Below are positions 1-64,000 of a stretch of DNA of 64,000 nt, in pieces. Each line of letters starts with the position of its first letter. Positions within the stretch are counted from its first letter, which is position 1. Made by a program: the position numbers and the translations under genes. This DNA comes from Candidatus Omnitrophota bacterium (GTDB taxonomy: Bacteria > Omnitrophota > Gorgyraeia > B26-G9). The stretch covers positions 49,164 through 113,163 of the forward strand of contig JAHITY010000072.1 in the NCBI GenBank assembly GCA_018817165.1, given 5' to 3'. The notes under the pieces are model-generated. The model had not been told where the DNA came from, did no database searches, and saw only the letters and a list, made by a program, of their open reading frames with translations.

Positions 1-61
1 CAGAAAAATTATTTTTGAACCGAACTTCTGTGATTTTAAGCGTTATTATGATGCGGCGCGT

Positions 62-1147
62 TTGTTAGGTGTAGGAAATATTTATCAATTAGATATCGGC
101 TATCATCCGCTATTTTTTTTAATTTTCAAATTATTTTCTTTTCTTCCCCAGCGATACGCTGGAATTATTTGGTGTATTGTGATGATTTCGTTAGTTTTTA
201 TCTCTATTAAACTTATGTCATCTTTTATCGATAAACGGTTTACTCCACACTCGTCTTTGCCGACAATCTTTGTGCTGATTTTCATCACTTTTTCATATCA
301 ACCTTTGATGGAGGATTTAGTAGTCGGACAAGTTAATATTATTTTAATGCTGCTATTTAGTTTAATGGCTTTTAGATTTCAGAAAAATAATATTTTATCA
401 GGATTATGCATGTCTATTATGCTTTTATTGAAGCTGCAATATGGACTATTCCTGGTTTTATTTTTACTGCGAAAACGGTATAAGGTTATTGCCAGTACTA
501 TTTTTTTCTATTTGTTGTGGGCAGGTATTTTCTCGGTGTTTATCGGTGGGGAAATAATGGGATTATATTTTAAAAAGCTATTTTTCTTTATTGGGCCTCA
601 GGATCGGTTTGCGCTTCTTGCCGGAGATGAATTTTTCCTGCCGTGCATATTTGGGGTTTTATCTAGAGTTTTTTACAATTCTAATTGGCTATCTATGCGT
701 GTAGTAAAAATTATTTATATAGTACTTTCAACCGGATTGCTGATAAATACATATCGGTATATACAAATAAAAAAGGTTACGGATGAGTTAGAAAATATTT
801 ACGCTTTTATCATGACTGCACTGCTTATGCTTTTCATAACTCCGTTTACGGAATGCCATCATTTAACGATCCTTCTTCCAGCGTTTTTCTTTTTATTTTA
901 TGATACGATAGAAAAAAAAGGAAATAATGATAAGATTTTGTACTTAAGTGCTTTTTTTCTAATTGCTTTAAAATATTCATTGAATCAGTTTCCATCTTTT
1001 CATTCAGGAATATCAAGCTTATTATCAATGGGGAAATTTTACGGTTTAATTATGCTTTATGTTCTAGTATTACGTTTAATGAAAAATAGGCAAGGCATAT
1101 CCGGGGAAAGAATTGAGGACAATAATAAAACTAGGGGAGTATTGTGA
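62..1147 (+). CDS. Polytopic integral membrane protein, possibly a GT-C-fold glycosyltransferase (DUF2029/GT87-like); the true 5' end may lie upstream of the window
   Basis: 361-aa ORF that is hydrophobic throughout (>8 predicted TM helices). Its stop overlaps the start of the next GT4 gene (1144) with the ATGA/GTGA-type overlap typical of an operon. No catalytic motif recognised with confidence. Confidence 0.5.
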   Translation: MLGVGNIYQLDIGYHPLFFLIFKLFSFLPQRYAGIIWCIVMISLVFISIKLMSSFIDKRFTPHSSLPTIFVLIFITFSYQPLMEDLVVGQVNIILMLLFSLMAFRFQKNNILSGLCMSIMLLLKLQYGLFLVLFLLRKRYKVIASTIFFYLLWAGIFSVFIGGEIMGLYFKKLFFFIGPQDRFALLAGDEFFLPCIFGVLSRVFYNSNWLSMRVVKIIYIVLSTGLLINTYRYIQIKKVTDELENIYAFIMTALLMLFITPFTECHHLTILLPAFFFLFYDTIEKKGNNDKILYLSAFFLIALKYSLNQFPSFHSGISSLLSMGKFYGLIMLYVLVLRLMKNRQGISGERIEDNNKTRGVL

Positions 1148-2247
1148 AAATTAATATTGTGCATATAGTTGAAGATCTAAAAACCGGAGGCTTGGAAAAA
1201 GTCATAGCGAGTATTGTCACAGGGTTGGATCATGAAAAATTTAACCTTAGGGTTTGGTGCTTGGCAAGAGGCGGGGATATTTTTGACGAACTAAAAATAA
1301 AGGGATTGGAAATCGAAAACCTGGAGATGAAATCGCCAAAAAATCCGCTGTTTTTAATTAAGCTTTGGAAAAAATTTAAAATCAATAAGATTGATATAGT
1401 GCATACTCACGGTTATACAGCGACAACAATCGGCAGGCTAACCGCATTTTTTGCCGGGGTTAAAGTAATTATAGCGCATATTCATTCAACTTATTATAAT
1501 TATAATAAAAAGCAGTTGATTATTGAAAAAATATTCAGTTTGTTTACAAATAAAATTATTTGCTGTTCTAAAGCGGTTGCTGGTTTTGTCAGAGAAAATG
1601 AAAAAATTGATTTGCGTAAAATCCAGGTTATTTATAATGGGATAGATTTGCATAAATTTGAAGTTGTGTCTTCAGTAAAAAACCATGAAAATAAAAGATT
1701 TACTATCGGTTGTGTGGCTTCTTTGGTTGAACATAAAGGGCATAAATATTTATTGGAAGCGGCAAAAGAAGTTTTAATCGCGCTGCCGGATAAAGTAAGG
1801 TTTATGCTTGTGGGAGACGGCGTTTTAAGGCAGCAATTAGAAGATCAGGCCAGAAGTCTGGGGATATCAGAGTATGTTTCGTTTATGGGTAATGTTACGA
1901 ATGTCGAGGCTTTAATCAGCACTTTTGATATTGCCGTGTTGGCATCCTGTGAGCGCGAAGGCCTTGGTTTGGCATTGCTTGAGGCTATGGCTGGCGGAAT
2001 ACCAGTGATTGGGACTAATGTCGGCGGTATTCCGGAAATTATTGAAAATAAGAAGAATGGGCTTTTGGTTAAACCCTATGACTCAAAATCAATTGCCCAG
2101 GCAATTATTCTGATGTGTAGTGACTGGCCTCGAACAAAAAATATGGGGGATAAAGCCCGATTAACCGTGGAAAAAAAATTCTCAAAAGAGATTATGCTCA
2201 AAACAATTACAAAATTATATTTGGAATTATATAATGGAAAAAAATAA
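1144..2247 (+). CDS. Glycosyltransferase family 4 (GT-B fold)
   Basis: 367 aa. N-terminal 'IVHIVEDLKTGGLEKV' with 'VHTHGYTATTIGRL'. C-terminal 'EGLGLALLEAMAGGIPVIGTNVGGIPEII' is the E-x7-E / nucleotide-sugar binding signature of GT4. Paralogous to the CDS at 55717. Confidence 0.85.
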   Translation: MKINIVHIVEDLKTGGLEKVIASIVTGLDHEKFNLRVWCLARGGDIFDELKIKGLEIENLEMKSPKNPLFLIKLWKKFKINKIDIVHTHGYTATTIGRLTAFFAGVKVIIAHIHSTYYNYNKKQLIIEKIFSLFTNKIICCSKAVAGFVRENEKIDLRKIQVIYNGIDLHKFEVVSSVKNHENKRFTIGCVASLVEHKGHKYLLEAAKEVLIALPDKVRFMLVGDGVLRQQLEDQARSLGISEYVSFMGNVTNVEALISTFDIAVLASCEREGLGLALLEAMAGGIPVIGTNVGGIPEIIENKKNGLLVKPYDSKSIAQAIILMCSDWPRTKNMGDKARLTVEKKFSKEIMLKTITKLYLELYNGKK

Positions 2248-3331
2248 AAAAAGACCATATAGAATTTTATTTATCAGTAGTTTTGGTGATTTAAAAGGCG
2301 GTGGGCAGAGAAGTTTACTTTTATTGCTTAAGTATCTGAATAAACAGAAATTCATTCCAATTGTTATTGTTCCGGAAAAGGAAGAAGTTGCAATGGAATT
2401 AGAAAAAATGGGAATTGAAGTGATTATTTTGAGTTTCCCCAGGATACGCTCAATAAACACATTTAAAGTATTAGCGGCTTTCTTCAAACTTAAGTCAATT
2501 GTTAAAGCCAAAGAGATTGATCTGATTCATGCTGATTCTCCCCGGGAAACTGCTTATGCCGGAATTGTCCGATTTTTTCTAAAAGTCAGAGTAATCCTGC
2601 ATTTAAGAGTTAGCGATAAAATAAGCTGGATCGATAAGATTGTATATCAATTAACCGACAGAATGATCGCGGTTTCCAGGTCACTGACTTCTCGGTTTAA
2701 AGGTATTGATAAGAAAAATAAAATTTCAGTTGTTTATAATGCGGTAGATTTAAATGAATTCAAACCTTTAGCTTATAAACAGGATAATGAAAACAAAGCT
2801 TTACGCATCGGGTATTTTGGAAGAATTGTCAAGCGCAAGGGAATTGATGTATTGATCAAGGCATTTAATTATTTAGATGGTGAGATCAGTCTCTTGATTA
2901 TGGGCAGCGGCGAGGATCAATATCTTGAGGAACTTAAAAAAATGGCAGAAACCGATAAGCGGATAGAGTTTAGGCCTTATCAGCAAAATATCCATGATGA
3001 AATTAATTTAGTTGATATAGTTGTGTTACCATCAGTGCAAGGAGAAGGTTTATCGAGAATTATTATTGAGGCAATGGCTATGGGTAAAATAGCAATAGCA
3101 TCAAATCATCCGGAGAATTTAGAAGCATTAGGTTGTGATCTGGAAAGGTTTGTTTTTGAAAATAATGATGAGAAAGACCTGGCGAGAATCATCACCAAGA
3201 TCAGGAATAATAAAGGCCTTCAAGATAGTATTCGTTTAGTCGCTCGCAAAAGAGCAGAGCATTTTTTTGACGCGCGAAAAAACACGGTTTTAATCGAGAA
3301 TATCTATTATTCTATTTTAGGAAAAAAATGA
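2234..3331 (+). CDS. Glycosyltransferase family 4
   Basis: 365 aa. 'ILFISSFGDLKGGGQRSLLLL' N-terminus and 'EGLSRIIIEAMAMGKIAIAS' EX7E-type motif. Overlaps the upstream gene by 14 nt. Confidence 0.8.
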   Translation: MEKNKKRPYRILFISSFGDLKGGGQRSLLLLLKYLNKQKFIPIVIVPEKEEVAMELEKMGIEVIILSFPRIRSINTFKVLAAFFKLKSIVKAKEIDLIHADSPRETAYAGIVRFFLKVRVILHLRVSDKISWIDKIVYQLTDRMIAVSRSLTSRFKGIDKKNKISVVYNAVDLNEFKPLAYKQDNENKALRIGYFGRIVKRKGIDVLIKAFNYLDGEISLLIMGSGEDQYLEELKKMAETDKRIEFRPYQQNIHDEINLVDIVVLPSVQGEGLSRIIIEAMAMGKIAIASNHPENLEALGCDLERFVFENNDEKDLARIITKIRNNKGLQDSIRLVARKRAEHFFDARKNTVLIENIYYSILGKK

Positions 3332-4440
3332 AAAAAACAAAAAGCAGAATTAAACAATTAATTCATTTTCTGAATTTAGGCTGGATGGTCGGATTAATTC
3401 GCAAAGCTAAATATGCTTTACTGGATGTGTTCGGGAATATTTTTTTCACGGCGGCAAGATTGTTAAAATTTTTACCCTTTGCAAAGACTTGGGATGAGAA
3501 TGCTGCTAAAAATATTTTAATCGTGCGTAATGATAGAGTCGGGGATCTGGTGCTTTCCACTCCGGCTTTGCGCGCGGTCAGGGAAAAATATTTTGACGCG
3601 AAAATCCACTTATTGGTCAATAATTATGCCAAAGATTTAGTAATTAATAATTTGAATATTGATAAAATTCTCACAGAGGAAAAGGAAGTTTTAAATACAA
3701 AGTATGATTTGGCGATTGCTTTGCATGCTGGGTTTAAGCAGAATCAGATACTTTTTCAAAGCAGAGCAGATTGTCGGATAGGGTTTATTGGCGCGGGAGG
3801 TGGGTTTTTTTTAACGGAAAAGATTAAAGATGATCGCAGCGCAAATCCGATGCATGAGATTGATTTTACTTTGCTGGCTGCGCAAAAGGCCGGAGCAGAT
3901 ATCGCGAATAAAAAGCTGGAAGTTTCGATAACAAATCAGGGAGAAAAATTTGCTGATAAATTTTATTTTGATAATAAACTTACTGGGTTGACAATAGTTA
4001 TCCACCCCGGGGCAAGACAAGAGATCCTCCGCTGGTCAAAACATAGCTTTGCCCAACTGGGTGATTTACTGATTAAGCAGTTTAAAGCGAAAGTTGTTTT
4101 AACCGGCACAGCTAAAGAAAAAGAACTGATCGCTGATATTATTGCTGAAATGAAGAGTAAACCAGCAGTTTGTTTGGATGTTAAATTAACGGAATTGGTT
4201 TCAGTTATGAAAAGAGGATCAATGTATGTGGGCAACATAACCGGGCCAATGCATATTGCCTGCGCGCTGAATATCCCGGTAGTGGCGATTACGGGTTTAT
4301 TTGGTTCGTTGGATGATATTAGATATTGGGGACCGCGCTGTGATAAATTCGAGATTGTGCGCAAGCAAGGCATTGATGCAATAACGGTAGATGATGTTTA
4401 TCAAGCAGTGCTAAGATTAGCAGGTGAAAATGCGGCGTGA
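3328..4440 (+). CDS. Glycosyltransferase family 9 (ADP-heptose:LPS heptosyltransferase-like, RfaF/WaaC family)
   Basis: 370 aa. 'ILIVRNDRVGDLVLSTPALRAVREKYFDAKIHLLV' is the canonical GT9 N-terminus. 'GNITGPMHIACALNIPVVAITG' is the C-terminal GT9 motif. Confidence 0.8.
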   Translation: MKKTKSRIKQLIHFLNLGWMVGLIRKAKYALLDVFGNIFFTAARLLKFLPFAKTWDENAAKNILIVRNDRVGDLVLSTPALRAVREKYFDAKIHLLVNNYAKDLVINNLNIDKILTEEKEVLNTKYDLAIALHAGFKQNQILFQSRADCRIGFIGAGGGFFLTEKIKDDRSANPMHEIDFTLLAAQKAGADIANKKLEVSITNQGEKFADKFYFDNKLTGLTIVIHPGARQEILRWSKHSFAQLGDLLIKQFKAKVVLTGTAKEKELIADIIAEMKSKPAVCLDVKLTELVSVMKRGSMYVGNITGPMHIACALNIPVVAITGLFGSLDDIRYWGPRCDKFEIVRKQGIDAITVDDVYQAVLRLAGENAA

Positions 4441-5146
4441 GATAAATGCTGAGGTTTATGACCAGAATGTTTTAGCTGAGGGATTGCAGGTTCAGATAGA
4501 TAATTATTATCAGCCGAAAACTATTGCTCAGAAGAGACGGATTGAGCTTGTAGTGGGTTTGCTGGATCCTCAGCCTGATCAGAAAATTCTGGACATTGGT
4601 TGCGGCGTGGGAACTTTTGCTTATGCCGCGGCTAAACAGCAATCCCAGGCATATGGTTTGGATTATTCTCATGAATCGCTGAAAGTGGCTAAACTATTAG
4701 CAAATAGGTTTAAAACAGGGCAAAACAGTGTTTTTGTAACAGCCAGCGCATTAAGTTTGCCGTACAAAGATAATTGTTTTGATAAAGTGGTGATCGCTGA
4801 TTTTATTGAGCATATAACTGATCCTGAAAAAAAACTTCTTTTGGAAGAGGTTTGGCGGGTTTTAAAGCCAGGAGGGGAAGGGGTGGTTTTCACTCCTAAT
4901 GCAATCAGAGAAAATATCGGAGAGATTTATTGGAAACTAAGACATCTAGTGTCCAAAGAGAAAATTCCTAAAACAGATTTACATTATGGGTTGATAAGCC
5001 GCAGAAAGTTTGAGCGGATATTAAAACAGAATAACTTTAAATTTAGTTTTAAATACGCGGATACAACCAGACCTTATTTGGCAAGGATTCCTTTGTTTAA
5101 TTATTTACTGGCGCTTAATCTTTTATGGAAAATAAAAAAGGTATGA
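4424..5146 (+). CDS. Class I SAM-dependent methyltransferase
   Basis: 240 aa. 'ILDIGCGVGTFAYAAA' (motif I) and 'VLKPGGEGVVFTP' (motif post-II). Start overlaps the GT9 stop. Confidence 0.75.
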   Translation: MKMRREINAEVYDQNVLAEGLQVQIDNYYQPKTIAQKRRIELVVGLLDPQPDQKILDIGCGVGTFAYAAAKQQSQAYGLDYSHESLKVAKLLANRFKTGQNSVFVTASALSLPYKDNCFDKVVIADFIEHITDPEKKLLLEEVWRVLKPGGEGVVFTPNAIRENIGEIYWKLRHLVSKEKIPKTDLHYGLISRRKFERILKQNNFKFSFKYADTTRPYLARIPLFNYLLALNLLWKIKKV

Positions 5147-6207
5147 ATTATCAGAAGATATTAATAATAAATTTAGCGGGAATCGGCGATTTACTTTTGT
5201 CAACTCCAGCTTTAAAAGCATTGCGTAAATCTTTTCCCAAGGCAAAAATTTTGATGCTAACTTCTGCAAAAGTTTATGAGCTTGCCCAAGAGTTTGAATT
5301 TATTGATAAAGTCTTCTGTATAGAACTTAATTACGGAGGAATTATCGGAACGGCTAATTTTTGGAGCCAATCCATTGGTTTAATAAGATTAAGGATGGAA
5401 AGATTTGATATCGCCATTAATATGCGCACTTTGGTCAGTGATAAAAGCGCGCATAAAATGCACGCATTAATAAAATTCATTAAACCGCGTAAATCCGCGG
5501 GCAGAGACACAGAGAAAAGAGGTAGTTTTTTTGATATAAAAATTCCGGAAACTCAAATCGGACAAAAATATGAATCTGATTATGATATTGATTTAGTTGA
5601 GGCTGTGGGTGCAACTGTTATTGATCGGAAAATTGATTTTAAACCCAAAGACAATGATTTAACTGATATTAAACAAAAATTGCTTGCAAAGAATATTAGT
5701 AAAGATTCTATAATAATCGGTATCCACCCGGGAGGAATGCCGACTCGTCGTTGGCCTATTGAAAAATTTTGCCAACTTATGGAAAAAATAAGTAAGGAAA
5801 TTAATTGTTATTTTGTAATTACTGGCGGGAATAATGAATTATCTTTGGAGCAAAGACTTGTGGGGACTTTGCCGAACAGGACGATTTCTTTTATAAATAA
5901 GCTTAATATTAACCAAACAGCGGCTTTGATATCCAGGTGTAATGTTTTTGTTTCCAATGATACCGGGCCAATGCATATTGCCGCTATTTTAAAAACACCG
6001 CTAATCGCTTTATTCGGACCAGGAGATATAAAACGTTTTGATCCGCGCGTGATATTTGAACCGGCAAAAGTGTTTTACAATAAACAAGAATGTGCTCCTT
6101 GTGAGCAGGTTTTTTGTGATAATATGCAGTGCATGCGATCAATAGACCCAGAAACTGTGGCAAAAACAGTGATTAATTTACTGAAAAAGGATAATAATGC
6201 TGAATAA
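5125..6207 (+). CDS. Glycosyltransferase family 9 (heptosyltransferase-like), second paralog, with a C-terminal 4-Cys motif
   Basis: 360 aa. 'ILIINLAGIGDLLLSTPALKALRKSFPKAKILMLT' and 'SNDTGPMHIAAILKTPLIALFGP'. C-terminus 'CAPCEQVFCDNMQC' (C-x2-C-x4-C-x4-C). Confidence 0.8.
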   Translation: MENKKGMNYQKILIINLAGIGDLLLSTPALKALRKSFPKAKILMLTSAKVYELAQEFEFIDKVFCIELNYGGIIGTANFWSQSIGLIRLRMERFDIAINMRTLVSDKSAHKMHALIKFIKPRKSAGRDTEKRGSFFDIKIPETQIGQKYESDYDIDLVEAVGATVIDRKIDFKPKDNDLTDIKQKLLAKNISKDSIIIGIHPGGMPTRRWPIEKFCQLMEKISKEINCYFVITGGNNELSLEQRLVGTLPNRTISFINKLNINQTAALISRCNVFVSNDTGPMHIAAILKTPLIALFGPGDIKRFDPRVIFEPAKVFYNKQECAPCEQVFCDNMQCMRSIDPETVAKTVINLLKKDNNAE

Positions 6208-6859
6208 ATTTTATTGCTGGATTCATCGAAAATTATCAAGACCAGATGAACAAGGAGAGTATTCTGCTGGTGTCTGGCAAAATGCGGTAAGAGATGAAGT
6301 AATCGCTTTATCTGCTGACGCGTCAGGAAAAGTCCTGGAAGTCGGTTGCGGAGAGGGTTTGCTGCTATTAAAGCTTGCTAGGTTGGAAGCAAAACTTGAT
6401 ATCTATGGTATAGATATTTGGAATGATATATTGGTAAGGGCGCAGAGCAAACTTGATAAAAATAATATTCATAATGTGAAACTTAGCCAGGCGGACGCGA
6501 CGAAACTTCCGTTTAGTGATAATTTTTTTGATCGGGTTATCTGTATTAATGTTTTTTTTAATTTACCCCAAGAAGAGATGGTTTTACAAACGATAAAAGA
6601 GATTTCAAGGGTTGTAAGAAAAAATGGTAAAATAATCGTGGATATCCGTAATAGTTTGAATCCCTTGCTTTATTTGAAATATAAATTTGCTAAATATTAT
6701 GATTCCACAGTCAAAGATTTACCATTGCGAACCTATAGCTATAAGAAAATAGTAAATTATTTGGAAGAGAATAATTTTAAAGTGATTAAAAAAATAGAAA
6801 TTGGTTTTCCTAAGAATAGTTTAGCGCCAATTTTTGTGATTAAAGCCCAAAGGATATGA
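6197..6859 (+). CDS. Class I SAM-dependent methyltransferase (second copy)
   Basis: 220 aa. 'VLEVGCGEGLLLLKLA' motif I and 'VRKNGKIIVD'. Follows the second GT9, mirroring the GT9-MTase pair upstream. Confidence 0.75.
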   Translation: MLNKFYCWIHRKLSRPDEQGEYSAGVWQNAVRDEVIALSADASGKVLEVGCGEGLLLLKLARLEAKLDIYGIDIWNDILVRAQSKLDKNNIHNVKLSQADATKLPFSDNFFDRVICINVFFNLPQEEMVLQTIKEISRVVRKNGKIIVDIRNSLNPLLYLKYKFAKYYDSTVKDLPLRTYSYKKIVNYLEENNFKVIKKIEIGFPKNSLAPIFVIKAQRI

Positions 6860-8040
6860 TGATGATCAAGAAAATTCCAATCAGCGGGACAAAACTAGGG
6901 ATTATGAGTGTTTGGGCAAGTCTGATAAGCTTGTTTGATGATAAACGTATTGTCTTAAAATTGAAAAAAATAGTGCAAAAATATACTCAATCGGAGCATG
7001 TTTTTTTTCTAAACTCAGGACTCAGCTGTCTGTCGGCAATTTTAGAAGCGCTTAAAAACAAATCTGCAAAAACTGAAGTGATCTTGCCAGCATACACTGC
7101 AGGATCATTGATTGTCGCGATTCAAAAAGCAGACTTAAAACCAGTGCTTTGCGAAGTGTCTCCGGAGGACTTTAATTTTGACAGCAATTTTTTGGACAAA
7201 ATTGTTTGTTCAAACACGCTGTGTATAATCGCAGTGCATATGTTTGGCATTGCCGCTGTTGATATTGAAAAAATTAAAAATAAATACCCGGATATAGTAA
7301 TTGTCGAAGATGCCTGTCAAAGTATGGGGACAGTGATAAATAATAAATCGGTGGGGAATCTGGGGCATTTAAGCTTCTTTAGCTTGAATAAGGGGAAAAA
7401 TCTATCGACTTTTGGCGGAGGGATCATTGCCACTAATGATCTCTCTCTGTCGGAAAAAATAAAAGCACAAGGAACTAAATCAAAAAAACAAAGTCTGCTT
7501 AGGAAAATAGAAATTTTCATCAAGCTGATTGTTTTATCAGTGGTAGTTAATCCGATTGTCTATGGGTTGTTATATCCGATTGTCGAGCGGTTTAAAGAAA
7601 CTGCTCCACCGGAAAATGTGGAGATCAAGGATTATACTGGATTACAGGCGCATCTGGCATGTTCTTTGTTTGAGAAATTAGGGAGAGCATCAGATGAGAG
7701 ATATGCGAATGGGATGAGCTTAATCGCAGGACTCAGCTCTGAAAAACAATTGATCTTGCCGCAAATTGCTGAAAATTCCAAACCAGCGTTTAATCGTTTG
7801 CCGATAGTATTTCGGGATCTTAAGAAAAGACAGCGAGTAGAAGTAAAATTAAAACAGGCGGGAATTGAAACTTCGCGGATGTATCTTAAGCCATTGCATC
7901 ATATGTTTGATTTGGGGTATGCTTGGGGTAATTTCCCAAATGCGGTTTTTTTAGCAGGACATTTATTAACGTTGCCTTGTCACCCATTACTTAAGCAGAG
8001 TGATATTGATAAGATTATAAAAATAATAAAAAGCGCGTAG
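6856..8040 (+). CDS. DegT/DnrJ/EryC1/StrS-family PLP-dependent sugar aminotransferase
   Basis: 394 aa. 'DIVIVEDACQSMG' and 'SFFSLNKGKNLSTFGGG' (Schiff-base lysine context) are characteristic of the DegT family. Confidence 0.7.
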   Translation: MMMIKKIPISGTKLGIMSVWASLISLFDDKRIVLKLKKIVQKYTQSEHVFFLNSGLSCLSAILEALKNKSAKTEVILPAYTAGSLIVAIQKADLKPVLCEVSPEDFNFDSNFLDKIVCSNTLCIIAVHMFGIAAVDIEKIKNKYPDIVIVEDACQSMGTVINNKSVGNLGHLSFFSLNKGKNLSTFGGGIIATNDLSLSEKIKAQGTKSKKQSLLRKIEIFIKLIVLSVVVNPIVYGLLYPIVERFKETAPPENVEIKDYTGLQAHLACSLFEKLGRASDERYANGMSLIAGLSSEKQLILPQIAENSKPAFNRLPIVFRDLKKRQRVEVKLKQAGIETSRMYLKPLHHMFDLGYAWGNFPNAVFLAGHLLTLPCHPLLKQSDIDKIIKIIKSA

Positions 8041-8139
8041 ACACAAGGAAACAAAAAACAGAAGCAGGTGTGATAAACACTGATAAAAAAAAGTATTGAT
8101 GAACACAGATGGAATTGACCATCGACCATAAGTGTTCTT

Positions 8140-8280
8140 TGCTCATCCATGGCGGTCTAGAATCAATTATTTATGCTCATTCTCGCTTTACATCCTGTAA
8201 AGCTCCGAGGATAGATCTCTGATTTTGCCAGTCCTATCAAAATCAGGCTCTAAACCCGCCAAAATAATTATTCTAGCCCT
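8140..8280 (+). repeat. Dispersed structured repeat family 1, copy 1 (~135 bp; TIR-bounded, MITE-like or ncRNA)
   Basis: Near-identical to 48590..48729. Ends 'ggtCTAGAATcAATTATTt ... aAATAATTATTCTAGcc' form a ~15-bp inverted repeat. Internal hairpins gctttaca-tcc-tgtaaagc and ctgattttg-N10-caaaatcag. Confidence 0.6.
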
Positions 8281-8363
8281 CTGCAGTTATTAATTACGAA
8301 TTGTTAGTTTTTACTTTTTACTATTAGCCATCGACAATTAGCAATTAGCCTTATGCTTTTCCC

Positions 8364-8398
8364 TTGTGACCTTGTGTCTTGGTGACTTTGTGACCTTG
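8364..8398. repeat. Degenerate heptamer microsatellite (CTTGTGW)x5
   Basis: 'cttgtga ccttgtgt cttggtga ctttgtga ccttg' directly abutting the stop of the minus-strand ABC permease gene. Same motif family as 38829, 44632, 48817 and 62067. Confidence 0.6.
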
Positions 8399-8400
8399 AA

Positions 8401-9207
8401 TCAATACTGGGTTAGACTGCCGCGGCAGCAGGCAATATAGATTGCTTTTTTAAAAGCTTTTAGGCTGAGAGGGCAAAGGACAATAGAGAATATAAGCAAA
8501 AATAGCAGTTCGTTTTTAAGTTGAAAAATGCTATAACCTTGATAAACCGCTAGTTCTATGGCCCGGATCGCATAAGTTACCGGCAAGCAATGGGCAATAA
8601 TTTGCAAATATCCCGGTAAAACACTGATCGGAAAGTAAACTCCGCCTACCACACCCTCTAAAGTACTGATCAGCCAAGCCGTGGGATTGCCTCTTTTATA
8701 AATTAAAATAAAGCTGGCTGAGAGAATTCCCAAACTGCTAAAAGAAATGATAGTTAAAATTAGTGCGGCAAAAGTTGAGATCAGGTTAATGTTGGAGAAG
8801 TTTATTTTAAATAAAAACAGACCAAAAAGAAAATAAATCAAAACATCTATTGTGGCAAAGATAATGTTCCAAATTGTCATGCTTAATAGTATTATTTCAG
8901 TTTTTGTCGGTGTCAGAAGTAGAGATTCGAGGGTTCCTTGTAATTGTTCAAATCGAATTCGAGATGAAAAGGATCCTATCCCAACTCCAATATAGCTAAA
9001 AAATGCCATGCTTAATAAAACATAGGAAAAATAATTTACCCCAAATTCCTCTAAGTATTTGTTCATATTGTTGCCAAATAATTTATTAATGAAGAAATAT
9101 ATTAATAGCGATGCGCAAACACTGAAGATATTCATAATAAAAGCTAATTTATAGCTAGATTCCATTAAGAAATCTTTTTTAAGCAAAGCAAAAATTTTTC
9201 TAAGCAT
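8401..9207 (-). CDS. ABC-2 type transporter permease (Wzm/TagG-like polysaccharide export permease)
   Basis: 268 aa with 6 predicted TM helices. 8-nt overlap with the upstream ATPase gene. Context of glycosyltransferases. Confidence 0.7.
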   Translation of the reverse strand: MLRKIFALLKKDFLMESSYKLAFIMNIFSVCASLLIYFFINKLFGNNMNKYLEEFGVNYFSYVLLSMAFFSYIGVGIGSFSSRIRFEQLQGTLESLLLTPTKTEIILLSMTIWNIIFATIDVLIYFLFGLFLFKINFSNINLISTFAALILTIISFSSLGILSASFILIYKRGNPTAWLISTLEGVVGGVYFPISVLPGYLQIIAHCLPVTYAIRAIELAVYQGYSIFQLKNELLFLLIFSIVLCPLSLKAFKKAIYIACCRGSLTQY

Positions 9208-9991
9208 TTTTCATCACCGTCTTATAAATATCAGTTAAAGAGGCATCAGCGTTCTTAAGGTTTTGGTGTAAAGTATCGATACTGCCTAAGGCAGCAATTT
9301 TTCCACTTTTGAGAAACATGAATGTATCACAAAGATTTTCTGCTTCTGGAATATTATGACTGGTTAAGATAATGGTTGTCTTGTTTGCGCTAAGATCCTT
9401 AATGAATTTATAGAGACTCATTGATGTGTCAAAATCAAGGCTTTTGGTTAATTCGTCGACTAAAAGTATTTTAGGCCGATGAATAATTGCTCTTAAAAGA
9501 GAAAGCTTTCTTTTCATTCCAGAGGAATATGTGTCAAAGCGTTTGTGAATATAATTTATATCAAATATTGATAAAAGCTCATTAATGCGAAGTTTTGTTT
9601 GCTTGGGCGTTAATCCGTACATAGCGGCAAAAAACTCTAGGTTTTGTATGCCGCTTAAACGCCAATAAAAACTGCGTTCTTCATTGTCGACAAATCCAAA
9701 AAGAGATTTTATCTTATCGGCTGGGGTATTAGCAAGATAGTGGTCGATAACTATAGAGCCTTTATCTGGAATGATTAAAGTACAAAGGCATTTTAGTAGT
9801 GTGGTTTTTCCGGCCCCATTTGGTCCGAGTATTCCCAGTATTTTGCCCGAATCTAATTGGAAATTTATGTCTTCCAATGCGCTAACAGGATTCTTGTTTG
9901 CGAGTCTAAACTTGAGGATATCCTGCAAGGTTAGCACGGGGGAAAATGATTTACTCATATGGGAGACGTGTATAATATTAGCTTGATTCAT
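9200..9991 (-). CDS. ABC transporter ATP-binding protein (Wzt/TagH-like, no C-terminal extension)
   Basis: 263 aa. Walker A 'GPNGAGKTTLLKCL', signature 'YSSGMKRKLSL', Walker B 'ILLVDELTKSLD'. Confidence 0.85.
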   Translation of the reverse strand: MNQANIIHVSHMSKSFSPVLTLQDILKFRLANKNPVSALEDINFQLDSGKILGILGPNGAGKTTLLKCLCTLIIPDKGSIVIDHYLANTPADKIKSLFGFVDNEERSFYWRLSGIQNLEFFAAMYGLTPKQTKLRINELLSIFDINYIHKRFDTYSSGMKRKLSLLRAIIHRPKILLVDELTKSLDFDTSMSLYKFIKDLSANKTTIILTSHNIPEAENLCDTFMFLKSGKIAALGSIDTLHQNLKNADASLTDIYKTVMKNA

Positions 9992-10173
9992 TTTATTAAT
10001 TTATCAGATAGATAAATTTCAGTCAAGATATGTTTTTTCTCTCGGAGATAAACAAGATTTATCCTTTTATTATGACTTGAAAAAAATATGCGATATATGT
10101 TAAAATAAGTCACACTAAAGGTATAGCTTAAAATTAAGGGAGTTTAAATTAATTTTCTAAGGGAGGGGTTTTT

Positions 10174-11574
10174 ATGTATAAATTATTTAGCAAGGGGATT
10201 GCTGGTTTAATAGTATTTTGTTTTATAGCCACAATGAATATATCTAGTGTCTTAGCTCAGGATGCTAAAATTGATGAATCTCAAGTCGCCGGTGAATTTT
10301 TCGGAATGCCTGTTTCTGCGGCAAATTACTATTTTGCTAAAAGGGTTGTAATGACATTTGGCGCAAAATGGCGAGGAACGCCTAAAGACGAAGCAGAGCT
10401 GGAAGATCTTGTTTGGCAAGAACTGCTTTTCTCTTATGAGGCATTTAACCGCGGAATTACAGTTTCTGATCAGGAGATTGATGCAGAAATTGAAAAGATT
10501 TTGCAATCCAATAAAGTGGATTTTAGCTTTAGGGTCGATAAAGAAAAATATCAGCAGTGGGTTAAGGATACTTTAGGCGTGCCTTTAGACGCGTTTAGAA
10601 ACCAAATAGAACATTTAGTAAAGCTAGAAAAACTAAGAACTCAGATTATTGATGGGTTTGATCCTGAAGTTACAGAGGCAGATGCTTATGCTAAATTTCT
10701 GAATGAGTATAATACGCTGATGGTGGAGTTAAAAGAGTTTGGAGATATTGAAACAGCTCAAGAGTTTTATGAAAAGTCAGTGGCTCCCATTTCGGAAAAA
10801 GCTGATGATCAATTGATCTGGAATGACTTGATCTATTCTTATGCAGCTAGTTTGCGAAAATTCAAAGCGCAGGATGCGGATGTGGATAAAACAATTGAAA
10901 CATTATTGCGCAATGATGAAGTTAGTTTTAAATGGAAAGAGGAGTCTGATAAGTATCATCAATGGATTAAGGATAAATTTGATATGAATTCAGCTGATTT
11001 TAGAAATCATATGACAAGTTTGACCACTATCGATGATTTTAGCCGTAAGCTATTAGCTAAAGAACAGCCAGAGATTGAAAATAAAACAAAATTTGGTGAT
11101 TTTCTGAAGAAAAATAAAACAGTTTCTATTGCCTATAATTTCTTTTTTGATACATTTGAGTCTGCCGGACCCGATGTGCTAAGATTTGCTTCAGCTAATC
11201 AGGCAAAGAAGTTTTATGCGAAGGCAGGTAGAGTACCGGGGTTTTGGGAAGATGAGAAAAGAAAAGATCCGTCAGCTTTTAAGGTCCCGGGTTTTGTTGC
11301 TTTAGACTTTCTTATCCATATGTGGGGTTTTACCAAAGAAGATGCTTATAAAATGCTAGATGAACAAATAGGGGCATATTATCCTCCATCGCCGATTTAT
11401 AAAGGATATGGAGTTTTTAAAATAAAAAAAATTCGTAAGGCTGATCCAGCAGAATTTGAGAGTAAAAAAGAGGATTATCTAAAAAAAGTAAAGATGATCA
11501 AACAATATGATATGTATCAACAATGGGTAGATGATTATAAGAAAAAAGCAGTGATAAAAGTTTACATTAAATAG
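10174..11574 (+). CDS. Secreted protein with internally duplicated SurA-N-like (chaperone-like) domain; function unknown
   Basis: 466 aa. Signal peptide 'MYKLFSKGIAGLIVFCFIATMNISSVLAQ'. Two homologous segments ('EDLVWQELLFSYEAF...YQQWVKD' and 'DQLIWNDLIYSYAAS...YHQWIKD'). Good RBS 'aagggagggg' upstream. Confidence 0.55.
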   Translation: MYKLFSKGIAGLIVFCFIATMNISSVLAQDAKIDESQVAGEFFGMPVSAANYYFAKRVVMTFGAKWRGTPKDEAELEDLVWQELLFSYEAFNRGITVSDQEIDAEIEKILQSNKVDFSFRVDKEKYQQWVKDTLGVPLDAFRNQIEHLVKLEKLRTQIIDGFDPEVTEADAYAKFLNEYNTLMVELKEFGDIETAQEFYEKSVAPISEKADDQLIWNDLIYSYAASLRKFKAQDADVDKTIETLLRNDEVSFKWKEESDKYHQWIKDKFDMNSADFRNHMTSLTTIDDFSRKLLAKEQPEIENKTKFGDFLKKNKTVSIAYNFFFDTFESAGPDVLRFASANQAKKFYAKAGRVPGFWEDEKRKDPSAFKVPGFVALDFLIHMWGFTKEDAYKMLDEQIGAYYPPSPIYKGYGVFKIKKIRKADPAEFESKKEDYLKKVKMIKQYDMYQQWVDDYKKKAVIKVYIK

Positions 11575-11576
11575 TA

Positions 11577-12059
11577 ATGGAAAATACTGTTCAGCAGGCT
11601 AAAGCAGAGATATATAAGCGAGATATTGCTAAAAAGGGCAAGCTTCAGATTACGGTTATTGGAAATTCAATGTATCCCTTTTTAAAAAATAAAGACATTA
11701 TTTTCCTTAATCCCGCCAAATTAACAGACATTTATGTTGGTGATATTGTTTTAACTTATAATGGAATGAGGATGCTTTGTCATCGGGTTTTTAAAATAAA
11801 TAAAGATAGCTTTCAGACTAAAGCTGATGCCTTGATTGGTCCTGATTTAATAGTTTGTGAAAATGATTTAATCGGAAAAGTTGTTGAAAAAATTAGCCCT
11901 AAAAACAAAAGAAGAGTTAATGTTTTGCCGGCAAAATGGTCGGGATTTTTTATTTCGAGAGTTATGATTATTGGCGCTTTTTTTTATATTCCTGCAAGAC
12001 TGCTAAGAAAAATATGGAGAGCTTTAATCTCTTTTTTATCTTTTCAAAGACAACCTTAA
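11577..12059 (+). CDS. S24/S26-family (signal-peptidase-I-like) serine peptidase, possibly SipW/ER-type Ser-His
   Basis: 160 aa. 'VIGNSMYPFLKNKDIIF' resembles the GDSMxPTL nucleophile box. 'LCHRVFKI' is a candidate His box. 'GDIVL' box and a C-terminal TM helix. Confidence 0.45.
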   Translation: MENTVQQAKAEIYKRDIAKKGKLQITVIGNSMYPFLKNKDIIFLNPAKLTDIYVGDIVLTYNGMRMLCHRVFKINKDSFQTKADALIGPDLIVCENDLIGKVVEKISPKNKRRVNVLPAKWSGFFISRVMIIGAFFYIPARLLRKIWRALISFLSFQRQP

Positions 12060-12062
12060 GAT

Positions 12063-13223
12063 TTGTATAATATGCATAATTATAGAAACGCGATTAATTC
12101 TGAAGCGAGCATAGATAAGCTGATTATCGCTTGTTTGCGCAATTCGGCTGATTGTCAATTGGCGCTAGAAAGCGTGGATTTGCCTCATTTTAACTGGCAG
12201 CTTTTTTTGAAGAAAATTTTCAGTGAGGGGGTTGCTGGATTATTATTTGATAATTTTAGTAAATGGGGCTTGGGAAAGAAATTACCGGATTGGGTCTTAG
12301 CTGAAATAAAACAAAATTATATGCGCAATCTGGGCAGAAATTTATTGATTGCTACTTATTTAGAAAGTGTATTGCAAACTTTCGAGGAAAATCAATTAGA
12401 GGTATTGCTGCTGCGCGGAGCTGATTTTTTAAGCCGATTATACCCGAAGCTGGGCAGCCGGACGATGAGTGATGTTGATTTAGTAATTCATAAAGAAGAT
12501 ATATCCAAAGTTAAGAGTTGTTTGGAAGCTCTTGGCTATCGGCATCCTCAAGGCTATCAATTCCTGTTTGATAACAATGTTTTATTTATAGACCTGCATA
12601 TAGACTATATTGGCTCTTATAAATTAGCGCAGAATTCTTCGTCTCCGACTATAAAAAACCAAGTTATTTGGATGGATGCAATTCCTTTTAAAAGTAATGC
12701 TGTTTATGTTAAGACATTATCAGTTTACGATGCTATTGTCAGTTGTTGCGCCCATTTACAGGAGCATTCATTTTCCAAGCTGATCTGGTTTTATGATATT
12801 CGAAATCTTATAGCTGAAAGCAAAGATGCTTTTGATTGGGATAATTTGATTTTAAAAGCTAGACAGTTTGATTTGGAAAAACCAGTTTTTTATGTGTTAA
12901 GTTACTTGAATATTAATAGGATTTTAAGTGTTCCGGATAAAGTAATGCAGGAACTTCCCTTGCTTAAATTAAATGGTTTGGAAAAGAAATCGCTTAAAAT
13001 GCTATTGAGTTATAGGCGAAGCGATATTTCGGGGGAACTGCTTTATGTTTTTTCTAAAAAAGGATTAATTTCCAAGTTTAAATGTCTATGGCAGTCAATA
13101 TTTATTGATAAAGAGAATTTTCATTTGTCTGTAGAAAAAATAACATTTTGGCATTATCTGAAGCGATTTTTTTCTATGAGCTTGTATGGAATTCGGAAAA
13201 TGTTTAAGCTGATCGTTACTTAA
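12063..13223 (+). CDS. Nucleotidyltransferase-family protein (NTP_transf_5-like) of the HprK-related/PqqD/rSAM cassette
   Basis: 386 aa. 'LLLRGADFLSRLYPKLGSRTMSDVDLVIHKED' is the G-x-D...D-x-D minimal nucleotidyltransferase signature seen in 'uncharacterised nucleotidyltransferase' proteins of RiPP-like clusters. Confidence 0.55.
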   Translation: MYNMHNYRNAINSEASIDKLIIACLRNSADCQLALESVDLPHFNWQLFLKKIFSEGVAGLLFDNFSKWGLGKKLPDWVLAEIKQNYMRNLGRNLLIATYLESVLQTFEENQLEVLLLRGADFLSRLYPKLGSRTMSDVDLVIHKEDISKVKSCLEALGYRHPQGYQFLFDNNVLFIDLHIDYIGSYKLAQNSSSPTIKNQVIWMDAIPFKSNAVYVKTLSVYDAIVSCCAHLQEHSFSKLIWFYDIRNLIAESKDAFDWDNLILKARQFDLEKPVFYVLSYLNINRILSVPDKVMQELPLLKLNGLEKKSLKMLLSYRRSDISGELLYVFSKKGLISKFKCLWQSIFIDKENFHLSVEKITFWHYLKRFFSMSLYGIRKMFKLIVT

Positions 13224-13226
13224 ATA

Positions 13227-14048
13227 ATGAAAAATAGAGAAAGCCAAGTGATGGATTTATTAATTGGCGGTATATATATTAAAATCAAGAGCAATAATTC
13301 TTATTTTTTAAGGAAAACGGCAGATGAGTTTAAGTCATTTGTTTTAGAAAATAAGACAAGTGATTATTTTTTGATTGAAGTGATTGATGATTATATACCT
13401 AAAGAAATTGACGCTATTAGTGTTAAGAGAAAAGATAGTGTTTTTAAAGCCCAGGCGGATGAGTTTATTGCGAGCATTGATCTGGGGAAAAAGATAGCTA
13501 AAGTGCATGTAGCTGATCTGGCAGGGGTTTTTAATTGTTTCCTTAGGGTGTTTTATTCAATTGTCCTATTGGACAATAATGGTTTCTTGGTTCACGCGGC
13601 TGGATTGTCTTTTCAAGGGAAGGGGTATGTGTTTTCCGGAGCTTCAGAAAGCGGCAAAACAACCACTGCAAGAATGGCGCAGGATTGTAAGGTTTTCAGC
13701 GATGAACTGGTTCTTATTAGGCAAATTAACAAACACAATTTTATTTATTCAACGCCGTTTCATGGTGAATTTGAGGGGGATATCTTAAGTGATTGTGTTG
13801 ATTTGGAGGCATTAGCTTTTTTAAGTAAGGATATTCCCCGGGGATACAAGCGATTAAGCAAAATAGAAATATTTACTAGTTTAATGGTAAATATTTTCTT
13901 TTTTTCCTGGGATGATGAATCTAATCAGAAATTGATCAACCTAGTTAGCTGTATAGGTGAAAGTCAAAGTGGTTATAAGGTTGATTTATTTAATTATGAT
14001 ATTAGGAGGGTTATTAATGGAATCAGTAAAAACAATAATTCGCAATAA
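13227..14048 (+). CDS. HPr kinase/phosphorylase C-terminal-domain-like protein (HprK-related kinase)
   Basis: 273 aa. 'VHAAGLSFQGKGYVFSGASESGKTTTA' matches the HprK P-loop region (H-x-x-x-L...G-x-S-G-x-G-K-S/T). Confidence 0.65.
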   Translation: MKNRESQVMDLLIGGIYIKIKSNNSYFLRKTADEFKSFVLENKTSDYFLIEVIDDYIPKEIDAISVKRKDSVFKAQADEFIASIDLGKKIAKVHVADLAGVFNCFLRVFYSIVLLDNNGFLVHAAGLSFQGKGYVFSGASESGKTTTARMAQDCKVFSDELVLIRQINKHNFIYSTPFHGEFEGDILSDCVDLEALAFLSKDIPRGYKRLSKIEIFTSLMVNIFFFSWDDESNQKLINLVSCIGESQSGYKVDLFNYDIRRVINGISKNNNSQ

Positions 14049-14292
14049 TAAAGCAGCGTGGCAGCAAGTAGAGGATAATGTAATTGTTGTTACCAGTCAG
14101 ACAAGAAAAATGCATATTCTCGAAGGAGTTGGTGGCAGGATTTGGCAATTGCTTGAAAATCCTATGAGTAGGAATGAATTAATTGAAAAAATTCAAATAG
14201 AATATGATGCTCCTCCATGGCAAATACAGGAAGATATCGATAATTTTCTAAAAGAATTATCAGAAAAATTAATAATTAAAATAAATGGATAA
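14017..14292 (+). CDS. PqqD-family protein (RiPP recognition element / peptide chaperone)
   Basis: The ORF track starts at 13957, overlapping the HprK-like gene. The in-frame ATG at 14017 gives a ~91-aa protein 'MESVKTIIRNNKAAWQQVEDNVIVVTSQ...HILEGVGGRIWQLLENPMSRNELIEKIQIEYDAPPWQIQEDIDNFLKELSEK', which is the canonical PqqD fold sequence. Confidence 0.75.
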   Translation: MESVKTIIRNNKAAWQQVEDNVIVVTSQTRKMHILEGVGGRIWQLLENPMSRNELIEKIQIEYDAPPWQIQEDIDNFLKELSEKLIIKING

Positions 14293-15322
14293 GCAGATGC
14301 AAACTATTTGGAGCAAAGTTAAAGCGGATTTAAAACAAAAAGCAATCCCGATTGATGTTGTGCTTGAGTTGACTCGGAAATGTAATCTGAGTTGCTGTCA
14401 TTGTTATAATTTTAAAGATAATGCAGAGCTTAGTTTTGTCCAGGTTAAGGATATTGCCAGGCAATTAAGACAGGCAGGAACTTTATTTTTATCATTAACC
14501 GGCGGGGAAATTTTTACAAAAGCGGATATTTTTGAAATCTGTTTTTATTTGCGTCAGAGTTGCTTTGCTCTATCGATATTTACGAATGGAACCTTAATAA
14601 ATCAGAGCAATATCAAGATTATCCGGGAATTAGATCTTAATGAAGTGGGAATCAGCATACAGGGGGCAATAGCAAAAACTCATGACAAGATTGTTGGTTG
14701 TCAGGGGGCTTTTGCTAAATCAATAAACGCGATAAAATTATTGAAAAACGCTCAAATTCCGGTTAATTTAAAATGCACATTAATGCAAGATAACTTTGCG
14801 GAATATCATGATTTGATCAAGCTGGCAAGTGAACTGGGGGTGCCTTATATTATTGACCCGGTTGTTTCGCCAAAAGATGATGGCTCAAAAGATGTTTTAG
14901 CGCATCGCTTAGATGAAAAACAATTGTTTGATTTTTATCAAAATGAGTTACTCGAACAAAATAGTTTTATGCAAAAAAAAGAAGAAGATCCTGATGCTGA
15001 TTTCAGTTGTCCGGCAGGAACGGTTATGGCGAGTATTTCGGCAAAAGGAGATGTTTATCCTTGTATTCAGCTTCCCAAAAAGTTAGGTAATGTGTTTGAT
15101 ACTGATTTTAGAGGAATTTGGGAAAATTCAAAATTTTTAACTGAGCTAAGAGAAAAAACAAATATTCCGGCTTGTCGTAATTGCCGATTAGCGGCTTATT
15201 GCACCAGATGTCCTGGCTTAGCCTATCTTGAAGACGGAAATGCCTTTGGGATATCAAGCATTGCTTGCATTAATGCCGCGGTTTATGAGAAAATAGTAAA
15301 GCAAGAAACCTTAAACAAATGA
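14285..15322 (+). CDS. Radical SAM enzyme with C-terminal SPASM domain (peptide-modifying maturase-like)
   Basis: 345 aa. 'CNLSCCHCYN' (CxxxCxxC), 'SLTGGEIF', and the C-terminal Cys cluster 'CPAGTVMASISAKGDVYPCIQ ... CRNCRLAAYCTRCPG' (SPASM). Confidence 0.85.
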   Translation: MDKQMQTIWSKVKADLKQKAIPIDVVLELTRKCNLSCCHCYNFKDNAELSFVQVKDIARQLRQAGTLFLSLTGGEIFTKADIFEICFYLRQSCFALSIFTNGTLINQSNIKIIRELDLNEVGISIQGAIAKTHDKIVGCQGAFAKSINAIKLLKNAQIPVNLKCTLMQDNFAEYHDLIKLASELGVPYIIDPVVSPKDDGSKDVLAHRLDEKQLFDFYQNELLEQNSFMQKKEEDPDADFSCPAGTVMASISAKGDVYPCIQLPKKLGNVFDTDFRGIWENSKFLTELREKTNIPACRNCRLAAYCTRCPGLAYLEDGNAFGISSIACINAAVYEKIVKQETLNK

Positions 15323-17274
15323 GGATTATGAATAATCGATTGATTAAAAAACTTACGATTCAAATAATTATTATAGTGGTGATTATTGCCGCAGTATTTT
15401 CCTTTCTAATTAGTATGCAGACCAAAGAGCTTAAGTCTCGGATCATTGATAAGGCGGGGTTGTTTTCGTCTATTCTGGGAGCGCATCTAGATAATATAAT
15501 CGAAAATAATTTACGGGCATATGAAGCTTTGCAGCAAAATGTTGTGCAATTAACCAAAGATAATCAGGATATTGAAGAAATCAGTATTATTGCTCAGGAA
15601 AAAGTAGTTATCGCTGCCAGTGATAAAAATCTGATTGGTAAGGTTCCAGAGTTCGCGCATATCGCGATAATTGATGATGTTATTAAAACTAAACGTTCAA
15701 GAGCGATTGTCAGCTCTGAATTGGGGCGGGAGATTGTGATCCATTTCTTACCTTTATTCGCTGCGGATATAAATAAAAATGAGCTGTTGGGAATTATGCA
15801 GATGAAAGCAAAATTTCCTTCGCAAAAGGGCGAGATCGTCACTGCTTTGCGAAAAAATCGAAATGCTTACTATAAAGAAGAGGCTTTGCGTTTTGCGACG
15901 TCTCTTTCCAAATCGCTGGAAATTGTTTTAGGGGAAGTCAAAAGAAACTCGACTTATCTTGATGAATTAATCAGCAATATGTTAAAAGATAAGGAAATCC
16001 GAGATATAAAAATATTTTTAAAAGATTTAGAGTTTTTAATATCAGCAACTAAGGGCAGAGGTAATTTGGCTTTAACAGAGCAAGAAAAATCAATTTTTCT
16101 TAAAGTGATGCAAGATGAAAAAATAATGACCCATACAGTGGGAAAAAAAGAATATTTAACTGAAATTATCAGCCCGCTATATATAAGTTTAGATAATCAG
16201 AAAAAATCGCTGGGCGCGGTGGGAATTGTGATTTCAGCGGAGCAGGTGACTTCTTTGATTCGCATACGGAGAAATTACATTATTTTAATGAGTTTTGTGA
16301 TTATCTGTGCTTTTGTGTTGATAATCGGAATATTTTTTAAGCTGTCGATTATTCGACCGATTCGGGATCTTATAAATATGACTAAAGGGATTGCCCTGGG
16401 AGATTTTTCTAAAAAAGTTATGCTGGCGGCTAATGATGAAATAGGAGATTTAACCAAGGCATTTAATCATATGGCAGATGAACTGTCAAGTTCAAAGCAG
16501 GAAATTGAAGATTGGAATCTGCGGCTGCAAGATAAAATTGAAGCAGTGACCAAGGATCTTAATGCTAAACAGCAAATGCTGATTGAATCAGAAAAAATGG
16601 CTTCTCTGGGCGTTTTATCCGCAGGGATCGCGCATGAAATCAATAATCCCTTGGGGGTTATTTTAGGGCATGCTCAAATGCTGATAAAAGAATTAAAAGA
16701 AAAAAAATCATTAGATAATCCTCAAGAATCAATTCAGATGCTGGAGACAATTGAAAGTTATACTAGGCGCTGTTCATATATTGTAAATAGTTTAATTCAA
16801 TTTGCCAGGGAAAAACAAATGCAGATGATTGATGTGGATGTGAATCAGGCAATAGAAAATGCTTTGATTTTTACGCAGAACCGGATATCGAATAAAAGCA
16901 TTGAAATCGTTAAAACCCTCGAAGAAAATCTGCCAAATATCGCTGCTGATCAGATTCATCTGGAGCAGGTGTTTATTAATATTATTCTGAATGCTGAAGC
17001 AAGCATGCCGCAAGGCGGGAGCCTTAAAATTTCTACTCAGAAAACTAATGCACAAATAAAAGTTTTATTCGAAGATAATGGCCAAGGGATTTCTAAGGAT
17101 GATATGAATCGGATTTTTGAGCCGTTCTTTTCCACCAAAGATCCGGGCAAAGGTTCCGGCTTGGGATTGTCATTAAGTTATGGGATTATCCAGGCGCATG
17201 GAGGGGATATAAAGATCGTCAGTAAAAAAAATAAAGGGACATTGGTTGAAGTTTTATTACCGCTTAAGGGGTAA
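15319..17274 (+). CDS. Sensor histidine kinase (periplasmic sensor domain, TM, HAMP, HisKA, HATPase_c)
   Basis: 651 aa. N-terminal TM, second TM ~aa 320 followed by a HAMP-like segment. H-box 'SAGIAHEINNPLGVILGHAQML'. N/G boxes 'IILNAEASMPQGG', 'FEDNGQGI', 'GSGLGLSLSYGII'. 4-nt overlap with the rSAM gene. Confidence 0.85.
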   Translation: MRIMNNRLIKKLTIQIIIIVVIIAAVFSFLISMQTKELKSRIIDKAGLFSSILGAHLDNIIENNLRAYEALQQNVVQLTKDNQDIEEISIIAQEKVVIAASDKNLIGKVPEFAHIAIIDDVIKTKRSRAIVSSELGREIVIHFLPLFAADINKNELLGIMQMKAKFPSQKGEIVTALRKNRNAYYKEEALRFATSLSKSLEIVLGEVKRNSTYLDELISNMLKDKEIRDIKIFLKDLEFLISATKGRGNLALTEQEKSIFLKVMQDEKIMTHTVGKKEYLTEIISPLYISLDNQKKSLGAVGIVISAEQVTSLIRIRRNYIILMSFVIICAFVLIIGIFFKLSIIRPIRDLINMTKGIALGDFSKKVMLAANDEIGDLTKAFNHMADELSSSKQEIEDWNLRLQDKIEAVTKDLNAKQQMLIESEKMASLGVLSAGIAHEINNPLGVILGHAQMLIKELKEKKSLDNPQESIQMLETIESYTRRCSYIVNSLIQFAREKQMQMIDVDVNQAIENALIFTQNRISNKSIEIVKTLEENLPNIAADQIHLEQVFINIILNAEASMPQGGSLKISTQKTNAQIKVLFEDNGQGISKDDMNRIFEPFFSTKDPGKGSGLGLSLSYGIIQAHGGDIKIVSKKNKGTLVEVLLPLKG

Positions 17275-17283
17275 ATTAGAAAA

Positions 17284-18663
17284 ATGAAAAAAGAACATAT
17301 TCTAGTTGTAGATGATGAACCGGGAATGCGGCAGTTTTTAAATAAACTGTTAAGCGATAATGGTTATAAAATTTCAACAGCGGAAAATGGAAATGATGCA
17401 CTTGATTTAATCGCGAAACAGGTCCCGGATTTGGCAATAATTGATTTTAAAATGCCGGGCATGGATGGATTACAGTTATTAAGCAAGATAAAAGAAAAGT
17501 TTCCCCAAGTAACTGTGATCATGATGACAGCTTATGGCACAATGGAGAACGCTATCCGGGCAATCAAATCAGGAGCATATGATTATCTTTCTAAGCCTTT
17601 TGAGATTGAATCAATATTGTTGGTTATAAATAAGGCTTTAGAGAAAAAACGTTTAGAAGCGGAAAACCTAACCTTACGCCAAGAGCTTAAAAAAACCTAT
17701 ACTTTTTCTGATATTATTTCCGAAAACGCGGCAATGCATAAAATATTTGATCTGATTAAAAAAGTCGCGCCAACTAAAAGTACAGTTTTAATCCAAGGCC
17801 AGACCGGAACAGGCAAAGAACTAGTTGCTCGAGCGATTCATGCTTTAAGTCCCAGGCAGGAAAAGAATTTTGTGCCGGTTGATTGCGCGGCTTTAACGGA
17901 AAGTCTGCTGGAGAGTGAATTGTTTGGCCATGTAAGAGGGGCGTTTACCGGCGCCAGCCAGGATAAAAAGGGCTTGTTTGAAGTTGCGGATGGCGGAACA
18001 ATCTTTCTCGATGAAATTGGGCATATTTCCAAAGAAGTGCAGGCAAAACTTTTAAGAGTATTGCAGGATGGTGATATCAAAAGGGTGGGCGAAGCATTGA
18101 CCAGAACAGTTGATGTGCGATTGATTGCAGCCAGCAATGAAGATATTGAAAAAGCGGTTAAGCAAGGGACTTTTCGGGAAGACCTTTTTTATCGTTTGAA
18201 TGTAGTGCCGGTTTGGATTCCAGCGCTGATGGACAGAGCGGAAGATATTCCGATGCTGGTAGAGCACTTTATTTTAAAATACAATCGGATTGAAGCAAAA
18301 AAAGTCGAGGGCATGACCAGTACTGCTTTAAAAATCTTGATGGAGTATTCTTGGCCTGGTAATGTTCGGGAGTTGGAAAATATTATTCACCGGGCAGTGG
18401 TTATGGCTACAGAGGCTAAGATTGACCTTGCGGATTTGCCGCAGGTTGTAAGAATTGCTCCGACCGCTGACCTAAGAGACAAGTCGCGTACGCTTAATTT
18501 TAAAAAGGCAAAGCAAAGGGCGATAGAGGTTTTTGAACAGAGGTTCTTAACAGAGGCCCTTATGCGGCATGAAGGAAATGTGAGCCGGACAGCTAAAGAG
18601 ATAGGCCTGGACAGAAGGAACCTACACAAAAAATTAAAAAGTTACAAGATAAAATCCCGCTAA
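17284..18663 (+). CDS. Sigma-54-dependent response regulator (NtrC family: REC + AAA+ sigma-54 activator + Fis-type HTH)
   Basis: 459 aa. REC 'ILVVDDEPGMRQFL...DFKMPGMDG'. Walker A 'GQTGTGKELVARAIH'. 'GAFTGA' motif present verbatim ('VRGAFTGAS'). C-terminal 'NVSRTAKEIGLDRRNLHKKLK' HTH. Confidence 0.9.
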   Translation: MKKEHILVVDDEPGMRQFLNKLLSDNGYKISTAENGNDALDLIAKQVPDLAIIDFKMPGMDGLQLLSKIKEKFPQVTVIMMTAYGTMENAIRAIKSGAYDYLSKPFEIESILLVINKALEKKRLEAENLTLRQELKKTYTFSDIISENAAMHKIFDLIKKVAPTKSTVLIQGQTGTGKELVARAIHALSPRQEKNFVPVDCAALTESLLESELFGHVRGAFTGASQDKKGLFEVADGGTIFLDEIGHISKEVQAKLLRVLQDGDIKRVGEALTRTVDVRLIAASNEDIEKAVKQGTFREDLFYRLNVVPVWIPALMDRAEDIPMLVEHFILKYNRIEAKKVEGMTSTALKILMEYSWPGNVRELENIIHRAVVMATEAKIDLADLPQVVRIAPTADLRDKSRTLNFKKAKQRAIEVFEQRFLTEALMRHEGNVSRTAKEIGLDRRNLHKKLKSYKIKSR

Positions 18664-18664
18664 T

Positions 18665-18760
18665 TTCCCCTTTCTTAAAACATAAAAAATACTTAAAAAT
18701 CTCCATAAGTAACAAAACAAGCAATGCTTGAAATGTAATAAATTGTAGTTTAAAATAATA
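18665..18760. repeat. Left copy of a ~90-bp direct repeat flanking the RAYT-like gene; contains the palindrome AAGCAaTGCTT (18719..18729)
   Basis: 'cccctttcttaaaacataaaaaatac...ccataagtaacaaaacaagcaatgcttgaaatgtaataaatt' is matched by 19770..19865. Confidence 0.6.
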
Positions 18761-18779
18761 TGGAGGAAAAGGAGGGAAA

Positions 18780-19631
18780 ATGAGAAAGGTAGAAGGGGTT
18801 CCGCTGGCTAGGGAAAGAATAATCTATCCTAATGCTGTTTATCATATTACGCACCGGGCGCCGGGGCGAGAGATGCTATTCCTCGAAGATAGTGATTATC
18901 TTTACATGCTTTCCTTGTTAAAAAGTATTCCGCAGAAATTTAGCTGGAAGATATTTTCATTTTGCTTGATGCCTAATCATTTGCATTTATTGGTTCGAAT
19001 AAAAGATGTAAATCTTTCGCTGGGAGCAAAATATTTATTTGAAAAATACGCAAAATATCTTAACGCGAAATATTCAAGAAAAGGTCCGGTTTTTTGTAAG
19101 CCTTTTAGGGCGAGTTTATGCTTGAATGATAAATATTTGCTTGCTATTTCTTTGTATATTCATTTGAATCCATTTAAAGCCGGATTAATTATGGAATTGA
19201 GTAAATACAGGTGGAGTTCTTTGAATTTATTTATAGGAAGAATTAGTACTCAAAGTTTTGTTGATTGTGATTTTATCTTAAATATGTTAAACGACAATAC
19301 TGAGAAATCAAAAGAAATATATATTAATTTAATAAACGATGCGATAAATGTCCGGCTAAATGCTATTTCTCAGGATCGCAATGCCTTAAACAATTTTAGG
19401 CTGGAATTTGCTTATTACATGAAATCAAAAAATAAGGTAGATAACGTTGATGAAGACACATTGAAGCTATGTGAGGAAATAGAAAGAAGTAAAAAAAACA
19501 AGCAGTGCACTCATCCGGAAGATGTAGCTGCTCTAAAATATCTAGGGAGCAGCTACTTGCCAACGGCTATACAATTTCAGAAATTGCCAAAATGCTGCAC
19601 AAAAGCCGACAGCTTATTTCCCGCAAATTAA
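18780..19631 (+). CDS. HuH Y1 transposase-like protein (IS200-like / REP-associated tyrosine transposase RAYT family) with C-terminal extension
   Basis: 283 aa. 'YHITHRA', HuH motif 'MPNHLHLLV', catalytic-Tyr region 'YIHLNPFKAGLIMELSKYRWSS' (cf. the Y-x-H-x-NP...GLV...W-SS motif of RayT/IS200 TnpA). Strong RBS 'ggaggaaaaggagggaaaATG'. Confidence 0.7.
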   Translation: MRKVEGVPLARERIIYPNAVYHITHRAPGREMLFLEDSDYLYMLSLLKSIPQKFSWKIFSFCLMPNHLHLLVRIKDVNLSLGAKYLFEKYAKYLNAKYSRKGPVFCKPFRASLCLNDKYLLAISLYIHLNPFKAGLIMELSKYRWSSLNLFIGRISTQSFVDCDFILNMLNDNTEKSKEIYINLINDAINVRLNAISQDRNALNNFRLEFAYYMKSKNKVDNVDEDTLKLCEEIERSKKNKQCTHPEDVAALKYLGSSYLPTAIQFQKLPKCCTKADSLFPAN

Positions 19632-19769
19632 TCAAGTAATCCTGTTTACTGCTAAAAATAATCAAATATAACATAAAGAGCATTGCTTATAATGTTATAT
19701 TTGGCTTGGATAGAGAAATATGGATAAAAAATTAAGGTTTTACCAGATAAATCTTCGCAAGTCTCCCTT

Positions 19770-19865
19770 TTTTAAAACACACAAAATATTATTTAATTTG
19801 GAAGCATTAAAGAGCACTAAAGTATCTATAAGTAACATTATAAGCAATGCTTGAAATGTATATTT
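19770..19865. repeat. Right copy of the ~90-bp direct repeat; palindrome AAGCAaTGCTT at 19842..19852; an inverted partial copy 'gagcattgctta' at 19688..19699
   Basis: 'tctcccttttttaaaacacacaaaatatt...ctataagtaacattataagcaatgcttgaaatgtatatttta' matches 18665..18760. Confidence 0.6.
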
Positions 19866-20021
19866 TATTAGTTGGGAAATGTGTAAAATAGTACTCAGTG
19901 AGGCATTTTGTACGCATTTATTTTAATAAATTTGTGATGGGATAGTATTTATTGAATTATTAGTGTTGTAACACGCTCAAAATAAAGATATTATGAGTAA
20001 GGAGAATTTAATTTTTACAAG

Positions 20022-20050
20022 TTGTCTTGGCATAGCTATTGCTCTATAAT
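20022..20050 (+). promoter_or_regulatory. Candidate promoter of the giant gene: sigma-54 -24/-12 element TGGCAT-N5-TTGCT (20028..20043), overlapping a sigma-70-like TTGTCT-17-TATAAT (20022..20050)
   Basis: 'tTGGCATagctaTTGCTctataat'. GG (20029-30) and GC (20041-42) are separated by exactly 10 nt as in the sigma-54 consensus TGGCAC-N5-TTGCW. An NtrC-type activator gene lies 1.4 kb upstream. Confidence 0.4.
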
Positions 20051-20082
20051 ACTGAATATCTTTATTTTTAAAATTAAGGTGC

Positions 20083-20271
20083 AGTATGTTAAAAAATACG
20101 AAAAGGGAATAGTCTGTTAAGAAAAATGAAAAAATAGTATGCTAAGAAATATGAAAAAGGAATAGTATGCTAAGAAAAATGAAAAAAGAGCAGGATGTTA
20201 AGAAAAATGAAAAAATAGTATGTTAAAAAATACGAAAAGGGAGTAGTATGCTAAGAAATACGAAAAAGGTT
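20083..20271 (+). repeat. Six or seven tandem ~27-bp copies of the giant gene's own RBS/start-codon region (AGTATGYTAARAAAWAYGAAAARGGRAT), creating serial mini-uORFs
   Basis: Units begin at 20083, 20111 (CTG instead of ATG), 20136, 20164 (extended), 20217 and 20245 (the real start at 20248). uORFs: MLKNTKRE*, MLRNMKKE*, MLRKMKKEQDVKKNEKIVC*, MLKNTKRE*. Each ATG is preceded by 'aagggaat/aaaggaat' (SD-like). Confidence 0.8.
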
Positions 20272-23200
20272 AATAATATAGATTTTCCTAATAATCTGTT
20301 AAAATTTTGCTTAACTTTTTTGTTTTTTATTGGACCTTTAATTATCTTTACATCTTTTGCGCAAGCTGATGTGCCTGTGTTTATGGCTTATTCGCAAGCA
20401 AGTGCTACCAGTGGAGGCACTATTAATGTTACTAAGCCTTCTGGGACTGTACAGGGTGATTTACTTATTGCCAGTTATGTATCTGATGACATATATACCT
20501 TAACCGCGCCCTCAGGTTGGACGCTTATTCAAGGCGGATATTCAAATCCGGTTGATAATACGCCAAGTTTTGGTGTCTGGTATAAGATCGCCGATGCTTC
20601 AGAACCGACCAGCTATACATTTTCTTCAGGGGGAAACGATGACCAATATGTAGCGATTCTCAGATATCAAGGCCATGATCCGGCAGCGCCGATAAATAAT
20701 TCGGCAATTGCTTATTCCACTGGCAGCAATGCTCCTACAGCACCTTCAATAAATACTACGAGGGAAGAGTGTGTTATTTTACGGGTGTTTGGGGCTGATG
20801 ATGATGATACTCCGTATAATGTTCCGGCTGGATATTCGGAGCGCTATAATGGGAAAAGTACTGCCAGTAATAGTTCCTGCGGAGGTGCAGGCGCTGATAC
20901 TACACAGGCTTTGCCCGGGGCAACTGGGACCGCTGCTTTTTCGATGAATGCTATTGAAGAGTGGATGGCTGTAACTATTGCAATAGCTCCGCCGCCAAAG
21001 CCAAATGTAAATATCACAGTCACCCCTAACCAGACAAAGGCTCAGAACAGCGGCGGTTTGGAGTTTAAACTTGTTTTTGATCAGGTGATGAATACTTCAA
21101 TAGCGCCGGTGGTAAGTTATGACCCGGCAGGAGTACTCGGAGCCCAGTCGTGTACTGGAGGAACATGGTCAACTACGACACTGACAAATGATACATACAA
21201 AGTTTACAATGACAATCCGATAACTGATTCTACTGGTGATGGCACAGCCACGATAAGCGTGAGTGCAGCTAAAAGCGCAGCAGGGGCAATAATGAACCCT
21301 GATACGAATGACACTTTTCTTATTGATGCGACTGTTCCTATTAATCCTACACAGCCTTGCAGCGCATGGAATTCTAGCAGTAAAATAAATTCGATAGCCA
21401 ATGATACTTGGCAGGAAGCAGATAATACGCCTTATTTTGAATGGTCAGGCGCAACAGATACTGGCGGCACAGGAGTCAACGGTTATTCGGTTTATTGGGG
21501 AAATGACGCGTACGGTGAACCAGCATTAATCCAAGAACAGTCGGCCAGCAATTATAATGTTTCCTCAGGAACGGCAGATGGGGTTTATTATCTAAGAGTT
21601 AGAACTTTTGATATTATTGGTAATTACAGTCAGTCGGTAACTTTGTTTACTTTTCGCTATGATGCCGGTGTTCCTTTAAATCCGGATATTCCCTGTGCTG
21701 CTTGGCAATCAAATCTAAAAGTAAATCCCATCAGTAATAATACATGGCAGCAAGCTGATGATACGCCTTATTTTGAATGGACCGGTGCTAATGACAGCGG
21801 AGGTTCAGGAATAAGCGGCTATTCAGTTTATTGGGGTACTGATATTAATGGAGCACCAGGAGTAAGTCAAGAACAGGGCAATGCTGATTATGAGATCAGT
21901 ACTCCGACGGGTGATGGGACCTATTATTTAAGGATAAGAACTTTTGATAATCTTAATCATTATAGCGCGCCAATTACTTTATTTACATTTCGATATGACG
22001 CAACTGCTCCTTTGAATCCCACAGTTCCGTGTAATGCCTGGGATTCTTCATCTAAGAATACAGTGATTTCTGATAATACTGCTCAAGGGATTGATTCAAG
22101 TCCTTATTTTGAATGGTCTGGAGCAGATGACGGCAGCGGTCAAGGCGTCAGCGGATATTCAGTTTACTGGGGTATTGACCCAGAGGGCGAGCCGGCAACA
22201 GCACAGGAACAATCAGCGGCAAATTATAATATTGTTTCCGCGGTAAGTGAAGGTACTTATTATTTACGCATAAGGACATTTGATGCTTTGGGACATTACA
22301 GTGATGCTGTAACATTATTTACGTTTATTCTTGATCAAACAAAACCCACGGTCAGCGTGGGTGTTTTGCCTGATCCCTCTGGGCACAGAGCTCCCGGGGA
22401 ATTAGGGTTTACTTTACTTTTTTCTGAATCCATGGATATGGGTACAGATCCAATTGTAAGTTATGATCCTAGCGGAGCAACCGGAGTACAGAACGCAAGT
22501 CTTAATGGGGCTTGGTCAACAACAAATAATCCTAATGATACTTATACTGTTTACAATAGCAATGCGATAAACAGTGCTACCGGAGAAGGCACAGCAACAA
22601 TCTCGATCAGCATGGCAAAAGATATTGCCGGCAATACAATGCTGGCTGACACTAATGATGTTTTCTCGATCAATACAGCGATAGACCATTTTGTAATTGA
22701 GCATGATGGATCAGGATTAATTAATATTCCGGAAACTATAACTATTACCGCGAAAAATATCACTAACTGTACGGTAAATGATTTTACCGGTCAGATAACA
22801 TTAAGTACTTTAAATGAAACAAAACAGATCACCTGGGCTTTGGTCAGCGGCAATGGAACTTTTGTTGATAATGGATTAGGCAATGATTCAGCAACCTATA
22901 CTTTTAATGCCGCTGACAATGGGGTGGTTGTATTGCAGCTTACTTGCAGTGCGGCAAACAACTTGGATATTGAGGCAACGGATGGAACGCATAGTGATGA
23001 TGATACTGAAGGAACCTTGGTTATTTCGACAACGGCTTTAGGCTGGTTTGTGATTGAGCATGATAATGCGGCAGTTGCCGGAGTAAAAGAAGATATAAAA
23101 GTCACAGCCAAAGATACAAATGGCCTGACGAAAACAGATTATGTGGGAACAGTTATTTTAGATACCACGGGAACACCAACAACAATTTCCTGGACGATCA

Positions 23201-26200
23201 GTACTGGACTGGGAACTTTTAGCGAAGGCGGAGCAAGTGTTGATACAGCGCAATACACATTTAATCCCAATGATAATGGTGTGGCTATATTTACTATAAA
23301 GGATACTAAAGCGGAAACTTTGAATATATCGGTTGATGACGCAGGGAAAACTGATAATAATCTTGAGGGTAATCTAGTTATTGCCCCAGGGGCATTGAAT
23401 CATTTTATTGTCAGCCATGATGCTCAAGCCATAGCCGGCATAGCGGACAGTGTGACAATCAGAGCTTATGATATTTATAATAATATTAAAACTGATTATG
23501 TCGGGACAATGACAGTAGATACAAATGGAACAGACAGCGCGATCAGTTGGGCAAAGATCAGCGGTAATGGAATATTTACTGACGGCGGTCCCTCGGCTGA
23601 TACCGCGACCTATGGTTTTGTATCAGCTGACGCGGGGGTAGTTGTTTTAAGTATTACTGATACAAAAAAAGAAACAATTGATATTGATGCCAGTGCTGAG
23701 GGGAAAACAGATACTGATTCTGAGGGGACAATGGTGATCAGTGCCGCGGCAATTGATTATTTTCTGATCAGTCATGATACGGCGGGATCCGCGGGAGTTG
23801 CTGAACAGGTGACTGTTTTGGCAAAAGACAGTTATGGAAATACCAAGACTGATTATACCGGGACAATTACTTTGGATACTAATGGTACGGCAGCAGCAAT
23901 CAGCTGGGCCAAGGCAGTGGGCAATGGAATATTTACGGATAATGGGCCGAGTGTTGATACAGCAACCTATGTTTTTGATTTAACTGACAATGGTATTGCC
24001 GTATTTTCAATAATTGATAGTACCGCTGAATCGATTAATATTTCTGTAAGCGGAGACGCTAAGACAGATAATAATACTGAAGGTAATTTAGTCATCGGGC
24101 CAGCGGTTATCTGGTCATTTCGGGTAACACATGACGGCGCGGGTAATGCTGGGTTAGCGGAAACAGTTACAATTACCGCATTGAACAGTATTGGCCAGAT
24201 AAAAACGGATTATACCGGAACGATTACAATTGATACCAACGGAACAGCTACAGCAATCAGTTGGACTAAATTGATCGGCAATGGGACATTTAATGATGGC
24301 GGTGTGGCTGTTGATACAGCGGTTTATACTTTTTCTGCTTTGGATAATGGTGTGGTAACGCTGGCGATAACGGATAATGCGGTAGAGAGTATTGATATTG
24401 ATGTCAGCGGAAGCGGGAAGACTGATGATGACAGCGAAGGCTTGATGAATATTGATACTGCTTTGCTTGCTTATTTTAGGATAGCGCATGATGGGATTGC
24501 TGTTGCGGGAATAAATGAAAATATTACAATTACCGCCAAAGATACCTTAGGGCAAACTAAGACAGATTATACGGGAACAATATATATAGATACTGACGGC
24601 ACGGCGAATACAATTACCTGGACAAAGATCAGCGGAGCAGGCGGATTTGTCGATGACGGAGCAGCCGCGGATACTTGTGCTTATACATTCAGCGCAGCGG
24701 ATAATGGTGTTGTTGTGCTGGGGATGTCTGATACTTTTACTGAAACAATCAATATCTCAGTATCCGGCAGCGCGTCTGATGATAATACTGAAGGATTATT
24801 ACAGGTTCGTCCCGGAACATTGAGTAAATTTATTATTTCGCATGATAATAATGCGTTTACCGGAATTCCCGAGCATATTACTATAGCAGCTTATGATGGA
24901 TTTAATAATATTAAAACAGATTATACTGGTTCAATCATCGTTGATACCAATGGCACGGCAACAACTATTTCTTGGGCAAAATATCAAGGCGCAGGAACTT
25001 TTGTTGATGGCGGTGCAAGTGTTGATACAGCAACTTATACATACAATTCAGCAGACACGGGAATTGTAACATTGGATATGACTGATATGACTGCTGAGAC
25101 AATAAATATTTCGGTAAGCGGAGGCGGCAGTGTTGATGATAATACTGAAGGCAATCTGGTTATTACTCAGTTTTTACTGGGCAATTGGACTTATAATAAG
25201 GAAGTGACGATTGATCGGACAAAAGTAATGGCTGCTCTGACTGATTTCCCTGTGCTGATAAGTATTGTGGATACAGCTTTGCGGGACAATGCCCGCAGCG
25301 ATGGTTTTGACATTGTGTTTACAGCAAGTGATAAGAATACTAAGTTGGATCATGAAATAGAAAGCTTTGATAAGGCAACCGGGACTTTAGTCGCCTGGGT
25401 AAAAATTCCCAGTCTTTTGGCATCAGCAGACACAAAAATTTATATGTATTACGGAAATCCGGCTGCCAGTGATCAGCAGAATAAAAGCGGAGTATGGGAT
25501 TCATCATACAAAGGAGTATGGCATTTAAATAATGATCCTTCAATAACAGCGCCGCAGGTAAAAGATTCAACTTCTAATAATAATGCGATGACTTCTTACG
25601 GCACAATGACCAATACTGATTTAGTTTACGCGAAAGTCGGCAAAGGAATTGATTTTGACGGCAGTAATGATTACTTTAAAAAAACCAGTCCGGTTGGAGT
25701 GGGAACACCGGGTGATTATACTGTTTCGGCATGGTTTAAATACACTTCTTCTCCGGCAAATTACGGAACGATTTATAATCATAATAATTATTCTCCTCAA
25801 TTTGGTTTTTATAATCAAAGCGTAGCCATGGTTTATCACAGTTCCTTAATTACTTCCAGCGGAACAGCCACGCATAATGATAATCAATGGCATAAGGTTG
25901 ACTATCGCAGAGTAGGGTCAACTGTTTACTTTTATGTTGATGGTGTTTTGCATGGAACCGGCAGTCATACCCGGACATTTCCTACAGCAACATCAGCCTT
26001 GATTGGCTGGTCAAATTACAGCAATGAGTATTGGCTAGGGCAGCTGGATGAAGTGCGCTACTCAACCACAGCGCGTTCTCCGGAATGGATCGCCACAGAA
26101 TATAATAATCAAAATTCACCAGCTACTTTTATAAATGTTGGTTTAGCGGCAACCGCAACAGCAAATCCAGTGATAACGGATACTGTTCCTGTCGGGCAGA

Positions 26201-29200
26201 CAGGTAATTTAATCCTTAATGTTTCGGTTACTAACAATGAAGGAAGCGTTTTAACGATAAACAGCATTACCCTGAATAATGTCGGGACAGCCAGTGATGC
26301 TGAGATAACAGCAGTAAAACTTTACTATGATTCGAATAATTCTTTGGATTATACTCCGGGAGTGGATACACAGGTTGGCAATAGCGGTTTTTCTTCAGGC
26401 ACTAAGATGTTTTCCGGATTTAATATAAATATTTCGGCGGGAGCAACCCAATATTTATTCGCGGTTGTTGATGTGGCTTCGGCTTGCGCTAGTGGTAAAA
26501 TATTGGATGTCTCTATTCCGATCAATGGGATCACTTTTTCTAATGGTAAGAAACTGGCTAGCGCGGTTTTAAATTCCAATGGGACAAGACAGACATATAT
26601 AGGTTTGAATCATTTTGTGATTAATCATGATGGCGCGGCGATTGCCGGCTTAGATGAACATATTACGATTACAGCTAAAGATGCTTATGGTAATACTAAA
26701 ACAGACTATACCGGGACAATAACTGTTGATACTGATGGTACCGCGGAATCAATCTCCTGGTCAAAATACGCAGGTAACGGAGTGTTTACTGACGGAGGTT
26801 CAAGCCTTGATACGGCGACATATACTTTCGCGCTATCAGATGGAGGAGTTGTAGTTTTAAATATCAGCAATCAGATCGCTCAGACAATCAATATCTCGGT
26901 AAACGGTGACGCTAAGAGTGATGATAATACAGAACCTGATCTTAGTTTTTCCGCGGGGTTGGTGGATAAATTTATTCTAAATCATGATCAGGCGGCGATT
27001 GCCGGGCAAGGAGAAACAATTACGATTATTGTGAAAGATAGTTTTGGCAATACAGTGACTAATTATTCCGGACAGATAACTTTGGGAACAGATGGTTCGG
27101 CTGCGGATATTAGCTGGACACTTAATTCCGGTTCAGGCATATTTTTGAATAATGGAGCTGGTGCCGGCACGGCAATGTATACTTTTGATCCGAGTGATTC
27201 CGGAACAGCGAGCTTTGAAATAATGGATAATAAAGCAGAGACAATAAATATTATCGCGGTTGGGGATGGAAAATATGATGATAATAGTGAAGGAGCGCTT
27301 GTTGTGGCGCCTGGAGAATTACACCATTTTGTGATCAGTCATGATCAATCTGCTAATGCCGGCAGCGCGGAAGTGATTTCCATAACAGCTTTAGACAGTT
27401 TAAATAATATAAAAACTAATTATACCGGAACAGTTACTTTGGATACAACAGGGACAGCGACAAAAATTACTTGGGCGCTTAATGCGGGTAATGGAATTTT
27501 TATTGACGGCGGAGGATCATTAGATACGGCGACATATACGTTTAATGCTTTGGATAATGGGATAGCGGTATTTAATTTAACTGATACAAAAGCAGAAATA
27601 ATTAATATTTCAGTTGTTGCCGGCAGTATTACTGATAATGATACTGAGGGCAATATGATTGTTGGACCCGGAGAAATAGATTATTTTCTGATCAGTCATG
27701 ATAGAATAGCGACAACTGATGTTTCAGAGCAAATAATGATCACAGCTTATGATGCTTTTGCGAATATTAAAAATGATTATACCGGGACAATAGGATTAGA
27801 TACCACGGGAACGGTTACGACAATCACCTGGACATTGATCAGCGGTGAAGGGATATTTAATGACTCAGGCCCTTCAGATGATACTGCCAGCTATACTTTT
27901 ACCGCGGATGATTCAGGAGTGGTTATTGTAAGCATTATTAATTATACAGCGGAATCAGTAAATATATCGGTTACAGGAGATGGTAAAACAGATAATAATC
28001 TTGAAGGAAATCTAGTATTTGTTTCTTCCGGGATCGATCATTTTTTAATTGTTCATGATAATAACGCGATTGCCGGTATCGCGGAAAGTATTTCAATTTA
28101 TGCTAAAAACGCTAATGGCGATACCTTGACCAGTTACGGCGGGCAAATTACGATTGATACAACCGGAACCCCCGGAACAATCAGCTGGGCATTACAATCA
28201 GGTACCGGGGATTTTACTGATTCCGGTGCTGCTGATGATACTTGTTCTTATATATATGATGATGCTGATTTGGGTGTAGTTGTTTTGACTATGATTGATT
28301 CTACGGAAGAAACAATAAATATTTCAGTTTTCGGTGAAGCTAAAACAGATAATAATACAGAAGGAAATTTAGTGATTAATCCCGCAGGGCTGCATCATTT
28401 TTCAATCACCCATGATAATAACGCAATTGCTGGAATCGGGGAAACAGTAACTATTCAGGCAAAGGACGCGAATAATAATACTTTAAATACTTATGCCGGA
28501 CAAATTAATCTGGATACAACTGGGACAGCAACAACAGTTACTTGGGCAAAAATTTCCGGTAATGGCAGTTTTAGTGATGGGGGAGCTTTGGTTGATACAG
28601 CAACATATTCGTATGTTGCCGGAGACAGCGGGACTTGTGTTTTGAGTATTACAGATACTAAAGTAGAATCCTTAAACATATCAGTAGCTGGCGGGGGGAA
28701 AACTGACGATGATAAAGAAGGCTTATTAACAATTGGGGCAGGAGCGATTGATCATTTTACAATCAGTCATGATGGAATCGCGGTTGCCGGGGTCGCGGAT
28801 AATGTAACGATAACGGCTTATGATGCTTATGGTAATATTAAGACTAATTATACAGGTCAAATTACTTTGGATACTAATGGTACCGCGACAACAATAACCT
28901 GGGCCAAAGCTGCGGGACTGGGAACTTTTATTGAAGGCGGAGCAGCAGTGGATACAGCGACATATACATTTTTAGCTGCGGATAATGGGCAATGCATACT
29001 TAAAATAACTGATACAAAATCAGAAAGTCTGAATATTTCTGTTATCGGAGATGGAAAAAGTGACAATGATTCAGAAGGTAATTTAATTGTCAGTCCAACC
29101 AGTTTACAGTATTTTATGGTCAGTCATGATACTAATGCTGAGGCGGGAGTAGCGGAAAATATAACAATCACAGCCTATGATCTATATTCAAATATCAAAG

Positions 29201-32200
29201 ATAATTATACCGGGACAATAACTTTGGATACAAATGGAACGGCAACAACAATCAGCTGGTCGAAAGTAACTGGTAATGGTGTGTTTACTGATGGCGGGGC
29301 AGCTGTAGATACCGCTACTTATACTTATACTGACAGTGATAAAGGCATTGTGGTATTAAGTATTAATGACACTAAAAAAGAGAATATTGATATTGATGTT
29401 TTTGGCGGAGGAAAAACCGATACGGATACTGAGGGTATTTTAGTTATAGCTCCGACCAGTATTAATCACTTTGTAATTACGCATGATGGCAATGCTGAGG
29501 CTGGGATAGCGGAAAATATAACAGTTAAAGCATATGATATTTACTCAAATTTAAAAGATAATTATATGGGTACGATCGGCTTAAATACTAATGGAACAGA
29601 GACAACTATAACCTGGGCAAAGATAACTGGTAATGGCGTATTTGTCGATGGCGGCGCGGCTGTGGATACAGCAAGTTATACTTACGCAGATAGTGATGAT
29701 GGTATTGCGGTTTTTTCGATTACAGATACAAAAAAAGAGGTAATCAATATTACTATATCCGGGGATGGTAAAAGCGATACTAATACCGAAGGTGATTTAA
29801 CAGTAGGCGCTTCGGCGATTAATTATTTTACGATTTTTCATGACGGATCAGGGGTGGTTGGTTTGGGCGAATCAATCGCGATTTACGCTAAAGATACTTG
29901 GGGAAATATTAAAGATAATTATATCGGACAGATCACTGTGGATACTAATGGAACAGCAACAGCGATTGCCTGGACATTATCTGCCGGAGTCGGCGTATTT
30001 GTCGACGGAGGAGCGGCAGCTGATACCGCGACATATACTTTCAGTGATGCTGATGACGGTTTGGTTGTTCTGTCTTTAAATAACAGTGTCGCGGAAACAA
30101 TAAATATTTCAGTCAGCGGTGACGGCAAGACAGATGATAATACAGAAGGCAATTTAATTATAAATCCAGTGGGCGGATTAAATACCGGTTATTTATCGCC
30201 AACAGCAAATAGCGGTAATTTTACCAGCCCGGCAAATGCTTATGCTAATGATACCTCGCGGGCAACTTCATCTAATGGGCAATCACAGCAGTATTCTAAT
30301 TACGGGATCAATATTCCTGCGGGATCAACGATTTTAGGGATTGAAGTACAGATGGACGCGTATGCTTCAACTACTACTGGTTTGATCCAAGGACTGGTTG
30401 AATTATCCTGGAATGGTGGAACAAATTTTACTTCCACTGGAAAAATTACTCCGGATATGATTACCTCTGAAGTAACTTATATTTTGGGCGGGCCAACTGA
30501 TATTTGGGGCAGGACATGGACAGTCGCGGATTTAACCAATGCTAATTTTCGTTTAAGAATTAATGCCAGCACCCCTGGGACAACAAGTTATTTATATCTG
30601 GATTGGATCCCGGTCAGGGTTTATTATGATCTGCCGCCAGACGCGATTGCTAATCCTGTCAGCACAAATTCAGTGTCCGCCGGGGCAAGTAATATTTTAA
30701 GCCTTGACATTACGGTTACCAACTCTGCCAGCCAGAATAGAATTATAAATTCTCTGACAATTAATAATACCGGAACTTTATCAGATACAGAGATTGCTTC
30801 ATTAAAATTATATTATGACAGTAATAATTCCGGGGATTATACAGTAAATGTTGATAATCAAGTCGGCTCAGGGGTATTTAATTCCGCCTCAAAAACTTTT
30901 ACTGGCTTAATTATAACTGTTCCGCCCAGCGGTTCGGCAGATCTTTTTGTAGTTTGTCAGATCGCGCAAACTGTAAATGACGCGGATACTTTGGATATAC
31001 AGATCCCGAGCAATGGAATAAGTTTTGCTAATGGAGTTCAAATAGAAGATACAGCATTAAATTCAGCAGGGATAATCCCGGTTTCCTTAGTATTAAATCA
31101 TTTTGTGATTGTGCATGATCAAGCGGCGGTCACTGGTATTCCGGAACAGGTAAGAATCACGGCGCATGATGTTTATGGAAATATTAAGACAGCCTACACC
31201 GGGACAATAACTTTGGATACAAACGGAACCGCAACAGCGATAACTTGGGCAAAAGTCACAGGTAATGGGGTGTTTACAGACGGCGGAGCAGCTGTTGATA
31301 CAGCGACATATATATTTAACGCAACGGATAATGGTACTGCTTTGTTTAGCATTGTTGATAATAAAGCTGAGACAATTAATATTTCAGTCAGCGGAAACGC
31401 TAAAATTGATGATAATACTGAAGGCAATCTTGTGATTTCTTCGGGAGCAATCGACCATTTTCAGATTAGTCATGATAGCGCGGCTGTTGCCGGAGTCCCG
31501 GAAAACATAATCATAACAGCAAAAGACGTGTTTAATAATACGGTTGCTAATTATACCGGACAAATAATTCTAGACACAAATGGCACTGCCGCGGGAATAA
31601 GCTGGGAATTGTTTTCCGGTTTTGGAGTTTTTGCTGATGGCGGTCAAGGAGTTGATACGGCAACTTATACTTTTAATTCCTCGGATAATTCAACTGTTAC
31701 TTTTACGCTTACCGCAACAGTAGCGGAAACTCTTAATATCGCGGTAACCGGGGATGGGAAAGCTGATGATAATACTGAGGCAAATCTGATTGTTTCGGCT
31801 GCGGGTTTGAATCATTTTTTAATTAATCATGACGGAGCAGCGCAAGCGGGAGTAGCGGAGACAATAACAATCACGGCAAAAGATCAGTATGGGAATACGA
31901 AAAAGAATTATACTGAACAGATCAGTTTGGATACCAATGGAACAGCCTCGACAATAGTTTGGGCAAAAATCAGCGGTAATGGTACATTTGTTGACGGCGG
32001 TTTATCTGTTGATACTGCTACCTATACCTATAATTTGGCGGATAATGGCGTAGTTATATTATCACTGAAAGATACAAATCTTGAATCTTTAAATATTTCA
32101 GTTTCCGGATCAGGCAAAACAGATAATGATAGTGAAGGGCTACTTAATGTCGGCCCAGGGATAATTAATCATTTTTCAATTATCCATGATGGTTTTGGAT

Positions 32201-35200
32201 TGCAGAATCAAGCAGAGGAAATCATTATTAAAGCGTATGACGCGTATAATAATATTAAAACTGATTATACAGGATCAATAATTGTAGACACAAATGGGAC
32301 AGCAAATGCTATTACCTGGGCATTGAATGCCGGCAGCGGAGTTTTTAATGATAACGGGGCGAGTGTAGATACAGCGACTTATACATTTAATCTTAGTGAC
32401 AATGGACAGGTTATATTATCGTTGACTGATACTGTTTCTGAAATAATTAATATTTCAATATCCGGTGATACGAAAACAGATGATGATAATGAAGGTGTTC
32501 TGGAAATTGTTGCCGCGGGATTTCATCATTTTAAAATCACGCATGATGGAAACGCGATTGCTGGTATTGCTGAACAGATCATGGTCACGGCTAAGGATGC
32601 TAGTGATGTGACGATTACTAATTATGCCGGAACTATTACTTTGGATACAAATGGCACTGCTACGGAAATAAGCTGGGCATTGCAGTCAGGAACCGGAGCA
32701 TTTAATGACAATGGGCTAACGGTTGATACAGCAACATATACTTTTAATCTGAGTGACAATGGAACTGCGGTTTTTACAATTACGAATACACAGATTCAGA
32801 CAATTAATATAAGTGTTAGCGGCAGTGGGAAAACTGATGATAATACGGAAGGCAATTTAGTTTTTAATCCTCCGGGATTAAAGCATTTTAGGATTACACA
32901 TGATGGTTCAGCAATTGCCGGAGTCGTTGAAAATATTATAATTACCGCGCGTGACGCAAACAGTAATCCAGTTGTGAATTATACCGGGTCTATTACTCTT
33001 GATACAAACGGCACTAGCGGAACAATTGCCTGGTCAAAAATTTCCGGTAATGGCACATTTACTGACGGCGGAGCAGCAGTTGATACAGCGACTTATTCAT
33101 TTGCCGCCGCGGATAATGGCACAGTTACTCTGGGTATAGTCAACACTAAGGCTGAGTTGTTTAATGTTTCGGTCATTGGTGACGCCAAGACTGATGATAA
33201 TTTAGAAGGGGATATTACAGTTATCGCGAATGCACTGAATAAATTTATTATTGTTCATGATGCCAGCGCGCAGGCTGGTATTGCGGAGAATATAATAATT
33301 ACCGCTAAAGACGCTTATGCAAATACAATCATTAATTATACCGGGACAATAAATTTAGATACAAATGGAAACGCAACAACAATCAGCTGGGCCAAGGTAA
33401 CAGGCAGTGGAGTGCTGAATGATGGGGGCGCCTTGGTTGATACAGCTGATTATACTTTTGGGTTGGCGGATAATGGAGTGGTTGTTTTAAGCATTACAGA
33501 TACGACAGTAGAAAACCTGAATATCTCAGTGGCTAGTGATGGTAAATCCGATGATGATACGGAAGGGATTTTGATTGTCGGGGCAGGGGCTTTAGATAAA
33601 TTTATTGTCAGTCATGATGGTTCAGGATACGCGGGTATCGGAGAATTGATCACAGTAAAAGCCTATGATATATACGCAAACATAAAGACAAATTATAGCG
33701 GAACGATCACTGTGGATACTAATGGAACAATGAACGCGATCAGCTGGTCATTAAATTCCGGATTGGGTGTCTTCACTGATGGCGGGGCCGCGGTTGATAC
33801 GGCGACATATACTTTTGTGGCTGGAGATAATGGCTTGGTTGTGCTGATGCTTATTGATACAGCCGCTGAATCTATAGATATTGATATTTCCGGCTCAGGA
33901 AAATTTGATGATGATAGCGAAGGAAATATGTTGGTTTCTCCCAGCGGATTACATCATTTTTTGATTGAGCATGATGCGAGTGCCATGGCCGGTATCGCGG
34001 AAAGTATCAATATTTATGCCAAAGATTATTATAATAATACGCAAAATGATTATACCGGAACGATTACCTTGGATACTACGGGGACAGCGACAACAATTAC
34101 CTGGTCAAATATTTCCGGCAATGGAATGTTTAATGATAATGGAGCAAGTCTGGATACAGCTGCTTATACTTTTATTTTAGCAGATAATGGCTTGGTTAGT
34201 TTTTCGCTTAATGATACTACCGCGGAAATCCTGAATATTTCGGTCAGCGGTGACGGTAAATTTGATGATGATACTGAAGGTGGTTTAACAGTAAGCCCCA
34301 ATGTTTTGAATTATTTTTCAATAAGTCATGATGGGTCGGCAGTGCAATCAATCGGTGAAGAAATAATGGTTACAGCTAAAGATCAATATGGCAATATAAA
34401 AACCGACTATATCGGAACAATTATTCTAGATACGGATGGGGATGTGAATAATATCAGTTGGGAGTTGAAAAACGGGGCAGGGTTTTTTACTGACGGCGGT
34501 TCTGGGGTTGATACAGCGATGTATACTTTTGCTTTACAGGATAATGGAGAAGCTTTTTTTAATATAACTGACAATACAGCGCAAACCATAGACATTGATG
34601 TGAATGATGGTTCGATTATTGATGATGACACAGAGGGCGCTCTTGTTGTACAGGCTTCATCATTAAGTGTGGATATTACGGCTAATACTTTGAGCAGCGG
34701 GTATATAAGTCAAACAGTGACTGATAAATTAATTTTGGATCTTACGCTTACAAATAACAATGTTCTGGCCGCTGACACGATTCAGAGCCTGACGATTAAT
34801 AATAGCGGAACAATCCCTGATAGCCAGATCAGCGCAATAAAACTTTTTTATGACAGCAATAACTCCGGTGAATTTGAACCAGGTATTGATGCGCAGATCG
34901 GGACTAAAGTTTTTAGCGGCGGAGCAGCTGTATTTAATGATATTGATGTATTGATTCCAATTGCCGGAACAGAAGAATTATACGCAACAGTAGATTTAAG
35001 CGGAACGGTTACTAATGGGGCAAGCGTGGATATAAGTGTTCCGATTAATGGAATTAGTTTTGAATTTTCGCCAACAGCTGAAGATAGTATTTTAAATTCG
35101 ACAGGAAGCTATATTGTTGATTCCGTGGGTCCGGGTAATGTTTCCGGCTTGGCAACAAACTCCCATAATAATGCGATCAGCACTTGGAGCGATCCGCAAT

Positions 35201-38200
35201 CAAAAGATAATACTGTATCAGTAACCTGGAGTCCGGCAATTGACGCAGACAGCGGTTTGGATGGTTATTCTTTGCTCTGGGATACAAATCCGACAACAAT
35301 TCCCGACACTATAAAAGATATAGAACAAACACAGAATTCAAATACAAGCCCTGCGCTGGTAAATGGGAATACTCATTATGTGCACATAAGAAGCGTAGAC
35401 AATGTCGGTAACTGGGCATCAACAGCAGTCCATCTTGGGCCATTCTATATTGACACACAAGTTCCAACGCCAGTTTCAGTTTATCAAATCAGTGAATACG
35501 CTGGAGGAGATTATTTGAGTGTAAGCGGAAATACAATTTATTATTCGGGACTCGCTTATTCCGCATTTCGGGTTTATCTGGCTGCCAGTGATGCCGCATC
35601 AGGATTAAAAGAAGCATTATTTCCCACAACAACAAGCTCCGGAGGAACAGACACAACTGAAGATGTTGGCGCATATCAATATTTATATACATATGAAATC
35701 GCAGCACCGGCAACTAGTTTTAATAATGTGAATGCTGTGGTTTATGATAATGCGGGTAATTCGATTAATGTTCCCTTTAGTGTGGTTTTAGACAGTACAG
35801 CGCCAAATTTTGTGACAACCCTTACATCATCATCGCATACTCAGGGCGTTCCCTCAATTAATAATGATATTACCTTTACCTGGTCGGATGTGAGTGATAC
35901 TCAGTCCGGAGTCGCGGGATATAGTATTATTGTAAATACAAATCCAACTACTATCCCGCCACAATATCTGAATGTGGATCAAGGCCAAGGAACGTATACA
36001 GCAAATGATCGGGCTTCCGGTAGTTATTATGGACATATCCGCAGTGTGGATAATGTGGGTAATTGGTCAAGTACAGTTACTCATGCCGGACCATATATAA
36101 TCGGTAGAGGGAATCTAAACGCGGCGATTACCAGTTCGAAAAATATTGTCAGCACGGATCAGCAGTTTTCAATTACGATGACAGTGGACAATAGCGGAAG
36201 TTCGGCGGTTAATGATGTTGATCCGAGTACTTTGACTGTGAGTACAACCGGCGCGGCAACAGCTACTACAAGTTCCAATCCAGCTGCTCAGGATATTGCC
36301 GCGGCAGGGCAAAAACAATTTCAATGGGTATATACAGCGGGAGCAAATCCCGGAACAATTAGTTTTAAAGGTTACGCGCAGGGCACAGATACTGATGGGA
36401 TAATTAAATCGAGTGTTATTTCTTCAAATGATATTACGGTCGAACAAAAAGCTAATTTGAGCTTGAGCGTTTCCGCTGCTCCGTCAACTGTAAATACCAA
36501 TGAAAACATAACGATCAAAGTAACTGTTTCTAATAGCGGGCAAGCCGACGCGGTAAATGTGGCGCTATTGTTAACTCCATCTGGTTCTGCGAATCCGATT
36601 ATTGATTCAGGTCCCAGTCCGGCTACATCAACAATAAAGGGCGGAAGGTCAAAGGAGTTTACTTTTATTGCGCATGGAGCGGGTGCGGGTGTTGCTAATT
36701 TCGCGGCTTATATTTCCCAGGGAACTGATGAGAATTCTAATCTGCTTTTGCTAGCAATACAAGCGCAGGATTCAGTCACAGTGCAATCACCGCCATTCTA
36801 TGAGCTGACATCGTCAATAAGCGCAACTCCTGTTTCGGTGCAGCCAGCAGAGACAATTACAATTATAATGAATGTGCAGAATACCGGAGGCAGTATATTA
36901 ACTAATATTACTCCGTCAAGTTTGGCGGTGGGAGGAACTTCCTCAGACGCTATTTATGCGACTGGGCCTACTCCGGCTAATGTATCAACTTTGGCTGCTG
37001 GAGCAGCGCAGCAGTTTAGCTGGACTTATACCGCGGGCAGTACATTAGGCAGTATTAACTTTACGGGTAATGCTAATTCAACAGAAATAGGATCCAGCGC
37101 AACAGCTTCCAGTGATATTACGATTTTAACTGAAGCAGCTGTTTTAACATCAGCGATTGCCGCTACGCCAGCATCTTTACTGACTAATGCGACAATAACC
37201 GTGACAATGAGTGTGACCAATACAGCTAATAGCGGAGGGGCAACAGCAGAGAATGTGATTCCTTCGATTTTAACAATCGGCGGCAGCAGCGGAGAAGCAA
37301 ATTTATTGACTGGTCCAAGTCCCTCCAGCGCAAACATCGCTCCTCAGGCGCAGCAGAATTTTGTCTGGACCTATAAAGCGGGAATAACTCCGGGTACAGT
37401 TAATTTTACGGGGAATGCCTCAGGTACTGATTCCAGTGATTCTTCAGATGTAAGTTCCGCGGCTAATGCTTCAGCTAATGTGAGCATCAGCACGCTAAAC
37501 GCGGATTGGATATATCCTACAGGGGCAAATGTGCTGGGGCCGATCCGGAGCATTCCGATTGCTTATTGGGGCATGGAAAATAAAATTTATATTGGATCAG
37601 ATGATAATAATCTATACATCTTAAACGGAGATACGCATGAACTTGATAGCAGCTTTACAACCTCGGGAAAGATCAGAGGTTTGCCATATCCATCAACGGA
37701 TATTGATGGAGCGGATTTAAAAGATATTGTTTATTTTGGAACAGTGGGTAAAACAGTTTATGGTTTATGGGCAGACAATACGCTCAGATGGAATAGGGTA
37801 ATGGGTGAGGCCCTGACAACCACAGTATTATATGATTATGTTTCCGGCGTCTATTTTGGGACAACCGCGAATAATATTTATTGTATTGATGCCGCGGATG
37901 GAACAGATTTCTGGGGAGCTCCGGCAGCTGTAGGCGGGGCGATTGAATCATCGCCGGCAATGATTTATGTGCCGACTTTGGATTATGATGAAATATACTT
38001 TGGAGCAAGCGATGGAAAAGTTTATGGGTTTAAGGCGATTGACGGCACCGGAGCGCGCACATTTGATACGGGTTTTGGGGCAGAGGGGGCAATTAAAACA
38101 GCGCCAACAATTACTTTACAAAACCCGAGTGTCGGCAGTTCAAGGCGCTTGATGGTATTTGGCACGGCCAATGGAAAATTTTACGCGGTGAATACAGCGA

Positions 38201-38640
38201 ATCTAAGTTCAGCTCCCGCGGATACAGGTTGGAGTGTTAATCCGATTTCCGTGGGCGGGGCAGTTTATTCCGCGCCCTGGTTTGATACTGGTTCACGCTA
38301 TGTATTTTTTGGTTCGCAGGATGGCAAACTGTATGCAGTGAGTATTGCTGATGGGAGTATGAAGCCAAATTTTCCAGTAGACGTGGGATCGCCGATTGAT
38401 TCCTGGCCATTGGTTGAAAACGGTATAGTTTATTTTGGCGCGGATAATGGCAAGTTTTACGCAGTTGATGTTGTCACTGGGCAAATAGTTCCGGGATGGC
38501 CTTATGATACCGGCGATGCGATTAAAGGCGGCGCGGCGCTGCATTTGATATATAATACTGATACCTGGGATGTGGAAGAAACTTATGTAATCGTTGGTTC
38601 AGACTCGGGTAAGGTTTATTCGTTTAGAGCCGTGAGATAA
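20248..38640 (+). CDS. Giant (6130 aa) secreted multi-repeat surface/adhesin-like protein: signal peptide, Fn3-like x3, 27 Ig-like (~119 aa) repeats in three blocks, LamG-like, three copies of a beta-sandwich 'SITLNN' domain, Fn3-like x2, DUF11-like repeats, C-terminal PQQ-type beta-propeller
   Basis: Uninterrupted 18.4-kb ORF. N-terminus 'LLKFCLTFLFFIGPLIIFTSFAQA'. Fn3-like 'PYFEWSGATDTGGTGVNGYSVYWG...YYLRVRTFD' x3 (~21350-22330). Ig-like repeats 'HFVI.HDG.A.AG..E.ITITAKD.YGN.KTDYTGTITLDTNGTA..ISWAK..GNG.F.DGG..VDTATYTF...DNGV.VLS..DT..E.INISV.GDGKTDDNTEGNL' starting ~22690, 26610 and 31100 (7+10+10). LamG signature 'GQLDEVRYS' (~26040). DUF11-like 'ITSSKNIVSTDQQFSITMTVDNSG' (~36100-37500). 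PQQ-like 'IYCIDAADGTDFWG', 'LYAVSIADGS', 'FYAVDVVTGQ' (37500-38640). Confidence 0.9.
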   Translation: MLRNTKKVNNIDFPNNLLKFCLTFLFFIGPLIIFTSFAQADVPVFMAYSQASATSGGTINVTKPSGTVQGDLLIASYVSDDIYTLTAPSGWTLIQGGYSNPVDNTPSFGVWYKIADASEPTSYTFSSGGNDDQYVAILRYQGHDPAAPINNSAIAYSTGSNAPTAPSINTTREECVILRVFGADDDDTPYNVPAGYSERYNGKSTASNSSCGGAGADTTQALPGATGTAAFSMNAIEEWMAVTIAIAPPPKPNVNITVTPNQTKAQNSGGLEFKLVFDQVMNTSIAPVVSYDPAGVLGAQSCTGGTWSTTTLTNDTYKVYNDNPITDSTGDGTATISVSAAKSAAGAIMNPDTNDTFLIDATVPINPTQPCSAWNSSSKINSIANDTWQEADNTPYFEWSGATDTGGTGVNGYSVYWGNDAYGEPALIQEQSASNYNVSSGTADGVYYLRVRTFDIIGNYSQSVTLFTFRYDAGVPLNPDIPCAAWQSNLKVNPISNNTWQQADDTPYFEWTGANDSGGSGISGYSVYWGTDINGAPGVSQEQGNADYEISTPTGDGTYYLRIRTFDNLNHYSAPITLFTFRYDATAPLNPTVPCNAWDSSSKNTVISDNTAQGIDSSPYFEWSGADDGSGQGVSGYSVYWGIDPEGEPATAQEQSAANYNIVSAVSEGTYYLRIRTFDALGHYSDAVTLFTFILDQTKPTVSVGVLPDPSGHRAPGELGFTLLFSESMDMGTDPIVSYDPSGATGVQNASLNGAWSTTNNPNDTYTVYNSNAINSATGEGTATISISMAKDIAGNTMLADTNDVFSINTAIDHFVIEHDGSGLINIPETITITAKNITNCTVNDFTGQITLSTLNETKQITWALVSGNGTFVDNGLGNDSATYTFNAADNGVVVLQLTCSAANNLDIEATDGTHSDDDTEGTLVISTTALGWFVIEHDNAAVAGVKEDIKVTAKDTNGLTKTDYVGTVILDTTGTPTTISWTISTGLGTFSEGGASVDTAQYTFNPNDNGVAIFTIKDTKAETLNISVDDAGKTDNNLEGNLVIAPGALNHFIVSHDAQAIAGIADSVTIRAYDIYNNIKTDYVGTMTVDTNGTDSAISWAKISGNGIFTDGGPSADTATYGFVSADAGVVVLSITDTKKETIDIDASAEGKTDTDSEGTMVISAAAIDYFLISHDTAGSAGVAEQVTVLAKDSYGNTKTDYTGTITLDTNGTAAAISWAKAVGNGIFTDNGPSVDTATYVFDLTDNGIAVFSIIDSTAESINISVSGDAKTDNNTEGNLVIGPAVIWSFRVTHDGAGNAGLAETVTITALNSIGQIKTDYTGTITIDTNGTATAISWTKLIGNGTFNDGGVAVDTAVYTFSALDNGVVTLAITDNAVESIDIDVSGSGKTDDDSEGLMNIDTALLAYFRIAHDGIAVAGINENITITAKDTLGQTKTDYTGTIYIDTDGTANTITWTKISGAGGFVDDGAAADTCAYTFSAADNGVVVLGMSDTFTETINISVSGSASDDNTEGLLQVRPGTLSKFIISHDNNAFTGIPEHITIAAYDGFNNIKTDYTGSIIVDTNGTATTISWAKYQGAGTFVDGGASVDTATYTYNSADTGIVTLDMTDMTAETINISVSGGGSVDDNTEGNLVITQFLLGNWTYNKEVTIDRTKVMAALTDFPVLISIVDTALRDNARSDGFDIVFTASDKNTKLDHEIESFDKATGTLVAWVKIPSLLASADTKIYMYYGNPAASDQQNKSGVWDSSYKGVWHLNNDPSITAPQVKDSTSNNNAMTSYGTMTNTDLVYAKVGKGIDFDGSNDYFKKTSPVGVGTPGDYTVSAWFKYTSSPANYGTIYNHNNYSPQFGFYNQSVAMVYHSSLITSSGTATHNDNQWHKVDYRRVGSTVYFYVDGVLHGTGSHTRTFPTATSALIGWSNYSNEYWLGQLDEVRYSTTARSPEWIATEYNNQNSPATFINVGLAATATANPVITDTVPVGQTGNLILNVSVTNNEGSVLTINSITLNNVGTASDAEITAVKLYYDSNNSLDYTPGVDTQVGNSGFSSGTKMFSGFNINISAGATQYLFAVVDVASACASGKILDVSIPINGITFSNGKKLASAVLNSNGTRQTYIGLNHFVINHDGAAIAGLDEHITITAKDAYGNTKTDYTGTITVDTDGTAESISWSKYAGNGVFTDGGSSLDTATYTFALSDGGVVVLNISNQIAQTINISVNGDAKSDDNTEPDLSFSAGLVDKFILNHDQAAIAGQGETITIIVKDSFGNTVTNYSGQITLGTDGSAADISWTLNSGSGIFLNNGAGAGTAMYTFDPSDSGTASFEIMDNKAETINIIAVGDGKYDDNSEGALVVAPGELHHFVISHDQSANAGSAEVISITALDSLNNIKTNYTGTVTLDTTGTATKITWALNAGNGIFIDGGGSLDTATYTFNALDNGIAVFNLTDTKAEIINISVVAGSITDNDTEGNMIVGPGEIDYFLISHDRIATTDVSEQIMITAYDAFANIKNDYTGTIGLDTTGTVTTITWTLISGEGIFNDSGPSDDTASYTFTADDSGVVIVSIINYTAESVNISVTGDGKTDNNLEGNLVFVSSGIDHFLIVHDNNAIAGIAESISIYAKNANGDTLTSYGGQITIDTTGTPGTISWALQSGTGDFTDSGAADDTCSYIYDDADLGVVVLTMIDSTEETINISVFGEAKTDNNTEGNLVINPAGLHHFSITHDNNAIAGIGETVTIQAKDANNNTLNTYAGQINLDTTGTATTVTWAKISGNGSFSDGGALVDTATYSYVAGDSGTCVLSITDTKVESLNISVAGGGKTDDDKEGLLTIGAGAIDHFTISHDGIAVAGVADNVTITAYDAYGNIKTNYTGQITLDTNGTATTITWAKAAGLGTFIEGGAAVDTATYTFLAADNGQCILKITDTKSESLNISVIGDGKSDNDSEGNLIVSPTSLQYFMVSHDTNAEAGVAENITITAYDLYSNIKDNYTGTITLDTNGTATTISWSKVTGNGVFTDGGAAVDTATYTYTDSDKGIVVLSINDTKKENIDIDVFGGGKTDTDTEGILVIAPTSINHFVITHDGNAEAGIAENITVKAYDIYSNLKDNYMGTIGLNTNGTETTITWAKITGNGVFVDGGAAVDTASYTYADSDDGIAVFSITDTKKEVINITISGDGKSDTNTEGDLTVGASAINYFTIFHDGSGVVGLGESIAIYAKDTWGNIKDNYIGQITVDTNGTATAIAWTLSAGVGVFVDGGAAADTATYTFSDADDGLVVLSLNNSVAETINISVSGDGKTDDNTEGNLIINPVGGLNTGYLSPTANSGNFTSPANAYANDTSRATSSNGQSQQYSNYGINIPAGSTILGIEVQMDAYASTTTGLIQGLVELSWNGGTNFTSTGKITPDMITSEVTYILGGPTDIWGRTWTVADLTNANFRLRINASTPGTTSYLYLDWIPVRVYYDLPPDAIANPVSTNSVSAGASNILSLDITVTNSASQNRIINSLTINNTGTLSDTEIASLKLYYDSNNSGDYTVNVDNQVGSGVFNSASKTFTGLIITVPPSGSADLFVVCQIAQTVNDADTLDIQIPSNGISFANGVQIEDTALNSAGIIPVSLVLNHFVIVHDQAAVTGIPEQVRITAHDVYGNIKTAYTGTITLDTNGTATAITWAKVTGNGVFTDGGAAVDTATYIFNATDNGTALFSIVDNKAETINISVSGNAKIDDNTEGNLVISSGAIDHFQISHDSAAVAGVPENIIITAKDVFNNTVANYTGQIILDTNGTAAGISWELFSGFGVFADGGQGVDTATYTFNSSDNSTVTFTLTATVAETLNIAVTGDGKADDNTEANLIVSAAGLNHFLINHDGAAQAGVAETITITAKDQYGNTKKNYTEQISLDTNGTASTIVWAKISGNGTFVDGGLSVDTATYTYNLADNGVVILSLKDTNLESLNISVSGSGKTDNDSEGLLNVGPGIINHFSIIHDGFGLQNQAEEIIIKAYDAYNNIKTDYTGSIIVDTNGTANAITWALNAGSGVFNDNGASVDTATYTFNLSDNGQVILSLTDTVSEIINISISGDTKTDDDNEGVLEIVAAGFHHFKITHDGNAIAGIAEQIMVTAKDASDVTITNYAGTITLDTNGTATEISWALQSGTGAFNDNGLTVDTATYTFNLSDNGTAVFTITNTQIQTINISVSGSGKTDDNTEGNLVFNPPGLKHFRITHDGSAIAGVVENIIITARDANSNPVVNYTGSITLDTNGTSGTIAWSKISGNGTFTDGGAAVDTATYSFAAADNGTVTLGIVNTKAELFNVSVIGDAKTDDNLEGDITVIANALNKFIIVHDASAQAGIAENIIITAKDAYANTIINYTGTINLDTNGNATTISWAKVTGSGVLNDGGALVDTADYTFGLADNGVVVLSITDTTVENLNISVASDGKSDDDTEGILIVGAGALDKFIVSHDGSGYAGIGELITVKAYDIYANIKTNYSGTITVDTNGTMNAISWSLNSGLGVFTDGGAAVDTATYTFVAGDNGLVVLMLIDTAAESIDIDISGSGKFDDDSEGNMLVSPSGLHHFLIEHDASAMAGIAESINIYAKDYYNNTQNDYTGTITLDTTGTATTITWSNISGNGMFNDNGASLDTAAYTFILADNGLVSFSLNDTTAEILNISVSGDGKFDDDTEGGLTVSPNVLNYFSISHDGSAVQSIGEEIMVTAKDQYGNIKTDYIGTIILDTDGDVNNISWELKNGAGFFTDGGSGVDTAMYTFALQDNGEAFFNITDNTAQTIDIDVNDGSIIDDDTEGALVVQASSLSVDITANTLSSGYISQTVTDKLILDLTLTNNNVLAADTIQSLTINNSGTIPDSQISAIKLFYDSNNSGEFEPGIDAQIGTKVFSGGAAVFNDIDVLIPIAGTEELYATVDLSGTVTNGASVDISVPINGISFEFSPTAEDSILNSTGSYIVDSVGPGNVSGLATNSHNNAISTWSDPQSKDNTVSVTWSPAIDADSGLDGYSLLWDTNPTTIPDTIKDIEQTQNSNTSPALVNGNTHYVHIRSVDNVGNWASTAVHLGPFYIDTQVPTPVSVYQISEYAGGDYLSVSGNTIYYSGLAYSAFRVYLAASDAASGLKEALFPTTTSSGGTDTTEDVGAYQYLYTYEIAAPATSFNNVNAVVYDNAGNSINVPFSVVLDSTAPNFVTTLTSSSHTQGVPSINNDITFTWSDVSDTQSGVAGYSIIVNTNPTTIPPQYLNVDQGQGTYTANDRASGSYYGHIRSVDNVGNWSSTVTHAGPYIIGRGNLNAAITSSKNIVSTDQQFSITMTVDNSGSSAVNDVDPSTLTVSTTGAATATTSSNPAAQDIAAAGQKQFQWVYTAGANPGTISFKGYAQGTDTDGIIKSSVISSNDITVEQKANLSLSVSAAPSTVNTNENITIKVTVSNSGQADAVNVALLLTPSGSANPIIDSGPSPATSTIKGGRSKEFTFIAHGAGAGVANFAAYISQGTDENSNLLLLAIQAQDSVTVQSPPFYELTSSISATPVSVQPAETITIIMNVQNTGGSILTNITPSSLAVGGTSSDAIYATGPTPANVSTLAAGAAQQFSWTYTAGSTLGSINFTGNANSTEIGSSATASSDITILTEAAVLTSAIAATPASLLTNATITVTMSVTNTANSGGATAENVIPSILTIGGSSGEANLLTGPSPSSANIAPQAQQNFVWTYKAGITPGTVNFTGNASGTDSSDSSDVSSAANASANVSISTLNADWIYPTGANVLGPIRSIPIAYWGMENKIYIGSDDNNLYILNGDTHELDSSFTTSGKIRGLPYPSTDIDGADLKDIVYFGTVGKTVYGLWADNTLRWNRVMGEALTTTVLYDYVSGVYFGTTANNIYCIDAADGTDFWGAPAAVGGAIESSPAMIYVPTLDYDEIYFGASDGKVYGFKAIDGTGARTFDTGFGAEGAIKTAPTITLQNPSVGSSRRLMVFGTANGKFYAVNTANLSSAPADTGWSVNPISVGGAVYSAPWFDTGSRYVFFGSQDGKLYAVSIADGSMKPNFPVDVGSPIDSWPLVENGIVYFGADNGKFYAVDVVTGQIVPGWPYDTGDAIKGGAALHLIYNTDTWDVEETYVIVGSDSGKVYSFRAVR

Positions 38641-38644
38641 GAGC

Positions 38645-38668
38645 AGCGTATAGCGAATAGCGTTTAGG
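38645..38668 (+). repeat. Post-stop heptamer motif AGCGTATAGCGAATAGCGTTTAGG (family (W)TAGCG(W)n-TTAGG)
   Basis: Begins 5 nt after the giant gene stop. The same motif class occurs at 54092..54118, 55327..55357 and 60097..60127, each directly after a plus-strand stop codon. Confidence 0.6.
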
Positions 38669-38735
38669 AAAAACAGAAAACCGGATGGGTTATCCTGAAA
38701 TAGGTTTAGAGTAAAGAATATAATTTTAAAAATCG

Positions 38736-38828
38736 TAGGGGCGCTGCTTGCCTGCGCCCGCTTATTAATGATTTTACCGATTCATGTAATTGTATATTAT
38801 TTCGGGCCGGGGCAAGCGCGGCCCCTAC
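38736..38828 (+). terminator. GC-rich structured element: either two local hairpins (GGGCGC-N9-GCGCCC; GGGCCG-N9-CGGCCC) or one ~18-bp long-range stem; candidate terminator or attenuator between the giant gene and the PQQ gene
   Basis: 'cgtaggggcgctgcttgcctgcgcccg ... cgggccggggcaagcgcggcccctacat'. The two arms are near-perfect reverse complements. Stands out in an AT-rich intergenic region. No canonical long U-tract. Confidence 0.35.
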
Positions 38829-38877
38829 ATTGTGTCCTTGTGACTTGTGAACTTGTTATTTAAATAAGGGAGTTTGT

Positions 38878-40011
38878 ATGAAAAGGATTATTTGCGCTGT
38901 AGTTCTAATCGTAATTTTGTGTGCTGTGCCGGCAGTTGCCGCGGACTGGCCGATGTTTCGTAATGATGCTTTACATCAAGCGCAATCTAAAGAAATATTG
39001 CAGCCGCCTTTAAAGGAAAAATGGCATTTCAGCACTCAGGGAAAAATTATTTCATCGCCCAGTGTTTATAATAATGCGGTATTGATCGGCTCAAGAGATA
39101 ATTATTTGTATTGCCTTAATGCGGAGAACGGTGGTTTAAATTGGAAATTCCAAACAAGAGGATGGATAGATTCATCGCCAGCGGTTTCTAATGACAAAGT
39201 TTATATTAGCTCTAGAGATGGAAATTTATATTGTTTGAATTTTGAAGATGGCAAGCTTTTATGGAAATATGCAACTGGCGGCACTGATTTTTCTTCGCCC
39301 TTGGTCGCGGATAATAAAGTGTTTTGCGGCAGTGGGTTTCCAAATAAGTTTATTTACGCGCTTGACGCAAAGAGTGGTAAAGAGATATGGAAAGTGGAAA
39401 CAAATCAAATGGTATATTCATCAGCAGCTTTGGATGGAGATCAATTGTATGTCGGGTCTAATGATGGATATGTTTATTGTTTGAATAAAGACACTGGAGC
39501 TGTGCTGTGGAAGTATCAGACCAAAGGCGGTATTTATATGGCATCACCGACTATGGATGCAAATAAATTATATATTGCTGCCGGTGATTTCGACTGGTCG
39601 GTTTACGCGCTTAATCTTGATAAAGGCACTGAGGCATGGAAGTATACAATTGAAGATAGTCAGTCTACCCCTAATTATGTATCAACAGTGGCGGTATCGG
39701 ATAAAGGTATCTTTATTATCGCGGGTTATGAACAACAATATATTTATTGTTTAAATGGTTTAAATGGAAAATTGCAGTGGAAGCAGGCATTAGGTCCAGC
39801 AGCGCGATATGGATTTGCCTCTTCAGCTTGCGTTACCGAAGATATTGTTTATGTTGCTTCAGCAAAAGGCATATTAATCGGTTTGGAAATCAGCACAGGT
39901 GTGTTAAAATGGCAGTATGGATTAGGCTCAGGAGTGCTTTCATCTCCGGCAGTATCTGAGGGCAAATTATTTATTGGTACAATTGATGGTAAATTGTACG
40001 CGTTTGAATAA
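38878..40011 (+). CDS. Secreted PQQ-repeat beta-propeller protein (BamB-like)
   Basis: 377 aa. Signal peptide 'MKRIICAVVLIVILCAVPAVAADW'. Repeated 'LYCLNAENGGLNWKF', 'LYCLNFEDGKLLWKY', 'IYALDAKSGKEIWKV', 'VYCLNKDTGAVLWKY' (PQQ enzyme repeat pattern). RBS 'aagggag'. Confidence 0.8.
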   Translation: MKRIICAVVLIVILCAVPAVAADWPMFRNDALHQAQSKEILQPPLKEKWHFSTQGKIISSPSVYNNAVLIGSRDNYLYCLNAENGGLNWKFQTRGWIDSSPAVSNDKVYISSRDGNLYCLNFEDGKLLWKYATGGTDFSSPLVADNKVFCGSGFPNKFIYALDAKSGKEIWKVETNQMVYSSAALDGDQLYVGSNDGYVYCLNKDTGAVLWKYQTKGGIYMASPTMDANKLYIAAGDFDWSVYALNLDKGTEAWKYTIEDSQSTPNYVSTVAVSDKGIFIIAGYEQQYIYCLNGLNGKLQWKQALGPAARYGFASSACVTEDIVYVASAKGILIGLEISTGVLKWQYGLGSGVLSSPAVSEGKLFIGTIDGKLYAFE

Positions 40012-40025
40012 TCAAGGAAATAAAA

Positions 40026-40433
40026 ATGAAGCTTAAATCAAACAAAGGATTTAGTCTGGCAGAAGTTTTAGTCGCGGGATTCGTCGCGGCAGTTGCTTTT
40101 GTGGCAATTTTAGGGACATTAAGTAATATCACATTGCTCAATGAGCTTAATCAGGAAAAGACTTTTGCCGCAATGCACGCGCAGTATCTTCTTGAGGAAA
40201 TCCGTGACGCGGCATTTGCTAATCTTGAGAATAATATTAATAATGGGAATTGGGATTTTACGCTTAATCAGCTTGCGGCAAATCCCTATAATTTTACCGG
40301 ACTAAATTTAGAAAGTGTAGATACAATGGTTGTTAATACGGGCAATCCTTTACAAGTAAGGTTGACGGTTAATTGGACTGATCGCAGGGGATCAGCCAGG
40401 ACTTATGCTTTAGAAATGCTGAGGACAGATTAA
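40026..40433 (+). CDS. Prepilin-type (class III signal peptide) pilin/pseudopilin
   Basis: 135 aa. 'MKLKSNKGFSLAEVLVAGFVAAVAFVAIL' = K-G|F-S-L-A-E prepilin cleavage/methylation motif with Glu+5. Confidence 0.7.
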   Translation: MKLKSNKGFSLAEVLVAGFVAAVAFVAILGTLSNITLLNELNQEKTFAAMHAQYLLEEIRDAAFANLENNINNGNWDFTLNQLAANPYNFTGLNLESVDTMVVNTGNPLQVRLTVNWTDRRGSARTYALEMLRTD

Positions 40434-40904
40434 ATGAAAGGATTCACATTAGTAGAGTTAATGGTTTCTGTTTTGATAATGACGGGAATGGTCATTGGTT
40501 TGCTTGCGGCTTTTGAAGTGGGCAGAAATGTTTATGATTCTAATCAGGGTTTAATGGAAAAACAAAGGATAATCCAGCAAACAATGGGAGCAATAGTAAA
40601 AGAAATCCGGCAGTCAAAACTGGCTGATATTACAATAAGCAATGGAAATACGCGGATTGATTTTATAATTCCGACAAGTGTCAATCCTTTGACTAATTCC
40701 AGTAATATCAGGTATTCGATTTTAAATAATCAGATTGTCCGGGAGCATCCTCCGGGCAATCAGCAGGTTTTGGCAATTAATGTTGATTCTCTGATGTTTG
40801 ATTTAAGCGGCAATTTGTTGGAAATAGAAATTCAAGCGCGTATTTCATTGAGAACCGGAGATATGCTGTTTACTGTCAAGGAAAAGGTTTCTTTACGCAG
40901 CTAG
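40434..40904 (+). CDS. Prepilin-type minor pilin (PilW/PilV-like)
   Basis: 156 aa. 'MKGFTLVELMVSVLIMTGMVIGLLAAF' = G|FTLVE motif. Start abuts the preceding stop. Confidence 0.7.
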   Translation: MKGFTLVELMVSVLIMTGMVIGLLAAFEVGRNVYDSNQGLMEKQRIIQQTMGAIVKEIRQSKLADITISNGNTRIDFIIPTSVNPLTNSSNIRYSILNNQIVREHPPGNQQVLAINVDSLMFDLSGNLLEIEIQARISLRTGDMLFTVKEKVSLRS

Positions 40905-40912
40905 CGGGGGTT

Positions 40913-42130
40913 ATGATGAACAAAAAAGGTTTTGCCATGGCTTTGAATTTGGTGATTATTGTTGTTTTAACAATTCTTGCCAGCGCTTTACTTTTACGCG
41001 GAGCTGTAGCCAGTAAGCGAACCGAAGGGTTTGTTGATCAGACACGGGCATTTTGGATGGCTGAATCCGGAGTTGCCAAGGCAGTATACGCGCTTAATAA
41101 TGGATCATGGGCAGGCTGGACAGCGCAGGGAAACAATAGAATATTGCAGGGATCGCTGGGTACTGCGGGCGATTATGATATCACGGTTTATAATTATCTG
41201 AGCGCTAATGCGCGGATTGAATCAACCGGATTTTTTCCCAGCAGAATAGCGGCAAGTCCGATCACGCGTAAGGTTGAAGTGCTTGTATCCAAAGCGAATA
41301 ATTCCTTGTTTAAGTACGCGGCTTTTGCAGAAGGCACGCTGTCGCTTAGCGGTCAGGGTTCAACTGATAGTTATGATTCATCTTTAGGGGCTTATGGCGG
41401 AGCGAATATTGGTTCGGATGGAGATGTGGGCAGTAATACGGAGTTTTCCGGCTCAGGCCAAGCTTATGTTGATGGTGATATAAATATTCCAGTAGGCGAA
41501 ACAGCTCCGGCGGCAAATTATTATTCCGGAACAGTCATTGAAGAAGATAAGCCGACTTTAACCACAGTTTCTGTGCCAGCAAATCTAACAACATTAACTA
41601 ATCTGGGCAGTATTTCCAGCACAACTACTTTGAATCCCGGAGATTATCAATACTGGATGATTAATGTAGCTAGTCATACGACAGTGACACTTGTTGGTCC
41701 AATAAATCTTTATTTAACTGGAACAACAGCGATAAAAGTAGCTGGGCAAGCCGAAATTTATATTGACCCAGCCAGCGCTGGTCCGGTAAATATTTATTTT
41801 GACGGAGACGTGAGCTTAACTGGACAAGGGATAACTAATGGCACCAGTGTTCCGGCAAATCTGATTTTGTATGGAACCGGGACAACTCAAGACATTAAAT
41901 TATCAGGTCAAGGTGATTTTTACGGAGGGATATATGCTCCTAATTCAGATCTGAAACTTACCGGGCAAGGTTCATTGCTGGGCGCTTTTGTGGGGAATAC
42001 TGTTACAATTAGCGGCCAAGGCGGGATTCATTATGATACTCAATTAGGCTCAGCAGGCGCTTCAGCGGTAAATACTTATTCAATTACCAGTTGGAGTGAT
42101 ACGCAGAATTCTTTTGGAATTTTTCAGTGA
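40913..42130 (+). CDS. PilX-N-domain minor pilin-like protein with a GQG-repeat C-terminal region (possible tip/adhesin component)
   Basis: 405 aa. 'MMNKKGFAMALNLVIIVVLTILASALLLRGAVASKRTEGFVDQTRAFWMAESGV' resembles the PilX_N consensus (KGFALVLALLVLVVLTLLG...R...A..AAEAG). C-terminal repeated 'LSGQG', 'LTGQG', 'ISGQG'. Confidence 0.55.
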   Translation: MMNKKGFAMALNLVIIVVLTILASALLLRGAVASKRTEGFVDQTRAFWMAESGVAKAVYALNNGSWAGWTAQGNNRILQGSLGTAGDYDITVYNYLSANARIESTGFFPSRIAASPITRKVEVLVSKANNSLFKYAAFAEGTLSLSGQGSTDSYDSSLGAYGGANIGSDGDVGSNTEFSGSGQAYVDGDINIPVGETAPAANYYSGTVIEEDKPTLTTVSVPANLTTLTNLGSISSTTTLNPGDYQYWMINVASHTTVTLVGPINLYLTGTTAIKVAGQAEIYIDPASAGPVNIYFDGDVSLTGQGITNGTSVPANLILYGTGTTQDIKLSGQGDFYGGIYAPNSDLKLTGQGSLLGAFVGNTVTISGQGGIHYDTQLGSAGASAVNTYSITSWSDTQNSFGIFQ

Positions 42131-42241
42131 TTTATTTTAGGAATATTTTTTTGTGCCGCGGATACAGCTTATGCTCAGAGAAATATTAGCAGCACTAACA
42201 CATTTGGCACAGCCTAAGGCATTAATTTCATAAATTTCCCG

Positions 42242-42275
42242 AGTATCGACGCGTGGCGGCTGATACTTTTTTTTC
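42242..42275 (+). terminator. Candidate intrinsic terminator after the plus-strand pilin genes
   Basis: 'AGTATCgacgcgtggcggctGATACTtttttttt': 6-bp stem, GC-rich loop region with an inner CGC/GCG stem, then an 8-T run. Confidence 0.4.
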
Positions 42276-42341
42276 TGCTCTGATTTCTTGTCTTTTTTAT
42301 CCATGTTTTTTATTATACATTATTTGGGAATATTCAACAAA

Positions 42342-44123
42342 CTATTTTTTCACTGGTTGATCCTGATGGGTTTTTCTGGTTTTATTTTTTGTTTTCTTTT
42401 TGGTCTTTTTTTGTGAGTCAGGATTAACCACAGTTTCTACTGCTGCTTTTAATTCTTCTGTGGTCTGCGCTTGTCCGATTATATTCAGTTTATCTTTAGA
42501 AGCTTGAGTCATTTCCTGAAGTTCTTTGATGCTTTTAAGGATTGTCGGGCTGAGGAAAATAAGCAATTCTGTTTTTAATGTTGTTTTTTCGGTTTTCTTA
42601 AATAAATTTCCAATAAAAGGAATATCGCCAAGTAAAGGTACTTTATTTTCAATAATGCTATCATTGTCGCGCATTAATCCGCCAAGAACAACAGTATGGC
42701 CATCAGGAACCATTACAGTGGCATCAGCTTCCCGCTTATTGATTATGCTGGCATCAAATAATGTTTTAGCGCTCAAGTCTTTTAATTCAGCATGCACTTT
42801 TAAATTAACAAATCCATCTTGACTTATTCGGGGCGTGACTTTAAGGCCTAGGCCAACATCTTGATATTTGAAATTAACAGTAGTGACATTATTTACCAAA
42901 TCAGTGACTGATGATTCAATGATTGGAATTTCCTGTCCTACAGTGATAGATGATTCCTGATTATTAGAGGCTAAAATCCGGGGGGTGGAAAGCACTTTTG
43001 TGTTTTCCTGAGTTTTTAAAATAAAGCCTAAAAGATTCGTCCGTTCATTTTGATTTAAAATTCGATAAGTGAATCCTTGAGTCGAGGCTTCAGTGGATAA
43101 ATTAAGCAGGGAGTGAAAGATGTTTTGATCCTTGCTACCGCTTTTAATTCCTTCGGTTGTCAGCGTGGGGTTAGTTGAAGACGCGTATTCAACTCCCATG
43201 GTCAGGTCATCGCTGAGGGTGACATCCATCAGGATGACTTCAATCATTGCCTGAGGAGGGAAAACATCAAGTTTTGTGATCAAACGCTCAATCGCCGGAA
43301 AATTAACCAAAGCAGTAGCTACTACTATTGAATTTGTTTCTTCTTCGGAATAAGCTTCAATCGCGCCAAAAATTTCTAAAGGAATATCGCCTAAGCCCAG
43401 CTCGCTAAATTCCGGGTATCTGGCATCTTTATCTTCTTTGGACAGATCATTTAATATTTTAGAAATTTTAACAGCATCGCCATAATTAACTACAAAGGTT
43501 TTAACCTGCATGCTTGCTGGCAGAGGCCGGTCGATTTGCGAGATAATAGTAGCTAAACGTTTAATATTAGAAGAAGTATCTGTAATTACTATAGTATTTG
43601 TCCGCTCATTAGCCAGGATATTGCCATGTTTGCCGATTAAGGATTGGAGCTCATTTTTAATTTTGATCGCTGAAGAGTATTTTAGAGGCATTACTTGAGT
43701 GATAACAATATCCTGATCTTTTATAAATCCCGGCCAGCTTCCGACTTGGACTTCAACGCTTGATTGCTTAATGTCAGCTACCGGGACAATTTTCAAAGTT
43801 TCTCCTGACTTTATGACTGTAAATCCGCGGATCATTAGCGCGCTTTCCAACACATTTATTACTGTTTCAGGTTTTACTTTTTCCATGCTTACTATGGAGA
43901 TAGTTCCTTTAAGATTTTCATTGGGAATTATTATTGTACCGGTTAAATCGCCTAATACCTTAATTGCTTGATTTATATCCGTATCTTGGAAGCTCAAAGA
44001 AATTAGATTTTCAGACTCAGGGTTGTTTTCAGAAGTTTCCCTGTATTCCTGGGAAAAAATATTCACTGGATTGGAAAAAAGTAAGAGAAAAATCCCGATA
44101 CAGATTAATTTATAATATTTCAT
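42342..44123 (-). CDS. pilQ: Secretin (PilQ/GspD family outer-membrane channel)
   Basis: 593 aa. Signal peptide. C-terminal secretin signature 'VPDGHTVVLGGLMRDNDSIIENKVPLLGDIPFIGNLFK'. Lys-rich C-terminal tail. Downstream of pilMNOP-like genes on the same strand. Confidence 0.9.
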   Translation of the reverse strand: MKYYKLICIGIFLLLFSNPVNIFSQEYRETSENNPESENLISLSFQDTDINQAIKVLGDLTGTIIIPNENLKGTISIVSMEKVKPETVINVLESALMIRGFTVIKSGETLKIVPVADIKQSSVEVQVGSWPGFIKDQDIVITQVMPLKYSSAIKIKNELQSLIGKHGNILANERTNTIVITDTSSNIKRLATIISQIDRPLPASMQVKTFVVNYGDAVKISKILNDLSKEDKDARYPEFSELGLGDIPLEIFGAIEAYSEEETNSIVVATALVNFPAIERLITKLDVFPPQAMIEVILMDVTLSDDLTMGVEYASSTNPTLTTEGIKSGSKDQNIFHSLLNLSTEASTQGFTYRILNQNERTNLLGFILKTQENTKVLSTPRILASNNQESSITVGQEIPIIESSVTDLVNNVTTVNFKYQDVGLGLKVTPRISQDGFVNLKVHAELKDLSAKTLFDASIINKREADATVMVPDGHTVVLGGLMRDNDSIIENKVPLLGDIPFIGNLFKKTEKTTLKTELLIFLSPTILKSIKELQEMTQASKDKLNIIGQAQTTEELKAAVETVVNPDSQKKTKKKTKNKTRKTHQDQPVKK

Positions 44124-44737
44124 TTTGTCCCCCTAGTGCCAGATCTTATTTGCTGGATTGTATTTGCTCTTAAAGTTGGTGGTGATAAATCTTCTTCCAT
44201 AATAACAGGTTCTTGTTCAATATTGATTTCTGTTTTTTCAGTGGTAGGTTCTGAATTTTTTTGCTGAGCAGCTTGCTGGAGTTTTAATTCAAAGTCTTTT
44301 CCATCTTTTTGAATGATTATCTTATTTAGCATGATCGATTTAACGGTATAATCTTCAATAGCTTCATTAACCGAAACATAAAATCCCTTTTTTGTGCTTT
44401 TTTGCTCGACGATTGCTTTATAACCGTTTTTAATTTCAATAACTCCGGTGAGAATTAGATCTAAGCTGTCTTTTTCCTGTTTTATGTTTGTTTCAATTGG
44501 AATTGATCCAATTTCCGGTTGATCTTTTTTGGGGCGAAAAAAATTTCGCTGCTCAATAACTTTGTAATAATTGAAGGAGGCATCTTCATCAACCAGCAAG
44601 GCTGAATCAGTTGTCTGGGCATAACAGCAGCAAGATACAAGACACAAGACACAAGACACAAGAGTTGATAGTGTAAAATTTACAAAAAACGATTTCCGGT
44701 CTGCAGTTTGTGTGCTGTGAGTTATGGACTGATTCAT
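44120..44737 (-). CDS. pilP: PilP-like lipoprotein (inner-membrane pilus assembly lipoprotein); N-terminal lipobox encoded by a heptamer microsatellite
   Basis: 205 aa. Position between the pilO-like gene and pilQ. 'FTLSTLVSCVLCLVSCCCYAQ' contains an L-V-S-C lipobox, duplicated. 4-nt overlap with pilQ. Confidence 0.5.
   Translation of the reverse strand: MNQSITHSTQTADRKSFFVNFTLSTLVSCVLCLVSCCCYAQTTDSALLVDEDASFNYYKVIEQRNFFRPKKDQPEIGSIPIETNIKQEKDSLDLILTGVIEIKNGYKAIVEQKSTKKGFYVSVNEAIEDYTVKSIMLNKIIIQKDGKDFELKLQQAAQQKNSEPTTEKTEINIEQEPVIMEEDLSPPTLRANTIQQIRSGTRGTK
44632..44664. repeat. Heptamer microsatellite (ACAAGAC)x~5 inside the pilP signal-peptide coding region
   Basis: 'acaagat acaagac acaagac acaagac acaagag'. 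Reads CTTGTGT in mRNA sense and encodes 'LVSCVLCLVSC'. Confidence 0.7.
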
Positions 44738-44739
44738 GT

Positions 44740-45264
44740 TTACTGCTCCTTTAAAAATATAGTTGATATAATTAAATGACCTTTTAATAAAGCGGAACGC
44801 TCTGATTTTGGCTGCAGACTTAAGCGGTTGGCAACTAAGACAACTGATGATTTGCGCATTTCGTAGAGAAATCGGACAATATTTCCCAAATTAGCTTCCA
44901 TATTAATTTCCACGGATAATTCATTGGAAAAACCTAATTCTCTTAAAGGCTGAGGGTTCATTGATTCAATGTGGATGTTTGTTTTTCTGGCAACTTCTCC
45001 AATGGCGGTTAGAAAATTACTTTGGCCTCGCTCGGAGGGGAGTTTAGCCTGAATTTTTTTGTTCATGTTAGAATATGACTGATTCAGTGCTTCTTTTTGT
45101 TGAATGATTTTTCGGCTTTTTTCGAGCAAAGCCAGCTTTTGGTTTATCTGAGTTTTTTGTTCGTTTGATTTTCTAAGAAAAGGGCTGATTATAGAAATAT
45201 AAACCAGGCAAAGAGCAGCGATGCTGGCAATTATGAGTATAAGTTTTTTATTTTTTAGCCACAT
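44740..45264 (-). CDS. pilO: PilO-like pilus assembly protein (N-terminal TM + coiled coil + periplasmic domain)
   Basis: 174 aa. 'MWLKNKKLILIIASIAALCLVYISIISPF' TM followed by a coiled-coil 'KTQINQKLALLEKSRKIIQQKEAL'. Operon position between pilMN and pilP. Confidence 0.5.
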   Translation of the reverse strand: MWLKNKKLILIIASIAALCLVYISIISPFLRKSNEQKTQINQKLALLEKSRKIIQQKEALNQSYSNMNKKIQAKLPSERGQSNFLTAIGEVARKTNIHIESMNPQPLRELGFSNELSVEINMEANLGNIVRFLYEMRKSSVVLVANRLSLQPKSERSALLKGHLIISTIFLKEQ

Positions 45265-45265
45265 A

Positions 45266-47080
45266 TTAGTTTGCCTCTTTATTTTTTATTTTACTAATAA
45301 TTTCAAAATCAATTATTTCTTCACCCGGCAGCCCTTTTTTTCGGGTAAATAAAATTTTCACATCAGCAAAGAAGGACGAGTCATTTAAAAGTTGAGAAAA
45401 ATTAACTACTGATGAATGTGATTGGGCTATGCCTGATAAAATTACCGATTCGTTTTTTTCAAAAGTAAAATTATCGATCATAATGTCATATGGGGCAATT
45501 ATGCTTATTTCCCGTAAGATTTCCATGCAGGAATTATTAGCACCGACATAGTCTTCGATTGTTTGGATTCTGTCTTTTAATTGCGATACAATTAATAAAT
45601 CAGGTTCTAAGGCCTGTAGTTGTTTGTCGAGAGCTTTTAGACGATTATTATTTAAAGATAATAGCCAGGCCGGTAATGCGAATAAAGATATGAGCGCAAA
45701 CAGGCAAACCGCTATGTAGGTAATTTGTTTTATTTTTAAATTTTTAGCTTTTTTTGCGTGTTTAATATCTTCCGGGACAAGATTTAAATTTAAATATCCA
45801 GTATTCGGTTCTTTTTTTATTAGTCCGGTACAAAGCTGAAATTCTTGAGCGTGCTTTTCGTAATTATTGATTACCGCGGGGTTGCCATCGAAGGTCAGGG
45901 GTTTTTCCATGACAATTTTTACTTTTAGTTTTTCTCTTAAATACTCATTGAAATTTATCAAGCAAGCTCCGCCGCCACTTAAATTAAGCTGCTGAATGTC
46001 GATTTTTCCGGTATTTATCTGGAAGGATTCCAACGTGCGATTGATTTCTAATATAAGATCATCTGCCCATTTAGTTGATATTGAAGAAATATTTTTTTGA
46101 ATTTCATTAGTGTCTTGTTTTGTAATAATAATTCCATTTTCGTGCTTTAATTTTTGAGCATTATCAAAACTGAGATTAAGATTCTTACTCAGACGGAGAG
46201 TTAAATCTTTTGATCCCCAGGTAATATTTCGGCAAAAGCTAAGTTGATTGTTATTAATAATATTTATATCAGTATATGTTGCTCCAATATGGACTTGGAG
46301 ATAAATGCCTTGTTTTCTGTTTTTAGATAATGAACAGTTGTAAAGGGCAATAGAACTTGCTTTGATGCTATCAGGATATAAATTTAATGTTTCAAGCAAA
46401 TCAAGATGATCTTTTATTAACGATTTTTTGGCAGCAATAAGAATTATTTTACTTTCCGGTGACTCTTGAGAAAGAATATTATAATCCATCTCAATCTCAG
46501 AAAGGGGAAACGGTAAATGCTGTTCAGCTTCAAACACGAGCATTTTTTCTATTTCATGTTTTTGGATCGTGGGCAGACTGATGAATTTTACAATCATTGT
46601 GCTTCGGGAAAGCAGGGTATTTATTTTAGAGTTTTTAAATAAAAGATTTTTGGTGAAAGGAAGGATGCTTTTCTTGGTGAAATTATTTAGCTTTTCTACA
46701 GTATTAGTGATAATATTTGGAACCGGGATAAAAATCGCATCTTGCAGGGTAATGTTTTGTTTTTCATACTTTAAAATCAGTATTTTTATGCTGCTTGATC
46801 CGATATCGATGATAATTTGGTTGTCAGTTTTTTGCGCATTAATATTTGCCAAAAAATTATCAATAAATCTAGAGAGTCTATCAGTGTATTTGAGCGGTAC
46901 GCCTTGACTGATTTTTTTAATAAGCTGCAGCTCATCATCAGGAGTGTTAGGCTTTGTCCCTGATTTTTTTTGTTCATCTTTTTGAGTGATATCTACTTGA
47001 TGAAATAGGGCATCAAGGCCTAAGCCTTTAATTTTAGACTTAACAATATCATCTATTTTATCTTTATGCTTATCGTTCAT
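45266..47080 (-). CDS. PilM-PilN fusion protein (actin-like ATPase-fold PilM domain, then TM and PilN-like coiled-coil/periplasmic domain)
   Basis: 604 aa. 'IIIDIGSSSIKILILKYEKQ' (PilM phosphate-1-like), 'YLQVHIGATYTDINII', 'NLSGGGACLINFNEYL'. Then TM 'ITYIAVCLFALISLFALPAWLL' and coiled coil 'NRLKALDKQLQALEPDL'. Confidence 0.7.
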   Translation of the reverse strand: MNDKHKDKIDDIVKSKIKGLGLDALFHQVDITQKDEQKKSGTKPNTPDDELQLIKKISQGVPLKYTDRLSRFIDNFLANINAQKTDNQIIIDIGSSSIKILILKYEKQNITLQDAIFIPVPNIITNTVEKLNNFTKKSILPFTKNLLFKNSKINTLLSRSTMIVKFISLPTIQKHEIEKMLVFEAEQHLPFPLSEIEMDYNILSQESPESKIILIAAKKSLIKDHLDLLETLNLYPDSIKASSIALYNCSLSKNRKQGIYLQVHIGATYTDINIINNNQLSFCRNITWGSKDLTLRLSKNLNLSFDNAQKLKHENGIIITKQDTNEIQKNISSISTKWADDLILEINRTLESFQINTGKIDIQQLNLSGGGACLINFNEYLREKLKVKIVMEKPLTFDGNPAVINNYEKHAQEFQLCTGLIKKEPNTGYLNLNLVPEDIKHAKKAKNLKIKQITYIAVCLFALISLFALPAWLLSLNNNRLKALDKQLQALEPDLLIVSQLKDRIQTIEDYVGANNSCMEILREISIIAPYDIMIDNFTFEKNESVILSGIAQSHSSVVNFSQLLNDSSFFADVKILFTRKKGLPGEEIIDFEIISKIKNKEAN

Positions 47081-47837
47081 TGGCTTTTTTATCCACTTCT
47101 TTTGCTAGGGCCATAAACATTTGCGCAGCCGGATTATCCGGAGCATATTGCTGAATGCTTTGTCCGTGAATTTCCGCTTCGGGAATTTTGGGATTGCGAC
47201 AAATTCTGGAACTAAATACTTTTCGGGCAGTAAAATACTCAATGATTGCTTGCGTGATCGAAGAGTGCAAGGGAATTGATTGATCATACATATTAATAAC
47301 TACTCCCATAAAGCGGACATAATGTTCAAGATCATCTTTAACTTTTAAAATTGTGCTCATCAGCATGCTCATCCCTTTTAAAGCGTAACTGCTGGGCTCA
47401 ATCGGAACCAGTAAATCAGTGCTGGCGACAATCGCATTAACTGTGAGTATGCCCAAAGAGGGCGGGCAGTCAATTATGATGTAATCATATTTGGATATTT
47501 CCGGGCGGATAGATTTTCTCAGTTTAAAGGGACGGGAAATATCCGAAGCAAGCTCAGTTTCCGCGCCGGATAGACTGATATTAGCCGGAGCAATAAAAAG
47601 ATTTTTAAGTTGATTGGGAATAATGATATCGCTTAAAGGGATATCATTGAGCAAGGCATCATAAATCGTATTATCCAGTTTATTAGTATTAATACCCAGT
47701 CCATCTGATGAGTTTCCCTGAGGATCTAAGTCTATAACCAAGACTCTGTATCCGAGTACAGCCAGGGAAGCTGATAAATTAATGGTGGTAGTGGTTTTGC
47801 CGACACCACCTTTTTGATTGGTCACAGCAATAATCAT
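47070..47837 (-). CDS. ParA/MinD-family P-loop ATPase co-operonic with the pilus assembly genes
   Basis: 255 aa. Deviant Walker A 'NQKGGVGKTTTTINLSASLA', 'VLVIDLDPQGNSS', 'DYIIIDCPPSLG'. Overlaps pilMN by 11 nt and the upstream HTH gene by 1 nt. Confidence 0.85.
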   Translation of the reverse strand: MIIAVTNQKGGVGKTTTTINLSASLAVLGYRVLVIDLDPQGNSSDGLGINTNKLDNTIYDALLNDIPLSDIIIPNQLKNLFIAPANISLSGAETELASDISRPFKLRKSIRPEISKYDYIIIDCPPSLGILTVNAIVASTDLLVPIEPSSYALKGMSMLMSTILKVKDDLEHYVRFMGVVINMYDQSIPLHSSITQAIIEYFTARKVFSSRICRNPKIPEAEIHGQSIQQYAPDNPAAQMFMALAKEVDKKANER

Positions 47838-48055
47838 TATTGCTCTCTTTTTTTATGTTTATTAAGATCCTGTTTAATTTCCTCAGCAAATAAGGCTTTA
47901 ATCTTTAAAACATCTTCTATTGTATAATAACGCCATTTTTTATCATCGCGTCTGGCTTTGGGCAAAATCCCCCAAGTCTCATAGTTCTTGATGGTTTGAA
48001 TCGAGACATTTAGTTCTTTTGCCAGATTATTTATTTTAAGGTTAACTTTTTTCAT
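47837..48055 (-). CDS. Small MerR-like HTH DNA-binding protein
   Basis: 72 aa. 'INNLAKELNVSIQTIKNYETWGILPKARRDDKKWRYYTIEDVLKIKAL' resembles the MerR-type HTH followed by a wing ('R...G.R.Y'). Confidence 0.5.
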   Translation of the reverse strand: MKKVNLKINNLAKELNVSIQTIKNYETWGILPKARRDDKKWRYYTIEDVLKIKALFAEEIKQDLNKHKKREQ

Positions 48056-48096
48056 AATTGTTAAATTTAGCGACTTTTGATATTAAACCCAATAAA

Positions 48097-48125
48097 ATAG
48101 TACCTTATTTTGATTATTTTGTCAA
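48097..48125 (-). promoter_or_regulatory. Candidate sigma-70 promoter for the minus-strand merR-parA-pilMNOPQ operon
   Basis: Minus-strand reading 'cTTGACAaaataatcaaaataaggTACTATttt': -35 TTGACA (48120..48125), 17-nt spacer, -10 TACTAT (48097..48102), ~40 nt upstream of the start codon at 48055. Confidence 0.35.
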
Positions 48126-48184
48126 GAACTTGTTGAGTTTTAAATTTATAAACTTGCACATGGTGTCCTGTAATAACGCGGCCA

Positions 48185-48370
48185 GGCAAAAACACATCTT
48201 TTCGCTAAGCCTGAGCCTGCATCGTGCAGGCCCAGCCGCGCATTCTCACTATTTTGACATCCTTGTCAAAATTACGTTCGAAAGCGCCGCTCAAAGAGAA
48301 TTTTTGCCCAGCGGAGCGACCGTCAGCTATCAACATTGCGAACTTGTGAAAGATGATGGGGAAATTTTTA
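48185..48370 (+). repeat. Dispersed structured repeat family 2, copy A (core 48185..48313 plus conserved tail)
   Basis: Core 'GGCAAAAAcac.tcttttcgctaagcctgaGCCTGCAtcgTGCAGGCccagccgcgc.ttctcactaTTTTGACAtccTTGTCAAAAttacgttcgaaagcgccgctcaaagagaaTTTTTGCCcagcg'. Terminal GGCAAAAA/TTTTTGCC inverted repeat and two internal perfect hairpins. Copies at 55475..55603 (+) and 60184..60312 (-). Confidence 0.65.
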
Positions 48371-48589
48371 AGCTTCTCACAAATTTAGGTAAATACGTTT
48401 TGTATTTTTGGGGACCCTTTAGGGCACGAGGACCTGTATGAGCCCTTGCAAAATAAAAGAAAGGCGTTTACGCCAACTTTAAAGGGCGAGTTCCGCAAGT
48501 GCCAAGAATACAAAGCGGATTTACCGTTATTGATGTTTACATCAATAAAATTTGTGTCAGCGTAAAATTTGCCTGTTATCTTGTTATCA

Positions 48590-48729
48590 ACTTATCCAAG
48601 GCGGTCTAGAATCAATTATTTATGCTCATTCTCGCATTACGTCCTGTAATGCTCCGAGGATGAATCTCTGATTTTGCCGGTCCTGACAAAATCAGGCTTC
48701 AAACCCGCTAAAATAATTATTCTAGCCCT
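48590..48729 (+). repeat. Dispersed structured repeat family 1, copy 2
   Basis: ~90% identical to 8140..8280. Hairpin 1 shows compensatory substitutions (gcTttacA / tgtaaAgc versus gcAttacG / tgtaaTgc). Confidence 0.6.
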
Positions 48730-48844
48730 TTAATAATAAGTTACTAATTACAAATTTTAAGTTTTTGCTTTTTACTATTAGTTATCGACAATCAGCCATT
48801 AGCCCTAAGCTTTTACCTTGTGACCTTTGTCCTTTTTAATCACA

Positions 48845-48873
48845 TTGACCGACAGAAGTTATTTTGTTATAAT
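48845..48873 (+). promoter_or_regulatory. Candidate strong sigma-70 promoter for pilB (extended -10)
   Basis: 'TTGACCgacagaagttattTTGtTATAAT': -35 TTGACC (48845..48850), 17-nt spacer, TG-n-TATAAT (48865..48873), ~50 nt upstream of the pilB ATG. RBS 'aaaggatg'. Confidence 0.45.
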
Positions 48874-48923
48874 CAAATAAAGAAATTATGGACAAAAGGT
48901 AAATCTAAAGGGATGGTCAAAGG

Positions 48924-50642
48924 ATGAGTGTTAATGCCCGTTTTCAGTTTATTACTAATATTTTGGTGGAAAAAGGGATTTTAACCCAAAATAAAGTATC
49001 TGAGTTTCAGGATCGATTTGAGTCAAGTTTTCCAAAAACTCATGAAGAACTTGAAACTTTTATAATCCAAAAAGGACTTGTCAGTGAAAATGATTTGCTG
49101 CTTGCTTATAGCAAACATTTGAATATTCCAATCAAAGATTTAACTCAAATTGAAATTGATCCGCAAGCGATTTCCTTAATCCCGGCAAAATTCGCTAATC
49201 GTAATAAAGTTATTGCTACTGAAAAACAAGGGCTTAATCTTGTGGTAGCAATGCGCAATCCATTTGCTATTCATGTGATTGATGAGCTTAAAGTTTTAAC
49301 AAATTATAAAATCACTTGTGTATTAGCTAGAATTGAAGGGATTGAAACCGCGATTAGAATCCATTATGGGGTTGGCGCAGAGACAGTAGAAACATTGGTT
49401 CTTGCTTCAAAGGAAAATATTCAAGCTGAACAGGCATTATTAAAACAAGGGGCGGAATCGCCTGAAAAAATGGCGGAAAATGCTTCGATTATAAACTATG
49501 TAAATCAGATATTACTTGAAGCTTATCAAAAAAATGCGACGGATATACACATTGAACCTTTTGATAGTAAATTAAGAATTCGCTATCGGATAGATGGAGT
49601 ATTACAGGAAGCTAAGACATCTCCGGATATAAAACAATTGCAGGTGTTTATTATATCCAGGTTGAAAATTATGGCGGGAATTAATATTGCTGAACGCAGA
49701 AGACCTCAGGATGGTAGGTGTAAGGTAAAATTAGCCGGGGAGGATGTAGACCTTAGGCTGTCAACTTTTCCTACTCTTTTTGGTGAAGGCGTAAGCATTC
49801 GTTTATTAAGCAAGAAAATGCTTGATTTTGGAATTAATCAGCTGGGGTTTCCGCAGGAAAGCATAGAAAAACTAAAAGCAATTTTAAAAAAACCAAATGG
49901 GATTATTTTGGTAACCGGACCAACCGGCTGTGGTAAGACAACAACGCTTTATTCTTGTTTGAGTTATATTAATGATACAAAAGTTAATATAATTACTTTG
50001 GAAGACCCGATCGAATATCAGCTTGAAGGGATTAATCAAATCCAGATAAATCCGCAGGTTGATTTGACTTTTGCCACAGGATTGCGGTCAATCCTACGCC
50101 AAGACCCAGATATTATAATGGTGGGGGAAATCCGGGATATTGAAACAGCGCAAATATCTATTCGCGCGGCTTTAACTGGTCATCTTATGTTCAGCACTTT
50201 GCATACAAATGATGCTTTATCATCAATAACCCGATTACTTGATTTAGGCATAGAACCCTACCTGGTAAGCGGAACGGTTAGAGCGGTTATTGCCCAAAGG
50301 TTGGTCAGAAAAATATGCAAACAATGTAAGGTAGAATATAAACCTGAGCGAAATATCCTGGATGCTCTGGGATTTGCCGTGAATACAGATATGATCTTTT
50401 ACAAAGGAACGGGATGCGCTGAATGCAGTGATACGGGATTTAGCGGAAGAATCGGTATTTATGAAATATTGATTGTCGATGAAAAATTAGGAGCTTGTAT
50501 TGTTTCCGGAGGATCGGCTAAACAGTTAAAAGAACAAGCAATTAAAGATAATATGATCAGTTTGAAAATTGATGGCTTAGATAAAGTCAAACAAGGAATA
50601 ACAACTATCGAAGAAGTATTAAGAGTCACGGAACAGGAATAG
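48924..50642 (+). CDS. pilB: Type IV pilus assembly / type II secretion ATPase (GspE/PilB family)
   Basis: 572 aa. N-terminal GspE_N-like domain. Walker A 'VTGPTGCGKTTTLYS', Asp box 'IITLEDPIEY', His box 'MFSTLHTNDA'. Tetracysteine 'CKQCK...CAECSDTG' Zn motif. Confidence 0.9.
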   Translation: MSVNARFQFITNILVEKGILTQNKVSEFQDRFESSFPKTHEELETFIIQKGLVSENDLLLAYSKHLNIPIKDLTQIEIDPQAISLIPAKFANRNKVIATEKQGLNLVVAMRNPFAIHVIDELKVLTNYKITCVLARIEGIETAIRIHYGVGAETVETLVLASKENIQAEQALLKQGAESPEKMAENASIINYVNQILLEAYQKNATDIHIEPFDSKLRIRYRIDGVLQEAKTSPDIKQLQVFIISRLKIMAGINIAERRRPQDGRCKVKLAGEDVDLRLSTFPTLFGEGVSIRLLSKKMLDFGINQLGFPQESIEKLKAILKKPNGIILVTGPTGCGKTTTLYSCLSYINDTKVNIITLEDPIEYQLEGINQIQINPQVDLTFATGLRSILRQDPDIIMVGEIRDIETAQISIRAALTGHLMFSTLHTNDALSSITRLLDLGIEPYLVSGTVRAVIAQRLVRKICKQCKVEYKPERNILDALGFAVNTDMIFYKGTGCAECSDTGFSGRIGIYEILIVDEKLGACIVSGGSAKQLKEQAIKDNMISLKIDGLDKVKQGITTIEEVLRVTEQE

Positions 50643-50913
50643 AAACTGTGATATCCTGAAATAGATTTACATAAAACAGAGAACAGAAAAAAATTACTAA
50701 TTTCTAAACTCTAAATAAACTCCAATTACTAAAGTCAAAAAAAACAAAAAGAAAAATAGAGTAAAAAGTTTGTAAAGTTATAAAGGTTGTATCAGCAGAA
50801 AAATTTGCTGATAATCTTTAGTATAGGGGCTGGAGTAGAAAATTGTCCCCGATACATAAAGGCGGTAGAGGAAACTCTATTAGAACAAAATAACAAAAAT
50901 CGAGAAATAATTA

Positions 50914-52119
50914 ATGGAAAAATTTAAGTATGATGCCCGTGATAAAGCCGGTAATAGTGTAAGCGGAATAGAACAGGCGGCTAATCGCAATCAAGTTTTG
51001 TCTAAACTGCGTCAATCAGGGCTGTTTCCGATAAACATTGAAGAAGTCTCAGGACATAATATAATAATCAAAAAAAACAAACTGCGGCTTAATGATAATG
51101 AAACAGTGTTTTTTACCCGGCAGCTTTCAAATCTTTTAGACGCAGGACTGCCTTTAGCCCAAGCTTTGAATCTCCTGACTAATCAAGCAAATAATCCTAA
51201 AATAAAAAATATATGTTCTAAATTATACACTAAGATTTCTGAAGGCGGGTATCTTTGGGAAGCATTGGGTAAGTATCCGGATGTTTTTTCTCGCGCCTAT
51301 GTCGGAATGGTTCGGGCCGCGGAAATGGGCGGCGATGTGGAAAGTGTGTTTAGCAATCTTGCTGATTTTATTGAACGGAAAAAAGAAGTCAAGGATTCGG
51401 TGATTTCAATGCTTATTTATCCAGTGATTATTTTGCTGGTAGGTATGGGCACGGTAATTTTTTTAATGACATTTATAATCCCGAAAATGGTTTTTATGTT
51501 TCAGGAGGGAGATATAGCCTTACCGGTGATCACAAAGCTTTTGATTGGCGCGAGTATGTTTTTAGCGGATTATTGGATGGGGCTTATTATTTTCGCAATT
51601 TTGATTTTGGGGGGATTGGGGAAAATTTATTCACAAACAAAAAACAAATTAATTCTGGATAATTTTGTTTATAAATTACCTTTAATCGGAGAAATACTGA
51701 GAAAAATAGCATTTGCCCGGTTTTGCTATATTGTCAGTCTTTTATCCGCTAATGGAATGTCAATTCTGGATTGTCTGGATATTAGCCGCGATGTTCTTCC
51801 GAATAAAATGCTCAAAGATTCGGTTGATGCGATAATAAGCCGAGTAAAGAGCGGCAGTTCTTTTTCAGTCAGTATGAAGCAGGAAACTATTTTTCCTCTG
51901 GTTATGGTGGATATGATCGCGGTAGGAGAACAAACCGGACGTTTAGAAAAAACTCTGCGGAAAGTCGCTGATTCGTTTGATAAACAAATAAAAGAAGACC
52001 TAAGGCGGCTGCTGAATGTCTTAGAGCCAATGATAATATTATTTATCGCGTTTATAGTCGGCGCATTGGTCGCGGCTGTGCTGCTTCCGATTTTTCAATT
52101 TAACCTCCAGACATTCTAA
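50914..52119 (+). CDS. pilC: Inner-membrane platform protein (GspF/PilC family)
   Basis: 401 aa. Two T2SSF-like repeats ('FFTRQLSNLLDAGLPLAQAL' and 'FARFCYIVSLLSANGMSILDCL'), 3 TM helices, typical size. Confidence 0.85.
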   Translation: MEKFKYDARDKAGNSVSGIEQAANRNQVLSKLRQSGLFPINIEEVSGHNIIIKKNKLRLNDNETVFFTRQLSNLLDAGLPLAQALNLLTNQANNPKIKNICSKLYTKISEGGYLWEALGKYPDVFSRAYVGMVRAAEMGGDVESVFSNLADFIERKKEVKDSVISMLIYPVIILLVGMGTVIFLMTFIIPKMVFMFQEGDIALPVITKLLIGASMFLADYWMGLIIFAILILGGLGKIYSQTKNKLILDNFVYKLPLIGEILRKIAFARFCYIVSLLSANGMSILDCLDISRDVLPNKMLKDSVDAIISRVKSGSSFSVSMKQETIFPLVMVDMIAVGEQTGRLEKTLRKVADSFDKQIKEDLRRLLNVLEPMIILFIAFIVGALVAAVLLPIFQFNLQTF

Positions 52120-52497
52120 ATGGTAAGTACGGATATGAAGAAGCGGAATAAAAAAGGATTTACTCTCTTAGAAGTAATGCTGGCTTTATCAATTATCAGT
52201 ATTTCTTTAGTGGTTATTATTAATTCTTTTTCTCAGGCAATTGCCGTCAAATCCGCTGTGTCGAATTATACCAAAGCAATGTTTCTTTCGCAAAAAAAGT
52301 TATTCGAGATCAATATTAACAATCTAAGTACAGTAGAAAAACAAGGGAAATTTATACAACCATTTGAACAATTTAATTGGCAGATTAATTCGGATAGCAC
52401 TAATTTTAGTGAATTGGCTAAAGTCGATTTGACTATTGAATGGAATCAACAGGGAAAATCAAAAAATATCCAGGTTTCGGCGATTATGGAGAAATGA
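52120..52497 (+). CDS. Prepilin-type pseudopilin (GspG/H-like)
   Basis: 125 aa. 'KRNKKGFTLLEVMLALSIISISLVVII' = G|FTLLE motif. Start abuts the pilC stop. Confidence 0.7.
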   Translation: MVSTDMKKRNKKGFTLLEVMLALSIISISLVVIINSFSQAIAVKSAVSNYTKAMFLSQKKLFEININNLSTVEKQGKFIQPFEQFNWQINSDSTNFSELAKVDLTIEWNQQGKSKNIQVSAIMEK

Positions 52498-53110
52498 TTT
52501 GCTTAAAAAAAGTAGAGCGTTTAGTTTAATCGAATTGCTTTTAGCAACTGCGATAATGGTGATGATATTCGCGGCAGTATATAGCAGCTTTTCTTTGGGA
52601 ATACGGACTTGGAAAAGAGTTAATATTAAAATCGCGAATAATGCGACTGATCTGCTTATTCCTTTAACCAGACAGTTACGCTGCGCTTATCTTGCTCCAG
52701 GGCAGGATCCTGATTTTGTATTTCAAGGCAGTTTGTCAGCAATTAGCTTTGTGTCAACAGCGGTAATAAATGATGATATCTATAGAGACAATGTTACTGA
52801 TTTGCAAAAAGTTTCATGCCGGATCAGGGCTGATGAGGATACAGGACAAAACGCTTTTATTTATGAATCATATGATATCCTGGGGGAAAATAAGGAAAAT
52901 TTTAAGCAAATTAAATTGTCAAATATGATCAAATCTATTTCTTTTGCTTTTTATGATGGAGAAAAATGGCTAAAAGCTTGGAATTCTACTAAGAATTTAC
53001 CTCAGGCAGTAATGATCAGAGCTGATTTTCAAGAGGGAATTTATCAAGATTCTTTTGAAACAGTGGCTCAAATACATTGCGCGAATAAAGGGGTAATGGA
53101 TGATTTATGA
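52436..53110 (+). CDS. Prepilin-type pseudopilin (GspJ/I-like); the true start is probably the in-frame TTG near 52499 (M/L-LKKSRA|FSLIELLLA)
   Basis: ORF-track start overlaps the previous gene by 60 nt. 'SRAFSLIELLLATAIMVMIFAAVY' is a prepilin N-terminal motif (Ala at -1, Glu+5). Confidence 0.55.
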   Translation: MNGINRENQKISRFRRLWRNDLLKKSRAFSLIELLLATAIMVMIFAAVYSSFSLGIRTWKRVNIKIANNATDLLIPLTRQLRCAYLAPGQDPDFVFQGSLSAISFVSTAVINDDIYRDNVTDLQKVSCRIRADEDTGQNAFIYESYDILGENKENFKQIKLSNMIKSISFAFYDGEKWLKAWNSTKNLPQAVMIRADFQEGIYQDSFETVAQIHCANKGVMDDL

Positions 53111-54081
53111 TTAAAAATTTAACCAGACAAAAGGCCTCGGTTTTAATTATTACATTATTTGTAGTGTTTTTTTTATCAGGGATTGCTTTGAGTATTTCTC
53201 AGGCAATGCGGATCAACGCGAAAATTATCAGCCGACATGTTCAGAATCAAAAGTCTTTAAATATCGCTGAGTCAGCAGTTTTACTGGCGCTGGCTGAACT
53301 TAAAACAGATAAAAAAGATAATAATTATGATGCTTTTCAGGATGGCTGGTATGGGAAATTCCAGGAGCGAGCAAAAATCAAAAGTTTTAAATTTAAAAAC
53401 AACGAGAATAGTGATATTGGTAAATATAGCATTAGTATTTCTGATGAGTCCGCTAGAATGAATATTAATACCATATCAGTTGAGATAATCGGTAATCTTA
53501 TAAATCAATTATCTAAAACTGATAATAGCAAACTTATTCAAGCAGTCGCGGATTACAGAATTGATTTAGGCCAAAAACAAATAGTGAAAAGTGTTTATCA
53601 GCTTTTAAAAATAAAGCTAATCGATAAATCAGTGTTTTGGGGTGAAGATACTAATGATAATAATCAATTGGATCCGTGGGAAGATGATCAAGCGGATAGC
53701 CAGCCTGATGATAATGGAAATAATTTTTTAGATTTAGGGGTAAAGGATTTTTTTACAGTATTTACTGATGGGAAGATAAATTTAAACACTGTATCAGAAA
53801 AAGTTCTTTTAAGTTTGCCGGGGATGACTGAGGAAGGGGCTCAGGCAATTATTAATTTTCGAAAAAACCAGCCTTTTGCGAATGAAAAAGATTTGGAGAA
53901 TATTACTTCGATTGGCAAACAGACAAGTCAGTTTATTATGCGCTGGGGTTCAGTGCGTTCGGATATTTTTAGGATTATTGTAACTGCTCAGGCGATTGAT
54001 GCTAAGAACTATAAGCAGATCATCGCGGTTGTCGACCGTTCCCAGTTGCCGATAAAAATTCTTTATTGGAGAGAAAACTGA
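53107..54081 (+). CDS. GspK-like minor pseudopilin (N-terminal TM, HhH-type motifs)
   Basis: 324 aa. 'ASVLIITLFVVFFLSGIALSISQA' TM. 'INLNTVSEKVLLSLPGMTEEGAQAIINFR' helix-hairpin-helix-like as in GspK. Size and position after pseudopilins. Confidence 0.5.
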   Translation: MIKNLTRQKASVLIITLFVVFFLSGIALSISQAMRINAKIISRHVQNQKSLNIAESAVLLALAELKTDKKDNNYDAFQDGWYGKFQERAKIKSFKFKNNENSDIGKYSISISDESARMNINTISVEIIGNLINQLSKTDNSKLIQAVADYRIDLGQKQIVKSVYQLLKIKLIDKSVFWGEDTNDNNQLDPWEDDQADSQPDDNGNNFLDLGVKDFFTVFTDGKINLNTVSEKVLLSLPGMTEEGAQAIINFRKNQPFANEKDLENITSIGKQTSQFIMRWGSVRSDIFRIIVTAQAIDAKNYKQIIAVVDRSQLPIKILYWREN

Positions 54082-54091
54082 AAAAGCAGGG

Positions 54092-54118
54092 ATTAGCGTG
54101 TAGCGTTTAGCGTTTAGG
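54092..54118 (+). repeat. Post-stop heptamer motif ATTAGCGTGTAGCGTTTAGCGTTTAGG
   Basis: 11 nt after the gspK-like stop. Same family as 38645, 55327 and 60097. Confidence 0.6.
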
Positions 54119-54163
54119 CAAATTAAATTAAGTTAACCGCTAAAAATATAAAAGGATGTTAAT

Positions 54164-55321
54164 ATGATAATACCATGGAAAAATATCTACCGATTTACTG
54201 CTAAATTGCTTAAACAGCCTCAATATGCGATTTGGGTAGCGCTAAAACGCCTGCAGGCATTTTTATCATATTATACCGGGAAAGGGAAAAGTTTTCAGCC
54301 TGAATCAATAACCTTGTTTTTAACCGAGAAATGTAATCTGCGCTGTAAAATGTGCGGGCAATGGGGCGAGAGCGGGGTAACGAAAAATAAAGCTGCTGGC
54401 GATGTTAAAGCAGAACTTGATTTTGAAACTCTCAAGAAGTTCATTGATCAGATAAGCTATTTTAAGCCAAGCATAACTTTATTTGGCGGGGAACCGATGC
54501 TTTATCCCAAATGCGTAGAACTGATAAAGTATATTAAAAATAAAAAAATGCATGTATTAATGATCACTAATGCCGCATTGATCAAGGGGAAAGCCGCGGA
54601 GCTAGTTGAGTCCGGCTTGGATGAGCTGAATGTTTCTTTAGATGGTCCTCGAGATCTGCATGATCAGATTAGAGGATTGCCCGGATTGTTTGAGACAATT
54701 ACTGCGGGGCTAAAAAAAGTTCAGGCATATAAAAAAGCAAAAAAACTTAAATTTCCGTTGATTAATCTGCAATGTACAATTACTAAATATAATTATTTGC
54801 AATTGGAAAAAATGATTGAGGTGGCTGAGGATATTGGGGCTAATTCATTAACTTATCATAATCTGATTTTTGTCAATCAAGATTTAATTGAAAAACAAAA
54901 GGTTTATGATCATCAATTAAAATGCTCATCAGATAATTGGAAAGGGTTTGTTTTTGCCCCGGAAATAGATTCAGATATACTTTATGATAAAATGCAGCTC
55001 ATTTTAAACAGAAAATATTCTTTTAGTGTGGACTTCTACCCTAATCTGAGCAGAGATGGATTGAAGGATTATTATAATAATCCTTCGTATCTGCCGGATG
55101 AATATCCTAAACGTTGTTTGAGTCCATGGGTATGTGCTTATGTTTTTCCCGATGGGGGGGTAAGACCTTGTCTTAATTCTACTTATGCTTTTGGAAATAT
55201 TAACAATGAAAAGTTTAATGCTATCTGGAATAGCCGTAAAGCGGTGGAATATCGCCAAATATTAAAGAAAAATAAATTATTCGCCACATGCATAAGGTGT
55301 ACAGAATTATATAGATATTGA
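54164..55321 (+). CDS. Radical SAM/SPASM-domain protein (second, stand-alone copy)
   Basis: 385 aa. 'EKCNLRCKMCGQWGESG' (CxxxCxxC), 'TLFGGEPML'. C-terminal 'CLSPWVCAYVFPDGGVRPCLNS ... CIRCTELY' auxiliary-cluster cysteines. Confidence 0.8.
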   Translation: MIIPWKNIYRFTAKLLKQPQYAIWVALKRLQAFLSYYTGKGKSFQPESITLFLTEKCNLRCKMCGQWGESGVTKNKAAGDVKAELDFETLKKFIDQISYFKPSITLFGGEPMLYPKCVELIKYIKNKKMHVLMITNAALIKGKAAELVESGLDELNVSLDGPRDLHDQIRGLPGLFETITAGLKKVQAYKKAKKLKFPLINLQCTITKYNYLQLEKMIEVAEDIGANSLTYHNLIFVNQDLIEKQKVYDHQLKCSSDNWKGFVFAPEIDSDILYDKMQLILNRKYSFSVDFYPNLSRDGLKDYYNNPSYLPDEYPKRCLSPWVCAYVFPDGGVRPCLNSTYAFGNINNEKFNAIWNSRKAVEYRQILKKNKLFATCIRCTELYRY

Positions 55322-55326
55322 AAAGC

Positions 55327-55357
55327 AGCGTATAGCGATTAGCGTTTAGCGGTTAGG
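55327..55357 (+). repeat. Post-stop heptamer motif AGCGTATAGCGATTAGCGTTTAGCGGTTAGG
   Basis: 6 nt after the rSAM stop. Confidence 0.6.
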
Positions 55358-55474
55358 GAAATCGAAGGACGAGGGATGATCGCTGCGCTAGGACGCAAAA
55401 GCAGTTATGAGTTACTAGTTAAAAGCAGAAAAGCAAAAAAGCGCTTGGCTTATGTGCAAAGAAATTGTGTGCAT

Positions 55475-55709
55475 GGCAAAAACACGTCTTTTCGCTAAGC
55501 CTGAGCCTGCATCGTGCAGTCTCAGCCGCGCGTTCTCACTATTTTGACTTCCATGTCAAAATTACGTTCGAAAGCGCCGCTCAAAGAGAATTTTTGCCCA
55601 GCGTATTGACTATGGACCATCAGCCATCGACTATTAGCTATAAGTATAGAGAACATAAAGCAGAAAAGCATGAAAAGCGAACTTTGCGAAAGATGATTGG
55701 GAAATTTTA
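55475..55709 (+). repeat. Dispersed structured repeat family 2, copy B (core 55475..55603 plus tail running up to the GT4 start)
   Basis: ~93% identical to copy A across the core. The tail 'gcgaactttgcgaaagatgattgggaaattttaaag' parallels copy A's 'gcgaacttgtgaaagatgatggggaaatttttaag'. Confidence 0.65.
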
Positions 55710-55716
55710 AAGGATA

Positions 55717-56880
55717 TTGATGAAGAAAATAAAAGTTGCTCAGGTCATTACCCGGATGGATTGGGGAGGGTCTCCGGATATCGTGCGGATATTAACTCAA
55801 TATCTGGATAAGAGTAGGTTTGAGGTCAGTTTTATTTGCGGTCCAAGTTCATTTCCTACCGCAAAAACTCAAATTTTCTTTAAAAAAATTAAAGATAATC
55901 TGATCGAGGTAAACAGTTTGCGCCGTGATATAAATCCGATTATTGATTTGATTGGGTTTGTAAAATTGTATTTTATTTTCAAAAAACATAAATTTGATAT
56001 TGTGCATACGCATACAGCTAAGGCGGGAGCTTTGGGCAGATTGGCTGCTTTTTTCGCCGGAGTAAAAGTTATTGTGCATACATCGCATGGTCATAATTTT
56101 TATGGCTACTTTAATCCGCTGATGAGTAAGTTTATTGTTTTGATTGAAAGGTTCCTAAGTAGTTTTACCAGTAAAATAATCGCGTTAACAGAACTTGAAA
56201 AAAAGGATTTGGTTGAGTTTGGCGTTTGCCAGGATGGAAAAATTGAAGTGATTAATACGGTAATAGAAGTAAATGCCGAATTTAAAGAAGATAAATCAAT
56301 AACAGTAAAGCATGATTTAGGTTTTTCCAAAGAAGATATTATTATTGGTATGGTGGGAAGATTGGAGCCGATTAAAGGTTTGGAATGTTTTATTCAAGCC
56401 GCGATAATGATCGCTAAAAAATTTTCCAAAGTTCATTTTGTTCTAGTGGGAGAAGGAAGCCTTAGGGAATCGCTTGAGGCGAATATCGCTGGGCAAAACC
56501 TAAGTAAGCGATTCACCTTTACCGGGTGGCAGGATGATCCATTGTCCTATATGCAGGCAATGGATATGCTGGTTTTGGCATCTTTAAATGAAGCGGTAGG
56601 GCTTGTGCTTATTGAGGCACAAAGCATGGGAGTGCCGGTTATTGCCACAAAGGTCGGTGGGGTGCCGGAAATTGTCAAAGACGGGAAAAGCGGGATATTA
56701 GTTGAGCCTGGTAGTCCGGCGGAATTGGTCGCGGCAATGGAGAAATTAATTAGCAATTCTACCCAACGCCGAGAAATGGGTAAATACGCAAAAAAAAATA
56801 TAAGTGAAAAATATTCAGTTAATGCATTTATTAATAATATCAGTCAAACATATGAACAGTTAATCCAGGCAAAGGATTAG
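55717..56880 (+). CDS. Glycosyltransferase family 4 (paralog of 1144..2247)
   Basis: 387 aa. 'FDIVHTHTAKAGALGRLAAFFAGVKVIVHTSHGH' is near-identical in pattern to 'IDIVHTHGYTATTIGRLTAFFAGVKVIIAHIHST'. 'EAVGLVLIEAQSMGVPVIATKVGGVPEIV' EX7E motif. Confidence 0.85.
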   Translation: MMKKIKVAQVITRMDWGGSPDIVRILTQYLDKSRFEVSFICGPSSFPTAKTQIFFKKIKDNLIEVNSLRRDINPIIDLIGFVKLYFIFKKHKFDIVHTHTAKAGALGRLAAFFAGVKVIVHTSHGHNFYGYFNPLMSKFIVLIERFLSSFTSKIIALTELEKKDLVEFGVCQDGKIEVINTVIEVNAEFKEDKSITVKHDLGFSKEDIIIGMVGRLEPIKGLECFIQAAIMIAKKFSKVHFVLVGEGSLRESLEANIAGQNLSKRFTFTGWQDDPLSYMQAMDMLVLASLNEAVGLVLIEAQSMGVPVIATKVGGVPEIVKDGKSGILVEPGSPAELVAAMEKLISNSTQRREMGKYAKKNISEKYSVNAFINNISQTYEQLIQAKD

Positions 56881-56882
56881 AT

Positions 56883-58394
56883 ATGGGAGAAAAGAAGAAT
56901 TCAAAATTAAAAACGCTTATTCGCATAATTAGTTTGACGATGCTGTTTGGGGTAAGTATTGGGCCAAAAGTTGTTTTTAGTCAAGAACAACAGTATGTGC
57001 AAGTTCCGGCTTTGATCCACATCAGCTCGAATGTCAGTGATGGGCGTTATGCGCCAGAACAAATCATTGATATTGCGGTTAAAGCAGGCTTTAAGGTTGT
57101 AGTTTTTACTGAACGGGAAGTTATGCGCTGGGAGTACGGCATATGGCCTTTAAGAAGAATATTGAAAAAAGTGATTAAAAATAATTCTTTAGAAACATAT
57201 GGAATAAAGAATTATTTAAAAAAAATAAATGATCTGCAAGCTATAAATCCGAATGTATTATTAGTCCCTGGGATTGAATCAACGCCTTTTTACTATTGGA
57301 GCGGCAGTGTTTTTAAGCATGATTTCACGCTGCATAATGCGCATAAACATTTGCTTGTTTTAGGTCTTAATACAGTAAAAGATATAAAAAAAATGCCAAT
57401 TGTGGCTAATCCGCATACGCTGATCAAAGCTTTTAAACTTTCAGATTTGTTAAAGCTATGGCCCGGATTATTTCTGGCTTTAGGATTAATCCTGGTTTTA
57501 ATAAACAGCCAGAAAACATTCCGGAATTCTTTGGAAAAACAGGAGTCTGCGCAGCGGAAAATTTTTGGCATAATAATTTCCGTAATCAGTATTTTGTTTT
57601 TAATTAATAATTTCCCGTTTAGAGAATCATTATTTGATCAGTATCATGGGGATGCAGGAGTTTTGCCTTATCAAAATATGATTGATTATATTAATCAAAA
57701 AAATGGTCTTGTTTTCTGGGCGCACCCGGAATCGGAGAATGTATCGCAAACTGAACATGTGAAAATTTCTACAAAAGAACACACACAAGATTTTTACGCG
57801 ACAAAAGATTATACAGGGTTTAATGTGTTTTATGATGGTTATAATAATATCGGCAGGCCGGAAAAACTCTGGGATCGGGTATTGCTTGAATATGTTCAAG
57901 GAAAGCGGAGCAAGCCTGTCTGGGCGATTGGCGGCTTGGCTTTTGATTTTAGCGGTGATCTGAAGCAGGCAGTAAAGGATCTGCGAAACATTGTTTTGCT
58001 GGATAGTTTTAGCAATCAAAGCTTTATGCAGGCTTTGAACAGCGGTAAAGTATATGTTGTCAGAGGCCTTAGGTCAGAGAATTTTGTACTTGATGATTTT
58101 TCTGTTTATGATCCGGTTTCCGGGCAAAGCCGGATAATGGGGCAAAGCTTAAAACCCAGCAGCGCGCAAGTAATGGTAAAGATAAAAGGGGAGTTTAAGG
58201 TCGATGCAGCGGATAATCTCCTGAGTATTCATTTGATTAAAAATGGAGAAATAATCAAGACTTTTAAAACCAGCGGTAGTTTTGAAATAGAATATCCAGA
58301 TGATCTTAATGATTTCAATAATAAAGCGTTCTACCGGATAGAAATAAGATCACATGGATTACATGTAATTGCTAATCCGATTTTTCTGAAATAA
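56883..58394 (+). CDS. Membrane-anchored protein of unknown function, possibly a PHP-like metal-dependent phosphoesterase
   Basis: 503 aa. N-terminal signal/TM, two central TM helices. 'ALIHISSNVSDGRYAPEQIIDIAVKAGFKVVVFTE' and 'VFWAHPE' are loosely PHP-like. Weak call. Confidence 0.3.
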   Translation: MGEKKNSKLKTLIRIISLTMLFGVSIGPKVVFSQEQQYVQVPALIHISSNVSDGRYAPEQIIDIAVKAGFKVVVFTEREVMRWEYGIWPLRRILKKVIKNNSLETYGIKNYLKKINDLQAINPNVLLVPGIESTPFYYWSGSVFKHDFTLHNAHKHLLVLGLNTVKDIKKMPIVANPHTLIKAFKLSDLLKLWPGLFLALGLILVLINSQKTFRNSLEKQESAQRKIFGIIISVISILFLINNFPFRESLFDQYHGDAGVLPYQNMIDYINQKNGLVFWAHPESENVSQTEHVKISTKEHTQDFYATKDYTGFNVFYDGYNNIGRPEKLWDRVLLEYVQGKRSKPVWAIGGLAFDFSGDLKQAVKDLRNIVLLDSFSNQSFMQALNSGKVYVVRGLRSENFVLDDFSVYDPVSGQSRIMGQSLKPSSAQVMVKIKGEFKVDAADNLLSIHLIKNGEIIKTFKTSGSFEIEYPDDLNDFNNKAFYRIEIRSHGLHVIANPIFLK

Positions 58395-58550
58395 TAAATC
58401 AGGTTCAATGGAATAACGGGTATTTTTCTGTTTATTAGCTTAAGACTTATGGTATAATAAATCAAATAAAATTTTGGATAATATAATCAGAATAAAAGTT
58501 ATTTTTTAGCAAATCGACAAAGAGTTTGCAGTTAAAATACAAGGAAATCA

Positions 58551-59252
58551 ATGATTCTTTCAGCGCATCAACCTCAATATCTGCCTTGGCTTGGATATTT
58601 TGACAAGATTGATAAAAGTGATTGCTTTGTTTTTTTGGATACTGTACAATATAAAAAGAGGGAATTCCAAAATCGCAATAAAATTCGCACCCAAACAGAT
58701 TCTATTTGGTTGACTGTACCAGTAAAGACAAAAGGGGCTAGCCTGCAAAGGTTAAGTGATGTGCAGATTGACAATGAAATAGATTGGCAAAAAGAGCATA
58801 TTAATAGTCTGCAAACTTGGTATGCCGCAGCTCCTTATTTTAGTGATTATTTTTCTTTTTTTAAAGCTGTTTATTCTGAGAAATGGGAAAAATTAATTGA
58901 CTTAAATATTCATATTATTAAGTTTATTTTAGATGTTCTGAATATTAAAACTAAAATTTACCTTGAGTCAGAGATAAAAACAACAAATGTAAGCACTTTG
59001 AGAATAATTGAACTGTGCAAAAAGCTTGAGGCAGATACTTATTTATCAGGGATTGGCGGTAAAGAATATTTAGATATTGCTGAATTTACGAAAAGTAGAA
59101 TTGATTTGGAGTATCAGAATTTTGGGCATCCTAATTATTTGCAGCAGTTTACATCGGAGAAAAAGGATTTTTATCCATATATGTCGATAGTGGATCTATT
59201 GTTTAATGCTGGTCCAAAAAGTATGGAAATATTAAGAAAAAAGATTAGCTAA
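58551..59252 (+). CDS. WbqC-like family protein (O-antigen/polysaccharide cluster-associated)
   Basis: 233 aa. 'MILSAHQPQYLPWLGYFDKIDKSDCFVFLDTVQYKKREFQNRNKI' matches the conserved WbqC-like N-terminus (QP-YLPW-GYF...D-FV-LD-VQ). Confidence 0.7.
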   Translation: MILSAHQPQYLPWLGYFDKIDKSDCFVFLDTVQYKKREFQNRNKIRTQTDSIWLTVPVKTKGASLQRLSDVQIDNEIDWQKEHINSLQTWYAAAPYFSDYFSFFKAVYSEKWEKLIDLNIHIIKFILDVLNIKTKIYLESEIKTTNVSTLRIIELCKKLEADTYLSGIGGKEYLDIAEFTKSRIDLEYQNFGHPNYLQQFTSEKKDFYPYMSIVDLLFNAGPKSMEILRKKIS

Positions 59253-59272
59253 AATTAAAACCAAGGAAGGTT

Positions 59273-60088
59273 ATGTACGAATCACATTGGGGATTATCCA
59301 AAAAACCATTTGAAAATACTCCTGATCCTAATTTTCTTTATCATTCTCCACAACATGAAGAAGGTTTGTCAAGATTGCTGTATGTTGTTAGCGAAGGTAA
59401 AGGGGCGGGATTGCTTACCGGAGTTTTTGGCTGCGGTAAAACTTTAATTGGCCAGACTTTGTTTAAAGAGCTTGACCGGGATATTTATAAAACCGCTTTT
59501 ATTGCCAATCCTTTCTTGACTTATTCTGAACTGCTGATGCATATTACCTATAGTCTCGGGGCTAGAGATTTGCCGAAAAACAAGCAGGATGTTTTGGTTA
59601 ATGTGGTGCTGGAGCGTTTAGGGGAAATTCTGGAAAATAATATGCGTGATGGTAAAAAAACTGTGGTGGTTATTGATGAAGCGCATGTTATTACTGATCT
59701 AAGAGTTTGGGAAGAATTAAGATTGCTTTTAAATTTTCAGATTGAAAATCAATTTTTACTAACGCTTTTAATTCTGGGACAGCCGGAACTAAAGGCGATT
59801 ATTGATTCGAATAAGCAGTTTTCTCAGCGGCTGGCAGTTAAATATCATTTAGGGCCTCTGACCGAAGAAGAGACAAAAGATTATATTAGTCATCGCTTAA
59901 ATATCGCTGGGGCTAATCAATCAATTTTTGCCCAAGGAACTGATAAGCTTATTTTTAAGAAAACCGGGGGTATTCCCCGGAGAATAAATCATTTGTGCGA
60001 TTTGGCATTATTTGCCGGCTTTGGTAAAAACGCCAAGGTTGTCGATGAAAACTTGATCAATGAAGTAAGTGCTGATGTGGAGAGTTAA
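59273..60088 (+). CDS. ExeA/GspA/MshM-family AAA ATPase (AAA_22-type)
   Basis: 271 aa. 'HWGLSKKPFENTPDPNFLYHSPQHEEGLSRLLYVV...GLLTGVFGCGKTLI' is the typical ExeA-like N-terminus plus Walker A. 'VVVIDEAHVI' is the Walker B. Confidence 0.75.
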   Translation: MYESHWGLSKKPFENTPDPNFLYHSPQHEEGLSRLLYVVSEGKGAGLLTGVFGCGKTLIGQTLFKELDRDIYKTAFIANPFLTYSELLMHITYSLGARDLPKNKQDVLVNVVLERLGEILENNMRDGKKTVVVIDEAHVITDLRVWEELRLLLNFQIENQFLLTLLILGQPELKAIIDSNKQFSQRLAVKYHLGPLTEEETKDYISHRLNIAGANQSIFAQGTDKLIFKKTGGIPRRINHLCDLALFAGFGKNAKVVDENLINEVSADVES

Positions 60089-60096
60089 CATAAAAC

Positions 60097-60127
60097 AGCG
60101 GATAGCGATTAGCGAATAGCGATTAGG
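60097..60127 (+). repeat. Post-stop heptamer motif AGCGGATAGCGATTAGCGAATAGCGATTAGG
   Basis: 9 nt after the ExeA-like stop. Confidence 0.6.
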
Positions 60128-60183
60128 AAAAGCAAAAGATAAAACAGGTCATAAAGTCAATGGCTAATGGTCAAGAGTCGATC

Positions 60184-60312
60184 CGCTGGGCAAAAATTCT
60201 CTTTGAGCGGCGCTTTCGAACGTGATTTTGACAAGGATGTCAAAATAGTGAGAACGCGCGGCTGGGCCTGCACGATGCAGGCTCAGGCTTAGTGAAAAGA
60301 CGTGTTTTTGCC
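60184..60312 (-). repeat. Dispersed structured repeat family 2, copy C (inverted orientation)
   Basis: Reverse complement matches the core of copies A and B, including both hairpins and the terminal GGCAAAAA/TTTTTGCC. Confidence 0.65.
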
Positions 60313-60353
60313 TCTTGCAAAAAATAACCGGATAGATGCGGGAGGGGTTGTAG

Positions 60354-60971
60354 ATGAATGTTTTAGTTATAGGGGCGCATCCGGATGATATTGAAATAGG
60401 CTGCGGCGGCAGCTTGCTTAAATACGCTCAGGCGGGACATAATGTTTATTTGCTTGTACTTACATCAGGCGAGGTTGGCGGTGACCCGCAGATTCGTTGT
60501 AATGAGCAGGAAGAATCAGCTAAAAATATGGGGGCTAAGCAGGTTTTCTGGGGAAATTTTGAAGATACCAGGCTGATGAATGTTCGGGAACTGATTGATA
60601 GAATTGAAGAAACGATTAATGAAGTCGATCCCCAGGTAGTATTTATAAATTATTTGGAGGATGTGCATCAGGATCATCGAGCTTTGGCAAAAGCTTGTTT
60701 GTCAGCAACCCGCTATATTAAAGAAGTGCTTTATTATGAAGTGCCGACAACTCAGAATTTTAATCCGGAAATTTTTGTGGATATTGGCAGCGTGTTTAAG
60801 CAAAAGCTTAATTTGCTCAGATTGCACGCGTCACAAGTAAATCGGACAAGAGTTGAGGATCTATCGATTCTCGATATTGCTACTTCCATGGCTAATTTTC
60901 GTGGTTTTCAGGCAAGAGTTAAATATGCTGAAGGGTTTTCAGCGGTAAGAGTCTTAAAGGATATTGAATAG
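60354..60971 (+). CDS. PIG-L/LmbE-family N-acetylglucosaminyl deacetylase
   Basis: 205 aa. 'VLVIGAHPDDIEIGCGGSLLKYAQAGHNVYLLVLTSGEVGG' is the hallmark LmbE N-terminus (AHPDDE box). Confidence 0.85.
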   Translation: MNVLVIGAHPDDIEIGCGGSLLKYAQAGHNVYLLVLTSGEVGGDPQIRCNEQEESAKNMGAKQVFWGNFEDTRLMNVRELIDRIEETINEVDPQVVFINYLEDVHQDHRALAKACLSATRYIKEVLYYEVPTTQNFNPEIFVDIGSVFKQKLNLLRLHASQVNRTRVEDLSILDIATSMANFRGFQARVKYAEGFSAVRVLKDIE

Positions 60972-61006
60972 TCTTTATTTTATGCAAATGTTAAAGGATT
61001 AATATT

Positions 61007-62062
61007 GTGCAAACATTTAATGCTTTTGTTATTGCCTTTCTAATTACTTTTCTGAGTGTGCCTTTTTTTCGAAAAATGGCTTTAGCCCTCAATATAGTTG
61101 ATATGCCTAATCATAAAAAAATTCATATAATTCCGACTCCTTTGCTGGGAGGATTAGCGATTTATCTGGGAGTATTGGGGGCTTTTTTCTTTTTTGCTGA
61201 AGGATTTAGAATGCTGGCTCCGATTTTTATCTGCGCGACAATCATTCTTTATATGGGCACATACGATGATATTAAAGGCCTTTCCGCGCGATTGAGATTG
61301 TTTATTCAAATCCTTTTGGCGCTAATTTTGATGCTTAATGGTATTCGGATATCTTTTTTGCCGCAGAGTATATGGGGCGATATTGGGGAAATATTAGTTA
61401 CGGTTATTTGGATTGTCGGAGTAACTAATGCTTATAATTATTTGGATGGATTAGATGGTTTGGCAACTGGTTCGGCAATTCTTAATTTTTTATGTTTTTT
61501 TGTAATTCTTTATAATACAAATCAATACGCTTTGGGTTTGGCAATCGCGATTCTTATTGGTTCCTGTCTGGGCTTTCTGCCATATAATTTCTTGCACAAG
61601 ACCAGAATGTTCTTAGGTGATGCCGGCAGCACATTTATTGGTTTCTGCCTGGCTTGTATCGCGATTCAGGGAGATTGGGCCGGTGATAATATCGTAAGAT
61701 TATTTATTCCGATTTTAATCTTAGGGGTACCGATATTCGATATGATATTTACTACTGTTATGCGCATAAAAGAGCAGAAGATTAAAAATATCATTGAATG
61801 GCTGAAATATGGAGGCAAGGATCATTTTCATCATTATTTAGTTGACCTGGGATTAAGTCAAAAAGGAGCGGTTTTATTCATATATTATATAACTTTTTCG
61901 CTGGGTTTAAGCGCGATTATGGTAAGCAATGATACTGCTGTTGAAGGCATTATGACAATACTGCAGTCATCAATAATATTCTGGGTTATTGGGGTATTAA
62001 TTGTCTTGGGTAAAAAACAGCAGAATAAATCGGATGCGCGATGTGATTGTGAAAACAGGTAG
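61007..62062 (+). CDS. Polyprenyl-phosphate N-acetylhexosamine-1-phosphate transferase (WecA/TagO/MraY family initiating transferase)
   Basis: 351 aa, ~10 TM helices. 'NAYNYLDGLDGLATGSA' (N-x-x-N-x-x-D-G-x-D-G-L) and 'FLGDAGSTFIGF' motifs. Confidence 0.85.
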   Translation: MQTFNAFVIAFLITFLSVPFFRKMALALNIVDMPNHKKIHIIPTPLLGGLAIYLGVLGAFFFFAEGFRMLAPIFICATIILYMGTYDDIKGLSARLRLFIQILLALILMLNGIRISFLPQSIWGDIGEILVTVIWIVGVTNAYNYLDGLDGLATGSAILNFLCFFVILYNTNQYALGLAIAILIGSCLGFLPYNFLHKTRMFLGDAGSTFIGFCLACIAIQGDWAGDNIVRLFIPILILGVPIFDMIFTTVMRIKEQKIKNIIEWLKYGGKDHFHHYLVDLGLSQKGAVLFIYYITFSLGLSAIMVSNDTAVEGIMTILQSSIIFWVIGVLIVLGKKQQNKSDARCDCENR

Positions 62063-62066
62063 AACG

Positions 62067-62122
62067 ACACAAGACACAAGACACAAGACACAAGACACAA
62101 GACACAAGACACAAGACACAAG
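62067..62122 (+). repeat. Perfect heptamer microsatellite (ACACAAG)x8
   Basis: 56 bp of exact tandem ACACAAG starting 5 nt after the wecA-like stop codon. Confidence 0.9.
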
Positions 62123-62190
62123 GTAAAAATTAAAAGCTTAAAGCAAAAAGGATATAGGCATATTAAAGTATTTATATTGTTGGAGTTAAT

Positions 62191-62382
62191 GTGAAAAAAG
62201 TTGCTGGTCTGATAATCGCTGTGGGAGCAGTTAGTTTTGTGGTGGGTATTGTATCGCGTATTTTAGTTATGCCTTTTCCGACTAGAGCCTATGGTTTAGA
62301 GGCAAGTGCTTTTATGCGATTTACAGATACTTGTTTGCTTACATCAATAGCTTTGCTTTTACTGGATAAATCCAATAAATAA
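62191..62382 (+). CDS. Small (63 aa) two-TM membrane protein, hypothetical
   Basis: GTG start with RBS 'ggag'. Hydrophobic 'VAGLIIAVGAVSFVVGIV' and 'LLTSIALLLL'. No homolog recognised. Confidence 0.3.
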   Translation: MKKVAGLIIAVGAVSFVVGIVSRILVMPFPTRAYGLEASAFMRFTDTCLLTSIALLLLDKSNK

Positions 62383-62431
62383 AAGGGGTTATGATTGGAG
62401 ACATGTTTAAGTAAATACTTTTATAAAGCAT

Positions 62432-62460
62432 TGACTTGTGTAGCAATGCGTGGTATACTT
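62432..62460 (+). promoter_or_regulatory. Candidate sigma-70 promoter (TTGACT-17-TATACT) driving a short non-coding transcript
   Basis: 'gcaTTGACTtgtgtagcaatgcgtggTATACTtg'. Confidence 0.4.
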
Positions 62461-62466
62461 GTATTA

Positions 62467-62639
62467 GTAGAAAAAGGCAAACTCGTGGTAACGCGAGGGC
62501 ATTCTGTATTATTATGCAGAATCACGTATTCTTTGTATTTAGGAATATGTGGCAAAGCTGATGCGTCCGTTTATGGATTGGCAGGCTGCCCTATATAATG
62601 TTACTGTTACCTTAGACGAGTTGTCTAAGGTTTTTTTTT
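62467..62639 (+). ncRNA. Candidate ~170-nt small RNA bracketed by the promoter at 62432 and a canonical intrinsic terminator (62610..62639)
   Basis: Terminator 'CCTTAGACgagttGTCTAAGGttttttttt' (8-bp perfect stem, 5-nt loop, 9 U). Internal hairpin 'cATTCTGtattattatgCAGAATc'. The 67-aa ORF in the track (62395..62598) starts upstream of the promoter. Confidence 0.3.
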
Positions 62640-62738
62640 GAGAATATTGAAAAGTGTCAGGTATAACCGTTGTAAATCGTTAAAAGTGCCAGGCATGTAC
62701 AGGTATGGATACGTTAAATTAACAAAATGGAGTGAGTA

Positions 62739-63902
62739 ATGCCTAGATTACCGAGAGTTTATATAGAAAATTCGGTTTATTATATTAGCTGTTATGGTTT
62801 GCAGAATCAGGTGATTTTTAAAGACGCGAGGGATTACGAAATGTACTTTGGATTGCTCAGGAAATATAAAGACCAATACGGAGTAAAACTTTATGCATAT
62901 ACTTTATTGCATAATCATTTGCATTTATTGATGGAAGTTGATAATAAATCAAGTATTTCCACAATGATGCATGATCTAACTTCTTCGTATACCAAATATT
63001 TCAATGGCCGATATGACCGCAAAGGGCATCTTTTTCGGGAGCGGTTTAAAGCCGCGGTAGTGGAAAAAGATTCGCAAACTCTTTTAAATCTAACCGCATA
63101 TATTCATCTTAATTCTGATCGATTAAATATAGCGATACAAGGTCAAACATATCAATACAGTAGTTATGGTTTGTATTTAGAATATTCTCAGGCCTCTGAT
63201 CGAGGACTGAATATTAAAAATGAGATCGAAGGCATTATTAATGGCTTGATCGGTGGAAATTACTCAGAGTTTATGCAGAGAATTAAGGACGATGAGGAGT
63301 TTAAAAAACATTATAAAAAGCTGCAGCGCAAAGGAATTATTGGTTCAAAAGATTTTATGCATCATGTTCAGCAACAGATCGAATTGCAGCGTCAAGAGCC
63401 GAATAATGCGCAGGCTGAAGAAAACAAATCAAGGATTAATAATAAATTTATAAGTGCGGGAACCGCTTTATTGATTGTCGCGATCACTGCTGGAGGGGCT
63501 TATTTGTATTTTGATTATAATGCCCAGCAGAAAAAAACAAGAGAAAATAAAGGTGTTGCAGTTGTGACTGAGCAGCGCTTAACTGATCTGAACAATACTG
63601 AATGGCAGATTGAGCTGTTTAATCTCGATGGTTCAGTGGCTCGCTCTGATATTATAAGTTTTATTCAGGGGAAATTTAGCGCGGGATATCTTGCTCAATT
63701 TAAATTTTCCAATGTTAATTATTCCACGGTTATGGAAGGAAATAAGATTATCTGGGAAACAATTCAGACATCAGCCGAAGGAACAGCATCATGGCGTGGT
63801 GAATTTGTTAATGACCAGATGGTGGGAATGCTTAGCCTGCAGCTAAATGGAAAACAGTCGCAGGATTTTTCATTTAAAAGTCTAAAATACAGGAGAAAAT
63901 AA
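62739..63902 (+). CDS. Second HuH Y1 (IS200/RAYT-like) domain protein with an internal TM helix and a ~150-aa C-terminal domain (possibly domesticated)
   Basis: 387 aa. 'YYISCYGLQNQVIF', HuH 'LLHNHLHLLMEV', 'YIHLNSDRL...YQYSSYG'. TM 'FISAGTALLIVAITAGGAYLYF'. RBS 'ggagtgagtaATG'. Confidence 0.6.
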   Translation: MPRLPRVYIENSVYYISCYGLQNQVIFKDARDYEMYFGLLRKYKDQYGVKLYAYTLLHNHLHLLMEVDNKSSISTMMHDLTSSYTKYFNGRYDRKGHLFRERFKAAVVEKDSQTLLNLTAYIHLNSDRLNIAIQGQTYQYSSYGLYLEYSQASDRGLNIKNEIEGIINGLIGGNYSEFMQRIKDDEEFKKHYKKLQRKGIIGSKDFMHHVQQQIELQRQEPNNAQAEENKSRINNKFISAGTALLIVAITAGGAYLYFDYNAQQKKTRENKGVAVVTEQRLTDLNNTEWQIELFNLDGSVARSDIISFIQGKFSAGYLAQFKFSNVNYSTVMEGNKIIWETIQTSAEGTASWRGEFVNDQMVGMLSLQLNGKQSQDFSFKSLKYRRK

Positions 63903-63936
63903 AATGAAAACAAAAATTTTATACCAGGAGATTAAA

Positions 63937-64000
63937 ATGAAAAATTTATTATTTATCTGTATGGTCGCTTTGTTATTGAATATTGGCCTGAACGCATCGG
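63937..64000 (+). CDS. 5' end of a secreted protein gene (partial, runs off the window)
   Basis: 'caggagattaaaATG' then 'MKNLLFICMVALLLNIGLNAS' signal-peptide-like. In frame to the window edge. Confidence 0.3.
   Translation, partial: MKNLLFICMVALLLNIGLNAS

Follow-up and report, generated by a model that had tools for sequence, protein, structure and literature searches.

The locus examined here raises the question of what a ParA ATPase is doing inside the operon of a secretion or pilus machine, and through which contact it could act. It lies in a 64,000-nucleotide stretch of DNA, referred to as the window, from a metagenome-assembled genome (MAG) of an uncultured Candidatus Omnitrophota bacterium, where the NCBI annotation gives the machine genes generic names only. 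The original prediction described two divergent operons for a T2SS/T4P-type machine, with a ParA ATPase and a MerR-like helix-turn-helix (HTH) protein inside, and all 14 of its genes, re-checked in the window, agreed in content and coordinates. The embedding of these two proteins is conserved and not incidental, since it is found in 14 distinct loci that keep the order (MerR)-ParA-PilMN-GspM-GspC-GspD, with ParA identity ranging from 94% down to 54%.

Composition of the machine

The minus-strand operon starts with the MerR-type and ParA genes and continues with a PilM-PilN fusion of 604 aa (45266..47080), a GspM/PilO homologue (44740..45264), a GspC/PilP-class bitopic protein of 205 aa (44120..44737), a secretin (42342..44123) and, as the last gene, a conserved basic peptide of 55 aa with three cysteines (42137..42304). 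From the MerR-type gene to the secretin gene the junctions are tight: neighbours overlap by 1, 11 or 4 nt or are separated by 1-2 nt. The secretin is built of N0, two Secretin_N and Secretin domains, has no AMIN and is of the GspD type, scoring 372.6 bits against TIGR02517, above the GspD equivalog cut-off of 351.35; assignment as PilQ was also tried and rejected (TIGR02515, 233 bits, below the cut-off of 284). The bitopic protein, initially called PilP, matched the GspC models instead (TIGR01713, E 5e-10; Pfam T2SSC, E 1e-3), and consists of one transmembrane (TM) segment and an HR-like region only, with no PDZ domain. The 55-aa ORF, absent from the initial gene list, is present 3' of the secretin gene in 9 of the 10 distinct loci with sequence beyond the secretin (the window counted); its sole family match is a weak one to SkfA (16.6 bits, cut-off 45), and it is a possible RiPP precursor.

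The fusion protein comprises a flexible N-terminal tail (residues 1-85), a PilM actin-like domain (87-420), the PilN 'LNLVP' peptide (431-437), a TM/coiled-coil helix (437-512) and a PilN domain (518-598); it has one TM segment, and its tail lies in the cytoplasm. Its AF2 model has a pLDDT of about 90 in the PilM domain and 33-56 in the tail 1-85, and Foldseek matched the model to PilM (5eou, E 5e-25; 2ych, TMt 0.81) and, at about E 3e-10, to GspL. Judging by the modelled structure, the protein is a true PilM-PilN, with a PilM-type fold rather than that of GspL.

Two groups of genes are found on the plus strand. The first, a trio shared with just the nearest relatives, L008 and L009, encodes a GspI/XpsI-like minor pseudopilin of 135 aa (40026..40433), a ComGF/GspJ-like one of 156 aa (40434..40904) and a 405-aa protein (40913..42130). 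The two pseudopilins carry a G-F-[ST]-L-x-E motif and score 17 and 18 bits with Pfam N_methyl, below the cut-off of 21.2. In regard to the third protein, a PilX_N-like N-terminus had been expected; PilX_N was undetected at E <= 0.01 and GspK matched weakly instead. This N-terminus is hydrophobic and lacks Glu5, and it is followed by a beta-helical DUF7305/pAdhesive_15 region holding GQG repeats, which makes the protein a candidate adhesive tip subunit. The second group is the assembly operon, with a PilB/GspE-class ATPase with an MshEN-type N-domain (48924..50642; both equivalog models just under their cut-offs), a GspF/PilC platform protein (50914..52119) and GspI-like (52120..52497; TIGR01707 43.5 bits, cut-off 44.35), GspJ-like (52436..53110) and GspK-like (53107..54081, with an HHH_3 domain) minor pseudopilins. 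The true GspJ start probably lies downstream of the TTG proposed initially. A radical SAM/SPASM enzyme gene (54164..55321, plus strand) lies 3' of this operon, as in a subset of relatives.

As predicted, Pfam scans of every ORF of at least 150 aa found no prepilin peptidase and no PilT retraction ATPase in the window, nor a GspG. The major pseudopilin and PilD are absent from the window, a motif scan of the window found no further prepilins, and the gene tables of related loci hold no T2SSG Pfam match, while the control L017 has one.

The machine is thus a mosaic within the type IV filament superfamily, with GspD-type secretin, GspC-, GspM-, GspF- and GspI/J/K-like parts and the PilM-PilN fusion. 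The initial label of a "hybrid T2SS/T4aP" is partly a matter of naming, since PilM/N/O/P and GspL/M/C are homologous, but the mosaic is still real, because a secretin scoring above the equivalog cut-off for GspD is combined with a cytoplasmic domain that has the fold of PilM and not of GspL. With the canonical T2SS (Gsp/Eps/Pul) it shares the secretin with N0 and N domains that passes this cut-off, the GspE/F motor and platform, GspC-, GspM-, GspI-, GspJ- and GspK-like proteins, and a bitopic protein joining a cytoplasmic actin-like to a periplasmic domain, as GspL does. It differs in the absence of GspG, GspH and GspO from the window, in the full PilM fold, in GspC without PDZ, in having two I-J-K-like sets, the additional one bearing an adhesin-like tip, and in the ParA, MerR-like protein and small Cys peptide held in the operon. 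Features common with the T4aP PilMNOPQ system (P. aeruginosa, M. xanthus, T. thermophilus) are the PilM fold (TMt 0.78-0.81), the PilN 'LNL[LV]P' N-terminal peptide and PilN domain, a PilO-like protein and a PilB-like ATPase (601 bits); here, however, PilM is joined to PilN in one protein, the secretin has no AMIN domain and is under the PilQ cut-off, and the window is without PilA, PilT and PilD. The best explanation is an Omnitrophota-specific, T2SS-like member of the superfamily, which combines a GspD-type secretin and GspC/M-like parts with PilM-PilN, a motor and platform of the GspE/F kind and minor pseudopilins in two I-J-K-like sets, of which one has an adhesin-like tip.

Next to the machine, on the plus strand, lie genes for a giant secreted protein of 6130 aa (20248..38640; Sec-type signal peptide, DUF2341, Laminin_G_3 and a C-terminal PQQ-like beta-propeller) and for a BamB/PQQ-type beta-propeller protein with a signal peptide (38878..40011). 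Synteny of the giant gene with the cluster, on which the original prediction had staked their coupling, was found in 8 of the 8 loci with enough flank: large-protein genes (at least 2,000 to more than 6,000 aa) occupy the same position in L002, L003, L008, L009, L016, L020 and L022, and the propeller gene is convergent to the secretin gene in every locus with enough flank. The link of giant genes to T2SS-like loci in Omnitrophota is already published (bioRxiv 10.1101/2023.11.21.568195). In this text and a second one (10.64898/2026.06.07.730766), a secretion or pilus cluster with gspD/E/F, from the same phylum, adjoins a secreted protein of very large size, and the arrangement described by West-Roberts et al. 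is likewise conserved across genomes; the published loci differ in carrying rcpC and a PPIase and in a neighbour of more than 30,000 aa with many TM helices, compared with 6,130 aa and one signal peptide here. A term search of both texts brought up nothing on ParA, on a fusion of PilM with PilN or on the tail motif described below. The giant adhesin-like protein and the propeller would probably be functionally linked to the machine, as substrate or partner, which is the weakest step of our model; to name the giant protein as the substrate is speculation.

The ParA ATPase and the tail of its neighbour

The ATPase (47070..47837, minus strand) had been compared to CpaE/TadZ of Tad pili, a likeness that did not hold. 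It forms an Omnitrophota-specific clade of Soj-type ParAs, is 48% identical to Firmicute Soj and has M. xanthus ParA as its best PDB match (212 bits). No TadZ or CpaE model is among its matches, a receiver-like N-domain is lacking, and the BcsQ model gives 65 bits compared with 111-120 bits for partition ParA/RepA models. All catalytic residues are kept in the clade, and the change fell on the partner surface and not on the catalytic core: of six experimentally defined ParB-pocket residues (PMC12462528), two carry clade-fixed replacements (Mx V116 to T/A/S and L187 to K). Further clade-fixed changes are spread across residues 147-172. The equivalent of the DNA-binding Arg (Mx R238, presumably the counterpart of B. 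subtilis Soj R189) is K/R in only 27 of the 37 clade members, so nucleoid binding is not assured.

The last 11 nt of the gene are shared with the start of pilMN, and among the 14 loci the two genes overlap by 8-41 nt or stand 3-4 nt apart. In the cytoplasmic tail of PilM-PilN, the invariant motif KGLGLDALFHQVD is present in all 24 of the 24 family clusters (100% down to 34% identity). This motif (V..[KR].KGLGLDALFH.VD...KD, residues 13-35; 46976..47044, minus strand), which we propose as a ParA-binding peptide, accounts for 13 of the 49 columns that are invariant over the full protein, of which it is the most conserved segment, and a profile search of 1.84e9 representative proteins found it confined to the PilM-PilN family. 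It is always paired with this ParA clade immediately upstream (14 distinct loci, mostly with overlapping genes), with exactly one instance per ParA-bearing locus, while none of three motif-less fused PilM(N) controls has a ParA.

Several comparisons relate the motif to ParB. With a PSSM from 79 real ParB N-peptides, KGLGLDALFHQVDI scored 12.9 bits against a background maximum of 4.9 (66,746 windows), and hhalign aligned the motif to the ParB ParA-binding peptide with a score of 21.4 (probability 85%, P 5.8e-6), which none of 1,900 column permutations reached (maximum 17.1). A HMMER search with the ParB N-peptide profile ranked the PilMN tails first of 1,215 local ORFs, at 3-4 bits and E 3-6; peptide queries of the PDB (phmmer), NCBIfam and plasmids (tblastn) were empty. 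In the ParB register, Leu replaces the central Arg/Lys needed for ATPase stimulation and Lys replaces ParB L11; the mode of binding cannot be identical to that of ParB. At the level of sequence, the tail of the platform protein resembles the segment used by ParB to engage ParA; the motif and its tie to the PilM-PilN family are new here. Like a ParA/ParB partition system, the locus has a ParA close to that of M. xanthus (8RAY, 212 bits) that retains the deviant Walker A and the catalytic Asp residues, a partner whose N-terminal tail is unstructured and carries the motif G-x-G-L-[DE]-A-L-F, and the order ParA, then motif-bearing partner. Unlike in such systems, the partner is a membrane platform protein without a ParB/Srx CTPase domain or HTH, no parS site was identified here, the central Arg/Lys has changed places with L11 (KGLG here, LG[RK]G in ParB), and pocket residues V116 and L187 are replaced.

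Possible roles of ParA in the machine

On these grounds, we lean towards a model in which the machine is positioned, partitioned or gated by ParA, acting on the platform via the tail peptide. The earlier idea that ParA positions it thereby gains a candidate ParB-like binding motif on the PilM-PilN N-terminus, while positioning itself stays a proposal. TadZ/CpaE, BcsQ and VirC1 are ParA/MinD ATPases tied to secretion machines (PMC11407121); as here, they belong to secretion or pilus clusters and are thought to place the apparatus, although the ParA studied here is of another subfamily than TadZ/CpaE and a candidate partner peptide can be named for it. In ParA cargo positioning, a partner on the cargo engages the ATPase through its N-terminal region (PMC11407121). 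The McdA-McdB system of carboxysomes and PpfA-TlpT likewise pair a nucleoid-type ParA with a cargo-bound partner having an ATPase-engaging N-terminal region, for which the tail would be the counterpart, but the cargo here would be an envelope-spanning machine and the adaptor peptide is built into a structural subunit instead of a separate protein. PpfA-TlpT serves the ParA-type positioning of chemoreceptor clusters.

Alternatively, ParA and the MerR-like protein could be a module of their own that is directed to DNA, in partition or regulation, and merely co-transcribed with the machine, with the HTH as DNA-binding partner and the PilMN tail binding another target, e.g. the GspE N-domain or a signalling protein. 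The operon's first gene (47837..48055, minus strand) encodes a MerR-type winged HTH of 72 aa without coiled coil or effector domain, which resembles a detached N-terminal HTH of type Ia ParAs and weakly matches that region of RepA-type ParAs (TIGR03453 positions 34-98, E 0.0026). It stands behind a conserved sigma70-type promoter (48066..48139, minus strand; -35 TTGACA at 48125-48120, 17-bp spacer, -10 TACTAT at 48102-48097), which is flanked by the conserved dyad AACTCAACAAG / TTTATTGGGT and followed by a AAAAGTCGCTAAA leader box. This match, the dyad, the closeness of ParA to chromosomal Soj and the AF2 model of a ParA-tail fusion, a monomer run with no peptide alignment that gave no confident docking (motif pLDDT of about 55), all speak for such a module. 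However, the MerR gene is missing from L005 and L007, where ParA and PilMN stay coupled, so the link between ParA and the small HTH protein that was suggested earlier is not required. Together with the strict co-occurrence of motif and ParA, the statistical likeness to ParB, the changes on the partner surface and the lack of any centromere-like repeat array seen, this leads us to regard a separate module as unlikely. In the model preferred here, the MerR-type protein, heading the operon behind its dyad promoter, would most likely autoregulate it.

It is less probable again that ParA is a switch of assembly or activity and not a positioning motor, its ATP-dependent binding of the tail gating GspE recruitment or tying activity to the cell cycle or nucleoid state, to which the control of flagellar number by FlhG is a loose parallel. 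Such a switch shares the co-occurrence and motif evidence with the model preferred here, and the DNA-binding residue is not strictly conserved. Carrying an envelope-spanning machine along a gradient is also unlikely; once assembled, it is hard to move, and any action of ParA might have to precede docking of the platform to the secretin. On the other hand, Soj-type ParAs that keep the basic residue usually act on the nucleoid, and no C-terminal membrane-targeting helix or other FlhG/MinD-specific feature is present in the ParA sequence; present data do not separate gating from placement. An ordinary T2SS/T4aP cluster with meaningless ParA and HTH neighbours and a lineage-specific linker as N-terminal extension, as the generic NCBI annotation and the often incidental nature of gene neighbours might suggest, is very improbable and already disfavoured by gene order and overlap kept in 14 loci, down to 54% ParA and 34% PilMN identity, and by the tail motif being the most conserved segment of its protein.

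According to the model in which ParA acts on the platform, the Soj-type ATPase would be a built-in module, co-transcribed and translationally coupled with PilM-PilN. ParA dimers in the ATP-bound state, most likely sitting on the nucleoid, would bind a pair of platform tails in the pocket at the dimer interface, and stimulated ATP hydrolysis would then free ParA. In this way, a very small cell would distribute or site its few machines and pass one on to each daughter, as ParA systems do for plasmids, carboxysomes and chemoreceptor clusters. A ParB-like tail on the platform, with a dedicated ParA gene directly upstream, thus suggests that the cell may place or inherit a secretion or pilus machine in the way it segregates its DNA.

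Gene order and type of machine

The gene coordinates of the original prediction were matched exactly by the ORF map, and the cluster that it described was borne out, after minor relabelling, by the ORF map together with Pfam and NCBIfam. According to these assignments, the plus strand carries two prepilin-type proteins (40026-40433 and 40434-40904) followed by a 405-aa protein (40913-42130) with a hydrophobic GspK-like N-terminus and a DUF7305/pAdhesive_15 beta-helical domain rich in GQG repeats, and further on a PilB/GspE ATPase with a MshEN N-domain (48924-50642), GspF (50914-52119) and GspI-, GspJ- and GspK-like pseudopilins (52120-54081). The minus strand encodes a MerR-type HTH protein of 72 aa (47837-48055), a ParA of 255 aa (47070-47837), a PilM-PilN fusion of 604 aa (45266-47080), a PilO/GspM homologue of 174 aa (44740-45264), a GspC-like protein of 205 aa (44120-44737) and the secretin (42342-44123), with junctions overlapping by 1, 11 and 4 nt or otherwise separated by gaps of 1-2 nt. 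The HTH protein, ParA and the fusion are identical in sequence to MBU1044167.1, MBU1044166.1 and MBU1044165.1, annotated as 'MerR family transcriptional regulator', 'AAA family ATPase' and 'type IV pilus assembly protein PilM', respectively. The gap between gspE and gspF measures 271 bp (50643-50913), while the same junction has 24 bp in L009, one of the two closest related loci, and 7 bp in the related locus L002.

In regard to the kind of machine encoded, the secretin passes the GspD equivalog model TIGR02517 (372.6 bits, cut-off 351.35) and fails the PilQ model (233 bits, cut-off 284), and its Pfam domains are type_II_gspD_N0, two Secretin_N and Secretin, without AMIN. Matches of the ATPase to the GspE (590.8 bits, cut-off 630) and PilB (600.8 bits, cut-off 675) models, and of the platform protein to its best model, GspF (371 bits, cut-off 424), stay under the thresholds. 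A c-di-GMP-binding MshEN motif in the ATPase was rejected as weak, at 17 bits against a cut-off of 38. The 174-aa protein is closest to GspM models and the 205-aa protein to GspC models, both below cut-off; as the latter fits GspC better than any alternative, its former label 'PilP' was dropped.

The fusion is GspL-like in architecture, being fused and having one TM segment, and its orthologues give weak T2SSL matches. An AlphaFold2 model built from 24 family members is confident from residue 87 on, and its cytoplasmic domain resembles PilM (P. aeruginosa 5eou, E 5e-25; T. thermophilus 2ych, TMt 0.81) much more strongly than GspL/EpsL (about E 3e-10, TMt 0.51-0.56). In type IVa pilus systems PilM is bound by the N-terminal peptide of PilN, and this peptide is kept in the fusion as LNLVP (residues 432-436), with L434 and P436 invariant. 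Taken with the retained peptide, the PilM-type fold of the model makes this protein a PilM-PilN fusion in the literal sense, laid out as a bitopic protein like GspL.

Two I-J-K-like sets are present, and the one beside the giant gene ends in the adhesin-like subunit. The I-, J- and K-like minor pseudopilins all fall under the equivalog cut-offs (for I, 43.5 against 44.35 bits), and no GspH was found among the minor pseudopilins of the window. A canonical T2SS differs in having GspG and GspO, which were not found in the 64-kb window (for GspG, among ORFs of at least 150 aa) and may be encoded at another place in the genome. Likewise, the gene tables of related loci, covering 10 kb on either side, hold no T2SSG Pfam match, while the control cluster L017 does carry one. 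A type IVa pilus has separate PilM and PilN and a PilQ with AMIN, whereas here PilM and PilN are fused and the secretin lacks AMIN; its PilT and PilA were also not found in the 64-kb window. The predicted absence of a retraction ATPase and a prepilin peptidase from the window held in a Pfam scan of all ORFs of at least 150 aa, and a class-III signal-peptide motif scan of the window revealed no further prepilins. The Akkermansia Amuc_1098-1102 cluster gave no equivalog match either (Amuc_1101, 151 bits, cut-off 650; Amuc_1098, 65 bits, cut-off 750). The machine belongs to the type IV filament superfamily and is a mosaic within it. Its description as a T2SS/T4aP hybrid is fair in that a GspD-type secretin stands with a PilM-PilN fusion, although it partly reflects the homology between PilM/N/O/P and GspL/M/C.

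The PilM-PilN tail and its proposed ParA partner

Ahead of the PilM fold, the fusion proteins share a conserved N-terminal extension. The motif [LI]xx[IVA]V[KRQH][SA][KR][IMF]KGLGL[DE]ALFH[QL]VDxxxK[DE] (residues 10-35) is present in 24/24 family clusters (100-34% identity), and the 604-aa protein has 49 invariant columns, 13 of them within residues 13-34, while the next-best homologues are ordinary PilMs that begin straight at the actin fold. When a 36-position motif profile was searched with HMMER against 1.84 billion representative proteins, 22 matches were obtained at E <= 1e-3, namely 21 family members or fragments and one chance repeat protein. The tail is cytoplasmic, because the single TM segment (455-478) has basic residues on its N-terminal side, and in the AlphaFold2 model it is flexible (pLDDT 33-56) and not packed on PilM. 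A second, semi-conserved tail element, L.LI.KLK.G.P (residues ~48-62; ~46895-46939, minus strand), is predicted to be helical.

Looking up members of the ParA clade and scanning GTDB genomes with the PilM-PilN alignment yielded 14 distinct loci. ParA lies directly upstream of the fusion in all 14, with an overlap of 8-41 nt or a gap of 3-4 nt, and GspM, GspC and GspD follow in this order. Each ParA-bearing locus has exactly one instance of the motif, and the three control loci whose fused PilM(N) lacks it (L017-L019) have no neighbouring ParA. The MerR gene precedes ParA except in the two most divergent loci (L005 and L007), and since these pair ParA with the fusion without it, the MerR-like protein is dispensable for the pairing.

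The likeness of ParA to CpaE/TadZ noted in the original prediction did not hold, as its top families are partition RepA (120 bits) and ParA (111 bits), with archaeal MinD also among the best in NCBIfam. Membership in TadZ/CpaE was rejected, given that the 255-aa protein has no receiver-like N-domain and no TadZ/CpaE model appears in the best 25 of 29 NCBIfam matches. Among solved structures, M. xanthus ParA (8RAY) matches best, with 212 bits, and Thermus Soj comes next. In a search of 5.8 billion proteins, ParA tops a compact clade of 37 Omnitrophota clusters (94-54% identity), beyond which identity falls abruptly to ~48%, to the ordinary Soj of Firmicutes and Actinobacteria. MinD-like membrane targeting was also set aside, as reading the sequence revealed no obvious C-terminal amphipathic membrane-targeting helix.

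The deviant Walker A motif (KGGxxK[ST]) and the catalytic Asp are present, with K9, K14, D36, D38 and D123 invariant in 37/37 clade members. The ParB-binding pocket of M. xanthus ParA comprises V116, L150, L152, L155, L187 and L192, and chemical-shift changes were found around residues 176-192 (PMC12462528). With ParA aligned to 8RAY and the 37 clade members compared with 78 canonical Soj, the position matching V116 holds T/A/S in the clade where canonical Soj has I/V/L, and 36/37 clade members carry Lys at the position of L187, which is Leu in 90% of canonical Soj. Substitutions fixed in the clade are concentrated at 147-172 (QC to EP, E154K, L156M, Q158M, N171E). A surface changed in this way would be the expected look of co-adaptation to a new ATPase-partner interface. 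K217, which takes the place of the DNA-binding Arg, is K/R in 27/37 clade members. A Pfam scan found no protein with a ParBc domain in the window, and a repeat search found no centromere-like array in the merR-gspE intergenic region.

A likeness of the tail motif to the N-terminal ParA-binding peptide of chromosomal ParB was tested against real ParB sequences (120 retrieved, giving 79 unique N-peptides; for example, B. subtilis MAKGLGKGINALFNQVD and P0201 MSKRLGRGLDALFSQVD). The ParABS partner motif, L-G-[RK]-G-L-x-A-L-[LIF], lies in an unstructured tail, and the tail of the fusion has the related K-G-L-G-L-D-A-L-F with the central basic residue displaced, so that L-G-[RK]-G-L and K-G-L-G-L differ by a swap of basic and aliphatic residues. 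In an hmmsearch of 1,215 local ORFs with a ParB-tail HMM the tails of the fusions ranked first at a non-significant 3-4 bits, and PSSM and profile-profile tests with permutation controls were therefore used. In ungapped PSSM scans against ~66,000 background windows, residues 18-31 (KGLGLDALFHQVDI) scored 12.9 bits against a background maximum of 4.9, and GLDALFHQVDI 17.0 bits against 15.7. Profile-profile comparison with hhalign, in the register VKSKIKGLGLDALFHQVDITQ against kk.LGrGLeaLf, gave a score of 21.4 (probability 85%, P 5.8e-6), and all of 1,900 profiles with permuted columns scored lower (mean 7.2, sd 2.0, maximum 17.1). Other searches gave nothing comparable: against PDB sequences, phmmer with the tail peptide returned a chance match only, tblastn against 7.3 Gb of plasmids had no match at E <= 10, a search space too large for a 30-mer, and five tail peptides matched no ParB model in NCBIfam, probably because these models do not cover the ParB tail. 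AlphaFold2 of ParA fused to the tail, run as a monomer without a peptide alignment, showed no confident docking (motif pLDDT ~55).

Promoter region and neighbouring genes

The MerR-like protein is a bare, highly conserved winged HTH, and its weak likeness to the N-domains of RepA-type ParA suggests a detached autoregulatory domain. Upstream of merR, all loci share a promoter with TTGACA, a 17-bp spacer and TAnnnT (48066-48139, minus strand, with TACTAT in the window), flanked by a dyad (AACTCAACAAG / TTTATTGGGT in the window, with TTTGTTGAGT as the second arm in relatives) that is a candidate operator, and a conserved leader box, AAAAGTCGCTAAA. Together, these elements are consistent with an autoregulated operon starting at merR. 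The gspE operon usually runs in the opposite direction, away from it; insertions of 6.5-8.6 kb separate the two in the related loci L008 and L016, marking the spacer as a variable spot. In the window this spacer has 868 bp and contains a 24-nt inverted repeat, 88% complementary, around 90 nt (48380-48535, plus strand), with a predicted RNA fold of -50.3 kcal/mol (z = -3.9 against shuffles); no Rfam family was found for this element, the 868-bp region or the window. Behind its gspE operon, the related locus L020 (1-4003) carries another two small MerR_1 proteins, an AAA_22 ATPase and a second secretin.

Directly after the secretin, a conserved basic peptide of 50-60 aa with three Cys is encoded (42137-42304, minus strand; 15521-15682 in L002), with the consensus …YE[IV]NALGC[AS]KC…[IL]S.S..C[IV]RG.KK[YF]S. 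It occurs in 9/10 distinct loci with sequence beyond the secretin (the window and the related loci L002, L003, L008, L009, L011, L016, L020 and L022), and the only family that it matches, and weakly, is SkfA (16.6 bits against a cut-off of 45), a sactipeptide precursor. The gspE(-F-I-J-K) operon is directly followed by a gene for a radical SAM/SPASM enzyme (54164-55321, plus strand), likewise in L002, L003 and L009, while L020 and L022 have no such gene within 10 kb; another one in the window is at 14285-15322. Because of the weak SkfA match and the radical SAM/SPASM gene nearby in some loci, the peptide may be a RiPP precursor.

The giant gene (20248-38640, plus strand) encodes a 6,130-aa protein with a Sec signal peptide, DUF2341, Laminin_G_3 and a C-terminal propeller, and seems to be transcribed as one unit with the propeller gene (38878-40011, plus strand) and the first pseudopilin trio. 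Its association with the pilus cluster, from which the original prediction had derived a possible role of the machine in secreting or displaying the giant protein, recurs as synteny: a very large gene and a propeller gene convergent to the secretin were found in 8/8 loci with enough flank. Omnitrophota giant genes adjoining T2SS-like/pilus loci have been reported before (bioRxiv 10.1101/2023.11.21.568195; 10.64898/2026.06.07.730766), and a term search of the Omnitrophota giant-gene papers found no passage on a ParA gene, on fused PilM-PilN or on the motif of its tail. The T2SS-like/pilus cluster is a real finding and, by itself, a new member of a type of locus already known in this phylum.

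A sigma54 promoter scan of the window gave 23 matches against 29 expected, not above chance, with none upstream of merR or gspE. The best -24/-12 match (20028-20043, plus strand, TGGCATAGCTATTGCT) lies ~205 bp upstream of the giant gene, and it comes after the genes for a histidine kinase and a sigma54-dependent response regulator (15319-18663). The response regulator resembles the PEP-CTERM-box regulator, and an AAA_22 ATPase (59273-60088, plus strand) resembles, at 209 bits against a cut-off of 324, the ATPase associated with XrtA/PEP-CTERM. Two IS200/IS605-type Y1 transposase-like ORFs (18780-19631 and 62739-63902, both plus strand) are present, one of them between the sigma54 regulator and the giant gene. 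The cluster flanks (62-8040 and 55717-62062) hold many glycosyltransferase, WbqC and PIG-L genes, several of which recur in the related locus L003.

Possible coupling of ParA to the platform

In the most economical reading, ParA would act on the platform through the PilM-PilN tail. The ATP-bound dimer, probably on the nucleoid, would bind pairs of tails and be freed by ATP hydrolysis, and this cycle could distribute or site nascent platforms, or gate their assembly. Judged from comparisons and statistics of the sequences, such coupling is slightly favoured, and positioning would then have only a modest lead over gating. It is also conceivable, yet rather unlikely, that an ancestral parA-parB operon was exapted, with the 5' part of parB that specifies the ParA-binding peptide fused to pilM-pilN, parA kept upstream and the ParA pocket subsequently co-adapted. 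If so, this would be the first nucleoid-based ParA system with an envelope-spanning secretion/pilus machine as cargo, and it would allow a few machines to be partitioned between the daughters of an ultra-small cell. Conversely, the ParA-PilM-PilN system could tether the chromosome to the envelope in ParB's stead.

Spatial organisation in bacterial cells is chiefly the work of ParA/MinD ATPases. Among their known cargos, those related to secretion comprise only TadZ/CpaE, BcsQ and VirC1 (reviewed in PMC11407121). Among ParA/MinD cargo systems, a variant in which a ParB-like peptide couples ParA to the platform appears not to have been described before. A Soj-type ParA hard-wired in this way to a T2SS/T4P-like platform would, if true, represent a new cargo class and illustrate how a structural protein can acquire a partner peptide by transplantation. 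Furthermore, a short synthesisable peptide and a 255-aa ATPase make a biochemically tractable pair from an uncultured phylum, which would offer a handle on the placement of machines beside giant surface proteins in the nanometre-scale, possibly predatory Omnitrophota.

Follow-up and report, generated by a model that had tools for sequence, protein, structure and literature searches.

A heptanucleotide tandem array in the signal-peptide coding region of a PilP/GspC-like gene of the Omnitrophota

The window analysed here is the whole 64,000-nt stretch of DNA from a Candidatus Omnitrophota bacterium. It contains a gene cluster of the pilM-N-O-P-Q type, an order that is common to all related loci examined. 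The gene at 44120..44737 is placed between pilO (44740..45264) and a secretin gene (42342..44123), and it overlaps the latter by 4 nt. A PilM-PilN fusion gene and pilO lie upstream and the secretin gene downstream; the Pfam matches of these neighbours are PilM_2+PilN, PilO and Secretin. The 5' end of the gene carries a heptanucleotide array, and the features of this region are as follows.

44120..44737, minus strand: gene for a PilP/GspC-like HR-domain protein of 205 aa (open reading frame, Pfam T2SSC in the family, AlphaFold2, Foldseek)
44746..44752, minus strand: Shine-Dalgarno sequence AAAGGAG, 8 nt upstream of the ATG at 44737-44735, kept in orthologues
44615..44737, minus strand: presequence, codons 1-41, with n-region 1-15, hydrophobic segment 16-38 and then C-Y-A↓Q, the arrow marking the inferred cleavage site
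44631..44663, minus strand: heptanucleotide array (CTTGTGT)x4.7, read on the coding strand, encoding h-region residues 26-36, LVSCVLCLVSC (TRF with codon and phase mapping)

The closest proteins to the 205-aa product are from Candidatus Omnitrophota MAGs. The Pfam family T2SSC (PF11356) matches 11 of 16 family members with a best E-value of 7.9e-7, while the window protein reaches 19.1 bits, below the cut-off of 27. PF04351 (PilP) gave no Pfam match for the window protein, and a family profile search against PDB sequences matched nothing. The AlphaFold2 model contains a beta domain at residues 90-155 with a pLDDT of 87-94. In a Foldseek comparison of the model with the PDB, the best 14 matches are all PilP or GspC/PulC/LspC HR domains, including 3jc8_Pa, 2lc4, 3oss_C (TMt 0.80, rmsd 2.4 Å), 2y4y and 6hcg_e. 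As judged from the predicted fold, the product is a PilP/GspC-type HR-domain protein. Family profile searches found 5 loci in genome contigs and 3 in metagenome contigs, none of them from the species of the window, and exact-protein look-ups of the secretin and of the 159-aa product annotated by NCBI returned no record.

That 159-aa product, MBU1044163.1, starts at a TTG at codon 47 and thereby omits the signal peptide together with the repeat (window 44599-44737). The gene calls of JGI, ENA and Logan all give 205 aa. If the TTG were the true start, the array would be non-coding and would lie in an intercistronic spacer like other arrays of the clade, the majority of whose heptamer arrays are intergenic. 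Because no frame of the array contains a stop codon, that a frame stays open across it is by itself weak evidence of coding. However, the TTG at codon 47 lacks a Shine-Dalgarno sequence, whereas the ATG at 44737 has AAAGGAG and lies 2 nt past the pilO stop codon, an arrangement that recurs in every orthologue. A hydrophobic N-terminal presequence is present in all orthologues and closes in x-A-Q, and the orthologue in a sister MAG is annotated at full length, with 217 aa. A PilP/GspC protein lacking an export signal would also be unable to reach the secretin. A start downstream of the repeat, which had been named beforehand as a possibility, is therefore the weaker call, and we regard a non-coding array as highly improbable. 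Since the ATG with its conserved Shine-Dalgarno sequence sits upstream of the array, the repeat is coding. It lies within the signal-peptide coding sequence of the PilP-like protein and encodes LVSCVLCLVSC, as the initial sequence-only reading had it.

The same reading called the presequence a lipoprotein signal peptide, and this is not supported. Canonical PilP has such a signal, with a lipobox and a conserved Cys at +1. Here, a lipobox is found in just 3 of 16 family presequences, and the family alignment contains instead a conserved motif, [C/G/A/S]-x-A↓Q, at the presequence end. A small-x-A pattern at -3/-1 is typical of signal peptidase I, and cleavage of the family by this enzyme would fit the alignment. 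In the window protein, LVSC occurs twice and only through the repeat; going by the motif, its apparent lipobox is probably a by-product of the heptamer. The AlphaFold2 model places a helix in the presequence at residues 14-37.

The array at 44631-44663 contains 4.7 copies with a 96% match (TRF). Its perfect stretch covers 27 nt (44637-44663), which corresponds to 3.9 units, and there is one G>A interruption. The first codon is number 26, in phase 0 of ORF 44120..44737 on the minus strand. The T/G/C-rich heptamer CTTGTGT encodes one hydrophobic 7-residue peptide, LVSCVLC, from all three frames. A search of the window for a 14-mer with up to 2 mismatches returned 12 matches against 0.21 expected, 10 of which fall in this array and in a further array at 62066-62122. 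It had been proposed that ACACAAG/CTTGTGT heptamers occur at five loci of the window. Two of these stand (44631-44663 and 62066-62122); those at 8364, 38829 and 48817 are elements of another type. The heptamer also occurs twice in one orthologous locus, L031. Viral contigs scanned for (ACACAAG)x3 gave 12 matches, all unrelated.

62066..62122, plus strand: intergenic microsatellite (ACACAAG)x8, 8.1 copies at 100% (TRF)

This array, correctly predicted as an exact (ACACAAG)x8 at 62067..62122, starts about 4-5 nt past the stop codon of a WecA/MraY-family glycosyltransferase gene (61007..62062) and is followed by a gene for a 63-aa membrane protein (62190..62381). The orthologous spacer of L028, whose orthologue is 89% identical, contains (ACAGAGA)x2.6, and those of L029 and L030 contain no array; by comparison of these spacers, (ACACAAG)8 is species-specific. 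Locus L005 ends inside (ACACAAG)n, which we read as a k-mer assembly break and not as variation. The array resembles the 7-bp promoter repeats of H. influenzae hmw1A/hmw2A in being a non-coding heptamer array upstream of a gene, where copy number could tune expression (PMC2651432). It differs in that it directly follows the preceding stop and may be simply intercistronic, and no copy-number variation was seen. As RNA, (ACACAAG)8 is predicted to be unstructured. A role as a Rho-loading or Hfq ARN site was considered and dropped because the repeat matches neither consensus.

The loci at 8362, 38829 and 48817 are not ACACAAG microsatellites but short arrays of CCTTGTGAC-type motifs, which repeat about every 8 nt.

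8362..8398, plus strand: CCTTGTGA-type array, period 8, 4.6 copies, 79% (TRF), at the end of a dispersed repeat of ~240 nt
38829..38858, plus strand: CTTGTGA motif array upstream of gene 38878..40011, kept at the orthologous site of two further species (L006 and L007)
48817..48835, plus strand: CCTTGTGACCTTTGTCC motif, sub-threshold in TRF, ending 10 nt upstream of a -35 element

The suggestion of degenerate heptamer runs was thus right for 44632-44664 and wrong for 8364, where the period is 8, for 38829, where TRF finds 2.6 copies with an indel (38837-38856), and for 48817, which is below the TRF threshold. The placement of four arrays at gene boundaries was accurate: 62066 follows a stop, the array ending at 8398 adjoins the stop of the minus-strand gene 8401..9207, that ending at 38858 lies 20 nt ahead of an ATG, and that ending at 48835 precedes a promoter -35. 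The last of these is a homologous copy of the array at 8364, within the ~240-nt dispersed repeat (8133-8373 = 48582-48827). Its promoter, TTGACC-17-TATAAT at 48845-48873, is the best match in the 10.4-kb stretch scanned (38600-49000), and a similar arrangement is found in L010 at ~8486-8545. At 38829-38858 a -35-like TTGTGA can be seen by eye, although the promoter scan did not return it. The hexamer CACAAG/CTTGTG is ~6-fold enriched in non-coding DNA outside the arrays, with 8 non-array matches in 4.3 kb of non-coding DNA against ~1.3 expected. Beside or within promoters, the CCTTGTGAC-type arrays look like cis-regulatory motifs rather than microsatellites, to judge by position and motif.

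The heptamer at 44631-44663 belongs to a pattern that extends across the clade. TRF arrays in the window comprise ten of period 7, nine of period 9, two of period 8 and one of period 6. The related loci, too, have many arrays of period 7. In the non-coding DNA examined it outnumbers every other period; counted over all the DNA, period 9 leads by a small margin. Non-coding DNA makes up ~10% of the DNA examined and contains 15 of the 34 period-7 arrays. The "coding" arrays of this period lie mostly within the first ~150 nt of the pilP-like gene, whose 5' end is the sole gene end in the window showing lag-7 periodicity. Heptanucleotide repeats had been called rare in bacteria; to the contrary, in the part of PMC4679880 that summarises Mrazek 2007 they are the commonest long-unit SSR class, and period 7 tops the non-coding DNA here. 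Certain lineages are pervaded by specific heptamers, such as STRR and TAACTGA (PMC4679880). In the present clade, the spacer at 600-846 of L029 consists almost entirely of heptamer arrays, namely (TAGCGAT)x3.4, (GCTCATA)x4.1, (AAAACAG)x8.9 and (AACTCAT)x5.6, and TAGCGNT arrays occur at four loci of the window as well as in L007 and L029.

The 5' ends of orthologous pilP-like genes contain the following arrays.

L002: (AGAAGTC)x5 and (GTCTGTC)x~15
L014: (AGATGTC)x4 and (TTCTGTT)x8
L006: (TTTTCTG)x4.3
L013: (CAGGTTT)x3.6 and (CTTGGGA)x2.6
L010: a 14-mer x2.3 and (CCTGCGG)x2.6
L031: (GACACAG)x3.9, a degenerate ACACAAG type, and (TGTGTCT)x3.9

L014 differs from L002 and L003 by an exact 21-nt gap, or 3 units, within the array. 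Presequences with arrays are 38-61 aa long, those without are 23-33 aa. Across 50 family presequences the lag-7 residue identity amounts to 208 where 119.7 would be expected (z 8.9), a signal that derives largely from three related proteins (P0002, P0005 and P0007).

Together, these observations lead us to propose that the array at 44631-44663 is probably a slippage-generated heptanucleotide microsatellite in the hydrophobic core of a Sec-type signal peptide, and part of a clade-wide heptamer phenomenon. In the DNA examined from these Omnitrophota, heptamers are the dominant short tandem repeat and fill intergenic spacers, and the 5' ~120-180 nt of the pilP-like gene would be a hot spot at which arrays are born, homogenised and resized. 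The anatomy of the array, its coding status, the pattern across the clade and the in-frame 21-nt indel are direct observations; we infer slippage as the generating process. The h-region can tolerate T/G/C-rich heptamers because all three frames give one hydrophobic peptide, and as only frame-keeping length changes are fixed, the presequence would grow from the canonical 23-33 aa to 38-61 aa. At 3.9 perfect units, the array presumably has no dedicated switching function in the window genome.

The phenomenon bears a likeness to the cyanobacterial STRR, the TAACTGA repeats of Beggiatoaceae and the LSSR class of Mrazek 2007, with units of 5-11 nt: particular heptamers are found again and again in short direct arrays, mostly intergenic and near gene ends, which are common to related species and are now and then absorbed at the periphery of an ORF (PMC4679880). 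The differences are the phylum, Omnitrophota, and the units, which here include ACACAAG/CTTGTGT, TAGCGNT and AAAACAG. Moreover, many arrays in the present clade come after a stop codon, those of TAACTGA before a start codon, and here the 5' end of one orthologous gene has served repeatedly as a hot spot. Short tandem arrays of 7, 11-12 or 14 nt also encode the lysine-rich C-terminal tails of the secretins (window 42371-42414; L010 8287-8323; L008 8264-8296), which suggests that gene-boundary arrays have been absorbed into both ORF ends.

The array could also be a contingency locus, in which the PilP-like protein would be turned ON or OFF whenever slipped-strand mispairing adds or removes one CTTGTGT unit; via the overlap of stop and start codons, the downstream secretin would probably be affected as well. 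The unit is not divisible by 3 and sits in the 5' coding region of a gene for a cell-surface machine. In a simulation, arrays longer or shorter by 1 or 2 units leave a truncated protein of 38-89 aa, and a three-unit change alters only the presequence length, just as had been anticipated; the 21-nt difference between L014 and L003/L002 is a natural case of the latter. The 3.9 uninterrupted units exceed the threshold of 3 units applied to H. influenzae in a bioinformatic screen (PMC2651432), and in several species the runs are perfect over 3-4 units, which implies that slippage was recent. The architecture is that of Neisseria opa, where a pyrimidine-rich repeat with a unit not divisible by 3 lies in the 5' end of the gene, which codes for the signal peptide, and specifies hydrophobic leader residues (PMC3960869; bioRxiv 10.1101/2020.09.16.300947), and of E. 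coli K1 neuO, where a heptanucleotide repeat (AAGACTC)n in the 5' coding region encodes a 7-residue periodic peptide and full length is reached only when the frame is kept (PMC13001214). However, the opa CTCTT tracts are long, perfect and polymorphic within strains and switch at ~1e-3 per generation, while the present unit is of 7 nt rather than 5, with 3.9 perfect copies and neither polymorphism nor an OFF allele seen. The neuO repeat encodes a hydrophilic N-terminal extension and not a signal peptide; at its 5' end it has 3-53 units, mostly ~20, and 65.6% of genomes are OFF (PMC13001214). The hmw repeats of H. influenzae have 13-38 units (PMC2651432). Beside these proven loci the present tract is short and has an interruption. 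Each of the 12 orthologous loci with DNA keeps the reading frame, and no OFF allele was found among them. At the locus, the sequences of the window, L001, L004 and L005 agree in every base and contain no copy-number variant; these four probably represent one population. The 90% cluster has a single length variant, which reflects only where the start was called, and the gene is located in the middle of its operon instead of at the head. The family representatives P0142, P0147, P0156 and P0162 begin after the h-region, at or past the presequence end, and the start of P0147 is a Met internal in P0138. These short proteins could be OFF alleles produced by frameshift, mis-called starts or contig-edge effects. 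With identical assemblies across the population and all orthologous loci in frame, ON/OFF phase variation, as put forward in the sequence-only reading, is mechanically possible but unsupported, and we consider it unlikely. Were the repeat a switch, Omnitrophota would have their first proposed contingency locus; the evidence argues for caution.

A further set of observations concerns inverted arrays. In L031 the gene starts with ATG-ACACAGGACACAAGACACGGGACACAAG and the h-region ends with (TCTTGTG)x4, which places the heptamer of the window on both strands of the gene; the inverted pair is intact in this orthologue. The two proteins share 36% identity overall (BLASTP), and the BLASTP alignment pairs MNQSITHSTQ of the window protein with MTQDTRHGTQ of L031, the translation of an ACACAAG-type array. 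We therefore read the n-region of the window protein as a decayed 5' arm. Most likely, an older inverted pair once placed (ACACAAG)n at the start codon and (CTTGTGT)n in the h-region, and the array in the window is what remains of it, namely its 3' arm. To assess hairpins, the 5' coding regions were folded and compared with two nulls, a dinucleotide shuffle and a block shuffle that preserves local composition.

L031: MFE -63.9 kcal/mol (shuffles -36.0), z dinucleotide -7.1, z block -7.35; predicted hairpin within 58-245
L014: MFE -52.0 kcal/mol, z dinucleotide -5.2, z block -5.6; predicted hairpin within 4001-4165
L003: MFE -54.1 kcal/mol, z dinucleotide -4.8, z block -3.7; predicted hairpin within 3001-3185
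L002: MFE -38.1 kcal/mol, z dinucleotide -1.5, z block -1.2
Window gene: MFE -27.1 kcal/mol, z dinucleotide -0.36, z block -0.81
L006: MFE -15.4 kcal/mol, z dinucleotide +1.05, z block +0.62

L031, L014 and L003 have a significant predicted hairpin that includes the start codon, and in which a purine-rich array at the start codon pairs with its complement in the h-region. Under either null, the window gene, L006 and L002 fold no better than shuffles, and an L031-type hairpin in the 5' region of the window gene is rejected (z -0.36 and -0.81). It is conceivable that the whole PilP/GspC-like presequence of the clade was built from an inverted heptamer pair, giving a signal peptide and a hairpin that buries the start codon, with the window array as a decayed remnant. 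In such a scheme the purine-rich start-codon array would yield a polar, charged n-region and its reverse complement the hydrophobic h-region, so that a palindromic repeat would become a signal peptide in one step via sense/antisense hydropathy complementarity; the hairpin could bring translational control or a slippage-prone switch. We put this forward tentatively and find it doubtful on balance.

Alternatively, the array might be kept for a role of the nucleic acid itself, either as one side of an mRNA hairpin that hides the start codon and thereby controls or couples translation, or as an array of CTTGTG(A/T) protein-binding motifs that is also used beside promoters. The folding of the start region against the h-region array in L031, L014 and L003 speaks for such a role, as do the non-array hexamers in non-coding DNA and the CCTTGTGAC arrays kept at orthologous sites next to strong promoters. 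L031 retains the heptamer unit of the window, and sharing it at just 36% protein identity is hard to square with purely neutral turnover; this persistence hints at a sequence-level constraint, on the motif or on RNA pairing. Against it stand the folds of the window gene, L006 and L002, and the promoter scan near the array at 44631-44663, whose best match is 9/12; a CTTGTG(A/T)-binding protein is hypothetical. We judge a nucleic-acid role in the window quite unlikely, and favour the slippage-generated microsatellite in the hydrophobic core of the signal peptide. An internal promoter for the secretin gene within the array was also considered and found no support in the promoter scan.

Omnitrophota are uncultured and often host-dependent nanobacteria, whose pilus and secretion machines are foremost candidates for host contact. 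The clade appears to use heptamer microsatellites as raw material, both in intergenic spacers and in one signal peptide, where they have doubled the presequence length. The repeat has misled at least one automated annotation, with the result that the signal peptide was dropped. This outcome for evolution and annotation is more durable than the question of a switch. The inverted-array hairpins offer a testable case in which simple repeats would have given rise to a functional protein segment and an RNA structure at once.

Several other elements are present in the window, for which Rfam (gathering thresholds) and tRNA scans returned no matches. An element of ~45 nt, AAAGCAGCG[T/G]A(TAGCGNT)x3 TAGGAAAA, lies 1-12 nt past the stop of four plus-strand genes, always in the sense orientation. 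It reaches up to 95% identity in another species and lacks a hairpin. Its function may be that of a 3'-end element or of a site for an RNA-binding protein.

Window 38641-38678, 54083-54123, 55322-55362 and 60092-60132: TAGCGNT element
L007 ~2551-2585 and ~12089-12130, and L029 609-638: TAGCGNT element

A long GC-rich hairpin at 38738-38828 (MFE -46.3, z -4.5) lies between a TAGCG element and the CTTGTGA array. L006 keeps only the left arm and the adjacent loop of it, the right arm being missing. A T-run follows the hairpin on the minus strand, which makes it terminator-like without a gene.

Two families of dispersed repeats are palindromic and GC-richer, with RNA fold z-scores of -3.7 to -6.2. 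Both are missing from the orthologous spacer of L006, and they therefore behave like MITE/REPIN-type insertions.

48184-48321, 55475-55632 and 60155-60313 (inverted): palindromic repeat family 1
8142-8280 = 48591-48730: palindromic repeat family 2

The window also encodes a 387-aa Y1_Tnp (IS200/RAYT-like) protein at 62739..63902. Just upstream of it, the region 62431-62640 contains a promoter-like TTGACT-17-TATACT with an extended -10 TG and, ~150 nt on, a strong intrinsic terminator (62609-62631) with a T9 run. This region has neither an ORF nor an Rfam match and is a candidate small RNA. Finally, a 25/28-nt unit is repeated ~6.8 times at 20083-20266, at the start of a giant ORF of 6130 aa (20248..38640), which itself contains ~30 diverged repeats of 357 nt (119 aa).
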